From: a virus
Length of the DNA stretch: 64,000 nucleotides
Strand: one strand, 5' to 3'
Virus record (IMG/VR): IMGVR_UViG_3300046028_006919
Span: 1-64,000 of that record
The position numbers and the translations under genes were made by a program. Position 1 is the first letter of the stretch, and the number at the start of each line of letters is the position of its first letter. The notes under the pieces are model-generated. The model searched no databases. It saw nothing but the letters and a program-made list of their open reading frames with translations, and was not told the DNA's origin. Below are positions 1 to 64,000 of this stretch, one piece after another.

Positions 1-200
1 AAGGTATATTTGGTTGTTATATTGTCTTTCGCATTATAATACCAAAATTCGGGTGAATTTCCTTGAATAGTAACATCAAGCGTTTTGCTTTGTTCTATTT
101 GGGTGCTTGTTATATCATCTGAACTGCAAGATGAAAATAAACCGATAAGCAAGATTGTAACAACCAATAAGATTGCTTTGATAACTAATAATTTTTTCAT
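1..200 (-). CDS. Putative lipoprotein (partial, runs off the window start)
   Basis: ATG at 200 reads MKKLLVIKAILLVVTILLIGLFSSC-SSDD..., a signal peptide II with lipobox. A promoter module lies just upstream. Confidence 0.6.
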   Translation of the reverse strand, partial: MKKLLVIKAILLVVTILLIGLFSSCSSDDITSTQIEQSKTLDVTIQGNSPEFWYYNAKDNITTKYT

Positions 201-263
201 AATATACTTTATTTGGTTAAACTTGGTACAAAAATATAACGATTATTTTACACTACCAAATAT

Positions 264-491
264 TTAATCGTAAATTTTTTCTATTGGTTTATTTGGGTCT
301 AATATAACTCTTTCAAGTGCTTTTACCCAAAAGATTGGCAAACTTGGATGTTGTCGTTCAAACTCAATTTCACCTTTCTTTATGGCGTCTTTTTCGTCAG
401 TTGCCATAACTCTTAAACCATATTTTTGGTGGTTGTCTTCTTCGTTGTCGCTTGGGTCGATAGACATTATTGTAATATGAAACTCTTTCAT
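264..491 (-). CDS. Hypothetical protein
   Basis: 75-aa ORF with AT-rich initiation region. Confidence 0.6.
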   Translation of the reverse strand: MKEFHITIMSIDPSDNEEDNHQKYGLRVMATDEKDAIKKGEIEFERQHPSLPIFWVKALERVILDPNKPIEKIYD

Positions 492-767
492 AATATGCTT
501 TATTTAATATTTGTTATTGGTTTCATTTTTAAATTCGTACCACGCATCGTATAATTCGTCTACGTTAAGCGTTCTTCCTTTGTAGATACGAGAAGGTCCC
601 ATAGCATCACCTTTTTGGGTGTGAATGATTAACCACGTTGCGAAATCTTTTGCTCTTAATTCTGGTGACATAATATATAAATTTAATTGGTTTAACGATG
701 CAAAGATATAACAAATATTTTACATTACCAAAAAAAACCCCACTTTTTATTGGTGGGGTTATTTAAT

Positions 768-1025
768 TTATCTACTGCGTTTGTGTCGGTGGTCGAACTT
801 ATATAATAGTTCATTATATATGTGTGCTCTAATACAACCAAAGTAATAGAATTTAATTTCGTTCATAATCTTAACACTTACCGCACACATATTCAATCCT
901 ACGGGTGAAATGTGTTGGAAATTGCCTTGACCTTTAAGTGTTAACTGCATTTTGTTGTTGATGTTTGCTTGGCAAAAGTCAGCAAGTTGTTGCTCTGATG
1001 CGTTGAATAATTGTTCGTTTGTCAT
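768..1025 (-). CDS. Hypothetical protein (start corrected to MTNEQ)
   Basis: The ORF-track N-terminus reads through the promoter. The real ATG is at 1025, and a terminator hairpin lies at ~730-762. Confidence 0.6.
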   Translation of the reverse strand: MTNEQLFNASEQQLADFCQANINNKMQLTLKGQGNFQHISPVGLNMCAVSVKIMNEIKFYYFGCIRAHIYNELLYKFDHRHKRSR

Positions 1026-1188
1026 AATTAATAAATTAATTGGGTTAATACTTCTGCAAATGTATAACAATTATTTTACACTACCAAATATATTTCAATA
1101 AAAAAATCCCCAATAAATTTATTGGGGATAATCCAAATCAATTTTAACCAAAAAAAATCTATTGTCTATGGAAACTAATAAAAATTTG

Positions 1189-1282
1189 TTATCAGGACAG
1201 GACTTGAACCTGCAAGGTATTAGAAGCAGACTAATACCATACGACAAACGCCGTACTCGTTTACCAATTTCGCCACCTGACA
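1189..1282 (-). ncRNA. tRNA-like RNA, Leu-type shell, non-canonical anticodon arm and long variable arm
   Basis: Acceptor TGTCAGG/CCTGATA, D-loop GCGAAATTGGTAAACG, T-arm GCAGG-TTCAAGT-CCTGT, variable hairpin GGTATTAG/CTAATACC. The anticodon-position hairpin GTACGGC-GTTT-GTCGTAT has no 7-nt loop. Confidence 0.7.
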
Positions 1283-1405
1283 AATTTAAGAAGCTTGGTT
1301 ACCCTCTTTGACCGTTTAGCAGGTTGAAGCTGTTTCCTTATAAATCCTCAGCGATGCACCGCCACAAGAAACTGGGGAAACGTTGTTTCTACTTGTTTAA
1401 TTTAT

Positions 1406-1657
1406 TCACCTTATAGCAATTCTTCCCAATGTTTTAAATGTTGGAATATTATCTTTTTTAATTTCTACCTCAACACATCTATTTTTTCTCCAATAGCGTT
1501 TATTTTTACCACAACTTGAACAACTCATAAAGAGTGTTGCAATCAAGAGTGCCAACCCAATGGTTGTAACTCGGTTTAATTTAATGGTTGTTATTGAATT
1601 GGCAACCCAAACAAATAATACAACGATAAAGAATTTATGCCATTTAATATTTTTCAT
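1406..1657 (-). CDS. Hypothetical membrane protein/lipoprotein
   Basis: Two hydrophobic stretches, LFMSC lipobox-like motif, own promoter. Confidence 0.5.
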   Translation of the reverse strand: MKNIKWHKFFIVVLFVWVANSITTIKLNRVTTIGLALLIATLFMSCSSCGKNKRYWRKNRCVEVEIKKDNIPTFKTLGRIAIR

Positions 1658-1736
1658 AATCTAAAGGTTTATTAGGTTAATAGTGGTGCAAATGTATAAC
1701 AATTAATTTACACCACCAAAAAAAGTTATTAACAAT

Positions 1737-2135
1737 TTATTTAAGACTTTCAGCACATTCCAAAAGTTCCTCATAAGTGAATAAATTTAATCGTTTTACT
1801 CTTTCTTTTAACCTATCCACGTTTTCGGGACTTACTGCAATAGCATCGTGAATACTTTGCATACGTTTCCATTCTTCGTTGGTTAGTGTTCCAACAACTT
1901 CGGGTTTAAATATTCCATGTTGTTCGTTGTCATTTTCTTCAAGCATATCATCAATACCTTTATACACCGCAAACTTGGGTTCAATCATGTTTTTACCCGC
2001 AACACACATATTGCCATTGAGGTCAAGATATTGACAGTTAGTACTATCTTTGTCATAACCGCAAGTGCTTGGGTTTTTCAAATAAGGTGCTAATTGTGAT
2101 AATGCAAATTCTTTTATTTCTTCGGGTGTTTTCAT
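1737..2135 (-). CDS. Hypothetical protein
   Basis: 132-aa ORF. Confidence 0.7.
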   Translation of the reverse strand: MKTPEEIKEFALSQLAPYLKNPSTCGYDKDSTNCQYLDLNGNMCVAGKNMIEPKFAVYKGIDDMLEENDNEQHGIFKPEVVGTLTNEEWKRMQSIHDAIAVSPENVDRLKERVKRLNLFTYEELLECAESLK

Positions 2136-2351
2136 AGTGGTTTAATTTATTGGGTTTTCAACAATATCAAAAGCATAATTTAATGAATAAGAATAAAGTT
2201 GTGCATCTTCCAACGTGTGGAAACTCTTAACCTCATTTAAAAATACTCCATCGTCTGTACATGAAAAGTAAGGGATAACTGTGTAGATTGTTTTCATACT
2301 AATTTAATTTATTGGTTAAACATGGTGCAAAGATATAACAATTATTTTACA

Positions 2352-2702
2352 CTACCAAATATTTTTTCTTTTTAAATAATCTTTTTTTTCTTTTCGTTGT
2401 TTAAGATTTATTTCAGAATACATACCACTTAACACTCTTTGCAATTCTTGGTTAGGAATAAGACAAGTATCAAAGTTTGGGTGCAACATAATAAATTTAT
2501 TCAGTTGTTCTCCATAGTAACCAAACTCATGTGTTGGTTCACCACTTTCAATCGTTTCTATTGTGCCATTATCAAACGCTTGGATATATTCCATTAGCTT
2601 AGGGATATCTTGGCTTAAATCGATTAATTCAATAGGGTTGCCACCAAAATACTCATAGATTGGTGGCAATAAGTTAGAATATTGTTCGTTGTGGTATCTC
2701 AT
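2352..2702 (-). CDS. Hypothetical protein
   Basis: 116-aa ORF. Confidence 0.65.
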   Translation of the reverse strand: MRYHNEQYSNLLPPIYEYFGGNPIELIDLSQDIPKLMEYIQAFDNGTIETIESGEPTHEFGYYGEQLNKFIMLHPNFDTCLIPNQELQRVLSGMYSEINLKQRKEKKDYLKRKNIW

Positions 2703-2729
2703 TTAATTTATTGTGTTATATACGCGTAT

Positions 2730-2746
2730 GACACAAAAGTGTACAC
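2730..2746. repeat. Palindromic intergenic motif (G/T)ACACAAA(A/T)GTGTAC, copy 1 of 6
   Basis: GACACAAAAGTGTACAC; other copies at 8859, 12593, 18670, 22091, 22835. Confidence 0.8.
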
Positions 2747-2750
2747 TTGG

Positions 2751-3215
2751 TTAAAATATTTTTACGTATTGTCCTTGTTCCATTAAATAAACAATATCTT
2801 TTAATTTATCGTTTAAATAAATATCGTTTATATTTAAAGGAATTGAAATAACAACTCTGTTTAAATTATTGGGGCGACTGACAAAATTATCCGTATCTTT
2901 TGACCATTCTTTGTATTTCTCAAATACAACCCCAAGTGGTTTTTTATTACCCGAATAATACCCCAAACAATGTGCGTTGAAAAATAATGCGTTTTTATCA
3001 GCTATAATAGTAAATGCATTATAATAATTTGATGAGAAACTTGTTTTCATATAGATAACAACTCTATCACATTCATCTTGTACTTTATCATACGTTCTAA
3101 AGACCTTGCTCAAATTATTTAAAATTCTCATTGCAAAAGCCTTGTTATCTTTGATAGCGTTAATCTCATTTAATTTATCGCTATCCATAGCGTTTAAGAA
3201 TAAATTGTCAGTCAT
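2751..3215 (-). CDS. Hypothetical protein
   Basis: 154-aa ORF with own promoter. Confidence 0.7.
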   Translation of the reverse strand: MTDNLFLNAMDSDKLNEINAIKDNKAFAMRILNNLSKVFRTYDKVQDECDRVVIYMKTSFSSNYYNAFTIIADKNALFFNAHCLGYYSGNKKPLGVVFEKYKEWSKDTDNFVSRPNNLNRVVISIPLNINDIYLNDKLKDIVYLMEQGQYVKIF

Positions 3216-3287
3216 AATAAATTTATTTAATTTGTTGGTACAAAGATATAACTATTTTTTAAACTACCAAACTTTTTTACATTTATT

Positions 3288-3785
3288 TTACAATCTTAAC
3301 CCAAACCCTATTGTTGCTTGGCTAAAGCTATCAAAACCTAATATAATTCTAAGTCTATTATTGACTTGATAGCCAATAAATCCACCAACCATAACTGTAT
3401 ATGATGTAGTTTGTTTTTCTTGGGTGTTTGGGTTGTTTTGTGTTGGTACCCATTTAGCCTCATTTTGTTTGCCAATTCTACCACCGTAAATAAATTTATT
3501 GGGTTTATACCCATAAGACAAATACAATGTTTCATTTTTATATTGTTCATCTTTGTATTGGTTCACATTCCCAGCATAACCAATTCCAATTATACTCTTG
3601 TTTAATTTAATGGTTACTTCACCACCCAACGATTGTAGTATTCCAAGATTAACAACCAAAGTAAATTTACTTTCTTTTGGTAATTGGTTATATGGATTGT
3701 CATAATCAATATCCATTGGTGGTTTTGGTTGTCCAAAAGAAATGGTACAAACAAACAAACTTAAAACTAATAATAATTTTTTCAT
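3288..3785 (-). CDS. Putative small outer-membrane beta-barrel protein
   Basis: Signal peptide MKKLLLVLSLFVCTISFG, alternating Gly/aromatic beta-strands, C-terminal ...IGFGLRL. Confidence 0.5.
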   Translation of the reverse strand: MKKLLLVLSLFVCTISFGQPKPPMDIDYDNPYNQLPKESKFTLVVNLGILQSLGGEVTIKLNKSIIGIGYAGNVNQYKDEQYKNETLYLSYGYKPNKFIYGGRIGKQNEAKWVPTQNNPNTQEKQTTSYTVMVGGFIGYQVNNRLRIILGFDSFSQATIGFGLRL

Positions 3786-3792
3786 AGGTCAT

Positions 3793-4080
3793 TTAATTAA
3801 TTAACAGATTAAACTTGCCATACATAAAAATATCAGCAAGGGTTACTTTATCTTCGTCAGTAAATTTACTCAAACGATATTCAAGTATTACTTTTCTAAA
3901 GTTCTTTGCAATTATTTTATGGTTGCCCGATAACTCATAAGTAAATCGTTGCGTTCCATTATTTTCTATTGCAATATATGTTGGGTTTGGTGCGGATTTA
4001 TATTTTAAATAAATATTAAAAGTGCTACCCTCATTGGCTCTTTCTTCGTTTAATTCAATATCTTCAAGTATCAAATGCAT
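3793..4080 (-). CDS. Hypothetical protein
   Basis: 95-aa ORF. Confidence 0.55.
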   Translation of the reverse strand: MHLILEDIELNEERANEGSTFNIYLKYKSAPNPTYIAIENNGTQRFTYELSGNHKIIAKNFRKVILEYRLSKFTDEDKVTLADIFMYGKFNLLIN

Positions 4081-4295
4081 AGGTTATATAAATATTAAAA
4101 TTAAAATACATAAACATATAGCGACAAAAATATATGCCATTACATTTTTTTTCTTTTTTATTATTGTAATAGGTTCATCACCCATTTCATTAGCGGTATA
4201 CGAATAATGTTTTTTCATAATTTAATTAATTTAACAATGCAAAGATAAGAATAAAAATCGGTACTACCAAATGATAATACCGATTTTAAATAAAT

Positions 4296-4871
4296 TTATT
4301 TACTCAACTCTACCAACTTCAACTCAAATTCTTCAAGCGTTGGTATTGTTGGTTGCACTCCAATTTTGTAATGGGTTGCAACCATGTTTTTGATGTGTTC
4401 GCCACAACCTTTGAAGTTTTCAACAACCAACTGCAAGTCTAATAATTTTTGTTCGTCAACTGAAAGCAACTCCCAAACCTTGAAATTTTCACCATACATT
4501 TTTTTAAGGTCGTCGCTTTCCAACATAGCCATACAAATAGCACGTTTTTGTTCTTCGTTGGTAAAATCTAATTTATTACCCATTTTTTCAAACCCCAAAT
4601 CCTTGATTTTGTTTTTTAAGTTAGAAAGGGAGTCAACCTCTAAACCATCAAAAATTAAATCTTCGGTATCGTTAACGTCCCAATCATCGATTGAAATAAT
4701 ACCTTTGTGTTTGATTTCAGAAACTCTTGCATAAAAGCAAATAACCATACTGAAATTACCACGCTCAATCTTAACACTACCACTAAATTCAATTTGTGTG
4801 TGAGTTGACCTTGAAGTTGCTTTAACTTCTCCCTCAAGTCCTTTAAGACTTTGTAAAATACCTAGTTCCAT
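4296..4871 (-). CDS. Hypothetical protein
   Basis: 191-aa ORF with own promoter and downstream hairpin. Confidence 0.75.
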   Translation of the reverse strand: MELGILQSLKGLEGEVKATSRSTHTQIEFSGSVKIERGNFSMVICFYARVSEIKHKGIISIDDWDVNDTEDLIFDGLEVDSLSNLKNKIKDLGFEKMGNKLDFTNEEQKRAICMAMLESDDLKKMYGENFKVWELLSVDEQKLLDLQLVVENFKGCGEHIKNMVATHYKIGVQPTIPTLEEFELKLVELSK

Positions 4872-5249
4872 AATAATATAAATTTAATTGATTAATTCTC
4901 TGCAAATGTATAACAATTTTTTAACCTACCAAATAATAAAGTGTTAAAATTTTGTTAAAAGTAAATTGGGGCAAATAAATTTATCCACCCCAATTTCAGT
5001 ACCATAATTATATGGGGTCAGTCTTTTATCTTATTTTCAGCTATGAATACTCCATATCCCTCGGGATACCCTCACAGAACAACTGATTAACAAATAAATT
5101 TATTTGCATAAGATAATGCCTACATTGCCGACAAGCAAGGATTTTAATTAGTTCCGCAAGGGGAAACAAAACAACTATGTATTTTAAAACCCATTTAATT
5201 TATTGGGTTAGTATTTTATGTTTTTAATTACTATGCAAAGATATAACTT

Positions 5250-5654
5250 TTAATTTACACCACCAAATAATTCTTTCTCTTTTTCTAAATTTTCTTTGTG
5301 TTCTCTTAATAAATTTATTTGGTCTTCAAGCCGTTTGATTTCATCATCGATTGAAGTGATTGCATAAAATTTATGTTCAAGTTTATAACGATTTATCATA
5401 ACATCTTTCAACCTATTAAGTTCTTTGTTATATGTTGAGTAAACATCAAACATATTCAAAGAATGCATCACAGTTGCGTGATTAAATCCAACACTACCAC
5501 CAATGGCGCCAAATGTTGTATTTGGTTTAAGTATCTTGACAACCTTATAAAACAACCCACGCATTTCAATTACTTCACGTTTTTTTGTTTTAATATTAAT
5601 ATCGATACCACTTTCATTTATTAATATATCTTTAATTATTTCAATATCGCTCAT
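5250..5654 (-). CDS. DnaA C-terminal-like HTH protein with coiled-coil tail
   Basis: KKREVIEMRGLF...TFGAIGGSVGFNHATVMHSL resembles the Bac_DnaA_C DHSTVIHA signature. Confidence 0.6.
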   Translation of the reverse strand: MSDIEIIKDILINESGIDINIKTKKREVIEMRGLFYKVVKILKPNTTFGAIGGSVGFNHATVMHSLNMFDVYSTYNKELNRLKDVMINRYKLEHKFYAITSIDDEIKRLEDQINLLREHKENLEKEKELFGGVN

Positions 5655-5954
5655 AGTCGTTTAATTTATTAAGATTGGATTTTCAGTTCCCTCAACCCAA
5701 CCTTTTAATTTTTTCCACTTGTTGATTAACTTAGTTCCGTTTACAACATCATCTTTGGTTAAAAACTCTTTAAAGAAAATAAATTTAACTGTTATTTCAA
5801 TTGTTTTAATTTCTAATTCTATTTTTGTTGGTTTCATAATTCAAATAATTATATTGGGTTAAACATAGGTCAAAGATATAACATTTAATTTACACTACCA
5901 AACTTTTTTTTAAAAAAATGGTATCACCCAAAAAATGAGTGATACCAAGTAAAT

Positions 5955-6704
5955 TTATTCAGTAAATGTTTCATTATATATTCCCAATAACTGTACCTTG
6001 AACGTTTTTTCGTCAGCTGAAAATTCGTTTTGTTTATTGTTTGCAAATTGAATAATTGCATTAGCCAATTTCTTATAGTCATTGGTTTGTTTCATTACTC
6101 TCCAAGCACTTCTACGTGTAAAAGAATGTTTTGGCAAATGCTTTAATAAACGCTTAACTTGTTCAAATTTTTTGTCGCTTTCTTTTTCGTCTTTGAATGT
6201 TAAATTACCCAACTGAAAATCCTTTGTTGTACCACTACCTGTATATAAAAATAACAAGTCAGTAATAGTCAATTTGGTTTCGTCCATTAGTTGTTTGAAT
6301 TTAACATACTCTTTAACGTTACTAGCAACGTATATTTCCAAATACATTATGTTAGTCCAACGTTTTAACTTGTTATTCAAACATGAAATAAAATGCTTAA
6401 CGTTTTCTTTCGTATCGTCATTTAATTTAATCACCTTTAAATCCAAAGGTAAATTCAATAACCTTGCCGATGTACTTCTGTGATTTCCATCAGCATTTAT
6501 TCTAATCTTTTCACCAAATGCTTCTGTTTCAAGTATGATAACAGTCGTTGCTTCTGCCCCATACATTGCCATGCTTTCCATGATTTCTTTAACGTGGTCA
6601 TCATCAACTTTTCTTGACACTCCTTCAAGTATCGTGTACTTTTTATAATCGAATGTTTGTTTTTGTTCCTCGATTACTCTTGCTAAATTTTTAATTTCTG
6701 TCAT
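5955..6704 (-). CDS. ParB/Srx-like N-terminal domain protein
   Basis: R-x-VDDDHVKEIMESM...INADGNHR (DGxHR motif). Confidence 0.55.
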   Translation of the reverse strand: MTEIKNLARVIEEQKQTFDYKKYTILEGVSRKVDDDHVKEIMESMAMYGAEATTVIILETEAFGEKIRINADGNHRSTSARLLNLPLDLKVIKLNDDTKENVKHFISCLNNKLKRWTNIMYLEIYVASNVKEYVKFKQLMDETKLTITDLLFLYTGSGTTKDFQLGNLTFKDEKESDKKFEQVKRLLKHLPKHSFTRRSAWRVMKQTNDYKKLANAIIQFANNKQNEFSADEKTFKVQLLGIYNETFTE

Positions 6705-6723
6705 TTTAAATTAGTTTAATTGA

Positions 6724-7182
6724 TTAATACTTCTGCAAAGATATAACAATTTTTTAACCCACCAAATTATTTTACAATTATTTTACAAAAAAAATTCGCA
6801 CCCCTTTAAGAATGCGAACTAATGTATATTTATTCAATTAATCTAACAACGTGTAATATTCGTCGGGATAAAGTTTTCTGAATAAATTTAACGATAAACT
6901 CATTTTATCGTATAACCCCATTGCCTCACAACCTATCACATAATCGTAAAGGGCAACCCCTTGTGAGTCTAACTCACAACTAAAACCACTATAAGGGTTT
7001 TTAATCGTTTGTTTCTCTGTGCTTTCTCGGTTAAAACTTAATTGACTAATTAAGTTAGTTTCTGTCTTGTTTAATTTAACTTTTGTTGCCATAACTGAAA
7101 TATTTAATTGGTTAATACTTCTGCAAAGATATAACAATTTTTTAACCCACCAAATTATTTTACAATTATTTTACAAAAAAAA
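6724..7182. repeat. ~70-bp identical direct repeat (6724-6794 and 7112-7182) consisting of the promoter module
   Basis: TTAATACTTCTGCAAAGATATAACAATTTTTTAACCCACCAAATTATTTTACAATTATTTTACAAAAAAA is present twice, flanking ORF 6838-7092. Confidence 0.85.
6838..7092 (-). CDS. Hypothetical protein (start corrected to MATKV)
   Basis: ATG downstream of promoter. Confidence 0.65.
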   Translation of the reverse strand: MATKVKLNKTETNLISQLSFNRESTEKQTIKNPYSGFSCELDSQGVALYDYVIGCEAMGLYDKMSLSLNLFRKLYPDEYYTLLD

Positions 7183-7239
7183 ATCCGCACCTATAAAAGA
7201 TACGGATTTTCAGCTGTGTTGTTCAGCGGGTAGTTTAAT

Positions 7240-7479
7240 TTAATCACCACTATCTACACTATAAACTACTTTGTAGATAGTATCTTCGATATTAACATCA
7301 AATGAATACTCATTGTAACAACGACCTAAATTTTTAGACTCTTGTGATTGAGGTATCATTTGTTCTCTTAACTCTTTACAGAATTGATTTGTTTTTACAC
7401 CCCAACCATTTGCCGTACCCAAACTGATAACGTTGTTTACCGCTTTTTCTTTTACTTGTTCTGCTAATGTGTTTTCCAT
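7240..7479 (-). CDS. Hypothetical protein (start corrected to MENTL)
   Basis: ATG downstream of promoter; terminator hairpin at ~7176-7210. Confidence 0.65.
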   Translation of the reverse strand: MENTLAEQVKEKAVNNVISLGTANGWGVKTNQFCKELREQMIPQSQESKNLGRCYNEYSFDVNIEDTIYKVVYSVDSGD

Positions 7480-7558
7480 AACTGATATATTTAATTGGTT
7501 AATACTTCTGCAAAGATATAACAATTTTTTAAACCACCAAACTTTTTTTAAATTATTT

Positions 7559-7801
7559 TTATTCATTACCAAATACTTCTTCATCGCATTCAGAACAAAT
7601 TGGACCAAAACCAAATATGGTTGTTTCAGCTTCTGCACCGCATATACATAATTCAGGTTCGTCCTCTTCCTCTGTCGGGTTAAAGGTTACTTCATTATCA
7701 ATAGTAAAGTCAGCACCACAATCATCACAACATAACATTGTTTCGGGGAAATCAAAATCTTCTCGGATATTTGTTCCTATACAAATTGGGCAAGTTTCCA
7801 T
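7559..7801 (-). CDS. Small acidic Cys-rich (double Zn-ribbon-like) protein
   Basis: CPIC, CCDDC, CIC and CSEC motifs. Confidence 0.6.
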   Translation of the reverse strand: METCPICIGTNIREDFDFPETMLCCDDCGADFTIDNEVTFNPTEEEDEPELCICGAEAETTIFGFGPICSECDEEVFGNE

Positions 7802-7813
7802 AAGTCATTTAAT

Positions 7814-8065
7814 TTATAATGCAATTAACCAATCCGTTACTTCCCAATTAACGCTCGATGAAACGCTATACCCTTTTTCTCTTAATCGTTGAGCAACGAT
7901 AGGCATATACATATATTCTTCAACACTCCAACCATAAACGGGTGCTTTGGAACAAGTTTCAAATTTTGTGGTTAATCTGCCATCTTCAAATCGGTCTTCA
8001 ATTTGTTTCTGCAAAGTAGCAATATATTGTTCTTTGCGTTCTTGTGGTGTCAACGTAGTTTCCAT
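7814..8065 (-). CDS. Hypothetical protein (start corrected to METTL)
   Basis: ATG downstream of promoter. Confidence 0.65.
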   Translation of the reverse strand: METTLTPQERKEQYIATLQKQIEDRFEDGRLTTKFETCSKAPVYGWSVEEYMYMPIVAQRLREKGYSVSSSVNWEVTDWLIAL

Positions 8066-8135
8066 AACTGATATATTTAATTGGTTTAACGATGCAAAGA
8101 TATAACAATTATTTAAACCACCAAACAATATTGTG

Positions 8136-8498
8136 TTAAATATTATAAGTTTCTTGCAATCTTGTTATCATCAACGCTTTGGCTTGGGTGTCAGTTAATT
8201 TACTTATAGTATGTTTAATTAAATCACATCTGTAATACTGCCCATCTTCATCAATAATCAATTGATAAGTTGAAGTTTTTATCAGCGGTATTTGTTTTTT
8301 TTGTAACTTTGCCGTATGTTTTGACTTGGCACGTTCTTGTGGGTTGTCAGTATCCGTACCCATGGTAATGTGTGCCTTGTTCGCTGCAATAACCCTTGTT
8401 GATACACCAAATTGGTCAGCAAGCATTTGGTCTGTGTAATGACGATTTGCTCTTATAAAAGTTCTAATCGCTTTGTTGTCATGTGTTTTGTTTTTCAT
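8136..8498 (-). CDS. HTH-containing protein
   Basis: TDQMLADQFGVSTRVI helix-turn-helix pattern. Confidence 0.5.
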   Translation of the reverse strand: MKNKTHDNKAIRTFIRANRHYTDQMLADQFGVSTRVIAANKAHITMGTDTDNPQERAKSKHTAKLQKKQIPLIKTSTYQLIIDEDGQYYRCDLIKHTISKLTDTQAKALMITRLQETYNI

Positions 8499-8723
8499 TT
8501 ATTAATAAATTTAATTAGTGTTATAATACAAAGCTACTAACTAATTTATTAAGATGCAATGTTTGGTAGTTAAATTTATTAGACTTATTTTAAAACGATT
8601 TAAGACACGATAATAAATTAAATGACTTATGATATCATTTAAATAGAAAAAGAGTACCTAAGCAAGCTTAAATACCCTTATCATTGTTTACCAATTAAAT
8701 TCAATTATGACAGATTGAATTTG

Positions 8724-8792
8724 TATCTACCGCAGGAGTCGAACCTGCGACCTCACTTGTTAGTGCGCTCTTCCCAACTGAGCTACGTAGAC
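8724..8792 (-). ncRNA. tRNA-like RNA with truncated anticodon arm
   Basis: GTCTACG-TA-GCTC-AGTTGGGAA-GAGC-G-CACT-AACA-AGTG-AGGTC-GCAGG-TTCGACT-CCTGC-GGTAGAT-A. D and T arms are canonical, but the anticodon arm has only a 4-bp stem and 4-nt loop. Confidence 0.75.
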
Positions 8793-8878
8793 CCTCGCCC
8801 AAAAGTTGTCGACTACTTTGAACTTGGTCCATTGGACCCATTTAATTTAACGCCCATAGACACAAAAGTGTACATAAG

Positions 8879-9082
8879 TTATCTTTTATGATATGCGTCT
8901 TGTCTAGCGGTCATTTGATTTAACCAACCTCGCCATTCAGGTTCTTGTTCTACTGACGGTTCAGGGTTTTCATAGCCTTCATCATTAACAATATCAGTTC
9001 CACATTCACAACGAATATACATTTCAATTTCTTTTGCATTTCCAAATTCGGTATGACAATTAATACAAGTAACTATATTCAT
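8879..9082 (-). CDS. Small Zn-ribbon-like protein (likely start MNIVTC)
   Basis: CINC...CEC motifs. Confidence 0.5.
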   Translation of the reverse strand: MNIVTCINCHTEFGNAKEIEMYIRCECGTDIVNDEGYENPEPSVEQEPEWRGWLNQMTARQDAYHKR

Positions 9083-9191
9083 ATCTTTAATAAGTTTATT
9101 TAAAAATGTTGATACCGACATTCCCTACTCGATTATCGGTGTTTAAGGGTTGCGTATACATAGCAGTCCGAACCCTCAACATATTTTGATA

Positions 9192-9436
9192 GTGCAAAGA
9201 TATGGTAAAGTTTTCACTCTACCAAATCTTTTACAACTTTTTTTTATGTGAACAGATACAATAAAATTAGTATGAAAGGTAATAGAATGTAAAACCCAAT
9301 TGGGTCAAATGGATGAAGTATTTTTTCTATTTCCTTATGTATGTTAATAAACATATTTTTCATAATTTTTGTTTCTTTTCTTGTGCAAAGATATGGTAAA
9401 GTTTTCACTCTACCAAATCTTTTACAACTTTTTTTT
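9192..9436. repeat. ~54-bp identical direct repeat (9192-9245 and 9383-9436), promoter module flanking a 39-aa hydrophobic ORF (9244-9363)
   Basis: GTGCAAAGATATGGTAAAGTTTTCACTCTACCAAATCTTTTACAACTTTTTTTT is present twice. Confidence 0.85.
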
Positions 9437-10130
9437 AACTTTCTGCAACAATCAGCGTTTCGTACTCAACTTGTGTCAAATGGCGAGGTGTTGTCAAAGG
9501 TTCGTACTTGCCTTGTGGTTCAATCAAAATGCAATCGCCTTGTCTTATAATATCTTTGATATTGCCTTTCGGTACATTGGTTGTAATTGTCCAAGCAACA
9601 CACTCAATAGCGTTTAGTTCCTTGTAACTTTCATCACGTTTATACCAACTGCTATCTCTGTTGGTGTTATAAACGCTTCGTGGTTCAATCCAAATAAGAT
9701 ATTCTCTATCGGTTGAAGTATCTTTGCATTTCACATAGAAACTATCTTCCATTGTTTGGTGGTTGCTTAAACCTTGACTAAACACTTCACCTTTCACTCT
9801 ATAAAGTTCGTAAGTATCATCATAGTTAAATGTATGTAACTCACCATTTTCATTTACCCAAGTGGTACTTTTGTTAAGTGTTTTTCTATCGATTAATTCG
9901 GGGTTCACTTCGGAAATAAGTCTATCTATTCCCAATGCACTTATTCCAATTCTGCGTTGTTCCAAGTTTGGAAGTTGTGCAATATCTGAAAAAGTTGCGG
10001 GTACAATATCATTCCAAAAGTCAGCCAAAGGACTTAATACTTCGGGACATTCACCACCATACTTTAATCTTGCAATCTTGCAACCCAAGTCGTAATCAAA
10101 AGATACATTGTTTAATACTAATTTTGCCAT
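9435..10130 (-). CDS. DUF6745-like protein with C-terminal RQGD segment (paralog of 29233-30006)
   Basis: NLEQRRIGI...YELYRV...VKCKDTSTDREYLIWI...AIECVAWT...RQGDCILI. Confidence 0.6.
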   Translation of the reverse strand: MAKLVLNNVSFDYDLGCKIARLKYGGECPEVLSPLADFWNDIVPATFSDIAQLPNLEQRRIGISALGIDRLISEVNPELIDRKTLNKSTTWVNENGELHTFNYDDTYELYRVKGEVFSQGLSNHQTMEDSFYVKCKDTSTDREYLIWIEPRSVYNTNRDSSWYKRDESYKELNAIECVAWTITTNVPKGNIKDIIRQGDCILIEPQGKYEPLTTPRHLTQVEYETLIVAES

Positions 10131-10227
10131 AATTATTTTTTATTTAATTGTTTAACTCTGCAAATATATAACAATTATTTCACCCTACCAAATTTATATT
10201 GAAATATTTTTGATAGGGTAAATAAAT

Positions 10228-10884
10228 TTAGTTACTTGCGTCTTTGTAAACGTAACTATCATAATACAAAGTAACTTTTAATTTGTTACCCTCAATCGTA
10301 ATTACATTTTCATCTTCGTTGGTATTCAACGACATATCAGTTTCACTATTTTCACCTAATAGTTCGGGTTCGTAATCATCGTAGAATTTTGTCAGTTTTT
10401 CATCAATGCTTTTTTCGAGTTCTTCGTGTCGGTCAGTTTGAATAAAATCGGTAGCATAGTTGAAGTTCATATCATCACCCCAACCTGTATTTATATTGTT
10501 TACATATAAACTTATGTATTCAATTTCTTCATCACTCAACTCAATCATTACATCAAAATCTTCACGTTCATTGTATTCTTCCGTTGAACTTTTTGAGTAA
10601 GAAAAATAAGGTTCTTCCTCATCTTCTTCTTCTTCAAGATAAACATTAACATTACCACGTTCACCCATATAGTGTCCGTCAGAATTTACATAAAATTCTA
10701 CATTGTTATAGATTTCGTTTTCAAAGTAATCTTCAATTTCTTTGCACTCAATAAGATTTCCCTCTTTGTCGAAAATGTTAAGGGTTGTTTCACCCATATC
10801 ATCACCACCACAATCGAACTCATAGTCGATGTTAGCTACTCCTTTTTCTTTCCATAATTGGATAATCTTTTCTTTTTCTGCCAT
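10228..10884 (-). CDS. DUF6878-like acidic protein
   Basis: LWKEKGVANIDYEFDCGGDDMG motif; adjacent to a DUF6915-like gene, a pairing commonly seen. Confidence 0.5.
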   Translation of the reverse strand: MAEKEKIIQLWKEKGVANIDYEFDCGGDDMGETTLNIFDKEGNLIECKEIEDYFENEIYNNVEFYVNSDGHYMGERGNVNVYLEEEEDEEEPYFSYSKSSTEEYNEREDFDVMIELSDEEIEYISLYVNNINTGWGDDMNFNYATDFIQTDRHEELEKSIDEKLTKFYDDYEPELLGENSETDMSLNTNEDENVITIEGNKLKVTLYYDSYVYKDASN

Positions 10885-10895
10885 TGTTATTTAAT

Positions 10896-11315
10896 TTATT
10901 TGGTTAATTGTTCTTCTTCTTCTTCTTGTAACTTTGCAATCAAATCGGTTGCAAATTGTGTTGCCATTGGATTTTCAACATCTTTCACTCCGTTATGTAT
11001 CCAAGCTGGAAGTGTTAAGTGTTTTAGATAATCTTCAAGCGTTGGTACAAACTTCATACGGAAATCTTCTGCAACGTGCAACATAGCAATATCAATCGTA
11101 TCAACTCTTTTTCCATCAGAATTGATAAGGTTGTAACCAAAAATTTTAGGTATTATATGGTAACAAAACCATACATTGTGTGTAACAAGTCTTGATGAAT
11201 TGTTATTCATACTTGCTTTCGGACTATCAATAAGTTCGTGCAAATTTATGTAATCTTCAACTTTGCCACCCCAACGCTTAACAGACGATTGAGAATGAAT
11301 TTGTGCATTTGCCAT
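10896..11315 (-). CDS. DUF6915-like protein
   Basis: HSQSSVKRWGGKVEDY..LHELIDSPK...INSDGKRV...HVAEDF.MKFVPTLEDY. Confidence 0.65.
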   Translation of the reverse strand: MANAQIHSQSSVKRWGGKVEDYINLHELIDSPKASMNNNSSRLVTHNVWFCYHIIPKIFGYNLINSDGKRVDTIDIAMLHVAEDFRMKFVPTLEDYLKHLTLPAWIHNGVKDVENPMATQFATDLIAKLQEEEEEQLTK

Positions 11316-11378
11316 AATATAAATTGTTTAATTGATTAACTCTGCAAAGATATAACTTTTAATTTACACCACCAAATT

Positions 11379-11621
11379 TTATTTAGAATTTTTTAAAACT
11401 TCTTTGATAGCAACCTTTAACCTTTTTAGGTCTTTTCTAGTCATCAAAGGTATCATCATTCTATTATACCCTAAATCACGCCTTTCAGTTCTACTATCAT
11501 CGTCAGGATATAACCTAGTATCAGTTATATCAATATAACCAACATCACCTGTCAATCCAATAGAAACATCAAACCCTTGACCAACTGATAAACTTCGGTC
11601 TTCATAATTTTGATTTGCCAT
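11379..11621 (-). CDS. Hypothetical protein
   Basis: 80-aa ORF. Confidence 0.6.
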   Translation of the reverse strand: MANQNYEDRSLSVGQGFDVSIGLTGDVGYIDITDTRLYPDDDSRTERRDLGYNRMMIPLMTRKDLKRLKVAIKEVLKNSK

Positions 11622-11699
11622 AATTCATTTAATTTAATAGGTTAATAAAAAAACAACCCACTAAAAATATAATGGGTTGTTTAATTTATTGAGTATGGG

Positions 11700-11966
11700 T
11701 TAATCCCAAACTCTTGATACCGATTGTGAGAATGGGTTGTACTCGACTTGTTGTCCCATTACTTTTTTACCACTCTTAACTTGTAACCCTTCGTGTTCAT
11801 TGGAATGTTGCCCATTGGGTTTTTCGTGTCTTAATACACTATTCTTTTTTACATTGATAGGTGCGAAATCTTTAACGATACTATCGTTTTCCATTTCAAA
11901 TTTTCCAACCAACGTATGTTGGTGAATACCCTCTCCAAGGAGAATAGTTTTTCTTGTGTGTAACAT
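11700..11966 (-). CDS. His-containing partner of DUF6745-like protein (paralog of 27941-28174)
   Basis: LLGEGIHQH...LRHE...EH...QQVEYNPFSQSVSRVWD. Confidence 0.6.
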   Translation of the reverse strand: MLHTRKTILLGEGIHQHTLVGKFEMENDSIVKDFAPINVKKNSVLRHEKPNGQHSNEHEGLQVKSGKKVMGQQVEYNPFSQSVSRVWD

Positions 11967-12044
11967 AATATTATAATTTAATTGATTATTATTTGACAAA
12001 GATACGATTAAATTTTAATCTACCAAACTTTTTTTAAAGTTTTT

Positions 12045-12323
12045 TTAACGTACCTTTATCACTTTATTTATTTGGTCGTCAGTAAATTTATTACTGGCGT
12101 GACAAACTAAATTTTTTCTCTGACCATCTCTAGGATGTTGCCTGTGTCTAAAGCTATGAATAACTTTATCGTCTTGTTTGTATGACCCCATATATTGCCA
12201 AGCTTCATTATCGTTAACCGCTTCTCTTGGGTTTTCAATACCCTCATTGATTGGGTGACTTTCAAGCCATTGCCACATATATTCCCACTCTGGGGTATCG
12301 CGTTCTATTAATACTAAATCCAT
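12045..12323 (-). CDS. Hypothetical protein (class II promoter motif upstream)
   Basis: 92-aa ORF; ATATTTAT at 12328-12335. Confidence 0.65.
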   Translation of the reverse strand: MDLVLIERDTPEWEYMWQWLESHPINEGIENPREAVNDNEAWQYMGSYKQDDKVIHSFRHRQHPRDGQRKNLVCHASNKFTDDQINKVIKVR

Positions 12324-12346
12324 ACTTATAAATATACTTAATAAAT

Positions 12347-12556
12347 TTATTCAGTAAATAATATTTCGTGTAAAAAAACTTGTGCTTCCGAACCCTCACC
12401 ATATTGAATTAATATCGGAGTATCACGTTCAAAATCATCATCAATAGGTTCAATATAAGTAATGGAATAATCGTTGTCTTTGATAGGGTCAGGGTCATTC
12501 CAAACTAATTTTTTATTTTCAGCAATAGCTTTTTTTAATTCAGCAAAATTTTTCAT
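12347..12556 (-). CDS. Hypothetical protein
   Basis: 69-aa ORF. Confidence 0.6.
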   Translation of the reverse strand: MKNFAELKKAIAENKKLVWNDPDPIKDNDYSITYIEPIDDDFERDTPILIQYGEGSEAQVFLHEILFTE

Positions 12557-12629
12557 AACTAAATAGTTTTAATCGGTTATATACGCGTACTAGACACAAA
12601 TGTGTACTTGGGTGATTTAATTAAAAGGG

Positions 12630-13217
12630 TTATTGATTAACCACTTGTCTATCTTCATCTTGCAAACATTCAGCTTCCCATTGTTGAGCATAGTGTAACA
12701 CTTCTTCAAGTGTATCAATATCCATATCGTGATACGATAAAAAATAGCCATCAATTTCATTCTCACCACCATCTTCGTAAACTTCAACTTCTGCATTATC
12801 ATAGTTAAATATATTTGCCAAATGAATATGATTACCGTTAGTTGGTATTGATACATCACTATCAGCACTAATATCAGCAGTAGAAAAACTACCAAATTCT
12901 TTAACGATTTTTTGTATATCGTCAATTAATTTATTTTTGATAAACATTGGGTTATCATTGTTTGGCAACACAGCATCAGCATCATCTTCGGATAAATCAA
13001 CTGTAAACTTTTCTTGAGTTAATTCGTTGGTAACATCATAAACCATTGCATCAGCTTCCGATAACCATTTAAGAATTTTCTTGGTTGCTTCCAACGGATT
13101 TTTAGCATCAATATCAGTAAAGGTTAAACTTACTGAATACGTTTGCGTATTGTCCACGTGTTCTGTATTGTCGGAGTTGTGTTTACCACCGTCCATTCCG
13201 TCCATATAATTTGACAT
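12630..13217 (-). CDS. Hypothetical acidic protein
   Basis: 195-aa ORF with own promoter. Confidence 0.7.
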   Translation of the reverse strand: MSNYMDGMDGGKHNSDNTEHVDNTQTYSVSLTFTDIDAKNPLEATKKILKWLSEADAMVYDVTNELTQEKFTVDLSEDDADAVLPNNDNPMFIKNKLIDDIQKIVKEFGSFSTADISADSDVSIPTNGNHIHLANIFNYDNAEVEVYEDGGENEIDGYFLSYHDMDIDTLEEVLHYAQQWEAECLQDEDRQVVNQ

Positions 13218-13313
13218 AATATATTTTGTTTAATTGATTAACTCTGCAAAGATATAACAAATAATTAACCCTACCAAATTTATTTTAAATTATTTTTGAT
13301 AGGGTTGTTTAAT

Positions 13314-13883
13314 TTACCAACTTGAACTATAACAAATAACTTGCGTTTTGAAATCTGTTTCTTCCAACACTTTCTCAATCAATTCAATAGTTTCTTCAAC
13401 ATCGTTGAAATACCATTCGTTAAATTCAGTTCCACCAAAGAAGAAACCACTTGTAGTTGGCAAATATTCTTCAATACCCTCACCATCTTTAAGTATTCCA
13501 TCATTCAAATATATATCTTTGACAGATATAGCTTTCTTGCAACGCTTTAATAAGTCCTTTAAATGTTTTTTTCTTACAATAGATAACTGACATTCATCGA
13601 CACCATCTTGGCACTCTTGAACAAAGAAATTGTGTATGGCGTTGGCTTTTCTCCAATAGCCAATATCCTCAAATATTGATAACCAACTAAAATGTTCTCC
13701 ACGTTCTTTGACAACTTCATCAAATTGTGAATAAGCTTCTTTGGTTCTACCTTTGATACTTTCACGTACTGACTTAAAAGCTTCTTTGGGTACATCGCTA
13801 ATAGTATTATCCACTTTAGAATAATCTTTAGCCGTAAGTCCTTTGACTTTTTTTGTTCGGTATAACATCATATCTAATCCCAT
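13314..13883 (-). CDS. Conserved phage protein (MGLDM...YWRKANAIH family)
   Basis: MGLDMML, GYWRKANAIHNFF and LPTTSGFFFGGTE motifs. Confidence 0.7.
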   Translation of the reverse strand: MGLDMMLYRTKKVKGLTAKDYSKVDNTISDVPKEAFKSVRESIKGRTKEAYSQFDEVVKERGEHFSWLSIFEDIGYWRKANAIHNFFVQECQDGVDECQLSIVRKKHLKDLLKRCKKAISVKDIYLNDGILKDGEGIEEYLPTTSGFFFGGTEFNEWYFNDVEETIELIEKVLEETDFKTQVICYSSSW

Positions 13884-13888
13884 AATTC

Positions 13889-14176
13889 CTAATTTTTAAA
13901 AGTTACTTTAGTTTTAATCCAATCCATAATTTCACCTGCCCAATAAGAAGTAGTCAAGTCAAATAGAAACCAGTCCACATTGCTTTCAGCATCACCACTC
14001 GATAAATTTACTTCAAGTCTGTTCCACTCTTTAGCACCACTTTGGTCGCTACCTTTGTTCCAACCCTTTGAAGCATCCCACGCTTTAGCAATAACTTTTA
14101 CTTGCGTTTTTGTTGTTTCAATGGTTACAACACCACCTCTACAAACTTCACCTAATTTCCACGTTTTTGTTGCCAT
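13889..14176 (-). CDS. Hypothetical protein
   Basis: 95-aa ORF with promoter. Confidence 0.65.
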   Translation of the reverse strand: MATKTWKLGEVCRGGVVTIETTKTQVKVIAKAWDASKGWNKGSDQSGAKEWNRLEVNLSSGDAESNVDWFLFDLTTSYWAGEIMDWIKTKVTFKN

Positions 14177-14254
14177 AATAAATTTGTTTATTGATTAATA
14201 CAATGCAAATATATAACATTTATTTTACTCTACCAAATTTATTTTGTTTAAATA

Positions 14255-14563
14255 TTATAGGTTTTTAAGACTATTTATTAACGGATTTTGAATACGTGGG
14301 TTTTTACTTGTGAAAAAATCCAAATGTTCTAAGAAAGTAACATCATGGTTCAAGAACAAATCGACTGCTACTAATTCTTCTTCTTCGCTACAAAATTCGT
14401 CATTGTGTAAACATAAAGGTTCATCTTGTGCGTTCTCAAATAATGTTATAGTTTGTCTATTTGTGTGTTCACAAGTAGTAACTCTTAAAAAAGGGTAAAC
14501 ACCTTTTTCTACTTCTATAAAAATAGATTTTTCATCATCTACTGTAAAAATTGTTTTAGTCAT
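14255..14563 (-). CDS. Hypothetical protein
   Basis: 102-aa ORF with promoter. Confidence 0.65.
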   Translation of the reverse strand: MTKTIFTVDDEKSIFIEVEKGVYPFLRVTTCEHTNRQTITLFENAQDEPLCLHNDEFCSEEEELVAVDLFLNHDVTFLEHLDFFTSKNPRIQNPLINSLKNL

Positions 14564-14606
14564 AATAAATTTGTTTAATGGTTAATACATTGCAAAGATA
14601 TAACAT

Positions 14607-15011
14607 TTATTTTACAACTGCAAAACAATATCCAACTTTTTTTATTGTTAAAATTCTTTCTTTACCAATAATTTGTCTTAACTTGCATACACATACATCA
14701 ATAGTTCGTGTTACAACACATACATCATCACCCCATACATCACGCATAAGAATTTCTCTAGGTACATTTGTACCTTGTCTTTCTATAAGATAAACCAATA
14801 AATTAAACGACAACTTTTCAAGTCTAGTTTTTTTACCCTTGACTGAAACAGTCATATCGTTTCTATCTAATTTAATGACACCACACTCAATAACTTTAAC
14901 TTCGTCATCTTTGGTAACACTCAATACCAATTTAAAGATTTCAGCTTGGGTTAAACTTTCTTGTTGTGTACGCTTAACGGCGTTAATAATATTCTCGGCA
15001 ATTCTGCTCAT
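14607..15011 (-). CDS. OmpR/PhoB-type winged-helix DNA-binding protein lacking a receiver domain
   Basis: LSFNLLVYL...VPREILMRDVWG...RTIDVCVCKLRQII...ILTIKKVGY matches Trans_reg_C. Confidence 0.8.
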   Translation of the reverse strand: MSRIAENIINAVKRTQQESLTQAEIFKLVLSVTKDDEVKVIECGVIKLDRNDMTVSVKGKKTRLEKLSFNLLVYLIERQGTNVPREILMRDVWGDDVCVVTRTIDVCVCKLRQIIGKERILTIKKVGYCFAVVK

Positions 15012-15059
15012 AGATTTTTTTTTTACAAATATAATAATAATTTTTTAACTTTCAAACTT

Positions 15060-15458
15060 TTAATCACAATAAATTTTCAACACACCAATTACACTCGCAT
15101 CACGATATTCAATATCGACTGGTTTTCTATACTCTTCCCAAATACCGTCTTCACCAAAATTGAAGTCATACTCACAAACCATTTCAGTAAATTTCTTATT
15201 TAAACCAAAACCCATATAAGAAATAACAAAATAACCATCTTGACTATCGTCAATAAATTTAACGTGATACATATTGTCAGGGTCTTGCGCCAGTAAATTT
15301 AATATCAACTCTTCATCTGTACCCTCATCACCAGCAACTTGCTCAAGGATATCCAACGGCAAACGTTGTTCAAGAATACCCAAATCACCCTCTTTGTACA
15401 TTTGGTACAATTCAGCGTAATTCTTTACGCTGAACGTATGCAATACTTTTGCTACCAT
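15060..15458 (-). CDS. Hypothetical protein
   Basis: 132-aa ORF. Confidence 0.65.
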   Translation of the reverse strand: MVAKVLHTFSVKNYAELYQMYKEGDLGILEQRLPLDILEQVAGDEGTDEELILNLLAQDPDNMYHVKFIDDSQDGYFVISYMGFGLNKKFTEMVCEYDFNFGEDGIWEEYRKPVDIEYRDASVIGVLKIYCD

Positions 15459-15465
15459 AATAAAT

Positions 15466-15771
15466 TTATTCAGTTAAAACAACTCTTTCTTTTAGCTTAT
15501 CGCTTTGCTCTTTCATCATATCCATTTGTTTTTGGAGTTTAATTAAATCAGCTTCACGTTTATCATGCAATCTGCGAATAAGCGAAAGCATTATATCATT
15601 TTGTTCCGACATATCAAAATCTCTGCGTAACAAATAAAGTGTTTTCTCAATCGCTTCAGCTTTCATCATTGGCTCATGGCGAGTAAAGTCGTCAAACTTT
15701 GCTTTCGCTTTGCGTTTTAACGCTTGGAAAAGCAAACCCGCTTTTCTCATTTTTGTAACTTCTGTTCTCAT
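15466..15771 (-). CDS. Hypothetical coiled-coil protein
   Basis: 101-aa helical ORF with promoter. Confidence 0.6.
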   Translation of the reverse strand: MRTEVTKMRKAGLLFQALKRKAKAKFDDFTRHEPMMKAEAIEKTLYLLRRDFDMSEQNDIMLSLIRRLHDKREADLIKLQKQMDMMKEQSDKLKERVVLTE

Positions 15772-16087
15772 AATTAAAATAGTTTTATTGATTAACTCTG
15801 CAAATGTATAACATTTATTTTACACTACAAAATTATTTTACAATTATTTTATATTTAATTTTACGCGTGTATTTTTTCTTGTTCTTATAAACGTTAGGAC
15901 GCGTAGCCATTCTACGCTCCTCTAACGTTATTACAATCATTTTTAATGCTCCCATAGGTCATTTAATTTATTCAGTTTCTTGTTCGTGGCACTTCTCACA
16001 TACACCCTCAAACCATTGGTCATGCCTACCTTGTTCTTGCCCACACTCGGAGCAACCCCAAATATCGTCTTCTCTAGTCATATAACT

Positions 16088-16270
16088 TTATTTTTCGTTT
16101 AACCCAACAAATATGGTGATACTATCTTCCCCATCATCCCACACTTCAAGTTTGTCAAAATACATATCAGTATCTTCATCTTCTGGGTTACCTGTGTTAC
16201 CCAACAATACAATATCTGCGTTGGGTTTATTTAACGCTTTTAATTGGTCAATAAGTTCTTGAATTTTCAT
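16088..16270 (-). CDS. Hypothetical protein
   Basis: 60-aa ORF with promoter. Confidence 0.55.
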   Translation of the reverse strand: MKIQELIDQLKALNKPNADIVLLGNTGNPEDEDTDMYFDKLEVWDDGEDSITIFVGLNEK

Positions 16271-16326
16271 AGTATTGTTTTTTTAATGATGGTGCAAATG
16301 TATAACAATATATTTACACCACCAAA

Positions 16327-17352
16327 TTATTTAACTCTTTTTATTGCATAAAATACCATTGGTGATTTTGTCTTATATGGTATTTTTTCAACTAGTGTAA
16401 ATTTGTCAGTCATTAAGTCTTTTAATAATTGGTTATTAGCAAAATCACTATCAGTCATTTTGGTATTGTTCATTTTTCGATATGTATTGAATATCAAAGC
16501 GTAATCACCTTTGACTACTTTTCTTACTCTTTGAGTAAAAGTCAAAAACAAGTAACCACCAACTTGTACCAAATTATTGTCAATAGCATAAGCAACCGAC
16601 TTCGCTTGTGTTGGTAAAACACCGCAAAAATCCATATTGATATGGGCAAATGAATTGCTAGGGTACTGCGATATAACATCGCACACATCACCAAAAGCCA
16701 TACTACCAACAAGTCCTAACAAGTCTTTTTTAATATTAGCACCGCTAAAAACATTCAAGTTGTTTGCTATACCCAAGTAAGTATTATTTTTGGCATATTT
16801 GTTTATAAAAACTTCACCCAACCAATCAAAATGCGGTAAGCAACCTATAAGACCAAATACACCACTTTCCAACACCAACTCACCAACTCGATTTCTTACA
16901 TCATTTTTACCCCCAAAATCTTTATCAGCATAAGCGTTTTTAGAAAGCGATTTTAGGTAAGCACTTCTATACACCTCAACTTCTTTGTATAAGCGAGAAG
17001 TTCTATATTCGTCAGCAAATACACCTTTACGCAACCCAGTTATTCGTCGCCAAGAAACTTGGGGAATTAACTCGCTTATTTGCATTGGTCTTAACGTAGG
17101 GTTTTCAAGTATGATAGCCCTAACTTTATCATCAGAAAACTCTGTATCGTTGATAGTTAAAACTTTATCTAGTTCTCCCTTGATAACCTCAAATACAAGA
17201 CCTTGACGTACTAATCGTTTACGAATAGCACCAAATTGTTTTCTTGAAATAGTTGGGTGTAAATCATTTAATTCATTTACACTAAGTTCTTTGTCTTTAA
17301 GAATTAGTGAAGTAACATAAGAAGTCGGGTAATTTAACGTAGATAATTCCAT
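16327..17352 (-). CDS. Tandem HTH plus methyltransferase-like C-terminal domain
   Basis: Two N-terminal HTH-like repeats; GDVCDVI...FAHINMDFCG...GGYLFLTF resembles Rossmann MTase strands. Confidence 0.4.
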   Translation of the reverse strand: MELSTLNYPTSYVTSLILKDKELSVNELNDLHPTISRKQFGAIRKRLVRQGLVFEVIKGELDKVLTINDTEFSDDKVRAIILENPTLRPMQISELIPQVSWRRITGLRKGVFADEYRTSRLYKEVEVYRSAYLKSLSKNAYADKDFGGKNDVRNRVGELVLESGVFGLIGCLPHFDWLGEVFINKYAKNNTYLGIANNLNVFSGANIKKDLLGLVGSMAFGDVCDVISQYPSNSFAHINMDFCGVLPTQAKSVAYAIDNNLVQVGGYLFLTFTQRVRKVVKGDYALIFNTYRKMNNTKMTDSDFANNQLLKDLMTDKFTLVEKIPYKTKSPMVFYAIKRVK

Positions 17353-17502
17353 AATATCATAAGTTTTTAATTGTTTAACTCTGCAAAGATATAACGTTTT
17401 TTTAAACTACCAAACTTTTAATGAACTTTTTTTAATCTAAATGTAAAAAAAAATCCGTACCCTTTATAGGTACGGACTTTAAACCATTATAAGACGTTTA
17501 AT

Positions 17503-18075
17503 TTATTCGTCTTCATCAACTAAATTCATACTTTCCCAATCTTCGTCTTCACTCTCATCTGCATGAATAAAGATAACAGAAAAATGAACATACTCACCAC
17601 TACCGTCTTTCGCACCATAAACATCATAAGAACCGTCACCGAAACCACTTGACGATACGACACCGTTTGACATTACACCCCAATTTTCTTCACCCAATGT
17701 TTGTTTTGAACAAGCACGATACCAAGCATCGCCCTCTTGAACATCATAGTTAGCACCGAAATCTTCTTTCTCCAAATCTTTGGCAAGTTCGTCATTACGA
17801 TAAAAATCTTTATCGAAGAAACCAAATTGCCCACTATCAACACCACCAACAAAATTCATAATATCAACGTTTGCCTCTGGCTCATTAATATCTTTGTGGT
17901 TAATCGATAACAACGCAATACGTTTACCCCAATCGCCCTCATCGGTTACAATAACCTTAGCAACCCAAGTACCATTTTTTACATTCTCAACAATACCTTG
18001 ACACCAAGTCGGTATTGAATAACAAGGGTCACTACATACAATAGCACCACTCTTAACTTCAAATTCTTTTTGCAT
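17503..18075 (-). CDS. DUF4241-like protein
   Basis: SGAIVCSDPCY...GVDSGQFGFFD...SSSGFGDGSYDVY. Confidence 0.65.
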   Translation of the reverse strand: MQKEFEVKSGAIVCSDPCYSIPTWCQGIVENVKNGTWVAKVIVTDEGDWGKRIALLSINHKDINEPEANVDIMNFVGGVDSGQFGFFDKDFYRNDELAKDLEKEDFGANYDVQEGDAWYRACSKQTLGEENWGVMSNGVVSSSGFGDGSYDVYGAKDGSGEYVHFSVIFIHADESEDEDWESMNLVDEDE

Positions 18076-18204
18076 AATAAATTTAATTGATTAATAACAC
18101 CGCAAAGATATAACAATTATTTAATTGACAAAACTTTTTTACAATTATTTTTTAATTATATCTTTGCACCACTAGTTAACTATTATTCTATATACTGAAT
18201 AAAT

Positions 18205-18561
18205 TTAACCACGTGACGGGAATAACTTCTCCATTGCTTTACGTTGGTTAATCTTTTCAACAATATCTTTCTTGGTTAACCTTTCCACATATTGATACTC
18301 CCATGCATCCCACAACGGTATGTGAATTAATTCAACTGGCGACAATGAAGCTACCATATATTCTGCGTAACTATCAGCAACAGGGAATTGAATTATAACC
18401 CCAAGGTTTTCATCGGTTACACCCGTATTTGCCGCACGATTAATACACCATTGTTTTAAGTCTTCAATAAATTTTTTGTTGGCCGACTCATACGCGGGAA
18501 TGTCTTCCCAATTAAAATCAGGAACTTTAATCTCAGCAGGTAATAAAAATACTTTTGCCAT
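18205..18561 (-). CDS. Hypothetical protein
   Basis: 118-aa ORF with promoter. Confidence 0.65.
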   Translation of the reverse strand: MAKVFLLPAEIKVPDFNWEDIPAYESANKKFIEDLKQWCINRAANTGVTDENLGVIIQFPVADSYAEYMVASLSPVELIHIPLWDAWEYQYVERLTKKDIVEKINQRKAMEKLFPSRG

Positions 18562-18786
18562 AATAAAATGTTTTAATGATTAATAACTCCGCAAAGATAT
18601 AACAATTATTTTATCCCACCAAATATTTTTTGAATTATTTTAATCCCATAAAACCACTGGACCCCAATCGTACACAAAAGTGTACATAACATGTATATAA
18701 AAGAAAATGACCTCCCAATAAAGGGAAGTCACTTTCAGCGTTAAATCAATTAAACTATTATGGATTACTAGTTTCTCTTCTCATGG

Positions 18787-19335
18787 CTACGCCTCAATTA
18801 AATTAAATTCAATTTCCTTGTAACCTTTTGGTACTGTATCATCAGCGCTAATCAAATGGCGCGCCCATGAACCAACCAATTTATTAGGGTCATTACCCCT
18901 AAAATCACCACCACCTGAACCGTTTCCGTCACTGGTTAACAATGGCAACGGGTGAATACGATAATCTGAATCACCAACCCATTCAGCAGTTATTCTAGGT
19001 ACTTTGGTAGTATCAACAAATAACTTTTTGGTATGGTTGATAATAAATTGACAATCTTTTTCATAAGCTATCAATTCTGAACCAACATTATTTTTGTCGT
19101 TACAACGCCCATATGTATTGGTTTTACGACCAGAACATGGCTTTGCGTAATCACCACCCCAAACAACAATTTGTGGGTTTCTATAAATAAGGCTTTCAAA
19201 AGCTCTTACAAAATTGTTACCAATCCATGAATGCTCCATAAGCTTAAGCCCATTGTCAAAGTCATGTGAATACATCCATTTAATAACTGTTTTTTTGTTT
19301 TTAGCCAATATAACTGGCTTGTAATACTGTCCCAT
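18787..19335 (-). CDS. Conserved phage protein (MGQYY...GLKLMEHSW family)
   Basis: GLKLMEHSWIGN, VWGGDYA and IHPLPLLT.DGNG.GGGD motifs. Confidence 0.7.
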   Translation of the reverse strand: MGQYYKPVILAKNKKTVIKWMYSHDFDNGLKLMEHSWIGNNFVRAFESLIYRNPQIVVWGGDYAKPCSGRKTNTYGRCNDKNNVGSELIAYEKDCQFIINHTKKLFVDTTKVPRITAEWVGDSDYRIHPLPLLTSDGNGSGGGDFRGNDPNKLVGSWARHLISADDTVPKGYKEIEFNLIEA

Positions 19336-19383
19336 AATAAAATGATTTATTGATTAATACTTGGCAAAGATAAAAAGAATAAT

Positions 19384-19653
19384 TTACATTACCAAATAAA
19401 CTTGATTAATTTTTTCATTTTTATCATAATGAACCTCTAAGGTCCTGTCTTGATAGTTGATAGCAATTATCTCATCATCAACTTTGCCATGCTCATCATC
19501 CATTTTATAATCAGAACTCAATCTTTGAATCGTTCCAACTCCATGCGGGATACGTTCAAAAACCTTCAGCTGTTTTATATCATGCTTCTTCTTGAAGCTC
19601 TTCATAACTTTGATAACCAAATCATCCGTTGGTATTGGTAAATGTCCCGCCAT
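19384..19653 (-). CDS. Hypothetical protein
   Basis: 89-aa ORF in operon. Confidence 0.6.
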   Translation of the reverse strand: MAGHLPIPTDDLVIKVMKSFKKKHDIKQLKVFERIPHGVGTIQRLSSDYKMDDEHGKVDDEIIAINYQDRTLEVHYDKNEKINQVYLVM

Positions 19654-19655
19654 AA

Positions 19656-20027
19656 TTAATACGCAATTAATTTATTACCTATTGTTTGTAATTTGTCAAA
19701 CTTCCAATTGTCAGCAACTTTACCGTTACACATCCAATGCGGATATACCCTTGGATTATATGATACCTCAATACCCTTGTCAGTCATATATCGCATTGAT
19801 ATAGATTCACACCATACCCACGCACATACAACCTTCTCACCACCTTTATGAATACTAGCAGCTGTACCTTTCCTGTTATGTAACTGACAATTATATAACA
19901 CCATGTTATGCTCAGCTGGATTGATAAATTGATAGTCACCGTTTGGATATTCTATTTTCCAATGTTGGTAATGCTCACCAGCACCCAAATGAAATCTAAC
20001 TTTAATTCTGTTGTCTTTGGCTCTCAT
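19656..20027 (-). CDS. Hypothetical protein
   Basis: 123-aa ORF, KVRFHLGAG...VSYNPR. Confidence 0.65.
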   Translation of the reverse strand: MRAKDNRIKVRFHLGAGEHYQHWKIEYPNGDYQFINPAEHNMVLYNCQLHNRKGTAASIHKGGEKVVCAWVWCESISMRYMTDKGIEVSYNPRVYPHWMCNGKVADNWKFDKLQTIGNKLIAY

Positions 20028-20568
20028 AGAAATCGCGTGATGTAGGAAATTGCTCCCTGTGTTTACTAATCAATTCTTTGTACTCCTCCAGCGGTTTAAC
20101 CTCATCTCGTTTGAAAATATACATACCTTCACCGCCATAACCTGGTTTTGCATATAGCTTATCAGGATTCTCATTGCACACTGGATAACGCAAATCAAAA
20201 TCATGCGCATAACCATTAATGTGAGATAAACTTGTATCACTCAATTCAGCAAATTTTTTCTTGCTAGTAGTAACACATAACAATTGTAATTCAACTCCCC
20301 TGTGATATGTGGTAAGCCCATACGTCTTATGCTTCTTGGTTAACGGCTGTTTAAAACCAAATGCTTCAATACCTTGAACATAGTCAATAACTTCATTCTC
20401 CTTACATATTTTGATAGCGTCAGTAAATTTACTTGCACTACCTACAGTCATTCCAAGTACCGTATCTTGAAAGATAGTATACTTATCCAGCTGTGGGTGA
20501 TTTTGCTCTTGTATAAAACATCCTTTGAACCACCACTCACCAACCTCTATTTGAAACGGTTTATTCAT
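20002..20568 (-). CDS. Hypothetical protein
   Basis: 188-aa ORF with promoter. Confidence 0.65.
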   Translation of the reverse strand: MNKPFQIEVGEWWFKGCFIQEQNHPQLDKYTIFQDTVLGMTVGSASKFTDAIKICKENEVIDYVQGIEAFGFKQPLTKKHKTYGLTTYHRGVELQLLCVTTSKKKFAELSDTSLSHINGYAHDFDLRYPVCNENPDKLYAKPGYGGEGMYIFKRDEVKPLEEYKELISKHREQFPTSRDFYESQRQQN

Positions 20569-20715
20569 AATTATTATTCTTTAATTGTTTAACAGTACAA
20601 AGATAATACTTTATTTTAATATACCAAACTTTTTAATAAAAAAAATTAGGGTACCAGAAAAACTAGCACCCAAAGTCTGCCGCCACTCAATTATAGTTTT
20701 CGAAACTCATTTAAT

Positions 20716-21516
20716 TTATTCACCCATTACAAGCTCTTCATTCTTGATAAATTCATAGGTAACAACCGTATTAGAAACTTTAACAATAAAGTCATTCTCA
20801 CTATAATCATTTTTACCTTTGCTACCTGCACCTGTAAGATTTTTATAATGCAATCCAACAACAACATTTTGCTTGTCTTTAAACCTTAAATCCGTTTCAT
20901 CACCATTGATAACCTCAAAACCCATATACGTTTTTGGCAATGCTTGATTTTTATTCAATCCAAACACAACCGCAACATTAAAACCACGCTTCAATAACTC
21001 CAAAGATTTTCCATGATTATTTTCAGAACGTGAAAACGTTAAATGATAATTAGAATAGTTAACTTTGTCAAATCTTAAATGATTTTTTGTATAATCATAA
21101 AATTGTACACTTGGAAACAACTCGAATATATTCTTATCGTCAACAACCTTAAATTTCTCAAATGGAATATCACTAGTACCATTTAATCTAATTGCAATAT
21201 CCCACTTAGAACTATGCAATCTAACAATAGTCTCAATTTCACTCTTCAATTGTAACATGAAATTTTTTCTATCAGCCAAATAATATTCTGTCTTGTTTAA
21301 TTTACCAGCTTGAACACCAGTAAATCTAGCAGCACCGCTACCAAATAAACAAGCCTTGGCACAACCCTCTGTAGCATGACTACATAAATTTATTCCCTTG
21401 GAATTTTGTGTGTGTGGGGCTAAATACAATATAGCAGTCTTAACACCCAATTTTTCACCCTTAACAGTCTTCGCATTCTTAAAGCTCAATAGCTTTTTTG
21501 GTACATTGTAACTCAT
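20716..21516 (-). CDS. Phage Gp88-like protein (Cys-cluster, radical-SAM-like)
   Basis: NLCSHATEGCAKACL, IRLNGTSDI, FYDYTK, NYHLTFSRSE and NGDETDLRF motifs. Confidence 0.7.
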   Translation of the reverse strand: MSYNVPKKLLSFKNAKTVKGEKLGVKTAILYLAPHTQNSKGINLCSHATEGCAKACLFGSGAARFTGVQAGKLNKTEYYLADRKNFMLQLKSEIETIVRLHSSKWDIAIRLNGTSDIPFEKFKVVDDKNIFELFPSVQFYDYTKNHLRFDKVNYSNYHLTFSRSENNHGKSLELLKRGFNVAVVFGLNKNQALPKTYMGFEVINGDETDLRFKDKQNVVVGLHYKNLTGAGSKGKNDYSENDFIVKVSNTVVTYEFIKNEELVMGE

Positions 21517-21605
21517 AATAATAAATGTTTAATTGTTTAACAGTGCAAAGATATAACAATATTTTAAACCTGCAAACTTTTTTACAATTATTTTTAAATT
21601 ATTTT

Positions 21606-21881
21606 TTACATCCAACCTTGTTTCACTATTTCTGGCCTGCCGTTTACCATGGACCAATGCTCAAACCATTCTCCCCATTCCCCGCGGCGATGACGATATA
21701 CACACACTTCATTGTCATTGGATATTTCTAACAGGTCCCTCATCCGACGCTTTACTTCAGCATAGGTACCAAAGCTTTGTTGCAGCTTGCCGTTGGATAT
21801 CTTGAAATTATTCTCATCCGAATAATTCCTAACCACATTTACATACACACTAGGTTTAAAACTTCTGGCCATAATAAACAT
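21606..21881 (-). CDS. Hypothetical protein
   Basis: 91-aa ORF (likely start MARSF) with promoter. Confidence 0.6.
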   Translation of the reverse strand: MFIMARSFKPSVYVNVVRNYSDENNFKISNGKLQQSFGTYAEVKRRMRDLLEISNDNEVCVYRHRRGEWGEWFEHWSMVNGRPEIVKQGWM

Positions 21882-22177
21882 TATTTAATATTAGGACGCA
21901 AAGATAATACATATATTTGTAACCACCAAATTTATTTCATTTACTTTAAATAATCCTTAACTCTTCAGGTCCCTATTGCAACATCCAAAAAATCTTCGAA
22001 TCTTTGCAGCATGATTCTAACCCACATATATCCCATCCTATTATGATGGAGTCTCATCCCAGCAGCATGCACACCCGCGTAGCGGGCCCAGACACAAATG
22101 TGTACATAGGGAAAATATTTTTTAAGTAGTATTTACTTTTTGTGTCATATTACACATATTTATAATAAAACTGTAAT

Positions 22178-22606
22178 ATGAAATACAATGAAAAGAAAAG
22201 ATTGCAATTAGGTCTAAGAAGACTTTATACTGGGGAGGCGCCTAGCAAAGAGTTATTAAATTTAATAGGTACCGATAAGGATACCTTTGTTAACCATGTT
22301 AACGCTTATAGATTGTCTGGGATGACGGATGAGAATTTTGGGAAAGAATGGACACTGGACCATATAGTACCAGTAGATATCTTTGACATTTCTGATGAGC
22401 AGCAATTAAAGCTTTGTTATAACTATCATAACATAATGCCCATGTTTCTAAATGACAATAGAATAAAAGGTGCGAGCTCGCACTTCAGCTTGATTAAATT
22501 AAACCACATGAAAAATAACCCTAAACTAAACAATGAGATGGTCAATAAATTAATCACCGAGTGCGAACAACACAACGATAAAATATACGCGAAATACCTA
22601 GTTTAA
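22178..22606 (+). CDS. HNH endonuclease-like protein
   Basis: GMTDENFGKEWTLDHIVP...CYNYHNIMPM..NDNRIKG; on the strand opposite the region; ATATTTAT motif upstream. Confidence 0.7.
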   Translation: MKYNEKKRLQLGLRRLYTGEAPSKELLNLIGTDKDTFVNHVNAYRLSGMTDENFGKEWTLDHIVPVDIFDISDEQQLKLCYNYHNIMPMFLNDNRIKGASSHFSLIKLNHMKNNPKLNNEMVNKLITECEQHNDKIYAKYLV

Positions 22607-22834
22607 AAATTTTCTGGAGAAAAAGTTGTGAGAGTAGATGAAGCATATAAAGCTTTCTATACTTTTCTAATACTATATAGTTTACCACTATCTACCACCC
22701 TTTCCCACCATTTACCATTTTATGAATCATTTTAAGGCCTGATTTCTTTTAAAATGATATCATATACCTATTTTTTGTTATTTGCCCTTAAAAAGCTCAT
22801 ACGGGCTTGTAGGTGTACTTATATTATATATAGA

Positions 22835-22854
22835 ATGTACACAAATGTGTACAT
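22835..22854. repeat. Palindromic motif copy 6 (perfect 9-bp arms)
   Basis: ATGTACACA-AA-TGTGTACAT. Confidence 0.8.
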
Positions 22855-23158
22855 ACAAGTTATATTATTCTTCTATATTAAAAAGATAATCAACAATAAT
22901 ATATATACATCCAAGTAATGTTATTATAGGAATAGTTATTGGTCTAAGTATTTTTCTCATGTGTCATAATCTTATTTGTTTTTAAATTGTTCAGGATATA
23001 AAATATTATATCTTCTAGTAATACACCATTTAGCATACATTAAAGGAATGCCCCAGAACTTATCTAATACTGGTTTTACAAATCTTTGCCCTTTATAATC
23101 TCCACTTAATAAATAACTACCATAGCTATAATCGTGGTCTATGTTCCATTTTATTATT

Positions 23159-24181
23159 TCATTCATAATCCTTTTTCTTTTTATATTGTTCAAACCATAC
23201 TTCAAAACTTTCATATACTGGTGGCATATTCTTTTCAAAGATTAATGCTTGTCTTGATTGCTTAAATGCTTCTTTTAAATCTTCCTCGCTATACCTTCTC
23301 TCTTGTTGTGAGATACCAGCATCATACCCTTCACTAAATGTATTAATGTTTTCAAGTTCACATTTACATCTTTCATCTAATCTAATACTATCTTCATCAA
23401 GTTTGTCTTGCTCTTGTTGCCATTTAGCACCAAACACACTTCCTCTAACATAAGCATCTACTTCATCTCCATAATAAGATAATTGAGCTTGTTTTAGAGC
23501 AGCTTCTTCAAGTGTTTCAACTATCTTAATTTTAGAGGCTATTTCTTTAGCATCATGTAAATTATCATAATTGAATTGTTGCTTTTGTGCCTCTTCAAGA
23601 GTAGTTTCTTGTTGAGGTTCTTCAGGTCCGCAATCACAAGTTGTAGTATGACCACAGTAGCATTTTGTTTGTTCATACAGTCCTAACTCTTCATCTGATT
23701 TCATTATATCAATTAAATGTTGTTTAGGTTCTTCACTTGGAATTACAACTCTATATTCCTTCTTAACATTGTAAGCAGGCATTGTCCAATTAATCTCAAC
23801 ATCCTCACAACTTGGATTCTTAACAAACCATTCTAAAAACTCATCATCAATAGCTTGTACACCATTTTTGATTAAGTCTTGGTCTGTAGTCATTATAATT
23901 TTTTTACACATATTTCCATTGTTCATATATGTGTGGAACTTTCCAGCAGCAATAGTATCTTTGTTAATATAGATTGGTGAAAATATATGTCTTGTTTTAT
24001 TGTAAATATCAATAAAATATAAACCAATTGAATATTCTGTAACTATTTCATCAGAAGTGATGTAGATGTTTTTACATTGACTTGAACGAACATTACCACT
24101 ATATAAATCTAATTTTTTAGTGGTTGAGTTATATACTAACCTACTTGGTTTATCTGTTGGTAATATGTGTATGTTTTTCAT
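23159..24181 (-). CDS. Modular phage hypothetical protein with repeated ETLEEA / GAKWQQE / YSEEDL segments
   Basis: MKNIHILPTDKPSRL...CKKIIMTTDQDLIKNGVQAIDDEFLEWFVKNPSCE...; internal short repeats. Confidence 0.7.
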   Translation of the reverse strand: MKNIHILPTDKPSRLVYNSTTKKLDLYSGNVRSSQCKNIYITSDEIVTEYSIGLYFIDIYNKTRHIFSPIYINKDTIAAGKFHTYMNNGNMCKKIIMTTDQDLIKNGVQAIDDEFLEWFVKNPSCEDVEINWTMPAYNVKKEYRVVIPSEEPKQHLIDIMKSDEELGLYEQTKCYCGHTTTCDCGPEEPQQETTLEEAQKQQFNYDNLHDAKEIASKIKIVETLEEAALKQAQLSYYGDEVDAYVRGSVFGAKWQQEQDKLDEDSIRLDERCKCELENINTFSEGYDAGISQQERRYSEEDLKEAFKQSRQALIFEKNMPPVYESFEVWFEQYKKKKDYE

Positions 24182-24366
24182 AAACAACTAATTGTTACTA
24201 TATTATTATCGTAATCATAATGTACGTTTTTCACATCATAACTTTTGCTATCATGTGTAAATCTTTCTCCTTCTCTTGGAATTATTTTCCAAAGAGATTT
24301 AACCTTTATTTTCTCAGTAGTATAATCTCCTACTATTTTACTGTGAATTTTAAAAACTATTTTCAT
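24178..24366 (-). CDS. Hypothetical protein flanked by 46-bp direct repeats
   Basis: 62-aa ORF between repeats at 24138-24183 and 24367-24412. Confidence 0.6.
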   Translation of the reverse strand: MKIVFKIHSKIVGDYTTEKIKVKSLWKIIPREGERFTHDSKSYDVKNVHYDYDNNIVTISCL

Positions 24367-24406
24367 AATCTACTTGGTTTAGGTGTTGGTAATACGTGTA
24401 TGTTTT

Positions 24407-24625
24407 TCATAATTTATATTTTTTATATTCTCCTTGTTTATAATAATACAGTACATCATCGTGTTTTCTGAACACAACATCATCAGGACAGTAGTATATA
24501 GTATCTCTAACCAATATTTTCTTATTGATAATAGTGTATTTTACTTGGTTAATTGTTATTGATGATTTTCTTATACAGATTGTAGATTGAAACAGTATTA
24601 GTAACAAGAGTGATAGGTTAATCAC
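24407..24625 (-). CDS. Hypothetical secreted protein
   Basis: Hydrophobic N-terminus. Confidence 0.45.
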   Translation of the reverse strand: MINLSLLLLILFQSTICIRKSSITINQVKYTIINKKILVRDTIYYCPDDVVFRKHDDVLYYYKQGEYKKYKL

Positions 24626-24627
24626 TA

Positions 24628-25014
24628 TTATTCTTTATGAAATTCAACTAAATATCCTTTTGCAATCAGCACTCTTAAACACTTATCATCTTCATACAAT
24701 TGAAGCATCACTGTTTTACCTTCTTCTGTTAAACATTCTATTAATTGATAATTCATACCATTTTCTGATACACCTGTAGTAACATCTCCTATTTGATAAT
24801 AAGTGTATGTGTTACCATTTGGAAAATAGAATTTAACTTCTGATTTTCCTTCAGGGTTAAACACGACAGTGGTTTCTTTATACACCCATTCACCTACTAC
24901 ATCATCTTCTTTTGATATCATAGATGTGTATTTTTTTACAAAGGTTGAATTCTCTTGTGCAATACATGCAAAGCTGCTCAATAGTAGTAGAGCTCCTAAT
25001 AGTAATTTTTTCAT
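24628..25014 (-). CDS. Hypothetical secreted protein
   Basis: Signal peptide MKKLLLGALLLLSSFACIA-QE. Confidence 0.65.
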   Translation of the reverse strand: MKKLLLGALLLLSSFACIAQENSTFVKKYTSMISKEDDVVGEWVYKETTVVFNPEGKSEVKFYFPNGNTYTYYQIGDVTTGVSENGMNYQLIECLTEEGKTVMLQLYEDDKCLRVLIAKGYLVEFHKE

Positions 25015-25238
25015 AATAGTTTTTCTATTTGGTTGGTTTTTGTATTAAACAGCAAATTATCACCCACGTATTCGTATAGGGTTCCGTTTCTCTCAATGGT
25101 TTTGCCATGTTTTTTTGCTTTGGTTATTTCTTTGAGTGTTGTTGATGTATCTTCACACCAATATCTTTTGGGTTGTTTTGCCATGATTTATTTTGTATTA
25201 TGGGACAAATATACCACATTGTTTTTATATATGCAAAT

Positions 25239-25415
25239 TTATCTTGCATAATATATTTGGTCTTTTAAATTACTTTCATGATAATAATACCTTACCCATA
25301 AACCAAATTGTTCACCATTGATATAATTACCCATATTGCATAGATTCCCATTTGTCCAATACCATTCCCACAATCCGTGGCGTTGGCTTCTTCTATGTGG
25401 TCTTTTATCTTGCAT
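25239..25415 (-). CDS. MORN-variant mini-protein unit 20
   Basis: MQDKRPH...HGLWEWY...YYAR*. Confidence 0.75.
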   Translation of the reverse strand: MQDKRPHRRSQRHGLWEWYWTNGNLCNMGNYINGEQFGLWVRYYYHESNLKDQIYYAR

Positions 25416-25584
25416 AGTAATCAAATTCTATTCCAAGTTCATCAAAAAAAAGATATTCTACCAACCCTTTTATTTCGTTGTTTACATAATTACATTTATA
25501 GTAGAATTCTCCATTGGTTTGGTGCCAATATCCTTGTGCTCTTGCTTGTCCATCTGTTTGGTTTATTTTGTTATCTTGCTGCAT
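25405..25584 (-). CDS. MORN-variant mini-protein unit 19
   Basis: MQQDNKIN...QGYW...YYAR*. Confidence 0.75.
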   Translation of the reverse strand: MQQDNKINQTDGQARAQGYWHQTNGEFYYKCNYVNNEIKGLVEYLFFDELGIEFDYYAR

Positions 25585-25741
25585 ATTGTTTACGTATTTT
25601 ATTATTAAAATTGTGTTCAAAATATCCATACCATGCTCCGTTTATATAGTTGATTCTAAAAGATGGTTGACCGTTTCCATGGTATATTTCCCAATAACCA
25701 TGCGCTTCACCTTGTTCGTTAAGTGGTTTTTTATCTTGCAT
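25571..25741 (-). CDS. MORN-variant mini-protein unit 18 (absent from ORF track, 56 aa)
   Basis: MQDKKPLNEQGEAHGYWEIYHGNGQPSF...QYAAR*. Confidence 0.75.
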   Translation of the reverse strand: MQDKKPLNEQGEAHGYWEIYHGNGQPSFRINYINGAWYGYFEHNFNNKIRKQYAAR

Positions 25742-25979
25742 AATAACTTTTACCTATTGTTTTAATTTGTGGATAATTAGATTCACAGTATCCTATGAAA
25801 TCATTATTGACTATATTTACTTTATAATCTAATACGCCATCATCAAAATATTTTTCATAAAAACCACATATTTCTCCGTTACTGTATACTGTTTTAAAAG
25901 ATGGTTGACCGTTTTCATGATATATTTCCCAATAACCATGTCGTTCACCTTGTTCGTTAAGTGTGTTTTTATCTTGCAT
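25731..25979 (-). CDS. MORN-variant mini-protein unit 17
   Basis: MQDKNTLNEQGERHGYWEIYHENGQPSF...YYAR*. Confidence 0.8.
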   Translation of the reverse strand: MQDKNTLNEQGERHGYWEIYHENGQPSFKTVYSNGEICGFYEKYFDDGVLDYKVNIVNNDFIGYCESNYPQIKTIGKSYYAR

Positions 25980-26139
25980 TATATATTAAAATAAGAGGGT
26001 TAGAAGATTTAATTTCTTCAAGACCTAATATAACACCATTGACATAGTTTCGTTTAAAATAACGTAGTTTATCGCTACTGTATTGTTCCCAATAGCCATT
26101 TCGTTGACCTCGTTCGTTATATGGTTCATTATCTGGCAT
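25969..26139 (-). CDS. MORN-variant mini-protein unit 16 (absent from ORF track, 56 aa)
   Basis: MPDNEPYNERGQRNGYWEQY...YVNG...YNAR*. Confidence 0.7.
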   Translation of the reverse strand: MPDNEPYNERGQRNGYWEQYSSDKLRYFKRNYVNGVILGLEEIKSSNPLILIYNAR

Positions 26140-26314
26140 AGTATGTTTTGGTTATTCGTTTGGTATATAAATTTTTTGCTTCACGGAAACCACATCGTTC
26201 ACCGTTAACATAGTTTGTTCTAGAACATAGACCACCGTCATGCCAATATAGAATCCATAGTCCGTGTCGTTCGCCTTGTGCGTTATGTGGTTCTTGTCCT
26301 TCTCTATGGTACAT
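26129..26314 (-). CDS. MORN-variant mini-protein unit 15
   Basis: MYHREGQEPHNAQGERHGLW...YYAR*. Confidence 0.75.
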   Translation of the reverse strand: MYHREGQEPHNAQGERHGLWILYWHDGGLCSRTNYVNGERCGFREAKNLYTKRITKTYYAR

Positions 26315-26495
26315 GATAAAATATTTCTCCGTTACCCCATTTTTCATGTCCGTATTCCACACCGTTGACATAATGACATTCATACCAGAAAGTACCATCT
26401 ATCTTGTGGTATATTACCCAATGACCATGACACTGTTTTTTTTCGTTTAGTGGCGCTAAGCTTTCTTCATTCATATATCTTATTGAGTCCTGCAT
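26304..26495 (-). CDS. MORN-variant mini-protein unit 14 (own promoter)
   Basis: MQDSIRY...CHGHW...YVNG...YHVP*. Confidence 0.7.
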   Translation of the reverse strand: MQDSIRYMNEESLAPLNEKKQCHGHWVIYHKIDGTFWYECHYVNGVEYGHEKWGNGEIFYHVP

Positions 26496-26519
26496 AATGC
26501 AAATATACAATTTATTGTT

Positions 26520-26690
26520 TTATCTTGCAATAAAACTTTTATTTAGATAAGAATTGTTTTGTGTTATCCAATAACCATATACACGACCATGGATATAATA
26601 TCCTTTGCTATATACATTATCAGCGTAAATGGTTTCCCAATAACCGTGACAGTCATTATCTTTGGTGACTTGATTTATTTTATTTTGCAT
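26520..26690 (-). CDS. MORN-variant mini-protein unit 13 (absent from ORF track, 56 aa)
   Basis: MQNKINQ...CHGYWETIY...FIAR*. Confidence 0.7.
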   Translation of the reverse strand: MQNKINQVTKDNDCHGYWETIYADNVYSKGYYIHGRVYGYWITQNNSYLNKSFIAR

Positions 26691-26844
26691 GGTATTCGTT
26701 AGAGATTAATTTTGTTTCTCTAATATATTGATAGTGGCCGCATATGGTGCCACCAATATATGTTTGTTTATACGATGACAAGCTCCATTGGCATGACCAA
26801 TCACCGTGTCGTTTTCCGTTCTTGTGACTTAGTTTATCTGGCAT
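26680..26844 (-). CDS. MORN-variant mini-protein unit 12
   Basis: MPDKLSHKNGKRHGDW...YHAK*. Confidence 0.7.
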   Translation of the reverse strand: MPDKLSHKNGKRHGDWSCQWSLSSYKQTYIGGTICGHYQYIRETKLISNEYHAK

Positions 26845-26998
26845 AATATTTTCTAAAAAGTTTTTCATTCTCACACAATTCCCATAGACCAAATCTAATA
26901 CCGTTTAGGTAATGACCCTCAAAATAACCTTCTTTAAGAACCAAAGACCATGGGCCATGATGTTGTCCTTTATCGTTAAAATTTCGTTTACCTCGCAT
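26834..26998 (-). CDS. MORN-variant mini-protein unit 11
   Basis: MRGKRNFNDKGQHHGPW...YYAR*. Confidence 0.75.
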   Translation of the reverse strand: MRGKRNFNDKGQHHGPWSLVLKEGYFEGHYLNGIRFGLWELCENEKLFRKYYAR

Positions 26999-27158
26999 AA
27001 TATTCTCTATCTTCTCTTCCATGCCAATCAAAGAAATAGTATCCGTAACGGACTCCGTTGATGTAATTGGTTATATACCATAAACTATCGCTGCACCAAT
27101 ATTTTTCCCAATACCCATGTTTTTGACCTAATTCATTATATGGCGTTTTATCTAGCAT
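26988..27158 (-). CDS. MORN-variant mini-protein unit 10
   Basis: MLDKTPYNELGQKHGYW...YYAR*. Confidence 0.75.
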   Translation of the reverse strand: MLDKTPYNELGQKHGYWEKYWCSDSLWYITNYINGVRYGYYFFDWHGREDREYYAR

Positions 27159-27324
27159 AGTATTCTTTTTTTGATGAACTGTTAGACCAGTCCCAATATT
27201 CAAAACAACCATATTCTAAACCGTTTATGAAGTATCCGTTAAACCATAGTCTATCGTTGCTGTGGTGTATTATCCAATACCCGTGGGCTTGTTTTTTTTC
27301 GTTATGTGGTTTTTTATCTTGCAT
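27148..27324 (-). CDS. MORN-variant mini-protein unit 9 (absent from ORF track, 58 aa)
   Basis: MQDKKPHNEKKQAHGYWIIH...FINGLEYG...EYYAR*. Confidence 0.75.
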   Translation of the reverse strand: MQDKKPHNEKKQAHGYWIIHHSNDRLWFNGYFINGLEYGCFEYWDWSNSSSKKEYYAR

Positions 27325-27562
27325 AGTATCGATTATCTAGTTGATTATCACCAAAGTGGTGTTCACCATACCCATGAAATTGACTATTTATGTAATTGAT
27401 TATGGAGATTAACTTACCGCTATTCCAATATCTTTCAATCTTACCGAAAGCGTAGCCATTTACATATAACCCTTTAAATTCCAGAACACCATTAGAGGCG
27501 TAATAAACTTCCCAATATCCGTGTTTTTGACCTTCTTTATTTGTTGGTTTTTTATCTTGCAT
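27314..27562 (-). CDS. MORN-variant mini-protein unit 8
   Basis: MQDKKPTNKEGQKHGYW...YYAR*. Confidence 0.8.
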   Translation of the reverse strand: MQDKKPTNKEGQKHGYWEVYYASNGVLEFKGLYVNGYAFGKIERYWNSGKLISIINYINSQFHGYGEHHFGDNQLDNRYYAR

Positions 27563-27731
27563 AATATTCTAATACTAACAATTTACCGTTATGGTTAAAA
27601 TTTTGATATAACCCGAATGCGTTTCCATTAATATAATGTAGCTTATACCATAGAGTACCATACATAGAATGGTAAGCTTCCCATAATCCATGTGCTTGTC
27701 TATTTTTGTTAAATGGTTTTTTATCTTGCAT
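27552..27731 (-). CDS. MORN-variant mini-protein unit 7 (absent from ORF track, 59 aa)
   Basis: MQDKKPFNKNRQAHGLWEAY...YINGNAFG...EYYAR*. Confidence 0.75.
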   Translation of the reverse strand: MQDKKPFNKNRQAHGLWEAYHSMYGTLWYKLHYINGNAFGLYQNFNHNGKLLVLEYYAR

Positions 27732-27900
27732 AATATCTATTTTGGTCTAAATTACCGTTTGGGTCATATACCTTGCTATGACCAAATCTAAATCCGTTAA
27801 TGAAAAATGAATGCCATCTTATGTTGTTGTTACTCCATAAGTTTATCCATTCTCCATGACGTTCTTCATTAGCGTTACGTAGATTAATTTTATCTTTCAT
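27721..27900 (-). CDS. MORN-variant mini-protein unit 6 (absent from ORF track, 59 aa)
   Basis: MKDKINLRNANEERHGEW...FINGFRFG...RYYAR*. Confidence 0.75.
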   Translation of the reverse strand: MKDKINLRNANEERHGEWINLWSNNNIRWHSFFINGFRFGHSKVYDPNGNLDQNRYYAR

Positions 27901-27903
27901 AAT

Positions 27904-27932
27904 AAAAAAAGGGTAGCTTTTGGCTACCCTTT
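27904..27932 (-). terminator. Intrinsic terminator
   Basis: AAAGGGTAGC-CAAAA-GCTACCCTTTTTTT on the minus strand after 27941. Confidence 0.75.
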
Positions 27933-27940
27933 GGTGTTTG

Positions 27941-28174
27941 TTAGTCCCAAGCGTTTTGTAGCTTTTTGGTTACTGGGTTCAACTCTTGTTGAACGTACTT
28001 GATAACGTGAGGTGCTTCTATTGCTATGGTCCCGTGTTCTCCGTGCAAAACTTGGCTGTTTTTACCAGCTTTGATTTTAAGGATGTTCTCATCGATTTTT
28101 TCAACTTCTACAACGTTAGTCATTGTGTGTGTGTTTGTACTTGGTTCAAGCACGATAGTCTTCTGATTTCCCAT
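27941..28174 (-). CDS. His-containing partner of DUF6745-like protein (paralog of 11700-11966)
   Basis: VLEPSTNTH...VLHGEHGTI...VQQELNPVTKKLQNAWD; own promoter at ~28209-28244. Confidence 0.65.
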   Translation of the reverse strand: MGNQKTIVLEPSTNTHTMTNVVEVEKIDENILKIKAGKNSQVLHGEHGTIAIEAPHVIKYVQQELNPVTKKLQNAWD

Positions 28175-28245
28175 GTTTTTATTTTTAAATGGTTTGTTAT
28201 AATTACAATACAAATATACTACTTAGTTTTTAATTGTGCAAATTT

Positions 28246-28425
28246 TTATCGACAATAATAACTTTTTATTTTTGGTCGACCTTCAAACCAGCAAGTTATT
28301 TCACTATATCCATATGCTACATCGTTAACATAGTGCGAAGTTTCCCATGGTCGCCCATCATCACGATAGTCTTGAAATGGTCCATGTAGTTGTCCTTTTT
28401 CGTTTCTGGTATACTTATCTCGCAT
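28246..28425 (-). CDS. MORN-variant mini-protein unit 5
   Basis: MRDKYTRNEKGQLHGPF...YYCR*. Confidence 0.75.
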   Translation of the reverse strand: MRDKYTRNEKGQLHGPFQDYRDDGRPWETSHYVNDVAYGYSEITCWFEGRPKIKSYYCR

Positions 28426-28591
28426 AGTATTCTTCATCTTCAATATCGTTATTTTTGTTTCTCCATATAAAGTACCCATACTTTACACCATTAAGATAAT
28501 AACCTATATAGAAAGCAACATCGTTGGACCAATATTCTTCCCAATGTCCGTGTTTTCGTTGTAATTCGTTATAGGGTCTTTTATCTAGCAT
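28415..28591 (-). CDS. MORN-variant mini-protein unit 4
   Basis: MLDKRPYNELQRKHGHW...YYAR*. Confidence 0.75.
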   Translation of the reverse strand: MLDKRPYNELQRKHGHWEEYWSNDVAFYIGYYLNGVKYGYFIWRNKNNDIEDEEYYAR

Positions 28592-28820
28592 AATATTTTT
28601 CATCAATTTCTTTGGTGAATTTTGTATAAATAAATTGTTTAGAATAACCATGAGCTCTATCATTGATGTATGATTCCATAAAGTTAAAACCACCATCAGC
28701 AAAATGTTTTATCCATTGTCCGTGACGTTGCCCTTTTTTGTTTCTTGGTATAACATCATTTTGATAAACATATTTTCTAGGTTCTCCATTTTCGTTTTTT
28801 GGTTCTAAATTATCTGGCAT
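28581..28820 (-). CDS. MORN-variant mini-protein unit 3
   Basis: MPDNLEPK...NKKGQRHGQW...YYAR*. Confidence 0.75.
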   Translation of the reverse strand: MPDNLEPKNENGEPRKYVYQNDVIPRNKKGQRHGQWIKHFADGGFNFMESYINDRAHGYSKQFIYTKFTKEIDEKYYAR

Positions 28821-29004
28821 AATAATTATTATAATTTCCATCAATAGAACCTCTACCAAATCTCAAATGATGTCCAAATCGTTCACCGTTGATATATGGT
28901 CCAGAGAACCATAGCTCACCATTTGGTGAATATACTTCCCAATACCCATGACGACGATTTAGTTTGTTCTTGGGTCTCTTGCATTTTGGTTGTTTATATT
29001 GCAT
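28810..29004 (-). CDS. MORN-variant mini-protein unit 2
   Basis: MQYKQPK...RRHGYWEVY...YYAR*. Confidence 0.75.
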   Translation of the reverse strand: MQYKQPKCKRPKNKLNRRHGYWEVYSPNGELWFSGPYINGERFGHHLRFGRGSIDGNYNNYYAR

Positions 29005-29167
29005 AATAATGTTTACCTTTTGATTTTAAACCTAAATAATAACATTCATAGTACCCATGTCGAACAGAACCAACAAAAAAAGCTTTGTACCATAGTTGAC
29101 CACCATTGTAGTATAGTTCTCTATAGAAGCTTTTATCTGTTAATATTATTGTTTTATTTTTTTCCAT
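28994..29167 (-). CDS. MORN-variant mini-protein unit 1
   Basis: MEKNK...GGQLWYK...RHGYYE...YYAI*. Confidence 0.7.
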   Translation of the reverse strand: MEKNKTIILTDKSFYRELYYNGGQLWYKAFFVGSVRHGYYECYYLGLKSKGKHYYAI

Positions 29168-29232
29168 AGTTTTAAAAAGAAAACCACACACCAATTACTA
29201 GCGTGTGGTTTTCAAAGGGAATAAAAAATTTA

Positions 29233-30006
29233 TTATGATTGTGCTACTAACAGACCAAAGTATTGTTCTTTGGTTAGTGATACCATTTCACCTTCTGGTT
29301 TCACATCTTCATCCATTTCAGTAAGCAAGATATCACCTTGGCGTTTCAATGCTTTGATATGTGGAATGATGTTTTTGTGAACGACAAACGTTGATGCGAT
29401 TGCGGTAAGTGGGTCGTCTTTGTATTGGTCGTCAATCCATAACCAATGTTCTTTGTTGGTTGATGTGCACCAGCATTTTACTGCGTATAGTGATTCATCA
29501 AGACCTAACTTCTTGCCCTCGATTTCGTGAGTTTCGTAGATGTTGTCATATTCTTCAACGCCAGTGAAATTACCCTCAGCATCATATTGTCTATGATTAA
29601 CTTTGACACCATCAGTTTTGATTCTTTTGGCACCCAACTCATTAATCATTTGAGGGATATCGATTGACGAGAATACAAGAGCTTGAAACTCTCTACCATC
29701 TAACTCAAAAGATTCTTTGAAAGTAAACGGTTCCACTGTATCATACATTTCAGCAAGGCTGTCGAAGAATTTTACGGTTTTATCGTAATCCTCTTCTGAT
29801 ACTTCTTTAAGACCAGCGATTTTATGTTCTGGGTATCCGTTAAGAAAAATGTTTTTCTTTACATTGATGAAACGATTCATAAATCTTTCATAGTTTGTAT
29901 GAACACCTTTAAGGTATTTTACCAATTCAGTTGGGGTACAACCTACCATTTGTTCTGTGTCAGTTTCGAAGTAGACACCATTGAATGCTGTGAAAATAAT
30001 TTTCAT
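29233..30006 (-). CDS. DUF6745-like protein with C-terminal RQGD segment (paralog of 9435-10130)
   Basis: YDNIYETH...AVKCWCTSTNKEHWLWI...AIASTF...KRQGDILL...LTKEQYFGLLVAQS. Confidence 0.6.
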   Translation of the reverse strand: MKIIFTAFNGVYFETDTEQMVGCTPTELVKYLKGVHTNYERFMNRFINVKKNIFLNGYPEHKIAGLKEVSEEDYDKTVKFFDSLAEMYDTVEPFTFKESFELDGREFQALVFSSIDIPQMINELGAKRIKTDGVKVNHRQYDAEGNFTGVEEYDNIYETHEIEGKKLGLDESLYAVKCWCTSTNKEHWLWIDDQYKDDPLTAIASTFVVHKNIIPHIKALKRQGDILLTEMDEDVKPEGEMVSLTKEQYFGLLVAQS

Positions 30007-30068
30007 ATGTTATTGTTATTTAATTACTGTGCAAATATACTATATTGTTTTTATATGTGCAAACTTTT

Positions 30069-30524
30069 TTAACTATTTTTTATCAACTCAGCAATAAGTT
30101 TGCTTTTTTCCAAGATTGATAAGTCTTTTTTCTCTAACAATTTAATGGTTGTGTAAACCTTATATTGTTCTTCATCAAATTCAAAATTACCAGTTTCACT
30201 TAACCAATCAATTTTGGTTTGAATCAAATCAATTTTAGATTTCAACGAACTTTTTTCAACATCTAATTCTTCCAAAGTTATTGTTTTATCAATTTCATAA
30301 TCATAAACCCAACCAGAATCTCTACCGCAAATACTTTTGATATAATTTTTATTGCATTCAAAAGTTGAGGTGATGATAAACTCTTCGTTTTTGCCCATGT
30401 GAATGTTATTTGATGTTTGTTTACCCACTGGGGTACATTTTTTTAATTTAATTGTTTTTTCCATTTTTATTTTTACGTTAAAAAATTTAATAATATTGCG
30501 TTTTATTTTATTGTATGATTTCAT
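30069..30524 (-). CDS. Hypothetical protein
   Basis: ORF in operon. Confidence 0.55.
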   Translation of the reverse strand: MKSYNKIKRNIIKFFNVKIKMEKTIKLKKCTPVGKQTSNNIHMGKNEEFIITSTFECNKNYIKSICGRDSGWVYDYEIDKTITLEELDVEKSSLKSKIDLIQTKIDWLSETGNFEFDEEQYKVYTTIKLLEKKDLSILEKSKLIAELIKNS

Positions 30525-30808
30525 TACTCTATTGTTATTTTTGTTTTGTCATGGTATTGGTGAGCATCGTAGCCATCGATTCCATTTTTTTGGAAATCAG
30601 CATCGTTTAACCAATATACTTTACCATCATCTTTTGCACATTTAATGATGTGTCTGGAACCTGTGTTCCATATGGTATAATTGCCTTTGGGTAGTCTTTC
30701 AACGGTACCCATGTCGTTTTTATCTCTAGGAGCGTTGCAGTTAACTAGTGTTATCATCATTCCCAACGAGAATAGGAACACTATTGCAAATGTTTTAATT
30801 TCTTTCAT
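30524..30808 (-). CDS. Putative lipoprotein
   Basis: Signal peptide ending LVNC. Confidence 0.5.
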   Translation of the reverse strand: MKEIKTFAIVFLFSLGMMITLVNCNAPRDKNDMGTVERLPKGNYTIWNTGSRHIIKCAKDDGKVYWLNDADFQKNGIDGYDAHQYHDKTKITIE

Positions 30809-31619
30809 TATAATCGATTGTTTATAGTTAACACTTCAACCAACTCTGGTCTTGTTTTAGTTCTACATTGTGAGCATGTGCATTTTTCCCCTTCTCGGAA
30901 TCTACCACAACCAACATTGAATGTATAACCTTCTTTGATAGTTTCATCAAACCACCCAAAATCAATCCAGCGTTGTAAAGTTTTAGGGTTGCTTATTCTT
31001 GTTGTTCCTGAATAGTTTTCCATTATTGTTTTCTTATCATATTAATGATTTCTTGATTGCTTAAATAGTCTACTGAGCGAACATCGTCACCAATTAGTGC
31101 GTGGCTTCTACCCATGTTGTATGCTCTGTTTTTGATTGGTGAACCAAAATCATAGTCTAAGTTGTTATCCAATTCATCCATGAATCCATGCATGTAAAAA
31201 CCCAACAGTTCTTCATCTGAAACTGAGTTCGCTTGCTCAATTGATTCAAGCAAGCGTTCTTTGTTTTTGTCAGACGACATCAAGTGTTCAGTATCATCTA
31301 ATTCTTCAGCCATGGCTTAATTGTTTTTAAGGTAATGGTCGATGATTCTTTTAGACAATTTAATACAGTAGTTTACGTCTTCTTCTTCAATTGACCCAGT
31401 GGTTTCTTTTACCTTGCTCAAATGGTATTGAGTTGCTTGGTGGTTGAAGTCCATTAGTTGAACTAGATTGTCTTTTTGTTCTGACAGTTTCTCATTCTTT
31501 GAAACAAGGTTGTTGATATCTCTAGTGAGTCTATCTCTAAGGTCTTGTTCTGTTGGTTTTGGTTTATGTTTACCATTACCTCTTCTATCACTTTTTCTTT
31601 GGTTAGGATTCTCGCCCAT
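30808..31619 (-). other. Three small hypothetical genes (30808-31023, 31023-31313, 31317-31619)
   Basis: Abutting ORFs behind a promoter at ~31640-31670. Confidence 0.55.
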
Positions 31620-31676
31620 AATTATTATTTTTAAAGTTATACAAATATACTAATAAAAAATCAATCTTGCAATTTT

Positions 31677-34166
31677 TTATATTTTTTTATTGTCAATATA
31701 TTCACCAAACAGCATCATAATGTAACCAACAAATGGTGTTGGCAACGCCCACAAGAAGTTTAACCATGAGGTCCAAGTTGTTCCTTGTGTTATTAATGTA
31801 TATAATTGAAGAAACATACACGTTGCAAATGTAATACAAACTATCGTTAGTAGTACTAGAAACGCTCTAATCATTTTATTTTCCATGCTTTATGTATTTA
31901 CGTTTTAATTTAGTTTGTTGTTTGTTTAACACTATGATGTAACGTTGTCCGATACTGGTTTTATACACTTGGTATCTTACATCATTTTCATAATACCATT
32001 CGTTGGTATAAGAATGTTCATGTATTCTTTTTTCAACATCACAGGACAAAGATAACCAGAATAAACATAAGAATAAAAATATTTTTGTTAACAAATTGTT
32101 AATTCTCATATTAATAAAAATCAATTTTGTTTGCGAACATTTGAACCACAACGTTTTCTGGAATCTCATATTCTTCGATTTCGTTTGCTATGTCGTTTAT
32201 GTGACCAGCGATTCTGGTCAACGCTTTGTTGATAGGAACTGAATACTCTATGATACCTCTAAGACCATCAACGACAGTATCAAGGTCTAGGTCTTTAAAC
32301 TCTTTGGTTTCATTATCGTAATTGTCGTAGACTTCGTAGTGGATAACAGACTCAGGTTCATCTTTTGGAACCAAGTTGTATTGAATAGCAATTGGTCTAT
32401 TTGAGTTTTCAAGGTCAAATTCAATAAACATTGATACTATCAATATACCTAGATAAACTTCTATGGTACAATCACCATCAAAAGAAAATCTAAATTGTTC
32501 GTCGTTTAATTTATTGACTATGTCGTTAATCGTTGTCATTTTAGTTTGGTGTTATTTACCGTTAATACATTTAATATCCTTTACAACAAAATTAGTAAAC
32601 GCGTTAATGAAGAAAGACTCCTCAGCATCTTTAAGTTGGTAAGTAAAGCTAGTCCCATCAAGACCGTTTACATATTTGATTGAAGTTAGTGGATAATTTT
32701 TAAGAACATAAATGTCTGATACACTTGCATAGAAATTGGTAATTCCACCATATTCATCAATTATGTTGTATGCTTTTAACATAACTGTTTTTCTACCAGA
32801 AAAACGAATTATTAATTTATCAGTTTTGCTAGATTTTCCAATATTAAGTTTAATAACCGAAAAACCATTTGGTATTGGGTTGATTGTACTAGTTAGGTAT
32901 GTTGGTACCATAGCAAACCACTTAGTTTTAGTTTCATTGGAACAAATAAGCCCAGTTTTTGGTTGAAAAGTAGAACTATCCAAACAGTATTCAACAACAA
33001 ATTCTGATTGTTGTGAGTTGATATTTTGCGATACAAGTAATATCGTTAATAATGTGAATATTTTTTTCATAATTTAAAGTTGAGGGAATTCTAATAAGAA
33101 TTCAACACTATTCATATCATTCAAGGTAATCAACTTTGTTACAGTTGATGTATCTTGTTTGATGACGATGTGTTGAAAACGTTCGTATACTTTGTAGTCG
33201 ATAGCCTCAAACTCATGAATAAACCATCCATGGTCTTGTAGTTTTTGAATATCGTCTTTCGTAAACCAACGCCATAGTTGTTCTAGACTTTCGGTTGCAG
33301 ATAACCAACCCACAATTTCTGGGTCGAAATCCATAAGTAATTCATTGTTGGCACAGAAATTTAAATCCTCATGGATAAGCCCTGTGAAGTTACCTTTGTA
33401 ATCGTACCAAAGGCCTTGTAATGTGTGTTTATGACACACTCTGTAGAATTTCTTTTTCATAGTTAGTCGATTTCGACATATTGTAACTGATAAGAACATC
33501 CAAAGATGACATCTTGAATCAATACAAGTCTAAGTTCTAATTTTTTCATACCGTTTTTTGTTAATCTATAATATGCTGACGCTTCGTAAGTCATTGACTC
33601 ACCGCCCAACATAGATAAAAGTTTATTGTTGCTCATTGTTACTTTATTTAATAATGTAATCGTTGCCATACCATGAACTGGTTCTAACCCACATCACTTG
33701 TGGTTTATTCAAACTATCTTTCACATTTAGCTTCCAAATATATTCACTTTTGTGAACATAATTGAAAGGACTACCAATATTGGTCAATTGCCAATCTTCA
33801 TCAACTATAGTATAGTTATGGTCAGTAGTCCACTGATGAATTTCTTTTTGTTGGTTATTGAAATGGTTTACGTTAATTAACCACGCAATACATATAGCGA
33901 TAGGTATTAACACAAACACCAAATAAATTTTTATATTTTTCATTTTATTCGTCTTCTGGGTCCAATTCAGAACCTTCTTCGTAGGTTATTGGTGCATATT
34001 TTTGTTGAAACTCACGTTCATAGTCGTGTAGTGCTTTAAGTGCGGCACCACTATTCTGCCAATCTTCTGGAAAAGGTTTAGCTTTAGAACCAAAGCTTAC
34101 GATTTGTTGAGCAATTACTTTACCTGATTTGCTTCTTATAGTAAATTTGAAATCCTTTTTTGACAT
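31677..34166 (-). other. Operon of small hypothetical/membrane genes (31677, 31876, 32111, 32552, 33074, 33463, 33644, 33945)
   Basis: Overlapping or abutting ORFs; several with signal peptides or TM segments. Confidence 0.55.
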
Positions 34167-34417
34167 TTTAAATTGTTTTACAGTACAAAGATACTAATTA
34201 ATTTTGGATTACCAAATTATTTATCATCTTTTTCGTGTTCAACACCAAATATTTCCACTAATAGTTCAAAAAGACCAACAATAATAGCCATAGCTATTGC
34301 AAATAACAAAATTATAGCTTCTGGTGATATGATTAGTATTATTAGTAATATCAATAACCAAATCATAGTGTATCGTTTTTAAAGTATAACCAGTAAGGTT
34401 TATTTTCACTCATAATA

Positions 34418-34963
34418 TTACAATTTACCTTCTTGTCCTGATAAGAAATCCCCATCAACTTCTTTCCAATTATCTCTAATCCATCTAGCCACGTGAATAA
34501 AACCTGATTTGGCTTTGGTGAACTGTTCAGCAGTAAGACTGCCCTTCTCTGACACAATTCCAAAAGCAAATCTCAACCCATTGCTTAGCATCGCTTCATC
34601 ACTAAAGTTAAGCGTTTTTAACACTGGTGTGTTGTCTGGGTCTGGAACACTACCAACCTCTTGTAACGCTGACATGGCGTGGTCGTTTAATTTTTTAAAC
34701 AACTCTTGACCCTTTAATTTTTCAGCGACCTCTTTTAATTTGTCGCTTTGTACCACGATAGCCATTGGTTCAAATTCACCACCATTTTTCAAATTAGGAC
34801 AATCCTTGATTGTGAACCAACCCGTTTGGTTTTCTTTAGCGTATCTTGTATTGTTTGGATGCAACATCACTTGTTCAAAGTGTTGTTCATCACCATCTTC
34901 TACTTTATAACGTACTTCCCAAGTTCCCTTGTTGGAAATATATTGTCCATTTACTTTGCTCAT
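34418..34963 (-). CDS. Hypothetical protein
   Basis: 181-aa ORF. Confidence 0.65.
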   Translation of the reverse strand: MSKVNGQYISNKGTWEVRYKVEDGDEQHFEQVMLHPNNTRYAKENQTGWFTIKDCPNLKNGGEFEPMAIVVQSDKLKEVAEKLKGQELFKKLNDHAMSALQEVGSVPDPDNTPVLKTLNFSDEAMLSNGLRFAFGIVSEKGSLTAEQFTKAKSGFIHVARWIRDNWKEVDGDFLSGQEGKL

Positions 34964-34971
34964 ATTATTAT

Positions 34972-35442
34972 TTATTTAAACCATTCAGGTGTTTCTCGGT
35001 TTTTCCAAACCGCTATTTTTCTTTTCTCTGTTCTATAATATTCTCTATAGCTATCCACAGCATCACCAACCTTGCATTCATCTGGCATAGCCAAAACAAA
35101 TGGTGTTAAATCATCCATGTATTGTAATTTAGGTTTGTGTGTTAGACACCATTCAATTACATCTTGTGACTTATGTCTTTTCTCGTAACGATACGTGTAT
35201 TCTTTACATAATTCAAGACCTAAATCACAAAGCCAAATATAGTTTTCAATACATTCTCTGGCCCATATAGCGCTTGGGTGATTTTTATGTGATAGTTTAT
35301 AAGGAATCTCATAACCAGATTCTACTACGTGGTGAACACCACATAGCAATTGTGCATATTCAACTATCATCTTGGTACAATGGCGATTTACATGGTATTT
35401 TGCACATTTTTTAACATCTAAATCTAAAACGAATATGTTCAT
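34972..35442 (-). CDS. Pyrimidine dimer DNA glycosylase / DenV-like family protein
   Basis: MNIFVLD...HCTKMIVEYAQLL...HKNHPSAIWAR...LCKEYTYRYEKRHK...AMPD. Confidence 0.75.
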   Translation of the reverse strand: MNIFVLDLDVKKCAKYHVNRHCTKMIVEYAQLLCGVHHVVESGYEIPYKLSHKNHPSAIWARECIENYIWLCDLGLELCKEYTYRYEKRHKSQDVIEWCLTHKPKLQYMDDLTPFVLAMPDECKVGDAVDSYREYYRTEKRKIAVWKNRETPEWFK

Positions 35443-35671
35443 AATTTTAATTTTTATTATACAAAGATACTATTTTATTTTAAATTACAAAATTAATATC
35501 TATATTTTTTAAAAATATTTTCAGAATTTTTTGTTAATTTCACAATACCAGATAAAATTAATTCAATTATTTTTTGTTTTGTAACATAGCATACAACACA
35601 ATAGCTATTCTGTTTCTAAATTCAACTTTTGTTTTCATTTTGCTTATTTTAGTTATTAATTTAAAATACCG

Positions 35672-36469
35672 TTAGCTACAATGCTTTAAGTAGTTGTTTA
35701 AAATACCAAGTATGTTATCCGCACCTACGGGATTAGCAGAATGAACGTAAAATATAGGTAACGATTGATTGTTATCAATACAATAATCGACAAGCCATTT
35801 AGCACAATCCATTCCCGTTTTTTCTTGATAATTTTGTGCGTCTTGGTATTCTTTGCTAATTTGGTAATCGTGCCAGTATTCTTCGGGTGTATAATGTTCA
35901 TCCGCTAAATCGTGGTCAAAAGAAATTATCTTTGGTAATCCGTGTTTTTCAATCCATTGAACAAATTGCTCATAATTTAAAACCCAGTCAATTATTAGAT
36001 TTTCTTTTGGAACTCTACCCTCAATATTTATAAAAGGGTTTCTTAAATCATCGAGCCATAATATCCTATCCGCACTGTAGCTAACAGCCATTTGGCAAGA
36101 TTGGGTATCGGAATTTTCAACAGCACTAAAAATTTCATAGCTAGATTCGCGTTCAATTGGGTTCTCATCTGTTGATTTAGAAAACGACAACAACAAACGT
36201 AACTCAGCCAATTGGCTATAGTCCATTTTTTTTGAAGCTTTGCTAAGTTTAATACCATTACCATCGTCAACCATTTTTAGTAGCTTAGTGCCACGTAAAT
36301 CAAGTCTCCAGAATTCAGCATCTGAATAGAATAGTGTCAGGATTCTACAACCCTTTTTGTTCTTTGATTCCGTAATGGTGTATTCATGCTGACCATCCAG
36401 CATCACAATATATTTCTTTTCCATTTTTATAATTTTTAATAGTCGTCTTCGTAACCACAGGTTGAACAT
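35672..36469 (-). CDS. Cyclic-phosphate-processing receiver domain protein with N-terminal extra domain
   Basis: LWLDDLRNP...ISFDHDL...TGMDCAKWL...VHSANPVGADNI. Confidence 0.7.
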   Translation of the reverse strand: MFNLWLRRRLLKIIKMEKKYIVMLDGQHEYTITESKNKKGCRILTLFYSDAEFWRLDLRGTKLLKMVDDGNGIKLSKASKKMDYSQLAELRLLLSFSKSTDENPIERESSYEIFSAVENSDTQSCQMAVSYSADRILWLDDLRNPFINIEGRVPKENLIIDWVLNYEQFVQWIEKHGLPKIISFDHDLADEHYTPEEYWHDYQISKEYQDAQNYQEKTGMDCAKWLVDYCIDNNQSLPIFYVHSANPVGADNILGILNNYLKHCS

Positions 36470-37097
36470 TTGTAATATGTTTTGTGACTATCATTACCAG
36501 AGTAACGCATAAGACTTTCATCATCCTCATCTTTGTGGGTGCAAACATCTTGGAAACCTTCTATCGCTTTTGTGAAACCTTTAATTTGATTTGTAGTATC
36601 ATCATATTGATAACGTAACAAACCTATAGTTTCTGTTGCACATGTTGGGATTTCTTTACCTTTGTAAAATTTTTCTAACCCACCTAGCGCTTTCCAAATT
36701 TCTGATTGTTTTTCAACCAAATTTTGTTTCTCTTCTTGAAGTTTTTTAATACTTTCTTTCATATTTTTTAATTTAAACAAACCAATGGTAAGTCTTTAAT
36801 TTTAACAAACGATTTCATTTCCATTGAATCTAGAACTGACACCGCTATTTTTATGTTTTTAAAAACATAATCTAACTGAGTATCCATGAATTTCATTTCA
36901 CTAAGCATTTCTGGGGTTAAATAACCGTCTTCTTCTTCCGTTAACTTGATTTCATCCAAAGAATATTCTAAGTCTTCAGCAACTTCTAAAAGTCCTTCTA
37001 GGAAAACAACTAAGTCTCCGTATTTTTTCGTTTTTAAATGCTCAGCTGAAAATAATTTTGTGTTTATTGTGCTCATGATGTTATTATTTTGATGCAA
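36436..37097 (-). other. Two hypothetical genes (36436-36780 with coiled coil and Zn ribbon; 36768-37097)
   Basis: ORF track; CTH...CSTCG. Confidence 0.55.
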
Positions 37098-37157
37098 ATA
37101 TACAACTTATTTTTTAACTACCAAATTTTTTTTTAAAAAAATTGAGGGCCAATAAAA

Positions 37158-38318
37158 TTAGTCCTCAGGATTTTCTTCGTTAGCAACTGCCCACCATACA
37201 CAACCAACTGAAATCAATATAGTCATTATATAAACAAACCATAACTGACCAGATGTCGGCTCAAACGATAAGTAGTTAAAATCTTTGAATGATTTGTAGT
37301 GCCAGTGAGTGCTTATACCTTTCATATAAGCGTTGTAAAAGGCTTTCTCATCTTTAACTGGTGCTTCCATCAAATCTTCTCGAATGTCTATTAAAACTCG
37401 CTTATTATCGCACCATGAAAAAGGTTTAACCCATTCAATGTTACCTAAATTATCCAGACCAACGCAAACGATAATTTCATTCTGGTTCCCACCATCCCAA
37501 TACGCTTCTTGCTGGAACGCAGTACTGATATCTCGGTTCTTATAGAACAGTGTAAACACTTTTACTTTATATTTTCGACCATACGCACCATTTATATAAT
37601 CAAGGGTTTTAATGATTTTACCTTTTGATTTTGAATTTAAGTCTTTAATTCCGATAACACTAGATTGATAATTATAATCAACTACCTCTGGGTATTCATA
37701 TAAACCAGAAGTTTTGGCTTTTTCTTTTTCAATAGTTGGGTAATTAAACGCCGAGTGATTTGATTTTAAGATATTAGTAAAAGATTTAGTGTGTGTTGTT
37801 ATTATGGAAGTATTAATATCTCTATCCCAAAAAATTCTGTACATATCACCATCTTTACCACAACTACCACGATAATTAATATCTCGATTTAATTCAACAA
37901 ACTTAGGGTTAGATTTCCATTGTTTTATCAACGACTTGTACTTTGTTTCACTAATACTAATTTCGTTTCCATCAGAGTCAATCATAACATAATATTCTGA
38001 ATTGTAATCACAATAAGAACAATCATAATATACAGTATGTGTTGTTCTATGCTTACCAGTACCAGTGCTGTAGGTTCGACTACATGTTTTCTTAACCCAT
38101 GTTTGCCATGGCTCGTAATACCTAGCTTCGGTTACAATAAAACCGTTGTATTCCACATCTTCAAGTGTTATTGATTTCATTGTATAATACGATATAAGTA
38201 TAAACAACGCACTACCAGCAACTGGTATAAGAATTTCCCACCAAACTATTTTGTTTTTAAACAAAACCCATCCTATCACAGCGGCTAGGATGGGGATTAT
38301 AAGTGCATACCAAACCAT
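37158..38318 (-). CDS. Membrane protein (LemA-associated)
   Basis: Two N-terminal and one C-terminal TM segments; follows a LemA-like gene. Confidence 0.7.
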   Translation of the reverse strand: MVWYALIIPILAAVIGWVLFKNKIVWWEILIPVAGSALFILISYYTMKSITLEDVEYNGFIVTEARYYEPWQTWVKKTCSRTYSTGTGKHRTTHTVYYDCSYCDYNSEYYVMIDSDGNEISISETKYKSLIKQWKSNPKFVELNRDINYRGSCGKDGDMYRIFWDRDINTSIITTHTKSFTNILKSNHSAFNYPTIEKEKAKTSGLYEYPEVVDYNYQSSVIGIKDLNSKSKGKIIKTLDYINGAYGRKYKVKVFTLFYKNRDISTAFQQEAYWDGGNQNEIIVCVGLDNLGNIEWVKPFSWCDNKRVLIDIREDLMEAPVKDEKAFYNAYMKGISTHWHYKSFKDFNYLSFEPTSGQLWFVYIMTILISVGCVWWAVANEENPED

Positions 38319-38887
38319 TATAGGTCTAGTTTTATGTTATCGTCTTTTCCAGTTTTCATCACTTCTTCTGTAAGTGAAGATTTGATAGGTGTGTATTCCA
38401 ACTTGGTGCGTCCGTAAAAAACGTTATAGAACGAATTTGGAAACTTTTGTATCAAATTCTTGTGTTGTCTAACAACATCTTGCAGAACTTTTTCTTCGTT
38501 AAAGAACCCTTCACGTTGTGCTTCAACAGCACGTGATAAATCTTTATACAAGACACTAACTTCGGAATAATTTGCGTTTGGGTTAGATTCGGTTATCCAT
38601 TTCATAAACACACCCTCAGAGTCTTTACGACCTTCCATGATGATGTTAATGTTTTTTCTGAATGATTCATCATTCTTAACAGCAATTTGAGATTTCTGAG
38701 AAATCACTTTGTACATTTTATCGTAGAATGAAGTTCTTTCATCTATTTTTTGTTCAAAGGTATTTCTTAAGTCAATTTCATTGTTTGAAAACGAGATAAA
38801 GTTACCGATGAATACGAACAACATAATTACACCTAATCCAATTAGACCAAATTTGATTAATGTACCGTTACTGAATTTGTTTTCCAT
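38318..38887 (-). CDS. LemA-like protein
   Basis: N-terminal TM anchor, helical body, ESNPNANYS...LYKDL...FPNSFY. Confidence 0.55.
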   Translation of the reverse strand: MENKFSNGTLIKFGLIGLGVIMLFVFIGNFISFSNNEIDLRNTFEQKIDERTSFYDKMYKVISQKSQIAVKNDESFRKNINIIMEGRKDSEGVFMKWITESNPNANYSEVSVLYKDLSRAVEAQREGFFNEEKVLQDVVRQHKNLIQKFPNSFYNVFYGRTKLEYTPIKSSLTEEVMKTGKDDNIKLDL

Positions 38888-39245
38888 TTTGTGTGTTTTT
38901 AAAGTTTTTAAATTAGATTGCAAATATACATATAATAATATTAATGTACAAATTTTTTATTGATTATTTTTTCTTTTTTTCTCTGAGTCGTAATAATGCT
39001 TGTTGATTGTTATCTTTGGGAATCCATGTAACATAATTGCAACACCAACAAAACACAAGGCAATTCCACCTAACGCATATAATGTTTCCATAATTAATCT
39101 TGTATAAAATTAAAAATAAATATAATACCAATTAATACCGTTAATATTAAAGGTATTAATATTTCTTGACTATGAATAACACTAGATAAACATACGCCAA
39201 ACGCGATGCCCCACATAAAATTTTTAAATTTTTCTAGTTTCATAA

Positions 39246-39872
39246 TTATTTCTTTTTATTAATTATAGATTCGGTTTGTTGTTTAAACGTTTTTACAACC
39301 GCGCTAATTTTACGACAATCTTCATCGGTAAAATTATCCCCACCACCTAATAAATCTTTGATAGTTCTATCTGATAATTTAACATAAATGTTTCTAACTT
39401 CATTCAAATCAATCATCGCTCGTTGTAGAGCAGTTGCTGGAAAATCTTGTTTTTTGACGTCTTCTAGAATTTTTTCTTTACCATAACGTCTAGGTAAAGT
39501 TTTTTCTTTTTTAGTTTTTTCGACGATAACTGTTTTTTCGGGTGCTACTTCTACTTTTACTTCTGTTTCTAACTTTGAAGAATAGTTTTCCCCTAATTTT
39601 TTAGAAACAAACCCAGAATTCTGTAAGTGTTGGTATCTTTCAGATAAACCTACCCCAGTTGAAATAAGTTTATCAAAAATTTCAAATATAACTTGTTTTG
39701 TTTCACTACTTACCGTGTCCCCACCATCTTTAATTAAAAGATACAACATATTAAAAGGTGTTTTAACCTTTTCTTCAAAAATTTCTTTTAACATATCATC
39801 AGTTTCAATAACATATAATGAAACCAATTCGTCAAATTTTAAATCAGCAACTTTTTCAAATGTAATACTCAT
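39246..39872 (-). CDS. Hypothetical protein
   Basis: 208-aa ORF with promoter. Confidence 0.7.
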   Translation of the reverse strand: MSITFEKVADLKFDELVSLYVIETDDMLKEIFEEKVKTPFNMLYLLIKDGGDTVSSETKQVIFEIFDKLISTGVGLSERYQHLQNSGFVSKKLGENYSSKLETEVKVEVAPEKTVIVEKTKKEKTLPRRYGKEKILEDVKKQDFPATALQRAMIDLNEVRNIYVKLSDRTIKDLLGGGDNFTDEDCRKISAVVKTFKQQTESIINKKK

Positions 39873-39987
39873 AATTTTTAATTTTTAATTATTGAGACAA
39901 ATATACAACTTATTATTACAACTACCAAATATTTTTAGTTTTTTTTTATAAAATAAAAAAACCCCGATAAAATCGAGGTTTAATTTG

Positions 39988-40434
39988 TTAGTTATATGCT
40001 TGCGGGTTATCAACTACTTTACCCATTGCCGTTACTTTACTAAGCTTTGGGTGCCTTGTTTTACCATCAGCGTCTGGTTTACCAGATATTTCTTTTGCTG
40101 TAATCGACCTATCTGATGCGCTATCAGCGTTACACTTATGTTCGCCACACATAGCACCAGAGGCATCCATTACTTGTGATAACTTAAGAATTCTATTAGA
40201 ACCTTGTGTTGAATTTTTAATTTTAGTTGAAAGAGTTTTTACTTTTTTCTTTTCCCCAGCATTTAATTCTTCATAATCTTTATCCTCAGATGGTTCATCT
40301 TCTTTAGAATTATCCGTGGAAGATTTGTCTTTAGAGTCTTTTTTACTCTCAGAGTTTTTTCCAACTTCACGTATTCTAGACAATAAATCCTCTCTTACTA
40401 ATTGTTTTATAAAATTTTTATTCATGATATTCAC
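39988..40434 (-). CDS. Hypothetical charged protein (class II promoter)
   Basis: ATATTTAT at 40443-40450; terminator at ~39955-39981. Confidence 0.65.
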   Translation of the reverse strand: MNIMNKNFIKQLVREDLLSRIREVGKNSESKKDSKDKSSTDNSKEDEPSEDKDYEELNAGEKKKVKTLSTKIKNSTQGSNRILKLSQVMDASGAMCGEHKCNADSASDRSITAKEISGKPDADGKTRHPKLSKVTAMGKVVDNPQAYN

Positions 40435-40469
40435 ATTTATATATAAATATCACAAAAACCTTAAAAATA

Positions 40470-41342
40470 TTAACTTTGAGCAATTAATTGAATTCTTTTT
40501 ATTTGGCTCATTTGTATTAGTGATTTAGTTTTCACTTGTCTTACCATCTCTCTAGTCAAACCAATTTCATTACCAACTTCTTGTAATGTCATTGGTTGAT
40601 AACCATTCATACCAAAAAGCATTTCCATTATTTTTTTGTTTCTTGGTTTAAGTGTTGATAAAGCACTGTTAATTTCTGATTTAACATCAGACTCACCCAA
40701 TAAATAATCAGTTTTATCATCGTTTTCATCACACATTAAATCAGATATGCTAACACCAGAACCTTCATCAGTTCCAACTTCACGGTCCATGGATTCAATT
40801 GAAAAACAATTTAACGAGTCCAATAGAACGAATTCATCAGCTGACATTTCTTTCGAAAATTGATTGATTACTTCTTCAATATCAGCTTTATAACAATTTT
40901 TTTGTTCAACAGCTGAAACATACTTATTTAATTTAGATAGCTCGTTTACACGATTTGCTGGAATACGAACACTTTTACCGTAGTTGGAAACAAACTCCAT
41001 TATAAGTTTTCTAACCCACCAAACAGCAAATGAAATAAATTTATAACCCTTGGTTGGGTCAAATTTCTCAACAGCTTTGATTAAACCGATGTTTCCTTCA
41101 TTTACCAAGTCTTCCAAGCTTATTTTATCAGTAGCGTATTGTTTGGCAACAGAAATAACAAAACGTAAATTTCTAGTGACCAATTCATCAGCTGCTGATT
41201 TGTCACCTTTTACAGCTTTTTCAGCCAAGTCATATTCTTCTTTAGGAGAAAGCAAAGGTATTTCATTAACCTCTCTTAAATATTGTTTAAATGATGAGAT
41301 TTCTCTGCTAGTAATTTTTTGATTGATTCTAAGTGTTTTCAT
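40470..41342 (-). CDS. rpoD: RNA polymerase sigma factor, RpoD/SigA family (Bacteroidota-like, no region 1.1)
   Basis: Region 2 NLRFVISVAKQY...DLVNEGNIGLIKAVEKFDPTKGYKFISFAVWW; region 4 MTLQEVGNEIGLTREMVRQ. Confidence 0.92.
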   Translation of the reverse strand: MKTLRINQKITSREISSFKQYLREVNEIPLLSPKEEYDLAEKAVKGDKSAADELVTRNLRFVISVAKQYATDKISLEDLVNEGNIGLIKAVEKFDPTKGYKFISFAVWWVRKLIMEFVSNYGKSVRIPANRVNELSKLNKYVSAVEQKNCYKADIEEVINQFSKEMSADEFVLLDSLNCFSIESMDREVGTDEGSGVSISDLMCDENDDKTDYLLGESDVKSEINSALSTLKPRNKKIMEMLFGMNGYQPMTLQEVGNEIGLTREMVRQVKTKSLIQMSQIKRIQLIAQS

Positions 41343-41391
41343 AGATTTGGGTTTAAATGTTTATTTATTGGGCAAATATAATACTTATTTT

Positions 41392-41853
41392 TTATTCCCC
41401 AAAACTTTTTTTCAATATTTTTTTCATATCTCTATCTAAATCTTTTTCTTTTATAGCTATAGATTTGTCTCTCACGTTTTTACCTTTGGCTAAACCCACA
41501 ACAATTTTTATAAGACCTTTGTCGTTTAGAACTATATTCAACGGGATTATGGTAAGTCCCTTCTCACCAACTTTTTGTTGTAACCTTTCAATTTCAACTT
41601 TTTTAGCTAAAAGCTTTCTATCTCTATTGGTGTTGTGAACATAATTATTGATACCACCATTGTGTGGTGCCACATACATTCCTTTTATAAACAACTCACC
41701 TTCTAAGATATAACAGTAAGCTTCACTAATCGATGTTCTAGAATCCTTTATTGGTCTTATTTCAGAGCCATGTAGTTGAACACCACACGATAATGTGTCT
41801 AATATTTGGTATTCGTAATAAGCTTTACGATTTGAAATTAAAATTTTATCCAT
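41392..41853 (-). CDS. smpB: SsrA-binding protein SmpB
   Basis: NRKAYYEY...GVQLHGSEI...RDRKLLAKK.EI...GLTIIPL...GLAKGK..RDK..IKEKD. Confidence 0.92.
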   Translation of the reverse strand: MDKILISNRKAYYEYQILDTLSCGVQLHGSEIRPIKDSRTSISEAYCYILEGELFIKGMYVAPHNGGINNYVHNTNRDRKLLAKKVEIERLQQKVGEKGLTIIPLNIVLNDKGLIKIVVGLAKGKNVRDKSIAIKEKDLDRDMKKILKKSFGE

Positions 41854-41855
41854 GT

Positions 41856-42569
41856 CTAATTATTATTGTTAAGAACTATTTTTCTGGCTAACGCTTCACC
41901 ATTTTGAATTACCAGATACTCTTTACTAGTACCAAGGCAATCAATTGCTATGACGCTATTTGTCATATGCATTTCTCTAATTGTAGTATGACCAATCACA
42001 TAGGTAAAGCCTTTTACCATATCTTTTAACAACGATGGTATTCTAACCCAAATTGGTGATTGGGTTATATCGTCACCACTTCTGTCTAAGTTTTCACCAT
42101 ATTCAAATTTAAATGATTCCATACTTTCCATAAACTTTACGTTTACCGATTCTTCAATGTTGAATAAATCAATTTCGTTGTTTTCACACCATGTTTGAGT
42201 CAACCCAGCATGTGAGAAAATATACTCATCAAAAACATGACATATTTGTAAATGACCAGAAGTTAATGCTGGTTGCAACACTTCGTTTATATCCACAGCA
42301 GCATACTGCTGATAACCAGAATAAGTTTCACCACAACCCTTAAGATAATGAAAATCGTGGTTACCGATAATCAATATCACTTTGTCTGGATTTTCTTTCT
42401 TAAATGTTAATATTTCTTTGAAGTTTTTAATTTGTGTTGACGCGTCTATGTCTTCTCTAGAGTCGAAGTAATCACCCACAAAAATAAATTTGTCAAAGTC
42501 TTCTTCAACTTTGACAATTTTTTTCCATATATCACGACCATGTGTATCGCCTAGCGCAACAATTTTCAT
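41856..42569 (-). CDS. Metallophosphoesterase
   Basis: GDTHG, GDYFD, GNHD, HAG and GHT motifs. Confidence 0.88.
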   Translation of the reverse strand: MKIVALGDTHGRDIWKKIVKVEEDFDKFIFVGDYFDSREDIDASTQIKNFKEILTFKKENPDKVILIIGNHDFHYLKGCGETYSGYQQYAAVDINEVLQPALTSGHLQICHVFDEYIFSHAGLTQTWCENNEIDLFNIEESVNVKFMESMESFKFEYGENLDRSGDDITQSPIWVRIPSLLKDMVKGFTYVIGHTTIREMHMTNSVIAIDCLGTSKEYLVIQNGEALARKIVLNNNN

Positions 42570-42632
42570 ACTTAGTAATTTTATACAAATATACTAAATA
42601 AAATAATAAAAAGCAAATTTTTTTAGTTTTTT

Positions 42633-42809
42633 TTATGCGTATGACCAGTTAGATGAATCGTTGTGGTCATCTAGTTCACCATCATTATGATTGTTATTAT
42701 GATTGTGATGATTGTGATGATTTTCTTTAGGTTTACCACCAACAATGTTTTTAAATCTATTTCTGATTCGACTAGATTTTACAATTATATTTAAAAATTT
42801 CTTTTTCAT
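42633..42809 (-). CDS. 58-aa His/Asn-rich peptide with double-glycine leader-like N-terminus (absent from ORF track)
   Basis: MKKKFLNIIVKSSRIRNRFKNIVGG-KPKENHHNHHNHNNNHNDGELDDHNDSSNWSYA*, starting 4 nt after the glycosyltransferase stop. Confidence 0.55.
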   Translation of the reverse strand: MKKKFLNIIVKSSRIRNRFKNIVGGKPKENHHNHHNHNNNHNDGELDDHNDSSNWSYA

Positions 42810-42813
42810 TTTG

Positions 42814-43842
42814 TTAATTTTTTAATTTTATTAACCACTGTAGTTTGGCTTTTATGTTATATATGTTCAAATTAAAACTTTGTAACCATGTAATAACTCC
42901 TCTATATTTATATGCTAATTTTAATTTTCTAACAATACCCTTGTGTGATGTAGGTGACACCTTCATAATCCATGGCATCCAACTTATATCATCAGAAGCA
43001 ACTATTGGAACTTTAGCTGTTACAAAATCTGCTGTTACTATATTAAAAGATTCAGAAAAAGAAACTTGCATACCAATATCCATTTTAGATGCCGCTTCTA
43101 AAAATTCAGCATGTTTATACCATCTATGTTCAACTAACTCGTGTTTAGAATGTTCAAATAATGCTTGAATATTTCTTAACGCGTTGTCACCAGATTGTTC
43201 AGTTCTTGTTCCGTTGATATGAAATCTTAATGTTTTATCTATTTGTTCAGCAAACTCTATCGCAGCCATTGCTTGTTGATATGTATTTTTCATTGGTCTA
43301 ATAGCACCAAAAGAACCAATATCAACAAAGTCTTTGCTTTTCACATGTTTTTCAGGTGTGAATGGTTTCGCTTTATAAATGTTGGGTAAAAAAATAAACT
43401 TGCCTTCTGGAAAACAATAAGTTAATTGTTCTGTAAGTTCAGTTGTGTTAGGTGCTATCTCAATTTTTAACTCATTGATAGATGCGTATTGTTTTATCCA
43501 TCTAGTTGCAATACCTTCGTTGGCCAAAAATGGTGCTTTTGAATGTAGTCTAACTACCCATCTTCTATCCTTATGTCTTTGGATTTGAAATAATTCTTTG
43601 AACTTTGCTGGTGGAACCCAAATAGCTTCAATTACAACCACATCTGGGTTAAATTCAGTCACGACTTTATCAATAGAATTTGAGTCAGGCACTGGAGTTA
43701 TTTTAGCCTCAAAATCGTTTTCATTTAGATAATTAACAACAAAACTGGCAGAATTAAATAAGCCAGAAGTAACACCGTAATAATCTTTTACCTTGTCACA
43801 TGTTATAAATTGAATACGTTTTTTTGGGGTGATTTCTTTCAT
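42814..43842 (-). CDS. Glycosyltransferase (GT-B, GT4-like)
   Basis: IGSFGAIRPMKN...MDIGMQVSFSESFNIVTADFV..KVPIVAS. Confidence 0.75.
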   Translation of the reverse strand: MKEITPKKRIQFITCDKVKDYYGVTSGLFNSASFVVNYLNENDFEAKITPVPDSNSIDKVVTEFNPDVVVIEAIWVPPAKFKELFQIQRHKDRRWVVRLHSKAPFLANEGIATRWIKQYASINELKIEIAPNTTELTEQLTYCFPEGKFIFLPNIYKAKPFTPEKHVKSKDFVDIGSFGAIRPMKNTYQQAMAAIEFAEQIDKTLRFHINGTRTEQSGDNALRNIQALFEHSKHELVEHRWYKHAEFLEAASKMDIGMQVSFSESFNIVTADFVTAKVPIVASDDISWMPWIMKVSPTSHKGIVRKLKLAYKYRGVITWLQSFNLNIYNIKAKLQWLIKLKN

Positions 43843-43908
43843 CGAAGTTGTTTTATAATAAATATATAAAACAACCTAGAAATAATATTTTTTTTATGTT
43901 AATTTTTG

Positions 43909-44027
43909 TGCCGAGGACTGGATTCGAACCAGCAATAGTACCATACTCACCAACTTTCGTTGACTTCAAGGATTCGAACCTCATCTCCCGTTTTCAGACG
44001 GGTGGTTTACCATTTCCCCACCTCGGC
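43909..44027 (-). ncRNA. tRNA-like RNA with Leu-type shell and two T-arms
   Basis: Acceptor GCCGAGG/CCTCGGC-A; D-loop GGGAAATGGTAAACC; hairpin CCCGT-CTGAAA-ACGGG; internal GAGG-TTCGAAT-CCTT; hairpin TCAAC-GAAA-GTTGG; terminal GCTGG-TTCGAAT-CCAGT. Confidence 0.7.
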
Positions 44028-44197
44028 ATTTTGAGAGGAATAGACCCCTTCACCTCTCATTGATACACGTGTCACCTAGCGTTTATCATGTCCACTCCAA
44101 GGCTGTATCTTCTGCCTTTCTAAGTATCTGTGCTGACTAACATTTCGTTTCTTAGAATATACCAAGCAAGTGGCAGAGCAGTTTATTAAACTGATTG

Positions 44198-44326
44198 TAG
44201 TCAGAACAGGATTCGAACCTGTAACTGTGGATTTCCAAGCAGGACCTCGCATGGGCTTTTTTCATTCCACACCCACGATGAAGCTAGTACCTATCTTTTT
44301 GCGTCTACCAATTTCGCCACCTGACC
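44198..44326 (-). ncRNA. tRNA-like RNA with ~75-nt insert replacing the anticodon/variable arms
   Basis: GGTCAGG/TCTGACT-A; GCG-AAATTGGTAGA-CGC; ACAGG-TTCGAAT-CCTGT; 5' part nearly identical to 1189-1282. Confidence 0.7.
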
Positions 44327-44522
44327 TGAGAGGATTAGGTATGGCTCACCCCTCTATAACTGACGTCCTACCTTGACAGTCTTTGTTTTTGGTTAAGAAT
44401 AGGGTTCACACCTAAAAAGAGACTCACGTTCTCGATAACCCTTAGATTACCACCACCTTTTGCGACTTGTTAACCGATTTTGTTTTGCAAATATACTAAC
44501 TTTTTAAATACAAAGCAAATTT

Positions 44523-45188
44523 TTAATTTTTTATTTCTACAACAATTGGTTTGTTTTGCACTTGGTAATTTAAGTTAAGTGTTGATGCGTTTACGAACAC
44601 ACCACCATCTGGGAACTCAAACTTACCGTAAGCTTCATGTATGTGACCACAAACGAATAATTTTAGGTTGGTCATCTCAGCGGACTTCTCCAATAAATAA
44701 GGACAGCCAGTTGATACACCTCTAGCAGTCATATCCAAGAAACCTTTCATTGGACCGTGCGTAACCAAAACTTGTATATCTAACGGTATCATATCCCAAT
44801 GTTTGCAAATATCAGTACCCATTCTGTTAAATGCCCAATCATAGAACCATGGGGTGACTCCACTACCATGAAATTTTAACCCTTCAATTTCTACATTAGT
44901 ATCATGTAAATAAATTATAGTTGGGTATTTTTCTTGTAACATTTCGTTAACAGCAAAAGTACTAACTTTTTCAAACCAAAAATCATGATTACCTGGAATA
45001 AAAATTTTATATTTATAATTTAAAGAATTATACCAACCTAGGAAATCTTCTACTTCTCTTAAGCTACCCCTTCCAGATATATCACCAGCGTGTATTATCA
45101 TATCAATAGAACCGTCTTTATTATCTAACCAATCTGGTGGTATATGAGAATGTTGATTATGCGTGTCAGAAATTAAAATTATCTTCAT
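44523..45188 (-). CDS. Metallophosphoesterase (MPPED/239FB-like)
   Basis: SDTH, HAGD, PGNHD, THGP and CGHIHE motifs. Confidence 0.88.
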   Translation of the reverse strand: MKIILISDTHNQHSHIPPDWLDNKDGSIDMIIHAGDISGRGSLREVEDFLGWYNSLNYKYKIFIPGNHDFWFEKVSTFAVNEMLQEKYPTIIYLHDTNVEIEGLKFHGSGVTPWFYDWAFNRMGTDICKHWDMIPLDIQVLVTHGPMKGFLDMTARGVSTGCPYLLEKSAEMTNLKLFVCGHIHEAYGKFEFPDGGVFVNASTLNLNYQVQNKPIVVEIKN

Positions 45189-45214
45189 TTTTATATTATT
45201 TTTATTATTTTATA

Positions 45215-46003
45215 TTAAAACCCACCATAATTACTAGTTACTAATTTTTCAACAGCTTTCTCAACAGCTCTATCATACCATAAGTCGTAACGGTCCATGA
45301 TATATTCGTAAATAGAAGGTGATTGACTGCCAAATATGGATTCTATCTTGGGTCTATTCAATTCACCATGACCTATCCATGTAACTTTCCAGTTTCTAGG
45401 ACCCAACGTAACAATTAATTGACTTAGCAAATCATCTATTTTTTCATCAATTATAGTATCTTTATACCATTTTAGTAAATATTCTCTAACAAATTCTTGC
45501 TGTTTAAACCCTTCAAATTTCATTTGTGTTTCAAAATCTGAAATTGTTTTATCGTAAGTAAGTTTGTTTGAGTCTAAATTTTTAAGATACTCAACATGTT
45601 TTTTTAGTTTTGGTAATATAATCCTTTCATTGTAGTACTCAGAGGCATATTCTAACATAAAACCTTTATTATAAGTAAAATTGTCAGAATATTTTTTTAA
45701 CATTTTTTCTGAAATGTATTCAAAACCCTTGCTTAAATCCACACTTTTGACAAAGGAATGTAAGTCTTTAACCAAAAATCCTTTTTGTTCTGTAACCCAT
45801 TTCCTTACAATCTCTATAGCGTTATTATCGCCTTTGCCAAAATCACCTAAAATAACAACCATTTGAGAGTAAAACGACTCCATGCTAAGCATATTATGGT
45901 CAATTTTGTCATAGATTAGAAATTTATCAGATAACTGAACAGTGTAGTTTCTGTTAACAAAATTTAAAATGATTTTTTTATCTGTCATAACTTTAATTTT
46001 CAT
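45215..46003 (-). CDS. Hypothetical protein
   Basis: 262-aa ORF. Confidence 0.7.
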   Translation of the reverse strand: MKIKVMTDKKIILNFVNRNYTVQLSDKFLIYDKIDHNMLSMESFYSQMVVILGDFGKGDNNAIEIVRKWVTEQKGFLVKDLHSFVKSVDLSKGFEYISEKMLKKYSDNFTYNKGFMLEYASEYYNERIILPKLKKHVEYLKNLDSNKLTYDKTISDFETQMKFEGFKQQEFVREYLLKWYKDTIIDEKIDDLLSQLIVTLGPRNWKVTWIGHGELNRPKIESIFGSQSPSIYEYIMDRYDLWYDRAVEKAVEKLVTSNYGGF

Positions 46004-46036
46004 ATAATATAACGTTTTTATACGTTAAAATAAATA

Positions 46037-48037
46037 CTAAAGATTAATCAAAGATAAATTTATGTTCTTTTTTTCTATATCAACACTTGAAACAATCACA
46101 TGAACCATATCACCAAGTCTAATTTTATGACCTGTGTTGTAACCTTTTATACAATGATTGTTGGTATCTGCTTGATATGTGTCACCGTTGATATCCGATA
46201 GTTTTATGAAACCATCACATTTGTTCTCCAGTATTTCAACAAACAAACCATAATCGGTTACAGAACTAACAATACCTTGAAACACTTTGCCAATATTATC
46301 ACTCATATAAACACACTGCATGTATTTGATTGAATCTCTTTCAGCTTTAGCAGATTTAACCTCACGCTCAGACAAGTGTTGACATCTGCTTTCAAGTTTC
46401 TCAATCTTAGGTAGCGTTGGTTTATTCTCCAAGTACAACCCTAACAATCTGTGTGTTATAACGTCTGGATAACGTCTAATAGGACTGGTAAAATGGCTGT
46501 AGTCTTTGAACCCAAGACCATAGTGACCAATGTTTTTGGTTGAATAGTTTGCTTTCTGCATTGTTCTCACAACCAGATTGTTAATCATATCTTCCTCGGC
46601 AGTACCTCTTACGTCCGATAACAATTGGTTAAGTGTTCTGGTTGTTTCCTCTGGCGTATCAATACGAATTTCATATCCAAATTGTGATATAAAGTCTTTA
46701 AGGTTAGCCAACTTCTCGTCGTTAGGTTTGTCATGCGCTCTGTTTACGTTAGGCAACCCTCGGCTGTTGATGTATTGAGCAACGTGTCTGTTAGCCAACA
46801 ACATAAACTCTTCGATAAGTTTATTTGAATCCTTCGCAACCTTGAAGTGAATACCAACTGGTTTGTTGCTTTCATCCAACTTGAACTTAACCTCTTGTTT
46901 ATCAAACGAAATGGAACCTCTTTTGGAACGTTCTTTACGCATCATCTTAGCATATCTATCCAAAGCTTTGATTGATTCAGCTAACGCATTAGCTTCAAAC
47001 CATTTTGATTCATCTGTTAGTTTTTCTTTCAAACCACATTTATCAATTACTTCTTCGTTACATAAATCATCTTTTTTGCAACTCGCAGCTTCAATAATAG
47101 CTTGAGCTTCTTCATAACTAAATCTATGGTTAGAGTTTATAACAGTTTTACCAAACCATTCATCAACTACCTTACCTTGTTTATTTATTCTAAAGATTGC
47201 TGAGAAACATAGCTTGTCCTCATTAGGTCTCAACGAACACAATCCGTTAGACAAGTTCTCTGGCAGCATCGGAACGCATCTGTCAACTAGATACACACTG
47301 GTACCTCTGGCAAACGCTTCTTTGTCTAACTCTGTTTCAGGTCTTAAGTAGTGTGATACGTCAGCAATATGAATACCAACAAACAACTCACCGTCAACCC
47401 ATTCAACACTCAACGCATCATCAAAGTCTTTGGCGTCCGCTGGGTCAATGGTAAACGTAAGAACATCACGCATATCTCTACGCTTATCGATTTCAGCTTG
47501 TGTTATCTCTGTTGGGATAGCTCTAGCTTCTGCCAACACATCTTCTTCAAAGTCGTATGGTAAACCATACTCTTCTAGAATACTGTGTATTTCAGTTTCA
47601 TGTTCACCAGCATCACCTAACACTCGAATGACTTCTCCGTTAGGGTTTTTAGCATCATCTTTCCATTCAGTTAATCTAACCACAACCTTTTGTCCATCTA
47701 AACCTCCATTACGCGCGCTCAACGGAATAAAAAAGTCAATTGATAGTTTGTTACTATCTGGAATAAAAAACGCAAATTTAGGGCTTATTTGAAGCGTACC
47801 TACGAATTCTGTTCTGAACCGTTCAACAATTTCAATTACCTCACCTTCCATTGCGCGACCAACACCTTCTTTTATGCGTATTTTAACTTTATCCAAGTGC
47901 AAACCCTTATTGGTGTTAGACTTGTGAATGTATATGTCTTTTGGTAGGTTTGGGTCCGTCAAGTATGCTGAACCACTAGCGTTAACGCTTATTCTACCTT
48001 CTAATATATCATTAATTTTTATTTTTTCTTCTTTCAT
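46037..48037 (-). CDS. rnr: Ribonuclease R
   Basis: Cold-shock domains, RNB motif TIDPADAKDFDDALS, HFTSPIRRYPD, C-terminal S1. Confidence 0.95.
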   Translation of the reverse strand: MKEEKIKINDILEGRISVNASGSAYLTDPNLPKDIYIHKSNTNKGLHLDKVKIRIKEGVGRAMEGEVIEIVERFRTEFVGTLQISPKFAFFIPDSNKLSIDFFIPLSARNGGLDGQKVVVRLTEWKDDAKNPNGEVIRVLGDAGEHETEIHSILEEYGLPYDFEEDVLAEARAIPTEITQAEIDKRRDMRDVLTFTIDPADAKDFDDALSVEWVDGELFVGIHIADVSHYLRPETELDKEAFARGTSVYLVDRCVPMLPENLSNGLCSLRPNEDKLCFSAIFRINKQGKVVDEWFGKTVINSNHRFSYEEAQAIIEAASCKKDDLCNEEVIDKCGLKEKLTDESKWFEANALAESIKALDRYAKMMRKERSKRGSISFDKQEVKFKLDESNKPVGIHFKVAKDSNKLIEEFMLLANRHVAQYINSRGLPNVNRAHDKPNDEKLANLKDFISQFGYEIRIDTPEETTRTLNQLLSDVRGTAEEDMINNLVVRTMQKANYSTKNIGHYGLGFKDYSHFTSPIRRYPDVITHRLLGLYLENKPTLPKIEKLESRCQHLSEREVKSAKAERDSIKYMQCVYMSDNIGKVFQGIVSSVTDYGLFVEILENKCDGFIKLSDINGDTYQADTNNHCIKGYNTGHKIRLGDMVHVIVSSVDIEKKNINLSLINL

Positions 48038-48106
48038 ATTGCAAAAATACTATTTTTTTATTTCAAATACAATAAAAAAACCCACTATTTTACTGTGGGT
48101 TGTTTA

Positions 48107-48628
48107 TCAGTGCCTTGTAGAAGGCACAACATTTATGTTAAATTTGTTAAGTCTACCAGACTCAACTTGTTCATCACCCCAAGCTTGGAATATAGGTATG
48201 TGTTCTTCCCTATCATCCCATAACTCCACTTCTTTGATTGAAGGGTGCTGTGATAGAATTTGGTCAAATGTTTTCTTTTTAGCTGAATCTGTGCTACCAC
48301 CTCTATTGAAATGATATTCGTGAAATCTAAGACCATGTCTGTTAAGAATATCTTTGACAAAATCAGTTAATTTAACCATTCTACCAGTAACCATAACAAC
48401 CATAGTATCTGGGTTAGCGACTTCTTTCTTGTAATCGCTGATTACGTTTGGGATTGTTGGCATGTCAAACACGCTCATATCAAGGCTCATTGGTTGTCCC
48501 CACCATCCAGCGTGTGGCCAATCCTTGCCAGTTTTTTCTTTATATGTTTTTTTACCCTCTTCTGGTAGTGGAGTTGATATTAAAGTACCATCAAAGTCCC
48601 AGATAGTCAATTTTGTAAAATTTTTCAT
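48107..48628 (-). CDS. HAD phosphatase (Swiss Army Knife RNA-repair-like)
   Basis: WDFDGTL...GWW...MVTGR...WDDREEH. Confidence 0.75.
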   Translation of the reverse strand: MKNFTKLTIWDFDGTLISTPLPEEGKKTYKEKTGKDWPHAGWWGQPMSLDMSVFDMPTIPNVISDYKKEVANPDTMVVMVTGRMVKLTDFVKDILNRHGLRFHEYHFNRGGSTDSAKKKTFDQILSQHPSIKEVELWDDREEHIPIFQAWGDEQVESGRLNKFNINVVPSTRH

Positions 48629-48632
48629 AATT

Positions 48633-49475
48633 TTAATTTTCTGTTTCTAGACGTTTTATAACGTCTTTAATGTTAATAAATGATATGATGATATATGGTA
48701 ATATTGAAACTGAAGCAACAAAATCAAATAGATATCTATATGTTGAGAACACACTACCAACACTAACAGTGTTGAATACAACATAATAAGTTAACAAAGC
48801 TGTTACAGTTCCATATGCTATGAATTGAATCAAAAAGATAAACTTAGCATCTAAGTTGGATAACTTTATTGATAGCAATTGTTTTCTTTTTAACAAGTTA
48901 TTAACCAAAGAAATCTTCCTATGATTGATTATTTCTGTTTGTTCTTCAGATATATCATTTGAATCTTTGGTAATTGCAGCAATTTTAGGTGAGAAATAAT
49001 AACTCACAATTAAAGTTAATATAGCACTAAAAATTAAATATGGTACCAATGTAACATCTACTAACGATATAAAATATATTGAACCTAATAAACCGAAAGC
49101 GGCATTTAATATGAGAATCATATCAGTTTCAAAAAATCTAACAACACTACTCATCAAAGTTAACCTTCCATTTATTTTTGTTGTTTCAACATTGTTGTCA
49201 AACTGGTTGCTAGTTTCAATAGAAGCAAATCTTCTGTAAATCTTAGAAAAAACAATAGTATCATAAACTCTACTTATGTAATTAAAAACCATCATCCCAA
49301 AAAAAGTTAACAACAGATAAAAAATAAAAGAATAATCTTTAGCGATTAAATGGTCAATAGATTCACCCAACACTTTTGGGTATATTAACATAAAGATAGA
49401 TTGCATTGAAAAAAGGAAATATGAAAATAAAATTGATTTCCAATTTTCTTTAAAAATAGTTTTTAATTTTAACAT
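48633..49475 (-). CDS. ABC transporter six-transmembrane domain protein (no ATPase adjacent)
   Basis: Six TM segments; YPKVLGESID, RVYDTIVFSKIY and VGSVFSTYRYL motifs. Confidence 0.65.
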   Translation of the reverse strand: MLKLKTIFKENWKSILFSYFLFSMQSIFMLIYPKVLGESIDHLIAKDYSFIFYLLLTFFGMMVFNYISRVYDTIVFSKIYRRFASIETSNQFDNNVETTKINGRLTLMSSVVRFFETDMILILNAAFGLLGSIYFISLVDVTLVPYLIFSAILTLIVSYYFSPKIAAITKDSNDISEEQTEIINHRKISLVNNLLKRKQLLSIKLSNLDAKFIFLIQFIAYGTVTALLTYYVVFNTVSVGSVFSTYRYLFDFVASVSILPYIIISFINIKDVIKRLETEN

Positions 49476-49496
49476 TATTATTTTGAAGTTTTGTGA

Positions 49497-49883
49497 TTAA
49501 AAAATGAAACCAATTACAATAGAAACAAAAACAGCGACACATAATAAAGTGAAAGTACCTTTGTCAATTTTTATAAATTTACTTTCATTATTTTCATCGT
49601 TTAACAATGAACCGTATATTCTTTTTGTTGCTGAACCTATTAATTCTTTGGTTATTGGTCCGTGTGCGTGTATTGTTTGTTTAATAGCACCACTTATTCT
49701 TTTAGATTCTAGCACTTTATCTTTTTTCAACTTTTGAATAGTTGCTAAGTTAGCTTTTTCGTAATCTTCAACTATTGTCATCAACGTTTCAACGTCTTTG
49801 TCAGTTAGTTTGTTTTTTGGAAAATTATTAATTAATTTATTTCTTAATTTTCCGTTTCTAGTTTTTAAAATATTAAATTTCAT
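49497..49883 (-). CDS. Hypothetical protein with C-terminal TM
   Basis: 128-aa ORF. Confidence 0.6.
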   Translation of the reverse strand: MKFNILKTRNGKLRNKLINNFPKNKLTDKDVETLMTIVEDYEKANLATIQKLKKDKVLESKRISGAIKQTIHAHGPITKELIGSATKRIYGSLLNDENNESKFIKIDKGTFTLLCVAVFVSIVIGFIF

Positions 49884-50016
49884 TTATTAAACAGTGCAAA
49901 AATACATCTTATTTTTGAGTTATACAACTCTTTTAATAAATATTTTCATTATTCCAAAAGTTGTCTGACTTGACTTTCATAGCCCATTATACTAACGGAA
50001 AACTAAAATGTAAAGA

Positions 50017-50523
50017 TTATTTCTTTGCTTTGGGTTTCAAAGTACATTGAAGTCTTTTCCCTTCAAGTTTTGGAATTGATTCAGCTGAACCATGTTCTTC
50101 AACGCTAATAATTAAATTTAACATCACTTCTTGTCCTTTGTCAACAAAAGCCATTTGACGACCTCTAAATTGCATAGTCAACTTGACTTTGTGGCCTTTT
50201 CCCAAAAATTCAATTATGTGTTTGGTTCTATAAGACAAATCATTTTCAGATGTGTTTGGACCCAATTTGATTTCTTTTATGTCTAAGGATTTATGCTTAG
50301 GTGTTTTGCTTTGTTGATAAATGAATTTTTCATAATCCATTATTTTACAAACTGGGGGTTGAGCGTTTTCGTTTATGAGGACAAGGTCTAACTCTTGTTC
50401 ATCAGCCAACTGTTGAGCTTCTTTTAAAGATAAAACACCATATTCACCAACCCTTACAGTTGGGTGGTTTATTTCAATATTAGTTTTATGTTGTTTTTCT
50501 TTTTGTTTGACTTTTTTGTTCAT
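50017..50523 (-). CDS. infC: Translation initiation factor IF-3
   Basis: LDLVLI...PPVCKIMDYEKFIY...KEIKLGP....NDL...FLGKGHKVKL..QFRGRQ. Confidence 0.92.
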   Translation of the reverse strand: MNKKVKQKEKQHKTNIEINHPTVRVGEYGVLSLKEAQQLADEQELDLVLINENAQPPVCKIMDYEKFIYQQSKTPKHKSLDIKEIKLGPNTSENDLSYRTKHIIEFLGKGHKVKLTMQFRGRQMAFVDKGQEVMLNLIISVEEHGSAESIPKLEGKRLQCTLKPKAKK

Positions 50524-50994
50524 TTACATGTGGTTTTTCATAAATTCTATTAATTCATCCATGGAATCAAATTGGTTGATACCATAGAACTCACACGTTA
50601 CGTCAATGTTACCTTTCTTCCAGAAACCATCTGGACAAACTACCATTACTTTTTGTTCTTTGGCGTGTAAACCCAACTCAAGCATACTTATCGGAGATAA
50701 TGTTTTAGGGTCAAATACCATAACTATAATATGTGACATTTCCATTGAATTTAACTCCCATTGGACTTGTTCTAAAAATTTAGGGTCATCCATTGTTTGA
50801 CCCCAAGATGAATCCCAATCATCTCTTCTTGGGTTAAGAAATCTGATATTTTTATCAGATAATGCGGCAATAAATTCTTTTTGCCATTCAATAGCTTTCC
50901 CCATTTCAATACTACCAGCCAAGAATATGTTGATGTATTCTTGGTCTATGGTAACTTCATTGGGTGCTTGTACTTCAATTGCTTTTTGTTGCAT
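50524..50994 (-). CDS. Nucleoside 2-deoxyribosyltransferase-like protein
   Basis: IFLAGSI...NPRRDDWD...QVQWEL...SPISMLELGL. Confidence 0.8.
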   Translation of the reverse strand: MQQKAIEVQAPNEVTIDQEYINIFLAGSIEMGKAIEWQKEFIAALSDKNIRFLNPRRDDWDSSWGQTMDDPKFLEQVQWELNSMEMSHIIVMVFDPKTLSPISMLELGLHAKEQKVMVVCPDGFWKKGNIDVTCEFYGINQFDSMDELIEFMKNHM

Positions 50995-51003
50995 AAAATT
51001 TTT

Positions 51004-51222
51004 TTAATTTAAACTAATGTTGTAGTCATCAAACCCTTCTATATCAATATCGTCATCATTATCATCTTTGTTATCATTTTCACCTATAACATTGGTTATA
51101 ACAATGGTTTCAATCACATCGTGTAATTCATCCAATACTGATACTTCAATTGAGCCCGTTTCATTATCGTATTCTATTGTTACGATATATTCACCCAAAT
51201 CAACGGTTTTTTTGATTGACAT
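51004..51222 (-). CDS. Hypothetical acidic protein
   Basis: 72-aa ORF. Confidence 0.55.
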   Translation of the reverse strand: MSIKKTVDLGEYIVTIEYDNETGSIEVSVLDELHDVIETIVITNVIGENDNKDDNDDDIDIEGFDDYNISLN

Positions 51223-51405
51223 TTTTTTTTAATAGTTCATTGTATTTGGTGTTATTTTTCCAGAAATAATATCTGGTATTAACTTTTCTTGGTAATCGTT
51301 CAACAATTTCTCTTTGGTGGTTCCACCATCCAAAATAACTTCGAACTTTCCATCGTTAACGTGTTTTACTTTATTATACATAATTTTTTCATTTATTAAT
51401 AAATA

Positions 51406-51633
51406 TCATGATATTGTTATAAAATCAACTGTTATACTACCACCTAAATTAAAGAAATTACATGATTGTAAACCATAATCCATCAGTAAGTTTTTTACTA
51501 TGGTCTTCATTTCCGTTGAATTTCCCGTTATAATCTCAGCTTGGTCAACTCCAAGTCTAACACAATCCCAAACGAATGAATCTATCACTTCTGGGACTTC
51601 ACTATGTTTATATCCGTGTAAATCTAATCTCAT
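51406..51633 (-). CDS. Stand-alone Smr domain protein
   Basis: LDLHGY...IITGNS...NLGGSI. Confidence 0.75.
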   Translation of the reverse strand: MRLDLHGYKHSEVPEVIDSFVWDCVRLGVDQAEIITGNSTEMKTIVKNLLMDYGLQSCNFFNLGGSITVDFITIS

Positions 51634-52085
51634 TCTGTTATTATTTCTTTAATCTTCCCAATACACGCAACTTGAGTATCATGTAAAACTTTAGAAGCTT
51701 CATCCAATGTAACCCATTTGTACCCATCCATTTCTGGAAAACCGCCTCGGTCTTCTGGAACGTTTGAGTTACATTTCAATTCAACTCCATCCCAATCAAA
51801 CTTAGAATCATTGTTTTCATGAACCAAAAAAGGGTAAAGCATTTTTTTCTTATGTTTATAGTTGACAGAATTCAATGGGTATATCGTGAAGTCAGTCGAA
51901 CCGTTAAGGTCCAAATTGGTTTCTTCGTAGGTTTCTCTGAAAGCAGCTTCTAAAAAGATTTCATCGTCTTCTACTTTACCCTTTGGTATACTGTAAAAGT
52001 TTGCTGGATGATTTGTTGGATGACAAATCAACAATTTCTTGTCTTTTCTGACAATAAACAAACCTGATGCAATTGTTTTACTCAT
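51630..52085 (-). CDS. Nudix hydrolase
   Basis: PKGKVEDDEIFLEAAFRETYEETNL Nudix box. Confidence 0.88.
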   Translation of the reverse strand: MSKTIASGLFIVRKDKKLLICHPTNHPANFYSIPKGKVEDDEIFLEAAFRETYEETNLDLNGSTDFTIYPLNSVNYKHKKKMLYPFLVHENNDSKFDWDGVELKCNSNVPEDRGGFPEMDGYKWVTLDEASKVLHDTQVACIGKIKEIITE

Positions 52086-52495
52086 TATATTAAATTATTT
52101 GCGTTTAACATCAATTCTAAATAAAACCAATCAACAAATGGTCTTGGTGATAGTTCTTTATCAATTTTCAACGGAACACCAATAGCTATATCATCAATCA
52201 TAAGCTGACCATAAGCTTTAGGACTATCTGTCCATTCATGTTGTGTTGGGTTCGTGTTTATCCCATACAATGGAATATTATTTTTAGCAAACCAATCAAT
52301 AGCGTCTTGAAGACAATCTCTTGGTTTTCCATCTGGATGAATATAAGGTCTATGACTACGCATTGTAAACAATATAAGTTTATGTCCTTTTTCAACCAAT
52401 TTTTTTAAAACGGGTACAGAACCAATGTCTTTCCCAACAAATGGGAAGTCGTGTGTCGTACACGTGCCATCAAAATCCAAAATTATTTCTTTCAT
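52085..52495 (-). CDS. HAD-family phosphatase (BT0820-like)
   Basis: LDFDGTC...LFTMR...MIDD. Confidence 0.75.
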   Translation of the reverse strand: MKEIILDFDGTCTTHDFPFVGKDIGSVPVLKKLVEKGHKLILFTMRSHRPYIHPDGKPRDCLQDAIDWFAKNNIPLYGINTNPTQHEWTDSPKAYGQLMIDDIAIGVPLKIDKELSPRPFVDWFYLELMLNANNLI

Positions 52496-52606
52496 AATAC
52501 AAAGATACTAACATTATTTAACTTATACAAATTATTTTAAATTTATTTTTAAAACTTTACTTTTTATTTTTTTTCTGTATATTTATTATTATACAAATAA
52601 ATTAAA

Positions 52607-52759
52607 ATGAAAAAAGAAAAACAAAAAGAAGTTGTGTGGCCAATAAGAATGTCACAAGAACTAAAAGACAAGTTTAAAACTTATTGTGACGATAAGGGTT
52701 ATTCAATGAATAAATTAATAAAAATATTAATAGAAAAAGAAATAAAAAATGAAAAATAA
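52607..52759 (+). CDS. Small ribbon-helix-helix-like protein (absent from ORF track, 50 aa)
   Basis: MKKEKQKEVVWPIRMSQELKDKFKTYCDDKGYSMNKLIKILIEKEIKNEK*; overlaps the LAGLIDADG start. Confidence 0.6.
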   Translation: MKKEKQKEVVWPIRMSQELKDKFKTYCDDKGYSMNKLIKILIEKEIKNEK

Positions 52760-53585
52760 ATGGACACAAGACGAAATTAATTTTTTAATCGAAAATTATC
52801 CTTCATATGGAAAAGAATACTGCGCAAAAAAATTAAATAGAGAAGGTTCGTCAATATTTAAAAAAGCTAGTCGTTTAAAATTAAAAGTTATTTCAGATGT
52901 TAGATTAGCTAATAACATAAAAGCTCAAGTTAAATTTCAAAATGAAAGACCTAATAACGATTTTAATATTAATATTGAACAATTTTTAAATATTCAAAAA
53001 CCAGAAGTTGCATATATTTTAGGGTTCTTATGGGCTGATGGGTATATTATAAGAAATGAAATTAGACTTGAAATCGTTAAAGATGATTTAGACCATATTA
53101 AACCAATACTTGAGTCTATTGGTACTTGGACCTACAGTTATAGAGATAGAAATAGAAATGGTGTTAAAACTAAAACTAGTGGTCGTGCTGTAACATCAAA
53201 TAGAAAACTAAAAGAATTTTTAGCGTGCCATGATTATGATAAAAAATCATATATCTCTGCTGATAAAATACTTTCAAAAATACCTAACGAATTAAAACAT
53301 TATTTCTTTAGAGGTTTTGTGGATGGTGATGGTAATATTTATCCACCTAAAAAACGAATAACTTTAGCTGGGTCATTAAAACAAGATTGGAGTTTCATAT
53401 CTAAAATTTGTGATGAATTAAAAATTAAACATAACATTTATCGTAATAGTAATAAATCGACCAATTCCGTTGTTGAAATTAACGGTATAAATGGTGTTAT
53501 TTTCGGTAATTATATTTTTAAAGGAAATGAATTTGGGTTAAAACGAAAAAGTGATAAGTTTAATAAAATTAAAAAGGACGATTAA
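52749..53585 (+). mobile_element. Free-standing LAGLIDADG homing endonuclease
   Basis: YILGFLWADG and FFRGFVDGDG motifs; on the strand opposite its neighbours. Confidence 0.85.
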
Positions 53586-53600
53586 TCGTCCTTTTTAATT
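53567..53600. terminator. Bidirectional terminator (perfect 34-bp palindrome)
   Basis: AATTAAAAAGGACGATT/AATCGTCCTTTTTAATT between convergent genes. Confidence 0.8.
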
Positions 53601-55185
53601 AATACTTAAAAGTAGTAAATTCTCCATTTATAAAATTAATATGCTGGGCACGTCCATCATTGTGGATTATCACGTGGCTTTGAAGCCAAGATGATGGACC
53701 TTGATTATACCCTACTCGTAAACGTGTACTAGTACCAACAGATAATGCTCCGTCTTTTCTTCCAGGAGAATGATAATGCCCAACTACAATTTTGGTATTT
53801 AATTTACGAAATTGTAGTAAACTACCTCTTGACCCATTAGTTCCTATATCACCGTGGGCTCCAAGTTCATAACCTTTAACTTTGTAAGAAGCTGCTCTTC
53901 CAAGTGTTTTGAATTTAGGGAATTTATCATTTATAAGTGTTGGTATAACACCTTTAACATTGTAAGGGTCTCTACCATACTGTTCTAACAAAATATCAGA
54001 ATACTTCATGTACAATCTAGAGTTCTTATATGTAGGTTGTTTTTTCCAATCCTCGTTCTTTAACCATCTATCCAAGAAATCATCGTGATTACTCCTTACA
54101 ATCACCACATTATTAAATTTCTCAAATGGTTCAAGACCAACCATCATAGCGTTGACTTCTTTTTCCAAATCATTGGTACCAGTCATTTCTTTACCATATT
54201 GAATAAATGGGTCTTTCATCTGGTGATGACTAATTGAATCACCGTCAAAAATATCATGTAAAACAACATGTTCTGGTTTTATTTTGTCCAAAAATGATAG
54301 CGTTGTGTCTAACACTTCTTGGTCATGATGACCGTAGTGTATATCACCCAATATAGCAGCAGCTATTGAGTTAATTTGACTTATACCACCATCTTCAACA
54401 CGATAAATTAAATCAGTAAAATTACCTGATTTATCATCGGCAGTTACTTGTCTAACAAAAAATGTTTCATCATCTTTGATTTCGACAATAGCGAAACCAA
54501 ATGTGTGGTGGAACTCTCCTACTTTACCAGCTTTAGCATCAGTGTAGTTCTTCATTGTAACAGCACCAGTGGTAAGCATGATTTTAGGTTTGTTTCCTTC
54601 CAACACAGGAATCATCTCTAGTTGTACCTTCGGACTACCAAAGACACATGAGTTAACCCCGCTAAGGGCTTGCATACCAGTCATTGGATTTACAGCTGTT
54701 GGTTGTACTTTGATATCTGACAAAATAGAAACATACTTGTGTATGTCGTGTCTGTTAGCATCTAAATAAGGTTCAACTTCTTTTTTCCAATGTTCTTCAT
54801 TTTTGTTATTGTTACTCCAGATACTCGTAGGGTTTTTGTAACGCCCAGCGATTACCAAGATTTCAGCATCAATGAATTCACCATAAGCTTCCATGTTTCG
54901 TAACAGTTTCTTATGCACTGGTGTGTTATTTTGTGCCCAACTAATAATGAACCTTTTCTTTTCATCACTATGTTGTTTTGTTTTGGCTTTGATGTACTGC
55001 TCTGGTTCAACTTCTTGTTTTTCTTTAAAACCAAGTTTTTCAGAACACCATTTTCTGACAGTACGTTCAGACTTACCGAAAAGGTTTACCAATAAACTCA
55101 TTCGTTCATCCCAAGACATGTCTTTGTTTAAGTAGATTTCTTTAGCTTCTTGAATGCGTTCATCCGTTAATTCATTAAATTTCAT
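53599..55185 (-). CDS. T5 A1-like large metallophosphoesterase/nuclease
   Basis: N-terminal HTH; ISWAQNNTPVH, GDIHYG, HDIFDG, SNHDDFL, HGD and GHYHSP motifs. Confidence 0.65.
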   Translation of the reverse strand: MKFNELTDERIQEAKEIYLNKDMSWDERMSLLVNLFGKSERTVRKWCSEKLGFKEKQEVEPEQYIKAKTKQHSDEKKRFIISWAQNNTPVHKKLLRNMEAYGEFIDAEILVIAGRYKNPTSIWSNNNKNEEHWKKEVEPYLDANRHDIHKYVSILSDIKVQPTAVNPMTGMQALSGVNSCVFGSPKVQLEMIPVLEGNKPKIMLTTGAVTMKNYTDAKAGKVGEFHHTFGFAIVEIKDDETFFVRQVTADDKSGNFTDLIYRVEDGGISQINSIAAAILGDIHYGHHDQEVLDTTLSFLDKIKPEHVVLHDIFDGDSISHHQMKDPFIQYGKEMTGTNDLEKEVNAMMVGLEPFEKFNNVVIVRSNHDDFLDRWLKNEDWKKQPTYKNSRLYMKYSDILLEQYGRDPYNVKGVIPTLINDKFPKFKTLGRAASYKVKGYELGAHGDIGTNGSRGSLLQFRKLNTKIVVGHYHSPGRKDGALSVGTSTRLRVGYNQGPSSWLQSHVIIHNDGRAQHINFINGEFTTFKY

Positions 55186-55241
55186 TTAAAATTATTTATT
55201 CTCTTGTTATGTTTTCAACAAATATACACATAAAATGTTAA

Positions 55242-56066
55242 TTATACAATATTATCCTCAATAATTTGAATTACTGGAATCAAATTATACAAATATTCTT
55301 TTTCTTGCGTAAAAATTGGTATGTTGTAGTCTGGCAACCACTTGCTTCTTTGAACTGGTTCACCGTTTTGACCGTCAACCCAAATGGTTTGTTTCTTTAT
55401 AACAACACCTCTTTTGTATTTAACTTTGTAATCGTCCCAGTTGATACCTTTCTCTTTGAAAAGCATTTCTTGTTTTTCACTACCAGATAACCCATGTAAT
55501 TGGAAATGACTGAAATTAGCACTAGCAGCCATACTAACACTATTTCTAGTACAATCTTGTTGTCTCCAAAGGAAATAGTTAGAAACTTCTCTAAAGTCTG
55601 GAATAACAAACACCCTTGAATCGAACACAGCGTCAATCTCAGCAAAATCTCCACGAGTAATTTTTTCAAACAATTCTTCTGGGTTATATTTGAACGACCC
55701 CAACAATCTAAGCATTGTCTTGTTAAATGCTGCTGTAACTTTTGAAGCTGAAATGCTACATAGCTTTTGTACTTTACCATCAAACGGCAATTCAGCATCA
55801 ATATTCTCAATAGTAGAGAACACAAGGCTAATCTCGTCTGATTGCGTATAAGCAAATAACGGATTCAAATATTTACATAGTTCAACAGTAGCGGCATCCA
55901 TCACGTTGGATAGAATATCATCAAATGGTTTGTCAAACATTGTTGTATATTTGCTAAACCCTTTACCATCAAGTCTTATGATAACATAAGACCTATTCGG
56001 AATTTTAAAATTATAGCAATTTTCGTATTCTTTCATACGGTCGCTAAAACTAGTGTTTTTTGCCAT
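55242..56066 (-). CDS. tRNA(His) guanylyltransferase Thg1-like protein
   Basis: IIRLDGKGFS, YTQSDEISL, FDSR and YFLWRQQDCTRNS motifs. Confidence 0.9.
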   Translation of the reverse strand: MAKNTSFSDRMKEYENCYNFKIPNRSYVIIRLDGKGFSKYTTMFDKPFDDILSNVMDAATVELCKYLNPLFAYTQSDEISLVFSTIENIDAELPFDGKVQKLCSISASKVTAAFNKTMLRLLGSFKYNPEELFEKITRGDFAEIDAVFDSRVFVIPDFREVSNYFLWRQQDCTRNSVSMAASANFSHFQLHGLSGSEKQEMLFKEKGINWDDYKVKYKRGVVIKKQTIWVDGQNGEPVQRSKWLPDYNIPIFTQEKEYLYNLIPVIQIIEDNIV

Positions 56067-56079
56067 TTTTTTTTATTAT

Positions 56080-57063
56080 TTAAAATCTAGCTTTTTTAAG
56101 TCCTTCGTAGCTTGATTGACTGTTGATTGCTACAACAGCGTATCCAATTTGTGTTGCGACTGAAATTGATTTAATTTTACTCATACCAAAACCAATTGGA
56201 CCAGTACCCTTATCCAAAGAATCACTAATAACCAATTCGGTAAGAACTGATTTCTCAATACGACCCAATGCTGGCCCAGACAACACACCGTGGCTAATAA
56301 TCGCTCTTACACTGTTAGCACCAGCTTCCATGACAACCTCAGCCGCTTTACATAGTGTACCAGCGGTATCAACCATATCATCTAAGATGATAACGTCTTT
56401 GCCAGTTACATCACCAATGATAATCATTTCATCGATTACATTGGCTTGTTTACGCGTTTTATCCAACATAACGTAATTGATTGAAATATCGTGATACTTG
56501 GCTAGTTGGTCTTTCATACGTTTAACTCTTTTTCCAGAACCAGCATCAGGCCCGCACAATATTGTGTTTTCGTTGTAGATACTAGCAATGTAGTTATCGA
56601 ATACGTTTTTACCTTCCAAGTGTGTTACTGGAATATTGAAGAACCCTTGGATTTGGTCTGCGTGTAAATCAAACGTAATAACACCAGTAGCCCCACGATT
56701 TTCAATCATTTCAACCATCACCTTCGCACCGATTGGTCCACGTGATTGGTCTTTTTTGTCTTGACGAGCATAAGGGAAATAAGGTAAAATAGCAACAATT
56801 TCTTTAGCAGCAGCACGTTTGGCTGCATCTATAGCTAAATTTAACTTGATGATTTCATCAGAGTTATTTGGGCTAGTTAACAAATAAACTCTTTTACCTC
56901 TAATCGAATTTGTAAAGTCAACACATAATTCACCATCGGAAAATTTCTGTGAGTTGACAGTATCAATAACAATTGGGTCTTTTTTTATTTGTTTGATTGA
57001 GTTAAGGATAGCTTGGGCCAAATCTTGTCGACCATCAATTGCTATAAGGACTGATTCTAACAT
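56080..57063 (-). CDS. prs: Ribose-phosphate pyrophosphokinase
   Basis: FSDGE, PYFPYARQDKK, DLHADQIQGFF, PDAG and ILDDMVDTAGT motifs. Confidence 0.92.
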   Translation of the reverse strand: MLESVLIAIDGRQDLAQAILNSIKQIKKDPIVIDTVNSQKFSDGELCVDFTNSIRGKRVYLLTSPNNSDEIIKLNLAIDAAKRAAAKEIVAILPYFPYARQDKKDQSRGPIGAKVMVEMIENRGATGVITFDLHADQIQGFFNIPVTHLEGKNVFDNYIASIYNENTILCGPDAGSGKRVKRMKDQLAKYHDISINYVMLDKTRKQANVIDEMIIIGDVTGKDVIILDDMVDTAGTLCKAAEVVMEAGANSVRAIISHGVLSGPALGRIEKSVLTELVISDSLDKGTGPIGFGMSKIKSISVATQIGYAVVAINSQSSYEGLKKARF

Positions 57064-57302
57064 ATCTTGTAATTTTTAACAAAGATACAAAATAAAAAAT
57101 GAATAACCAAATGGTTATTCATCTTTTTTTAATTTTTTGCTCAACCAATAGGCTCCATAGGCTATTGCAGCTGCTATGGCTATGTATTTCACAAGGTGAA
57201 CAAAGATAACCACACCAACAAATACCATCTTGAATATGATTATAGCTAGCAAAGCTGCTAGGAAAAATAAGATTATTTTAAGTTTCATATATTTATTTTT
57301 TT

Positions 57303-57662
57303 TTAGTTAATTTTTTTCCACACTCTATCATGCCATTTTGTTTTATATAACCCCAACTCGTAGTTTCCATTGTACAAAACAATATCCAACGCTGTTGGAA
57401 GTTCATTGTATAAATTATCCCACTCGGCTTTTTGTTCATCTGTATATTCAATTGTTTCTTCGGTGTTAAATGGGTTAAAGTTGGTTGGTTTACCATTTAA
57501 TATAACATCAATCGCCTCATACAGATTATCTTCACCAAATGGTGGGATATAATCATCACCATCGTTATGCATGTTTACTATAAAACCACCCTTCATACCC
57601 CATCGCAAGTTCTTCAACAGTTTTACATGTTCTTCTTTTAATTCAAATTTAATTACACTCAT
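57303..57662 (-). CDS. Hypothetical protein
   Basis: 119-aa ORF. Confidence 0.65.
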   Translation of the reverse strand: MSVIKFELKEEHVKLLKNLRWGMKGGFIVNMHNDGDDYIPPFGEDNLYEAIDVILNGKPTNFNPFNTEETIEYTDEQKAEWDNLYNELPTALDIVLYNGNYELGLYKTKWHDRVWKKIN

Positions 57663-58414
57663 TATTCGTCATTTTTATTATCTCCAACGGCTTGTACCAT
57701 TAGATTATTTACTAGTTCTGTAACACCTTCAACGGCACCTTTTTTGATGTATGTGATGTCTAATTCTGGGTATTCTAACCCCAAAGACTTTGTAGGTTCT
57801 GGGTCAACGAAATAAATTGGTATGTTTTTTTTGCATTTACTAAAAAACTCATAAGTATAACCAATATTCATACTAGTACCTATCACAATTATAATGTCAG
57901 CTTCTATAAACGCTTCCAAGGCGTTATAAAAGAAGAATGGATACTCACCAAACCAAACAATGTGTGGTCTTAACTGTGCACCATACTCTTCGTCTTTATC
58001 CCCCATATTTATATCGTTATAACCAATATCATAAACAGTTTGAGTTGCAACTAGGTTTGGGTTGTTCATACCAAAACATGTTCTTGCTTTGGTCAACTCA
58101 CCATGCAAATGGATTATATTAGTTGAACCAGCTCTTTCCAATAAATCATCTACGTTTTGTGTAATGTGTATTACATCATATTTTGATTCAAGTGTGACCA
58201 ATGCATTGTGAGCATCATTAGGTTGAACAGTTGGGAGTTGTCTACGTCTAGCATTGTAAAAATCCAACACCTGAGAGCGGTCTTTTCTCCAACCTTCTGG
58301 AGTAGCTACTTCATCAATCTTGAAATTTTCCCATAATCCATTAGAATCTCTAAAAGTGTCAATACCAGATTCTTTACTAACACCAGCACCAGTAAATATT
58401 ACTATTTTTTTCAT
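57662..58414 (-). CDS. Sir2/CobB-family NAD-dependent deacylase
   Basis: TGAGVSKESGIDTFR, TQNVDDL.ERAG, HLHGEL, LRPHIVWFGE and IGTS motifs. Confidence 0.92.
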   Translation of the reverse strand: MKKIVIFTGAGVSKESGIDTFRDSNGLWENFKIDEVATPEGWRKDRSQVLDFYNARRRQLPTVQPNDAHNALVTLESKYDVIHITQNVDDLLERAGSTNIIHLHGELTKARTCFGMNNPNLVATQTVYDIGYNDINMGDKDEEYGAQLRPHIVWFGEYPFFFYNALEAFIEADIIIVIGTSMNIGYTYEFFSKCKKNIPIYFVDPEPTKSLGLEYPELDITYIKKGAVEGVTELVNNLMVQAVGDNKNDE

Positions 58415-58740
58415 TATCTACCGCTTATTAACTTTAAGATTTGAACTAAGATTTTTAACATGATGAAAAACCCACCAACAAATCCGAAATTATACCAAGC
58501 ACCATTGTTATGTATCGCATATACAGCAATATCATCCCAGATAAGACTACCAATAAAGCTTGGAAACATTATCATACCGTGCCAAGTCCCACCCCAAAAA
58601 CCATATATTTGTTCGTTAGGGTTGGTAAACGTAACATGTGCAACATCAGCACAGCTTATAGTCAACATTGCAACCAGCAACACTAACAAAATTGTAAATA
58701 TTCTATTTTTCATTTGTATTTTATTATTTATTCTCGCCAT
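58414..58740 (-). CDS. Membrane lipoprotein
   Basis: LTISC lipobox; YGFWGGTWHG...NNGAWYNFGF. Confidence 0.6.
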   Translation of the reverse strand: MARINNKIQMKNRIFTILLVLLVAMLTISCADVAHVTFTNPNEQIYGFWGGTWHGMIMFPSFIGSLIWDDIAVYAIHNNGAWYNFGFVGGFFIMLKILVQILKLISGR

Positions 58741-59167
58741 AATGGTTCAACATCAAATCATAAACCTCTTGCCATTCTGTTTCTGGGTTGAACCCAGCTT
58801 TGTCTTCAAACAAAACATTCATATAAGGTTTTTTATTGTAATTCCCATAACCGTTTGGGTCAGTGGGAACCTCTGGGTTCTCATTTACATATTTGAAATG
58901 AATATCGTTATCAACGAACAATTTTTGATACTCAACTATTTCATGTGGGTGAGAACACGTATACAAGAACATAACAACTTCTGATATCTTACCCAATAAT
59001 TGTAATGTTTCTTTTGCCATCGGATAAAACTCGTCAGGCGTGTTACCGTATTGGTAATTGGGTTTAAGTATGGTACCATGGATATCAAACGCCCAAAACG
59101 TTCTATCCCAATTTCTTTTTTCTTTCAGTTCGAAATGATTAATTTCTATTGCTCTTTTTACACTCAT
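58724..59167 (-). CDS. HAD-like protein
   Basis: FDIHGTI...LYTCS...LFEDKAGF. Confidence 0.6.
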   Translation of the reverse strand: MSVKRAIEINHFELKEKRNWDRTFWAFDIHGTILKPNYQYGNTPDEFYPMAKETLQLLGKISEVVMFLYTCSHPHEIVEYQKLFVDNDIHFKYVNENPEVPTDPNGYGNYNKKPYMNVLFEDKAGFNPETEWQEVYDLMLNHYGENK

Positions 59168-59344
59168 TGGAAAATTTTATTATAATCTAACACTTTCATC
59201 GAATAATAGGTATTACCTTGTTTAAAGAAAACCGTATTACCAAACTGTGATTTATTTACTGGTGACCATTTTTTAACAACACTGATAGCTATGTTTATTT
59301 CACCTTCGTTGGCAACACCAACTTTAACTGTTTCTTCAGCCATT

Positions 59345-59911
59345 TTAAATATTTAAAAAACTTATTATCTTTTCTTTGACACCAGATTGTTTGATACCTT
59401 CGTATAGTCTTGGTGTGTGAACAAAATTCGTTAAACCACCGTTTGTTTCGCCGTCTATGTTTATGTATTCACCTAGTTGCATATCATCAACAGCTACCCA
59501 AGCATCAACTGAGTTATTCTTTAACCAATGGTTGATTTCAAGGATTCTAGCACGTTCATACCATCCTTTATAGTGGAATAAAACCTCACTATATTCGTCA
59601 AAATCCTTAAGATTTGGTGTTAGCGCTATGGGTTTTTTAATAATACCTTGCAACCCATAAAACTCACCTAACTCTTCAAGATTAGCCCATCTCTTCCAAT
59701 CAGACGAAACAACAATCTCAGCACCAGTTTCTTCTAGGATTTCATTAAGAACCTTGATTGCTTTAGAATTGAAATTGTCGAATCGTTCTATGACTGGTAT
59801 AGACCCGTCAGCTATTGTTTGTCCGACACTTCTGTTTTGTTTCTTGAATCTGCTACCAAATTCACTACCCAAACAAATTACGCCGTCATGGTCTAAAAAT
59901 AATGCTTTCAT
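59345..59911 (-). CDS. HAD domain protein (Swiss Army Knife RNA-repair-like)
   Basis: FLDHDGV...IVVSSDWK...R..EI..WL...WVAVDD. Confidence 0.75.
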   Translation of the reverse strand: MKALFLDHDGVICLGSEFGSRFKKQNRSVGQTIADGSIPVIERFDNFNSKAIKVLNEILEETGAEIVVSSDWKRWANLEELGEFYGLQGIIKKPIALTPNLKDFDEYSEVLFHYKGWYERARILEINHWLKNNSVDAWVAVDDMQLGEYINIDGETNGGLTNFVHTPRLYEGIKQSGVKEKIISFLNI

Positions 59912-59941
59912 ATTACAAAGATACGAATTTATTTTGAAAAA

Positions 59942-60604
59942 TCAAATATTTTTTCTTTTTTTTACTTCATTTAATCTGTCCCAATGATATCCACCAGCAG
60001 TTTTTTGTTTACCATCAAGACAACCTTGAATATCACCTTTACCTAACCATCTTTTAGCTTCGTTAATACTTTTAAAAATTTGATTAGTTTCAACACACTT
60101 AATAATAGAATAAACTCTTTTTTCTAAATTAGCTTTTGCGTTATTTTGTTTATGTTCTTCAGTATGTGTTTTACCAGAATGAGATATTTTAAGTTTTTCT
60201 TTAGTTTCTTTTGAATGATTATATTCACCTTTTTGTCTATAAACTCTTTTTTTTCGACTAACCATTTGTTTTTTAACATATTCTGGGTCAGACCATAGTT
60301 TTTTACTTACTTTAGATAAATGTTCAATAGATGATGTTAAACCACCATCACCACCCTTAGTTATATTGTAACCAACCAAAATATCTGTAGAATTATATTC
60401 TTTTATCCAGTATTGTTCTCTCGCTTTAAGTTCATCTTTATTTAAACATGTTTCAAGTATTTCTTTTTTAAAATTTTCTTTACCATATTTTTTAATAGAC
60501 CTAGTTATTAATAAACCAGAACCAATGTAATTTGGTGTATTTTTTTCATCTTTACCAATGTAAATTTTACCATTAATTAAATTTGTTGTTTTATATATTA
60601 TCAT
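59942..60604 (-). mobile_element. Free-standing GIY-YIG homing endonuclease with NUMOD-type tail
   Basis: IIYKTTNLINGKIYIGK...YIGSG...GYNITKGGDGG, HSKETKEKLK and KTAGGYHW motifs. Confidence 0.85.
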
Positions 60605-60667
60605 ATTATTTGTTTATTAATAAATATCACGAACCATATAAAAAAACAACTATAGGGTTAATTTTTA

Positions 60668-61336
60668 TTAAGGTTTATAATTAACAATCGTCACATCTTC
60701 ACCATTCATTTCTTCTTGGATAATTCTTTCAATAATATCCCAATCACCGTTTGCTAATCCAGCACCTATTTTTGGTAAACCAAACTTTTTACCTTTAAAT
60801 TTAATTACCATATTTTGTATAGACAATCTTAATGCATCATATTTAACCATAACTTCATTATAGTGCGTTTTGTTAAAATGGTACATACCATACAAGTTAA
60901 CAACGATAGGTGTTGTAGTTTCAGTGTAAGTTATTGTACCCAATTTTGATTGGTCCCCCGATGTGGTTGTACAATCAGCAGCATAAGCTTCTGGAAACTT
61001 GTGTTTAATTTGTGGGGCTATACCTGCACCCATCACGCAAAAACAATTACAGCAATGGGCTATAACGTCGTAGTTATCGGCATCCCTAACTAGGTCGCCA
61101 TCAATGTATTTTATCATAGTTAATATTGGTGTTGTAAATTTACGGTACAAGAACACAGTTTCAGCGCTGTATCTTCTTCTACCGTTTATAATTGTTGGAT
61201 TTAAAACCGTATCGATTGTTTTTAATCGATGTTTTCCGATTTTAAGAATGTGTTTTACTATTCCGCTTCTTAGCGTTTTAAATTTCCCAGTCTTTTTGAT
61301 TAGAAAATCAGTTTTTTGGTAATTGTCTTTTAACAT
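60668..61336 (-). CDS. Macrodomain (ADP-ribose processing) protein; macro domain begins at MIKYIDGDL (61117)
   Basis: GDL...IAHCCNCFCVMGAGIA...LPKIGAGLANGDW. Confidence 0.85.
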   Translation of the reverse strand: MLKDNYQKTDFLIKKTGKFKTLRSGIVKHILKIGKHRLKTIDTVLNPTIINGRRRYSAETVFLYRKFTTPILTMIKYIDGDLVRDADNYDVIAHCCNCFCVMGAGIAPQIKHKFPEAYAADCTTTSGDQSKLGTITYTETTTPIVVNLYGMYHFNKTHYNEVMVKYDALRLSIQNMVIKFKGKKFGLPKIGAGLANGDWDIIERIIQEEMNGEDVTIVNYKP

Positions 61337-61818
61337 TATTTGCTTTCTTCGTCAAATTTATCTCTAACTTTCATAATAGCCTCACCAAGCCAGTTGGTTC
61401 CTTGCCATTTTGTTTTGTCGTTAATGTCTGGGTGTGATTCGTGCATACCAATACCCCAGATTTTATCTTCTGGACTAGCTTCAACTATTTCTAAATTACC
61501 ACTTCGTAACAATTCTTTTTTCATCAAAGGATTTTGACTAAACTTAGCGTAGTTAGCCTCATACACAACTTCACGACATATAGCTTCCCATTTGTCCTTG
61601 TTAAAGTTTTTAACCTTACGTCCGAGAGCTTTTTGTTCTTTAGGTCCTTTGGCATTCATTATTTTGTTGTAAGAATCAACGTCTTCAAACAATAAAGATT
61701 TTTTGGCCATCATGTATTGCTCACAACAGTTGTATTCAACACCATCGATTGTAAAGTTTGAGGGGTACCACTGACTGAATGTGCCACCCCAAAAGAATAT
61801 ATATTTATCTGTTTTCAT
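61336..61818 (-). CDS. NADAR family protein
   Basis: FSQWYPS...EQYMMAKK...KALGRKV...KFSQN...VEASPEDKIWGIG...GTNWLG. Confidence 0.9.
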   Translation of the reverse strand: MKTDKYIFFWGGTFSQWYPSNFTIDGVEYNCCEQYMMAKKSLLFEDVDSYNKIMNAKGPKEQKALGRKVKNFNKDKWEAICREVVYEANYAKFSQNPLMKKELLRSGNLEIVEASPEDKIWGIGMHESHPDINDKTKWQGTNWLGEAIMKVRDKFDEESK

Positions 61819-61840
61819 AATTACTAAATTAAAAATTCTA

Positions 61841-62086
61841 TTATTTTTTTGTTTTTATTAATGTTGGTTTAAAAATTAATCTTAGTCCGAACTCTTCGGA
61901 ACCATTAGTGAGCACATCAATCTCATGTCTTGATAAAATATTGTTTTCAACAAATTCAGTCATTAGAACATATTTGTTGCAAACTGCTTTATATAAAACC
62001 ATTAGTTTATCATTTTCCATTTTAAAAAATATATCATCACCATGTTGCGTTTTCTTAACAATTGGTTTTAACATGTTTTTACCCAT
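61841..62086 (-). CDS. Hypothetical protein
   Basis: 81-aa ORF. Confidence 0.55.
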   Translation of the reverse strand: MGKNMLKPIVKKTQHGDDIFFKMENDKLMVLYKAVCNKYVLMTEFVENNILSRHEIDVLTNGSEEFGLRLIFKPTLIKTKK

Positions 62087-63644
62087 TTAATTTAGCTCGT
62101 TCTCTTACTTCTTCAAAGGTCCATTCTTTAAGGATTTCACCATTTCTGAACACTTCAACCAGTTCGTCGGTTACACTATCGAAATCAGCATCCATCGATG
62201 TAACAGTTCTGTATGTACCATCTTCATTCTTAACCAATTTAAGTTTACCTTGTTTTGATTTTTTAAATGATTTGGTAATGTTGCCATCAGCATCCATTTC
62301 AGTTGGTGATTTAACAATGTTTCTTTCTTCACCATTAACGATTGCAAAACACGCTTTGGTGGCGAAGTTTTGTGTGTCGCGGTTGATGTCAGCTTGTAAC
62401 AATTTACCACCCATACCCAACGCTAAGTTCTCTGGTGAAATACCTTCAAAGTCTAACATTTCATAGATTTCTTTAATTGATTCTAAGTTCACACCATCAC
62501 CTTGGATAACACGCACTTGTGGTGGCAATACTTTGTAACCTTTATCATTCACAGTATATCCGAATTTATCGAACAATATGTGGAAAATCTCTCTTAATGA
62601 ATTGATTACGTGACCTGAGTCAGGTCTGATAACCAATTGATTACCTGGCTCACTTGGTCGTGATAATATAAGGTCAATAAGGTCTTGACCCCAATATTGT
62701 GAACATGCTCTAAAAATGTTGTAAGAATCAGACACACAAGCCACCAAACCAGTTGGGAACATGGTCAACACTTTTCTCATCATTTCCAATTCACCCTCTT
62801 CACCTTTAAGGGTCATGATAGAGTGTTCTGTTGCTGGAATAGATAAACCATAAATGATTTCTGTGTTGTAAATTTCTCTAATCATCTTAGAAGCAATTAC
62901 AGTATCTGAACCCTTGAAATTCACCAAGTGCGCTGAACCACCAATCTTAGCTGATTGAACACTTGATACGCCACGGAACCCAAAGTCATTCAACACAAAG
63001 TCAACCAAGAACTCACGTAACGCAGTGTCATAAGACGTACATTTTTGGAACGCAGAATCAACAATCTTTCTTACTTCTCTAGAAAGAGTAGCAACCGTAA
63101 TAGGGTACCATACTTGAAGCAAGATTGACTCTAAGAAGTTTGTCAACCAAGCACATTCTGGGTCAAGACTTTCAATTGTAAACAACACGTTTTTGGTTTC
63201 AACGACAGTCCCTTCTGGAACAGCTTTGATACTGATAGGTAATTTACCATCATATTTGTCAACGATATAATCAAACTTGCTTCTGTCAAATACATCATCA
63301 CGACCGAAGACACCTAATTTGGTACCTAAGTATTCGTAAGCTTCATCAACTTCTTCTTTTACGATTGCAATACCCTCAAGGTATTGTTTAAGGATAATTT
63401 GTAGACCGTAAAATACAGTGGTATTAAATTTACCACCTCTAGATTCCAAATATGAAATCATTTTGGTCATTTCAACACCGTAGAATCTGTGGTGTGAATA
63501 TTTGTAAGCATCGCTACACAAGATAAGGTTATCTGGTTTAACAAGTACTTTTGATAATACTTTTTGGATTGATTTGATATCATTCAAATCAGCGTTGGCT
63601 AACGCTCTCTCTAGTCTTCTGACTAAGTTTCTTTGTATACTCAT
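62079..63644 (-). CDS. nadV: Nicotinamide phosphoribosyltransferase (NAMPT/NadV-like)
   Basis: SDAYKYSH, DFGFRGVSS, GSDT, SIPATEHS, VSDSY, VIRPDSG, IQGDG, GMGGKLLQ and KKSKQG motifs. Confidence 0.92.
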   Translation of the reverse strand: MSIQRNLVRRLERALANADLNDIKSIQKVLSKVLVKPDNLILCSDAYKYSHHRFYGVEMTKMISYLESRGGKFNTTVFYGLQIILKQYLEGIAIVKEEVDEAYEYLGTKLGVFGRDDVFDRSKFDYIVDKYDGKLPISIKAVPEGTVVETKNVLFTIESLDPECAWLTNFLESILLQVWYPITVATLSREVRKIVDSAFQKCTSYDTALREFLVDFVLNDFGFRGVSSVQSAKIGGSAHLVNFKGSDTVIASKMIREIYNTEIIYGLSIPATEHSIMTLKGEEGELEMMRKVLTMFPTGLVACVSDSYNIFRACSQYWGQDLIDLILSRPSEPGNQLVIRPDSGHVINSLREIFHILFDKFGYTVNDKGYKVLPPQVRVIQGDGVNLESIKEIYEMLDFEGISPENLALGMGGKLLQADINRDTQNFATKACFAIVNGEERNIVKSPTEMDADGNITKSFKKSKQGKLKLVKNEDGTYRTVTSMDADFDSVTDELVEVFRNGEILKEWTFEEVRERAKLNG

Positions 63645-63646
63645 AA

Positions 63647-64000
63647 TTATTTTATTTTTACGTTTTCAAAATCAACATGTAAGTCAGTAGTAAATTCTTT
63701 CCCATATCTGTTTTTAACAACCTTGATATAAACATTTGGTTCTTTTTTCCAAAACATAAGTTTGTTCAACAATCTAACAAAAAATGTTTTTTCTTTTGAT
63801 TCTTTTCGAGTAACAACTGCAAATATATCCGTAGAATATAACGGAACCTTGTTGGTTTCAACCACACCTTCTTGTGGTTTAAATCGGTTTAATTGAATGC
63901 TAGTAATAACAGCAACACCATAATGTTTAGACAATTCAGATATTTTTTCAAATTGATTTGGTTTAACTTGATAATCAACCACTATTAAATCATAATCCTT
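63647..64000 (-). CDS. DnaB-like helicase C-terminal segment (partial, enters from the window end)
   Basis: Open frame from 64000: KDYDLIVVDY...VAVITSIQLNR...VVKNRYG. Confidence 0.55.
   Translation of the reverse strand, partial: KDYDLIVVDYQVKPNQFEKISELSKHYGVAVITSIQLNRFKPQEGVVETNKVPLYSTDIFAVVTRKESKEKTFFVRLLNKLMFWKKEPNVYIKVVKNRYGKEFTTDLHVDFENVKIK

Follow-up and report, generated by a model that had tools for sequence, protein, structure and literature searches.

The stretch analysed here (the window, 64 kb) is part of a record from a phage of the ~360-kb class with Bacteroidota-type promoters, a large phage from lake water. It contains four tRNA-shaped elements, E1–E4, all on the minus strand, which they share with nearly all genes in the window. 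They lie in three transcription units, whose features are as follows (all minus strand):

1106..1720, E1 transcription unit: promoter, ORF, spacer, E1, intrinsic terminator
1689–1720, promoter of the E1 unit (promoter pattern scan)
1406–1657, 83-aa ORF
1189..1282, E1, 94-nt tRNA-shaped RNA with Leu-type chassis UGUCAGG/CCUGAUA and A73 (ARAGORN, Rfam, fold, family)
1106–1129, intrinsic terminator
8650..9226, E2 transcription unit: promoter, ORF, spacer, E2, terminator-like hairpin
9195–9226, promoter of the E2 unit (promoter pattern scan)
8879–9121, 80-aa ORF
8724..8792, E2, 69-nt class I tRNA-shaped RNA with Val/Ile-like body (Rfam, fold, tRNA alignment)
8650–8679, terminator-like hairpin
44488..44519, promoter of the E4–E3 array, Bacteroidota-type TTTG...TAtaTTTG (pattern scan)
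44327..44487, leader RNA 'A', with closing hairpin AGAGGGG...CCUCUC 1 nt before E4
44198..44326, E4, 129 nt, Leu-type chassis GGUCAGG/UCUGACU, A73 (folds, homolog, RNA-library contigs, family)
44028..44197, spacer RNA 'X3' between E4 and E3, with closing hairpin GAGAGG...CCUCUC 5 nt before E3
43909..44027, E3, 119-nt tRNA-shaped RNA with seven helices (Rfam, model R1, family covariation)

Anatomy of the elements

All four elements were found where the original prediction had placed them, by ARAGORN, Rfam, folding and, for E4, a homolog. E1, E2 and E3 score 31.0, 40.9 and 43.0 bits with the Rfam tRNA model (RF00005), above its cut-off of 29 bits, while E4 matches this model in the T arm only (14.1 bits); its full 7-bp acceptor stem, Leu-type D arm and T arm are evident from direct reading, minimum-energy folding and the homolog. 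ARAGORN calls E1 at 1188–1282 as 'tRNA-???' with a 2-nt anticodon and force-fits E2. A chance origin is excluded by the Rfam E-values (~1e-5 for the window) together with the homologs. ARAGORN and Rfam find no normal tRNA gene within the window, as had been predicted, but this does not extend to the record, where a normal tRNA cluster sits at 72–75.3 kb of the 76 kb, 8–11 kb beyond the window.

The upper body is kept in each element: the 7-bp acceptor stem, discriminator A (4/4, as predicted), the D/T elbow and a 3' trailer of the true-tRNA type, with an own folded domain in place of the codon-reading arm. None of the four has the canonical anticodon arm (5-bp stem, 7-nt loop), and minimum-energy folds reproduce the abnormal middle described for every one of them. 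The claim that acceptor stems are paired holds over the full 7 bp in E4 but only in part for E2, whose stem includes one G/G mismatch and one G-U pair. The three Leu-like shells are borne out, since E1, E3 and E4 each combine A73 with a D arm of Leu type. In E1 a 6–7-bp hairpin looped by GUUU takes the place of the anticodon arm and the variable arm reaches 8 bp (fold z-score of the element −3.6), while in E4 a middle of ~78 nt stands in for both anticodon and variable arms, folding into one long, irregular arm that ends in a 14-nt A-rich loop. The anticodon arm of E2, aligned to phage tRNA-Val, -Ile and -Phe, has shrunk to 4 bp/4 nt (alternatively 3 bp/6 nt), 6 nt taking the place of 11 positions of the Rfam model. 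E3 is the most elaborate, with acceptor stem, D arm, a 5-bp hairpin with a 6-nt loop (CUGAAA) at the anticodon position, three extra hairpins (a second T-arm look-alike, a GAAA-capped hairpin and a 4-bp hairpin with a UGG loop) and the T arm.

Conserved families

E3 scores 127 bits with model R1 and belongs to a family of six members across five phage contigs, in which all seven helices covary. In the alignment 95.2% of cells pair and 19 of the 28 pairs show double-sided changes, counts which are somewhat inflated because the model's own structure guided the alignment; none of 500 shuffles reaches the observed level, and slid controls pair at 38–53%. The loop at the anticodon position is unconserved in sequence and has 4, 6, 7 or 8 nt, depending on the member.

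A homolog of E4 (L124) is identical at 122 of 129 positions (95%), and at 98% over the core. The acceptor stem, 14 nucleotides in all, takes five of the seven differences (P = 1.3e-4), and every one of these keeps pairing (U-A to A-U, C-G to G-C, G-U to A-U); a sixth turns a G-U of the cargo arm into A-U. The E4 core (44206–44310) is also present, 97–99% identical, in contigs of three metatranscriptome assemblies from separate studies, which can contain DNA; their depth is up to 27.6, the insert is retained and no splice joints of it were found in them. A homolog of the X3 spacer comes from an RNA-library contig of a fourth study, 91% identical and followed by a different tRNA-like 5' end.

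E1 and E4 share their first 20 nt and a Leu-type chassis (xGUCAGG...CCUGAC-A), which defines a family of 20 distinct elements on 10 contigs, these two included, and as many as six copies occur in one record. The members are near-identical in their acceptor, D and T parts, the middles range from 19 to 152 nt, and ARAGORN reports either no anticodon or mutually inconsistent ones. The repertoire of elements differs among close relatives. Direct homologs of E1 and any homologs of E2 were absent from every collection searched, and both elements sit in a hypervariable region without counterpart in the complete relative. At least three of the elements thus belong to conserved phage RNA families and are therefore selected tRNA look-alikes, not broken tRNA genes. 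The prediction of selected, non-decoding mimics stands for E3 (covariation), E4 (acceptor swaps and RNA libraries) and E1 (chassis membership) but does not carry over to E2, which has no homolog and is possibly a shrunken or decayed tRNA-Val/Ile-like pseudogene.

Transcription and processing signals

Judged from predicted promoters and terminators, the four elements are co-transcribed with their neighbours. The promoter pattern occurs 55 times in the window against 10 expected. E1 and E2 lie 123 nt and 86 nt from the preceding ORFs (83 and 80 aa), neither of which has a Pfam family. The promoter at 44488..44519 drives the E4–E3 non-coding array and probably also serves the 342-aa gene behind it; our scan detected no terminator-like site and no further promoter from there down to 43842. 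The same promoter and leader arrangement is present in relatives (leader identity 93% in G001/L072, 75% in L074–L076), and at related loci spacers alternate with tRNA-like modules.

The flanks carry a further signal. In this phage and in the complete relative, which encodes a nucleotidyltransferase of the CCA-adding type, C directly follows the discriminator in 50 of 54 true tRNA genes, and the trailer reads CAA in 25 of them. All four elements have the CAA trailer (background frequency 0.028, P ~6e-7). The Rfam model RF00010 recovers no phage RNase P RNA from this record.

A possible role as natural scaffolds

What has been observed, namely the tRNA shape, its conservation by covariation, the families, the signals in the flanks and the occurrence in RNA libraries, is the basis for the interpretation that we favour on balance: E1, E3, E4 and possibly E2 would be real, selected, non-decoding tRNA-shaped RNAs, excised like tRNAs, which scaffold a variable cargo and punctuate transcripts. 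Bacteroidota-type promoters would transcribe them jointly with neighbouring genes or non-coding spacers. RNase P would then cleave the 5' end, and trimming and CCA addition would complete the 3' end as in a tRNA. A 7-bp acceptor stem is a major determinant for RNase P, which also cuts a tRNA-like Y RNA to which CCA is added (PMC4201824). The products may be stable, tRNA-sized RNAs exposing the middle as cargo, the presumed working part, and the same cleavages would split the transcript, with the hairpins that immediately precede E3 and E4 capping the 3' ends of the pieces. The release of upstream RNAs is weakly based, because leader 'A' and X3 are both without folding-energy signal. The conserved cargo exceeds the needs of a mere processing signal, and conservation leaves its role unspecified. 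Among the functions offered originally, anatomy and context agree best with a cargo scaffold and with RNase P/Z punctuation. The anticodon-nuclease decoy is the weakest of them, as those enzymes recognise a loop or stem that is missing from the elements.

Alternative explanations

The working part could instead be the shell, acting as a decoy or competitor for proteins that grip acceptor and elbow (defence nucleases or transferases, aminoacyl-tRNA synthetases, EF-Tu, processing enzymes), the middle varying solely to escape cutting or reading. The chassis, nearly letter-identical in acceptor, D and T parts across 10 contigs around unrelated middles, would suit such a role, the differing repertoires of close relatives are what an arms race predicts, and genes of RNA-turnover or RNA-repair type lie nearby (RNB exoribonuclease, HAD_SAK_1, metallophosphoesterases). 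Nucleases attacking the anticodon loop or stem are known phage defences, but the PrrC-, VapC-, colicin- and OLD-type enzymes recognise precisely the part that is missing here (PMC10264068, PMC12445682). A free-floating middle also does not predict that individual middles are conserved, as the E4 core and the covarying extra helices of E3 are; no partner protein was identified, and we consider a shell decoy unlikely. Pure punctuation, in which the elements would be only RNase P/RNase Z cut signals for polycistronic transcripts and the excised piece would be jobless, appears rather improbable. Mitochondrial tRNAs and the MALAT1 mascRNA are tRNA-shaped RNase P/Z cut sites of this kind, embedded in longer transcripts. 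All four elements lie within transcription units: E1 and E2 each separate an ORF from its terminator, and E4 and E3 are set among non-coding spacers with a gene to follow; the hairpins 1–5 nt upstream of E4 and E3 could cap released RNAs, and the spacer/module alternation at related loci points the same way. However, an acceptor/T minihelix would suffice for cutting, yet elaborate middles are conserved, the spacers are without structural signal, and at E1 and E2 cutting would merely strip the terminator off a monocistronic mRNA.

That the elements are tRNA pseudogenes, decaying as the phage's large complement of tRNA genes turns over, is less probable again as a general explanation. Relatives do hold ~50 tRNA genes each plus a tail of low-scoring matches, E1 and E2 are in the hypervariable region, and E2, a tRNA-Val/Ile-like body with an anticodon arm ~5 nt short and one mismatch in the acceptor, looks the part. 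However, each of the four is damaged in a single arm only and keeps its acceptor stem, T loop, GG and CAA trailer intact, and homologs do not show decay over all arms; compensatory evolution and family conservation in E3 and E4, and the presence of the E1/E4 chassis in many phages, also speak against it. LeuRS does not read the anticodon, and this synthetase could in principle charge the A73, Leu-type chassis of E1, E3 and E4 as amino-acid donors for a non-ribosomal reaction, away from the ribosome. There is a precedent in phage Mom, which modifies DNA using charged Gly-tRNA-Gly (PMC13219725). Such a role seems very improbable, since neither this record nor the complete relative has a class Ia synthetase gene, no candidate transferase was identified, E2 is not Leu-like and the variable, individually conserved middles would be left unexplained. 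That the elements decode after all, via insert splicing or unusual 6-/8-nt loops (frameshift-type decoding), is barely credible. With introns allowed, ARAGORN can fit E3 to a tRNA-Phe(GAA) containing a 30-nt intron, and in its relative L217 the loop is 7 nt long and carries U at position 2, but this sole intron solution leaves three anticodon-stem pairs and deletes covarying helices; ARAGORN gives none for E1, E2 and E4, the E4 insert remains unspliced in RNA-library contigs, loop length in the E3 family varies, and the standard code suffices for the window's genes, which read through in it.

Comparison with known systems

A comparable phage RNA is T4 species 1 RNA (rnaC, 139 nt), which with rnaD closes the T4 tRNA cluster and is annotated as a small stable RNA beside tRNA genes. 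An acceptor-like stem closes its perfect T arm (CCGGGUUCGAAUCCCGG), and it has no anticodon arm. In contrast to E1 and E4 it is without D arm or Leu-type chassis, it has no sequence similarity to the elements, and it is single-copy whereas the chassis family is multi-copy with swapped middles; rnaD lacks the T arm. We know of no function for T4 rnaC. The T4 cluster also holds segB, a GIY-YIG homing endonuclease gene, and an ORF at the G001 locus has a weak, below-cut-off match to the GIY-YIG family.

Some phage-encoded tRNAs evade host tRNases through changes to the anticodon loop or stem and so also differ from the host in this arm, but they still decode (7-nt loop, single base-pair changes; PMC10264068, PMC12445682), whereas E1–E4 are without a usable anticodon arm. 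The tRNA-like domain of tmRNA, which is RNase P-processed and charged, is likewise a tRNA upper half without anticodon. In the window there is neither an ARAGORN call nor an Rfam match for tmRNA, and no tag frame with flanking pseudoknots was recognised; a module of a relative (L009, 2964–3040) has a below-threshold match to the two ends of the tmRNA model only. Punctuation by mitochondrial tRNAs and mascRNA is organellar or eukaryotic, and the phage pieces instead bear conserved extra domains. YrlA and related bacterial and phage Y RNAs are also non-decoding, carry a tRNA-like acceptor/D/T module and occur in phages, and the M. smegmatis form undergoes RNase P cleavage and then CCA addition (PMC4201824). 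Their topology differs, as the RNA ends form the Ro-binding stem, and YrlA requires this helix and a Ro60 (TROVE) partner (PMC4201824); this record and the complete relative have no TROVE gene, and Rfam gives no Y RNA match. The design of the elements is identical to that of the engineered 'tRNA scaffold' of Ponchon and Dardel, which retains acceptor, T and D arms and carries an arbitrary structured insert instead of the anticodon stem-loop; such chimeras are processed by cellular tRNA enzymes in E. coli, avoid degradation and are stable (PMC3753655). That scaffold is man-made, on human tRNA-Lys3 or E. coli tRNAs (PMC3753655), whereas these phages would be using the same design naturally.

Four tRNA-shaped RNAs without a canonical anticodon arm

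The four elements all lie on the gene (minus) strand of the window and differ in what occupies the anticodon position:

E1, 1189–1282, minus strand: tRNA-shaped RNA, arm of 6–7 bp with a 4-nt loop
E2, 8724–8792, minus strand: tRNA-shaped RNA, arm of 4 bp with a 4-nt loop
E3, 43909–44027, minus strand: tRNA-shaped RNA, arm of 5 bp with a 6-nt loop
E4, 44198–44326, minus strand: tRNA-shaped RNA, no such arm

All four possess a 7-bp acceptor stem followed by an unpaired discriminator (E2 with one G/G mismatch in the stem), a T arm of 5 bp with the 7-nt loop UUCRANU, and GG in the D loop; in E1 and E3 the D stem is only 2–3 bp long. A canonical anticodon arm, of 5 bp and a 7-nt loop (U33, purine 37), is absent from all four. 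Measured against the gathering threshold of 29 bits for Rfam RF00005, E3 (43.0 bits), E2 (40.9) and E1 (31.0) reach it, while E4 (14.1) falls below it, with the T arm alone matched. The minimum-energy folds contain the acceptor stem and T arm in all four elements and reproduce the odd middles. The original prediction of tRNA-shaped elements lacking a canonical anticodon arm is confirmed. Could an intron conceal a normal loop? With introns of 0–3000 nt allowed, ARAGORN gives one poor solution, E3 with 3 stem pairs, and the part removed there contains covarying helices; the RNA-library contigs of E4 retain the insert and show no spliced joints. We therefore rejected an intron-bearing tRNA, and the spliced intron restoring a 7-nt loop, named beforehand as possible counter-evidence, did not appear.

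The absence of normal tRNAs from the window, also noticed beforehand, holds as well, and the same record carries a normal cluster at 72–75.3 kb (Gly, Thr, Tyr, Gln, Gly, Pro, Lys), which includes an 87-nt tRNA-Pro(UGG) at 75141–75228. The relatives have about 50 tRNA genes. In G001, a complete relative, some of the class I isoacceptors (Asp, Ile, His, Met, Thr, Val) occur as a normal 72–75-nt gene plus an 80–88-nt twin with a long extra arm (loci L050–L068), and a tRNA with a CUA anticodon is found at 44350–44423. Examples of the twin pairs in G001 are:

6502–6588 / 6594–6668
35765–35849 / 35856–35930
36120–36208 / 36908–36982
57057–57145 / 57870–57943

Phage, record and host

The window forms the first 64 kb of a 76,474-bp IMG/VR record (CheckV completeness 22%), has a GC content of ~32% and carries nearly all its genes on the minus strand. 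G001, 362 kb long, was reached via a 94%-identical protein, and further relatives were found too. Positions 29–64 kb of the window are collinear with 272–342 kb of G001, and positions 1–29 kb are hypervariable, made up of small genes of which few have a counterpart there. A pattern scan for TTTG-N15-23-TAnnTTTG, a promoter of Bacteroidota type, gave 55 occurrences in the window against 10 expected, nearly all on the minus strand, and this excess points to a host that is probably a freshwater Bacteroidota. Lake-water metagenomes are the source of the DNA sequencing runs that contain the stretch. Between 229 and 21930 on the minus strand, an extended and almost invariant promoter (TTTGGTAGTGTAAAATAATTGTTATATCTTTG) occurs about 35 times, roughly once ahead of each small gene in the hypervariable first 22 kb; these copies look like a single regulatory class, probably of early genes.

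The region at 25–29 kb was considered as a large non-coding region and this was rejected: 25000–29230 contains no ORF of at least 100 aa in the standard code, with TAG=Q or in code 4, and is an array of many paralogous ORFs of 60–95 aa with counterparts 32–52% identical at 269–271 kb of G001. An alternative genetic code was likewise rejected, as TAG=Q and code 4 open no new frames. No gene for a LeuRS-type synthetase was found in the whole record or G001, and a search of both with RF00010 (RNase P RNA) gave no match at E≤1, including at 71980–72230 of the record, beyond the window, where strings resembling CR-I and CR-V (AGAGGAAGUUCGCG ... ACAGAAUCGCGGCUAAGC) are seen by eye.

A shared Leu-type chassis carrying unrelated middles

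E1 and E4 are identical in their 5' 20 nt and related at their 3' ends. They belong to a family of 20 distinct elements on 10 contigs, which come from loci fetched for other purposes; E2 and E3 lie outside it. The shared chassis consists of an acceptor stem xGUCAGG/CCUGAyn (typically CCUGACU), A73 as the discriminator, a Leu-type D arm GGCGRAAUUGGUA and a T arm (A/G)CAGGUUCRAnUCCUGU (shared form ACAGGUUCGAAUCCUGU), followed by a trailer that is mostly CAA. The middles, from 19 to 152 nt long, are non-canonical and unrelated to one another, and a single record can hold up to six copies. ARAGORN makes no call for 11 of the 20 elements, gives E1 a two-letter anticodon and assigns the other eight to mutually inconsistent identities (Glu, Ser, Gln, Tyr, Leu, Ile). 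No homolog of E1 was found in viral contigs, and the E1 region has no match among GenBank phages.

E4 has a homolog in one IMG/VR contig (L124), which matches it at 122 of 129 positions. Of the seven differences, five lie in the 14 nt of the acceptor (hypergeometric P = 1.3e-4) and preserve all the pairs, as two double compensations and one change of G-U to A-U, and the sixth replaces a G-U pair by a better A-U in the long cargo arm. The E4 core (44206–44310) is present at 97–99% identity and depth up to 27.6 in contigs of three metatranscriptome studies, which, being assembled contigs, report presence in RNA libraries and not ends, strand or level. The flanks of these contigs diverge exactly at the acceptor stem, and one RNA-library contig contains an adapter junction a single base beyond a discriminator, a hint of a defined 3' end. 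The insert of E4 has no homolog in the metagenome contigs searched and is absent from 185,579 GTDB species genomes, bar two matches to a loop word, rejected as chance since they lie in coding or unrelated DNA.

The loop of E4 at 44250–44263 is the 14-nt GUGGAAUGAAAAAA, identical in L124 and the RNA-library contigs. Within it, AUGAAAAAA equals the first nine bases of genes in four related phage loci (L074, L076, L077, L078), unlike the genes of the window, which mostly start with ATGAAA; the loop might mimic an initiation region. The ORF adjoining the E4 homolog in L124 belongs to no Pfam family.

E3 and a conserved seven-helix RNA family

A search for paired T-arm motifs at a spacing of 25–50 nt, with subsequent BLAST, turned up E3 relatives in four further phage contigs (L217, L216 with two copies, L219 and L160); of the hits to one E3 motif, 4/5 are due to chance. 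On this comparison E3 is a member of a conserved family of RNAs with seven predicted helices, which include a second T-arm-like hairpin and a GAGUAUGGUACUAUUG hairpin. The covariance model of the family (R1) gives E3 127 bits, the other members 124, 120, 111, 76 and 54, and generic tRNAs at most 45. In the alignment of the six members, a small family fitted to R1's own structure, 95.2% of cells hold standard pairs and 19 of 28 pairs show double-sided changes. All 500 shuffles fell short of every one of these measures, and with the partners slid, pairing dropped to 38–53%. Covariation across homologs, which had been proposed as a check, thus backs all seven helices of E3, including three foreign to tRNA, and the many G-U pairs on the E3 strand argue for structure at the RNA rather than the DNA level. 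Across the family, the hairpin that occupies the anticodon position carries a loop of 6, 7, about 8, 4 or 8 nt without common sequence; this hairpin is a structural arm and not an anticodon.

E2 stands apart. Its body aligns best with phage genes for tRNA-Val, -Ile and -Phe, its anticodon arm is short by ~5 nt and its acceptor has one mismatch; it retains the T loop, GG, A73 and the CAA trailer in a cassette of the same kind as that of E1. We found no homolog of E2 in metagenome contigs, relatives or further searches, and no counterpart of the E1 and E2 contexts in five relatives. The original view that the elements are selected and not randomly decayed is upheld for E4, by its pair-preserving acceptor changes, for E3, by covariation, and for E1, by membership in the chassis family of E4, but not for E2, which may be a recently decayed gene.

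Flanks and the E3/E4 locus

In the true tRNA genes of this phage and G001, CCA is not encoded; C directly follows the discriminator in 50 of 54 and the full CAA trailer in 25 of 54. CAA follows the discriminator in all of E1–E4 (background frequency 0.028), so their 3' context is that of genes needing trimming and CCA addition, and G001 encodes a nucleotidyltransferase of the CCA-adding type. E1 and E2 each have a small ORF with its own promoter upstream and a terminator downstream. The E3/E4 locus is arranged as follows:

44488–44519: promoter preceding E4 and E3
44327–44487: leader RNA ahead of E4
44028–44197: spacer between E4 and E3
43845–43875, minus strand: AT-rich hairpin (GUUGUUUUAUA...UAUAAAACAAC) just ahead of the start codon of the 342-aa gene behind E3
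46037–48628: stretch with an RNB-family (RNase II/R-like) exoribonuclease of 666 aa

The conserved spacers end in hairpins 1–5 nt before each element, and no terminator or further promoter was found between the array and the 342-aa gene. The promoter–leader locus is retained in relatives, with modules differing in number and kind, and more distant relatives are without it. The leaders of the window and of G001 share 93% identity and are followed by entirely different modules, which indicates that modules are exchanged at their boundaries. The spacer between E4 and E3 has a 91% copy in a fourth RNA-library study, followed by a different tRNA-like 5' end. A HAD_SAK_1 'Swiss Army Knife RNA repair' protein, two metallophosphoesterases and a sigma-70 factor adjoin the RNB gene, and by these annotations the surroundings of E3/E4 are a putative RNA-turnover neighbourhood.

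Several further observations concern this locus. A promoter-driven leader RNA of ~190 nt ('A5' + B'), without Rfam match, is continuous in three relatives (L074 4700–4890, L075 and L076); in the orthologous G001 locus (L009 2460–2846) it is split within a 7-bp hairpin (CUUAACC/GGUUAAG), whose loop holds a 165-nt leader-plus-tRNA-like unit, and in the window other sequence stands in place of its 3' half. The same G001 locus contains an odd module with two T arms and no D arm (2642–2734) and a 77-nt element (2964–3040) whose two ends only are matched by the tmRNA model, at 28.7 bits, below threshold. The hairpin ahead of the 342-aa gene differs in both arms in G001 with pairing possible (UCGUUUA/UAAACGA vs GUUGUUU/AAACAAC), and the L011 copy shares its end pairs with the window. 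A group I intron was considered for the leaders because of AGACUAGA motifs and ...AAAAUG| ends resembling P7 and omega-G, and was rejected: the short regions give no Rfam match (RF00028) even at E≤10, the motifs are locus-specific single copies, and the promoter directly upstream leaves no 5' exon. The leaders were also rejected as a second RNase P RNA, as they bear no resemblance to the 71980–72230 region, and we claim no link to homing endonucleases, an ORF in the G001 locus matching SegE_GIY-YIG only weakly (E 0.007, below cut-off).

Proposed mechanism and alternatives

What is the role of these RNAs then? What the data show is the shape, conservation, flank signals and RNA-library presence of the elements. 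It is most likely that RNase P and the 3'-end machinery would cut them from transcripts, after which CCA would be added. The excised tRNA-shaped RNAs would persist, with the middle domain as payload. An engineered tRNA scaffold works by the same scheme, being processed and stable and displaying its insert (PMC3753655). As a tentative and, on balance, doubtful extension, freshwater jumbo phages might possess a natural 'tRNA-scaffold' system, in which an almost invariant Leu-type chassis would be read by tRNA-processing enzymes, perhaps with one dedicated AGUCAGG-reading partner, the exchangeable cargo would act as aptamer-like binders or decoys in phage–host conflict, and cassette exchange would take place precisely at the tRNA boundaries.

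Cutting the elements out would in addition divide the transcripts, with the hairpins upstream of E4 and E3 protecting the released 3' ends, and in one rival explanation the elements are pure punctuation. In another the shell itself is a decoy for tRNA-binding proteins. The suggestion that the elements are decoys for anticodon nucleases is unlikely, because these enzymes recognise the anticodon loop or stem (PMC10264068, PMC12445682), which E1–E4 lack. Two further rivals, both improbable, are cryptic decoding tRNAs and, by analogy with Mom, which uses Gly-tRNA (PMC13219725), aminoacyl carriers. The pseudogene explanation is live only for E2.

Comparison with known RNAs

We rejected tmRNA, since ARAGORN makes no tmRNA call and RF00023 has no match in the window at E≤1, and YrlA / Y RNA, since there is no TROVE (Ro60) match in the record or the complete G001 and no Rfam match; moreover, the ends of Y RNAs form the Ro-binding helix, whereas those of E1–E4 form the acceptor stem. 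Neither the chassis nor the E3 family was found as an Rfam family, a GenBank phage match or a published description.

The nearest natural case is T4 rnaC, which adjoins rnaD and tRNA-Arg in the T4 record and has a perfect T arm, an acceptor-like stem and no anticodon arm. The generic T arm alone is common to it and the elements here; blastn of the E3/E4 locus against GenBank phages, T4 rnaC included, gave no match and no sequence relationship, and, unlike the E1/E4 chassis, rnaC is not a multi-copy chassis family. To our knowledge, the only non-decoding tRNA look-alikes described so far are isolated examples, namely T4 rnaC, Y RNAs, tmRNA and viral 3' tRNA-like ends. A single phage here combines three designs, and two of these represent conserved families: one joins a constant Leu-type chassis to 19–152-nt middles that are unrelated, in several copies per phage, and the other is a seven-helix RNA with two T arms. 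If the RNAs are excised and stable, current annotation of such genes would be wrong, because tRNA finders miss them or assign arbitrary anticodons, and such calls would distort phage tRNA counts and inferences on codon use and code changes. The cargo domains would then represent a pool of small structured RNAs with targets to be found, and phages would have arrived by evolution at the device with which RNA biochemists express foreign RNAs.

Follow-up and report, generated by a model that had tools for sequence, protein, structure and literature searches.

Why does a phage carry twenty versions of one very small gene, most of them beginning inside the end of the gene before, and how might such a chain be read and used? 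The array lies at 29167..25239 on the minus strand of the window, i.e. the whole 64,000-nt stretch of DNA analysed, in a large lake-water phage. The phage is a jumbo phage (about 300-360 kb) and the array a real multigene family. Its 20 ORFs of 54-82 aa (Table 1) are arranged in three sub-arrays, U1-U5, U6-U13 and U14-U20, separated by a 345-nt gap with an unrelated 77-aa gene and by a 24-nt gap, respectively. Within the sub-arrays the genes are chained, i.e. the start of the next gene sits within the last four codons of the preceding one and the reading frame shifts by +1 at each of the 17 overlapping junctions, 16 of which measure 11 nt and one (U18/U19) 14 nt. Thirteen of the 20 units end in YYAR, the others in the variants given in Table 1. 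Recounting thus returned the same paralogous ORFs, overlaps and tails as the original prediction.

Table 1. Features of the array and its surroundings, in descending order of position in the window
Feature	Positions	Strand	Length (aa)	Tail	Remarks
Promoter, Bacteroidota-type, TTTGCACA-N-TAGTATATTTG	30032..30063	-			ahead of the 257-aa gene preceding the array
Upstream flanking gene	29233..30006	-	257		syntenic anchor in relatives; function unassigned; 98% aa identity to L011
Terminator-like hairpin and T-run	29179..29213	-			ends 12 nt ahead of U1 start codon
U1	28994..29167	-	57	YYAI	most divergent unit, without HGxW; leave-one-out E = 5e-6; orthologs P0020, P0026, P0027, P0033
U2	28810..29004	-	64	YYAR	overlaps U1 by 11 nt
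U3	28581..28820	-	79	YYAR	N-terminal part long
U4	28415..28591	-	58	YYAR	L011 ortholog, dN/dS 0.46
U5	28246..28425	-	59	YYCR	closes sub-array 1; tail without ATG; L011 ortholog ends FYFCR, dN/dS 0.41
Promoter, same type as TTTGCACA-N-TAGTATATTTG	28211..28242	-			ahead of 77-aa gene
Non-MORN gene inside array	27941..28174	-	77		conserved; viral hypothetical-protein family; same position in L011 and L012
Terminator-like hairpin	27908..27932	-			T-run extends into U6 start codon
U6	27721..27900	-	59	YYAR	opens sub-array 2; head MKDK; orthologs P0008, P0010, P0022
U7	27552..27731	-	59	YYAR	ortholog P0149
U8	27314..27562	-	82	YYAR	three-repeat unit
U9	27148..27324	-	58	YYAR	dN/dS 0.22
U10	26988..27158	-	56	YYAR	Arg codon AGG
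U11	26834..26998	-	54	YYAR	ortholog in L099
U12	26680..26844	-	54	YHAK	L099 ortholog, dN/dS 0.78
U13	26520..26690	-	56	FIAR	closes sub-array 2; tail without ATG; L099 ortholog ends FIAK, dN/dS 0.92
Weaker promoter-like site, TTGCAA-N17-TATATTTG	26500..26530	-			overlaps U13 tail, ahead of U14
U14	26304..26495	-	63	YHVP	stop TAG; 11-nt overlap retained; orthologs with tail FYHAL
U15	26129..26314	-	61	YYAR	supplies head of natural U15/U16 chimera
U16	25969..26139	-	56	YNAR	
U17	25731..25979	-	82	YYAR	three-repeat unit
U18	25571..25741	-	56	YAAR	overlaps U19 by 14 nt; 66% identical to U17
U19	25405..25584	-	59	YYAR	
U20	25239..25415	-	58	YYAR	last unit; L011 ortholog 90% identical
Promoter of next transcription unit (57-aa gene)	25206..25237	-			sets downstream limit of array

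After removal of four residues from each end, every one of the 20 units matches the profile of the other 19 (leave-one-out E = 5e-6 to 6e-18), and since the interiors alone suffice for this, the homology is not an artefact of the common ends. Mean pairwise identity is about 36% for whole units and 31% for the cores. Seven of the 20 match Pfam MORN_2 (PF07661) at E <= 0.01, none reaches the gathering score (best 26.8 vs 29.6 bits), and no unit has a match in PADLOC, PHROGs or NCBIfam. A search with the family profile gives 10,004 proteins at E <= 1e-3, and the best-scoring of these are mostly long proteins with 7-15 matched stretches each; P0001, the sole match with a precomputed Pfam entry, carries PF07661, and relatives bear the automatic JGI label 'YwqK antitoxin'. 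AlphaFold (AF2) models of U9 and U8 (pLDDT 93.7 and 92.7) contain four and six strands, respectively, with YY in the last strand and with the head segment and the tail strand as exposed sheet edges. When the U9 model was compared with known structures by VIA-align, the five top-ranking matches (Z 5.2-6.0) were without exception MORN proteins or the SET7/9 N-domain, with 1n6c superposing at an rmsd of 1.9 A over 56 residues; Foldseek likewise picked out SET7/9 (prob 0.99). Each unit is predicted from these models to be a sheet with a single layer of antiparallel strands, built from two or three MORN_2 hairpins, in which head (KKP) and tail (YYAR) would be half-repeats capping both sheet edges. 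Scaffold residues are kept (N8, H14-G15-x-W17, Y32-x-N34-G35, G39 and the YYAR tail in U9 numbering), variability is high in the strands and in the C-terminal hairpin, and the pI ranges from 4.6 to 10 across units. The original prediction of MORN variants with divergent interiors, i.e. diverged paralogs and not fragments of one gene, agrees with these intact, homologous interiors and with the confident MORN-type sheets obtained when the structure prediction it had proposed was run on U8 and U9.

The junction is a 15-nt module, TAY-TAT-GCN-AGA-TAA, that appears to be dual-coding: it ends one protein with YYAR-stop and, in the +1 frame, opens the next gene at an ATG 11 nt upstream of the stop codon's end. 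Junctions are identical at 10-15 of the 15 positions, as compared with about 31% amino acid identity of the interiors. Ala is kept via four synonymous codons (GCA, GCC, GCT or GCG; counts 27/4/4/3), by which residue 2 of the next protein becomes Q, P, L or R. The start-forming codon, from which the following ATG takes its AT, reads NAT in 37 cases and NAC in none, whereas the preceding Tyr codon is TAT 23 times and TAC 16 times (Fisher p = 4.7e-6) and interior Tyr codons are divided 166:45 (p = 4e-4), both p-values being optimistic because the orthologous junctions in the 37:0 set are not independent data points; in the window alone the counts are 17:0 vs 10:6 (p = 0.007). Only U5 and U13, both terminal in their sub-arrays, and their orthologs lack the tail ATG, and terminal units without a following gene still keep an aromatic/aliphatic-small-R/K tail. 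In U20 the tail ATG opens only an 8-codon remnant (MQDKFAYI), and the remnant head QDKFAYI follows the last unit in the window and in L011 alike. Taken together, the codon usage supports selection for the peptide tail as well as for the start codon embedded in it, as had been proposed in preference to selection on an exact DNA site. The tail is also conserved in homologs elsewhere: it occurs in 14 of 22 small vs 1 of 128 large MORN_2 representatives, MQDK head and YYAR tail being specific to small proteins. L012 has a 208-aa gene, not of the MORN type, that is joined to the chain via the same 11-nt overlap.

The host is probably a member of the Bacteroidota, which as a group use no Shine-Dalgarno (SD) sequence for initiation or reinitiation (Huber et al. 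2019, PMC6728339). The motif TTTG-N17-21-TAnnTTTG was counted 47 times on the minus strand vs 5 times on the plus strand, and the start contexts of 69 ORFs show an SD-like motif ahead of only one, A at -3 in 68% and an A-rich stretch from -11 to -14. We consider it probable, with considerable room for doubt, that the array encodes separately translated mini-proteins that are coupled by termination-reinitiation and form a birth-and-death panel of putative binders. Polycistronic mRNAs would start at host-type promoters (TTTG-N-TAnnTTTG); U1-U5 and U6-U13 sit directly behind terminator-like hairpins without a promoter of their own, so that their expression presumably depends on read-through. At each junction, A at -3 would come from the first Tyr codon and an A-rich leader from the charged pre-tail residues; with the next ATG 11 nt back, a ribosome terminating on TAA would thus cover the next start and could reinitiate without an SD sequence. 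Because this type of host does not rely on SD sequences, internal cistrons of 54-82 codons could be translated in succession, yielding 20 separate mini-proteins. Same-strand stop/start overlap in an SD-independent context is shared with known termination-reinitiation pairs (ATGA, TGATG; PMC6728339, PMC10666635). The overlap here is, however, 11 nt (once 14) instead of 4 or 1, it recurs as many as eight times running inside a conserved peptide tail, and the coupling is inferred. Backward reinitiation over 11 nt exceeds the tested -4/-1 overlaps, and de novo initiation at each ATG fits the sequence equally well. As YY lies in the last edge strand of the models, a plain C-terminal capping half-repeat, which would also carry the start context of the next gene (A at -3, T at -1/-2), accounts for the tail with no need of a role as docking, assembly or degron tag.

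The number of units is neither fixed nor reduced to a single copy in related phages, so that the array is expandable as originally suggested. At the same locus, related jumbo phages have about 5, 12 or 20 units: a complete relative of 362 kb carries one array only, in which 12 units were counted and one of them is interrupted by an in-frame TAA, about 5 units occur in relatives whose flanking gene is 78% identical, and in L099 the orthologs of U11 and U12 are separated by 3 additional units. In a lake metagenome contig (X14) 166 nt are skipped in register, which creates a U15/U16 chimera of the same design as protein P0011, and P0065 is a natural in-frame fusion of two units. These sequences show that birth and death, together with unequal recombination among the units, shape the family. 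For eight orthologous units dN/dS is 0.22-0.92 (pairwise, small samples; all <1), as compared with 0.04, 0.03 and 0.19 for the neighbouring 257-aa, 77-aa and 57-aa genes at similar dS; the raised values may stem from relaxed constraint and not from diversifying selection.

Could the units instead belong together as parts of one ordered heteromeric complex, in which the tail strand of each pairs with the head segment of the next into a long MORN-like sheet, with translational coupling giving order and stoichiometry? One gene gives way to the next at a hairpin turn, YY and the HGxW beyond the junction are 15-16 residues apart vs the canonical MORN_2 spacing of 17, both partners are exposed edges in the models, the fusion in P0065 is in frame and, according to PMC10666635, overlapping genes that are translationally coupled often code for partners in a heteromeric complex. 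We nevertheless regard such an assembly as unlikely, since unit number and order vary freely in close relatives (5, 12, 20; indels, pseudo-unit), which fits poorly with an ordered complex, K-K-P heads and Arg-COOH tails seem typical of pairing-averse edge strands, and the non-MORN gene of L012 has the same junction. That gene, joined precisely at the junction, may equally be cited for a junction that is mainly a DNA-level recombination module, i.e. microhomology for the gain, loss and shuffling of units as cassettes, with YYAR/MQDK peptides and overlap as by-products. The conservation of the junction relative to the interiors, the unit-level indels and the remnant head past the last unit fit this, but the sole mapped breakpoint (X14, P0011) falls in the HGxW region and not at the junction, no recombinase was recognised among the neighbouring genes scanned, and the third bases of Ala and of the first Tyr vary while amino acids and ATG are kept, which indicates selection on coding and start codon. 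We thus judge a recombination module to be quite improbable.

Two further readings appear very improbable, to a similar degree. Programmed +1 frameshifting or other recoding at each junction, giving one long MORN protein, would agree with the +1 frame and with the near-canonical MORN spacing of concatenated units. However, TAT-GCN-AGA-TAA has no slippery or re-pairing codon and its +1-frame codon shifts with the Ala wobble, the ATG, which frameshifting would not need, occurs at all junctions inside the chains and disappears only from units without a gene behind them, and promoters, terminators and an unrelated gene separate the sub-arrays. Non-functional DNA, i.e. a decayed long MORN gene or dead duplicates, is suggested by one L011 unit with an in-frame stop and by short remnants at array ends, but all 20 units of the window are intact, intact orthologs with dN/dS < 1 exist in several contigs, scaffold residues, start and stop codons are conserved and the models are confident.

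What, then, might separately translated mini-proteins do? Given their fast evolution and the unit number differing between relatives, the array looks like a changeable panel of putative binders. By analogy with MORN_2/YwqK immunity proteins and polyimmunity loci, we infer small intracellular binders that may neutralise toxins or defence effectors of the host or of competitors. YwqK has about 150-170 aa and 5-7 repeats. The phage-borne units share its repeat signature (HGxWxxY…G…YxNGxxxG) and a predicted beta-hairpin repeat sheet, but have only 2-3 repeats in 54-82 aa, score below the Pfam gathering threshold and have no recognised toxin next to them, and the YYAR tail and MQDK head are specific to small proteins; a scan of 22 ORFs within about 10 kb recognised neither toxin nor defence genes. 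In B. subtilis, YwqK is the antitoxin/immunity partner of the LXG deaminase-like toxin YwqJ (PMC8321402). Homogeneous polyimmunity loci (Zhang et al. 2012, PMC3482391), as far as the accessible text goes, are likewise tandem, co-oriented distant paralogs with minimal spacing, presumably polycistronic, differing in number and make-up between close strains, with one locus per genome and no toxin inside; they are, however, bacterial, that text neither names MORN/YwqK nor describes strict 11-nt chaining, and immunity here is an analogy. No published description of such an array was found in the literature searched.

Eukaryotic MORN proteins (SET7/9 N-domain, MORN1, radial-spoke/central-apparatus proteins) provide the best structural matches of U9, although sequence similarity is marginal (E = 0.12) and these domains are parts of large proteins with unrelated biology. 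'Genomic accordions', the expanding multigene families of large DNA viruses, include K3L amplification in poxviruses, the MGFs of ASFV and the MORN/ankyrin repeat-protein expansions seen in amoebal giant viruses. The present array differs from the accordions in its prokaryotic host, mini-genes of <85 codons and probably chained translation, with no link to a known host factor made, but resembles them in its copy-number-variable tandem paralogs, putative binder-type proteins, large viral genome and fast evolution.

On the minus strand, from 29167 down to 25239, a walk through three reading frames yields 20 ORFs of 54-82 aa (U1-U20 in gene order) in three blocks, and all countable statements of the original prediction, i.e. 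the number of ORFs, the overlaps, the tails and the variation of the Ala codon, were recovered. Within the blocks 16 stop/start overlaps measure exactly 11 nt and one (U18/U19) 14 nt, the reading frame stepping by +1 at each junction. Such same-strand overlaps are present at 17/17 in-chain junctions of the window and at 16/16 in three related loci, namely L011 (a complete related phage of 362 kb), L012 (a relative with a 78%-identical flank) and L099 (a metagenome contig of 1.4 kb). Thirteen units end in YYAR, and YYAI, YYCR, YHAK, FIAR, YHVP, YNAR and YAAR occur once each; all four Ala codons are used in the tails, so that residue 2 of the following protein is Q, P, L or R. The array is interrupted solely by a 77-aa non-MORN gene and has no toxin gene inside.

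Array blocks, neighbouring genes and putative transcription signals (window positions unless a related phage is named)
Feature	Position	Strand	Remark
Block 1, U1-U5	29167-28246	-	ORF walk
Block 2, U6-U13	27900-26520	-	ORF walk
Block 3, U14-U20	26495-25239	-	ORF walk
Embedded 77-aa gene	27941-28174	-	present in all three lineages
Embedded 77-aa gene, L011	9468-9701		
Embedded 77-aa gene, L012	9193-9426		
257-aa flanking gene	29233-30006	-	weak match, HAD domain of 'Swiss Army Knife' RNA-repair proteins (E = 0.015)
Neighbour gene	17503-18075	-	DUF4241 (E = 6e-11)
Neighbour gene	35672-36469	-	cREC_REC (E = 5e-21)
Promoter pattern	30063-30032	-	before 257-aa gene
Promoter pattern	28242-28211	-	before embedded 77-aa gene
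Promoter pattern	25237-25206	-	after array
Weaker promoter copy	26530-26500	-	before U14
Further promoter examples	21576-21546; 7541-7511	-	same pattern
Strong terminator-like hairpin	29213-29179	-	immediately before U1; T-run abuts ATG
Strong terminator-like hairpin	27932-27908	-	immediately before U6; T-run abuts ATG

The units had been described as paralogs with very divergent interiors, and both parts of this description stand. Mean pairwise identity is 36% for whole units and 31% for cores, the most alike pairs being U17/U18 (66%) and U4/U10 (62%), and neighbouring units are no more identical to each other than distant ones. Nevertheless, each unit, with four head and four tail residues cut, is recognised by a profile built from the remaining 19 (E = 5e-6 to 6e-18), identifying the units as true paralogs despite their divergence. 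Conservation is confined to columns N8, H14, G15, W17, Y32, N34, G35, G39 and Y55-Y56-A57-R58, with positions 40-54 and most strand faces being variable. The pI of the units ranges from 4.6 to 10.0, which rules out a uniformly acidic DNA mimic.

That the units are MORN_2/YwqK-like is borne out by profile homology and predicted fold, but not by the Pfam score: 0/20 units reach the MORN_2 gathering cut-off (29.6 bits; best unit 26.8 bits), as expected for only two or three diverged repeats per unit. MORN_2 (PF07661) is matched at E <= 0.01 by 7 of the 20 units, the other 13 having no match. A search of 1.84 billion representative proteins with the profile of the unit family (A1) returned 10,004 matches at E <= 1e-3 and 1,342 at <= 1e-10, with proteins of 400-1100 aa and 7-15 repeat stretches at the top. 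The best short match with a precomputed Pfam entry, P0001, carries PF07661 (E = 4e-19) and the JGI name 'YwqK antitoxin'. At the level of sequence profiles the units are homologous to bona fide MORN_2 proteins. Three-repeat relatives of 80-87 aa with YYAR-type tails occur in metagenomes (P0101, P0106, P0129, P0135 and others); PHROGs, PADLOC and NCBIfam gave no meaningful match for the units, the 77-aa gene or the 257-aa gene.

AlphaFold2 models of U8 and U9, built with family alignments, predict antiparallel β-hairpin sheets of the MORN type, in line with the proposed scaffold. U9 (58 aa; pLDDT 93.7) has four predicted strands (residues 15-20, 26-33, 36-44 and 51-56) and U8 (82 aa; pLDDT 92.7) six, the last spanning residues 74-80, so both tail Tyr residues fall within the final strand, at the sheet edge. 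At the N-terminus, the QDKKPxNExGQ segment forms β-bridges in the model (DSSP E at residues 2, 7 and 13) and, given the MORN repeat pattern, probably runs along strand 1; head and tail might be half-repeats capping the sheet. The top five VIA matches of the U9 model are all MORN-type (Z 5.2-6.0, rmsd 1.9-3.0 Å over 55-57 residues) and comprise a trypanosome flagellar MORN protein, the N-domain of SET7/9 and radial-spoke and central-apparatus MORN proteins, the scores being middling in absolute terms, as expected for a sheet of 58 residues. Foldseek likewise returned SET7/9 (prob 0.99), to which a sequence search of the PDB gave only marginal matches (E = 0.12).

The junction encodes a tail and a start at once. 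Pooled over 41 units from the window and the three related loci, the first tail Tyr is encoded by TAT 23 times and by TAC 16 times, whereas the following codon, whose AT opens the downstream ATG, is TAT 30, CAT 6, AAT 1 and NAC 0 times (Fisher, p = 4.7e-6 vs the preceding Tyr codon and p = 4e-4 vs interior Tyr codons); for the window alone the corresponding counts are 17:0 vs 10:6 (p = 0.007). Only U5, U13 and their orthologs have tails without this ATG (TAT/TTT-TGT, ATT-GCA), all of them last in sub-arrays. The tail Ala codon varies (GCA 27, GCC 4, GCT 4, GCG 3), the Arg codon of in-chain tails is always AGA or AGG, with CGA solely in terminal YYCR-type tails, and the stop is TAA in 39 units and TAG in 2. 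Heads that follow no unit lack QDK (U1 MEKN, L011 MENK, L012 MEEL, L099 MEEF), indicating that the MQDK head largely arises from reading the tail codons in the +1 frame. Terminal units still end in an aromatic, an aromatic or aliphatic, a small and an R/K residue. Moreover, among the top 150 family representatives a [YF]xA[RKN] C-terminus is found in 14 of 22 proteins of <= 130 aa vs 1 of 128 longer MORN_2 proteins, so the tail is conserved in homologs elsewhere. Codon counts and tail retention together argue for two coexisting constraints, on the peptide tail and on the start codon, in agreement with the proposal that selection acts on the tail and the overlap's start and not on an exact DNA site.

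Across the phage, initiation sites have A at -3 (68% of ORFs), T at -1/-2 and an A-rich stretch from -11 to -14, and the tail codons supply this usual context locally. SD-like motifs are almost absent ahead of the ORFs (1 of 69), and Bacteroidetes are reported to do without SD use in de novo initiation or reinitiation (PMC6728339). One 15-nt junction module would encode a predicted structural cap, stop, start and Kozak-like context together. A non-MORN 208-aa gene of L012 (9826-10452, plus strand; MQDKMKE…) has its start within a MORN unit's YYAR tail, the overlap again being 11 nt; here the junction module is apparently reused, coupling a foreign gene.

The window belongs to a 76-kb IMG/VR contig with an estimated completeness of 22%, and its nuclease most resembles those of uncultured phages of 630-640 kb. 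With the flanking 257-aa gene as query four IMG/VR contigs were found, and unit number and order, which the original prediction had singled out for comparison, are not those of a fixed single-copy arrangement (~5, 12 or 20 units). L011, whose flank is 98% identical, has the unit family at this locus only; its 12 units, all chained by 11 nt, include orthologs of U4, U5, U9 and U20 and several without counterpart in the window. In L011 one unit (9910-10086) has an in-frame TAA after 11 codons (MQDKEPTNLLG*) with the downstream junction intact, and the last unit is followed by a 28-aa remnant (11216-11302; MQDKLGY…YIAR). About 5 units, with other genes interspersed, are present in the three contigs whose flank is 78% identical, and in L099 orthologs of U11-U15 are accompanied by three extra units between U11 and U12.

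INPHARED gave no megablast match to window positions 20000-40000 and no tblastn match to U8, and related-locus searches led from P0135 only to the known relative and from P0106 to none. The double-junction DNA pattern was found in IMG/VR in the four related contigs only; at three-repeat spacing IMG/VR gave 10 matches, 0 with MORN units, and 13 matches in genome contigs, none with a MORN unit, are attributed to chance. In metagenomes L099 is the only true array among the matches listed. Of those listed, about 100 contigs from a single metagenome (loci L019-L098, Ga0126342_* contigs), often matched near their ends, encode no MORN unit; they contain an unrelated abundant repeat with TATGCNAGATAA at ~170-nt spacing.

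All or part of the stretch is present in 24 lake-water metagenome runs. In a contig from one of them (X14), 26095 is directly followed by 26262; the 166 nt between are missing and the U15 head is set in register on the U16 body, exactly the design of P0011 from the public collection; other metagenome contigs depart from the window sequence at 25920/25951. P0065 (108 aa) is an in-frame fusion in which residues 1-33 of a U13-like unit are followed by another unit from its residue 2 onwards, and both it and P0011 are evidently natural recombinants. For eight clear orthologous units, dN/dS (Nei-Gojobori) is 0.46 (U4), 0.41 (U5), 0.22 (U9), 0.78 (U12), 0.92 (U13), 0.39 (U14), 0.61 (U15) and 0.49 (U20), compared to 0.04, 0.03 and 0.19 at comparable dS for the 257-aa flank, the embedded 77-aa gene and a downstream 57-aa gene, i.e. 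at the protein level the array evolves 5-20x as fast as its neighbours. As all values lie below 1 and samples are small, they fit relaxed constraint and diversifying selection alike. Taken together, copy-number variation, chimeras and dN/dS point to a birth-and-death family with unequal in-register recombination.

Based on these findings we propose that the units are translated separately, the terminating ribosome reinitiating 11 nt upstream, and that the array may constitute a panel of small binders, by analogy with MORN_2/YwqK immunity proteins and homogeneous polyimmunity loci. Programmed frameshifting at the junctions, which would fuse the units, is unlikely, as there is no codon for re-pairing, the +1 codon is variable and the ATG is always present. 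Slippage of transcription on the A-run behind the stop would leave the TAA in place, a reassigned stop codon would be followed in the same frame by another stop within a few codons, and decay of the units is ruled out by intact orthologs and confident predicted folds. The idea that the junction is a cassette site at the DNA level is weakened by its wobble variation and by the mapped breakpoint lying inside units.

A different role for the chaining would be a split MORN super-sheet, in which the tail strand of one unit would pair with the head strand of its successor to complete a common hairpin, the array being a modular scaffold of variable composition with the ribosome passed from subunit to subunit by termination-reinitiation and modules swappable by recombination. 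As the gene boundary coincides with a hairpin turn and 15-16 residues separate YY from the next HGxW vs 17 in a canonical repeat, neighbours could pair tail to head; unit number and order change freely, however, and we consider such a sheet rather improbable.

The array joins known kinds, namely MORN_2 proteins, polyimmunity-like tandem paralogs and overlap-coupled genes; a literature search found no account of chained MORN mini-gene arrays. YwqK is a single protein with ~5-7 MORN_2 repeats, whereas the units have two or three each and no cognate LXG/deaminase toxin is recognised among the 22 ORFs searched within ~10 kb. The ywqJ-ywqK genes form a toxin-antitoxin pair (PMC8321402), and homogeneous polyimmunity loci are tandem, co-oriented, closely spaced, strain-variable and usually present once per genome (Zhang et al. 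2012, PMC3482391). Like the latter, the array has four or more tandem, co-oriented and closely spaced paralogs (here 20) without toxin genes between them, varies between strains in unit number and type, with variant haplotypes in lake metagenomes, and is the single such locus of the complete 362-kb genome. The members of these loci lie in bacterial genomes and belong to families with demonstrated immunity to delivered toxins; the array is phage-borne, its family kinship to YwqK is distant, and an immunity function is putative. With termination-reinitiation pairs it shares the same-strand stop/start overlap, although this measures 11 nt here instead of 4 or 1.

Should the units act as separate binders, the array would be a compact, naturally diversifying phage library of 54-82-residue β-sheet binders, a phage-side mirror of bacterial polyimmunity loci and a prokaryotic-virus counterpart of copy-number-variable host-interaction families in poxviruses, ASFV and giant viruses, and its members would be candidate counter-defence or toxin-neutralising proteins for Bacteroidota. 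It may also serve as a clean natural test bed for SD-independent reinitiation with an 11-nt backward step up to eight times per mRNA, and its units, at ~56 aa, could interest protein designers as a minimal self-contained MORN scaffold.

Both a promoter and a terminator of its own accompany the embedded 77-aa gene, which falls into viral 'hypothetical protein' clusters and shows strong purifying selection; it might act as an invariant partner of the changing units. Searches of 22 ORFs within ~10 kb (with Pfam or PHROGs, some with both, and a subset with PADLOC) revealed no toxin domain. The matches to DUF4241, to cREC_REC, a cyclic-phosphate-processing receiver domain, and to the HAD domain are together a hint that RNA repair or conflict may be a theme of this region.

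As U1-U5 and U6-U13 lie directly behind terminator-like hairpins, their expression would have to rely on read-through, which suggests that the first two sub-arrays are under read-through or antitermination control; among public runs no RNA run with the stretch is listed. The Bacteroidota sigma-A-type pattern TTTG-N17-21-TAnnTTTG has 47 copies on the gene strand of the window and 5 on the opposite strand, and TAnnTTTG alone occurs 190 times vs 114.5 expected. Copies of the full pattern fall into two sequence classes, TTTGGTRG…GTTATATCTTTG, dominant at 0-22 kb, and TTTGC/G…AGTATATTTG, dominant at 25-45 kb, which may correspond to two temporal classes.
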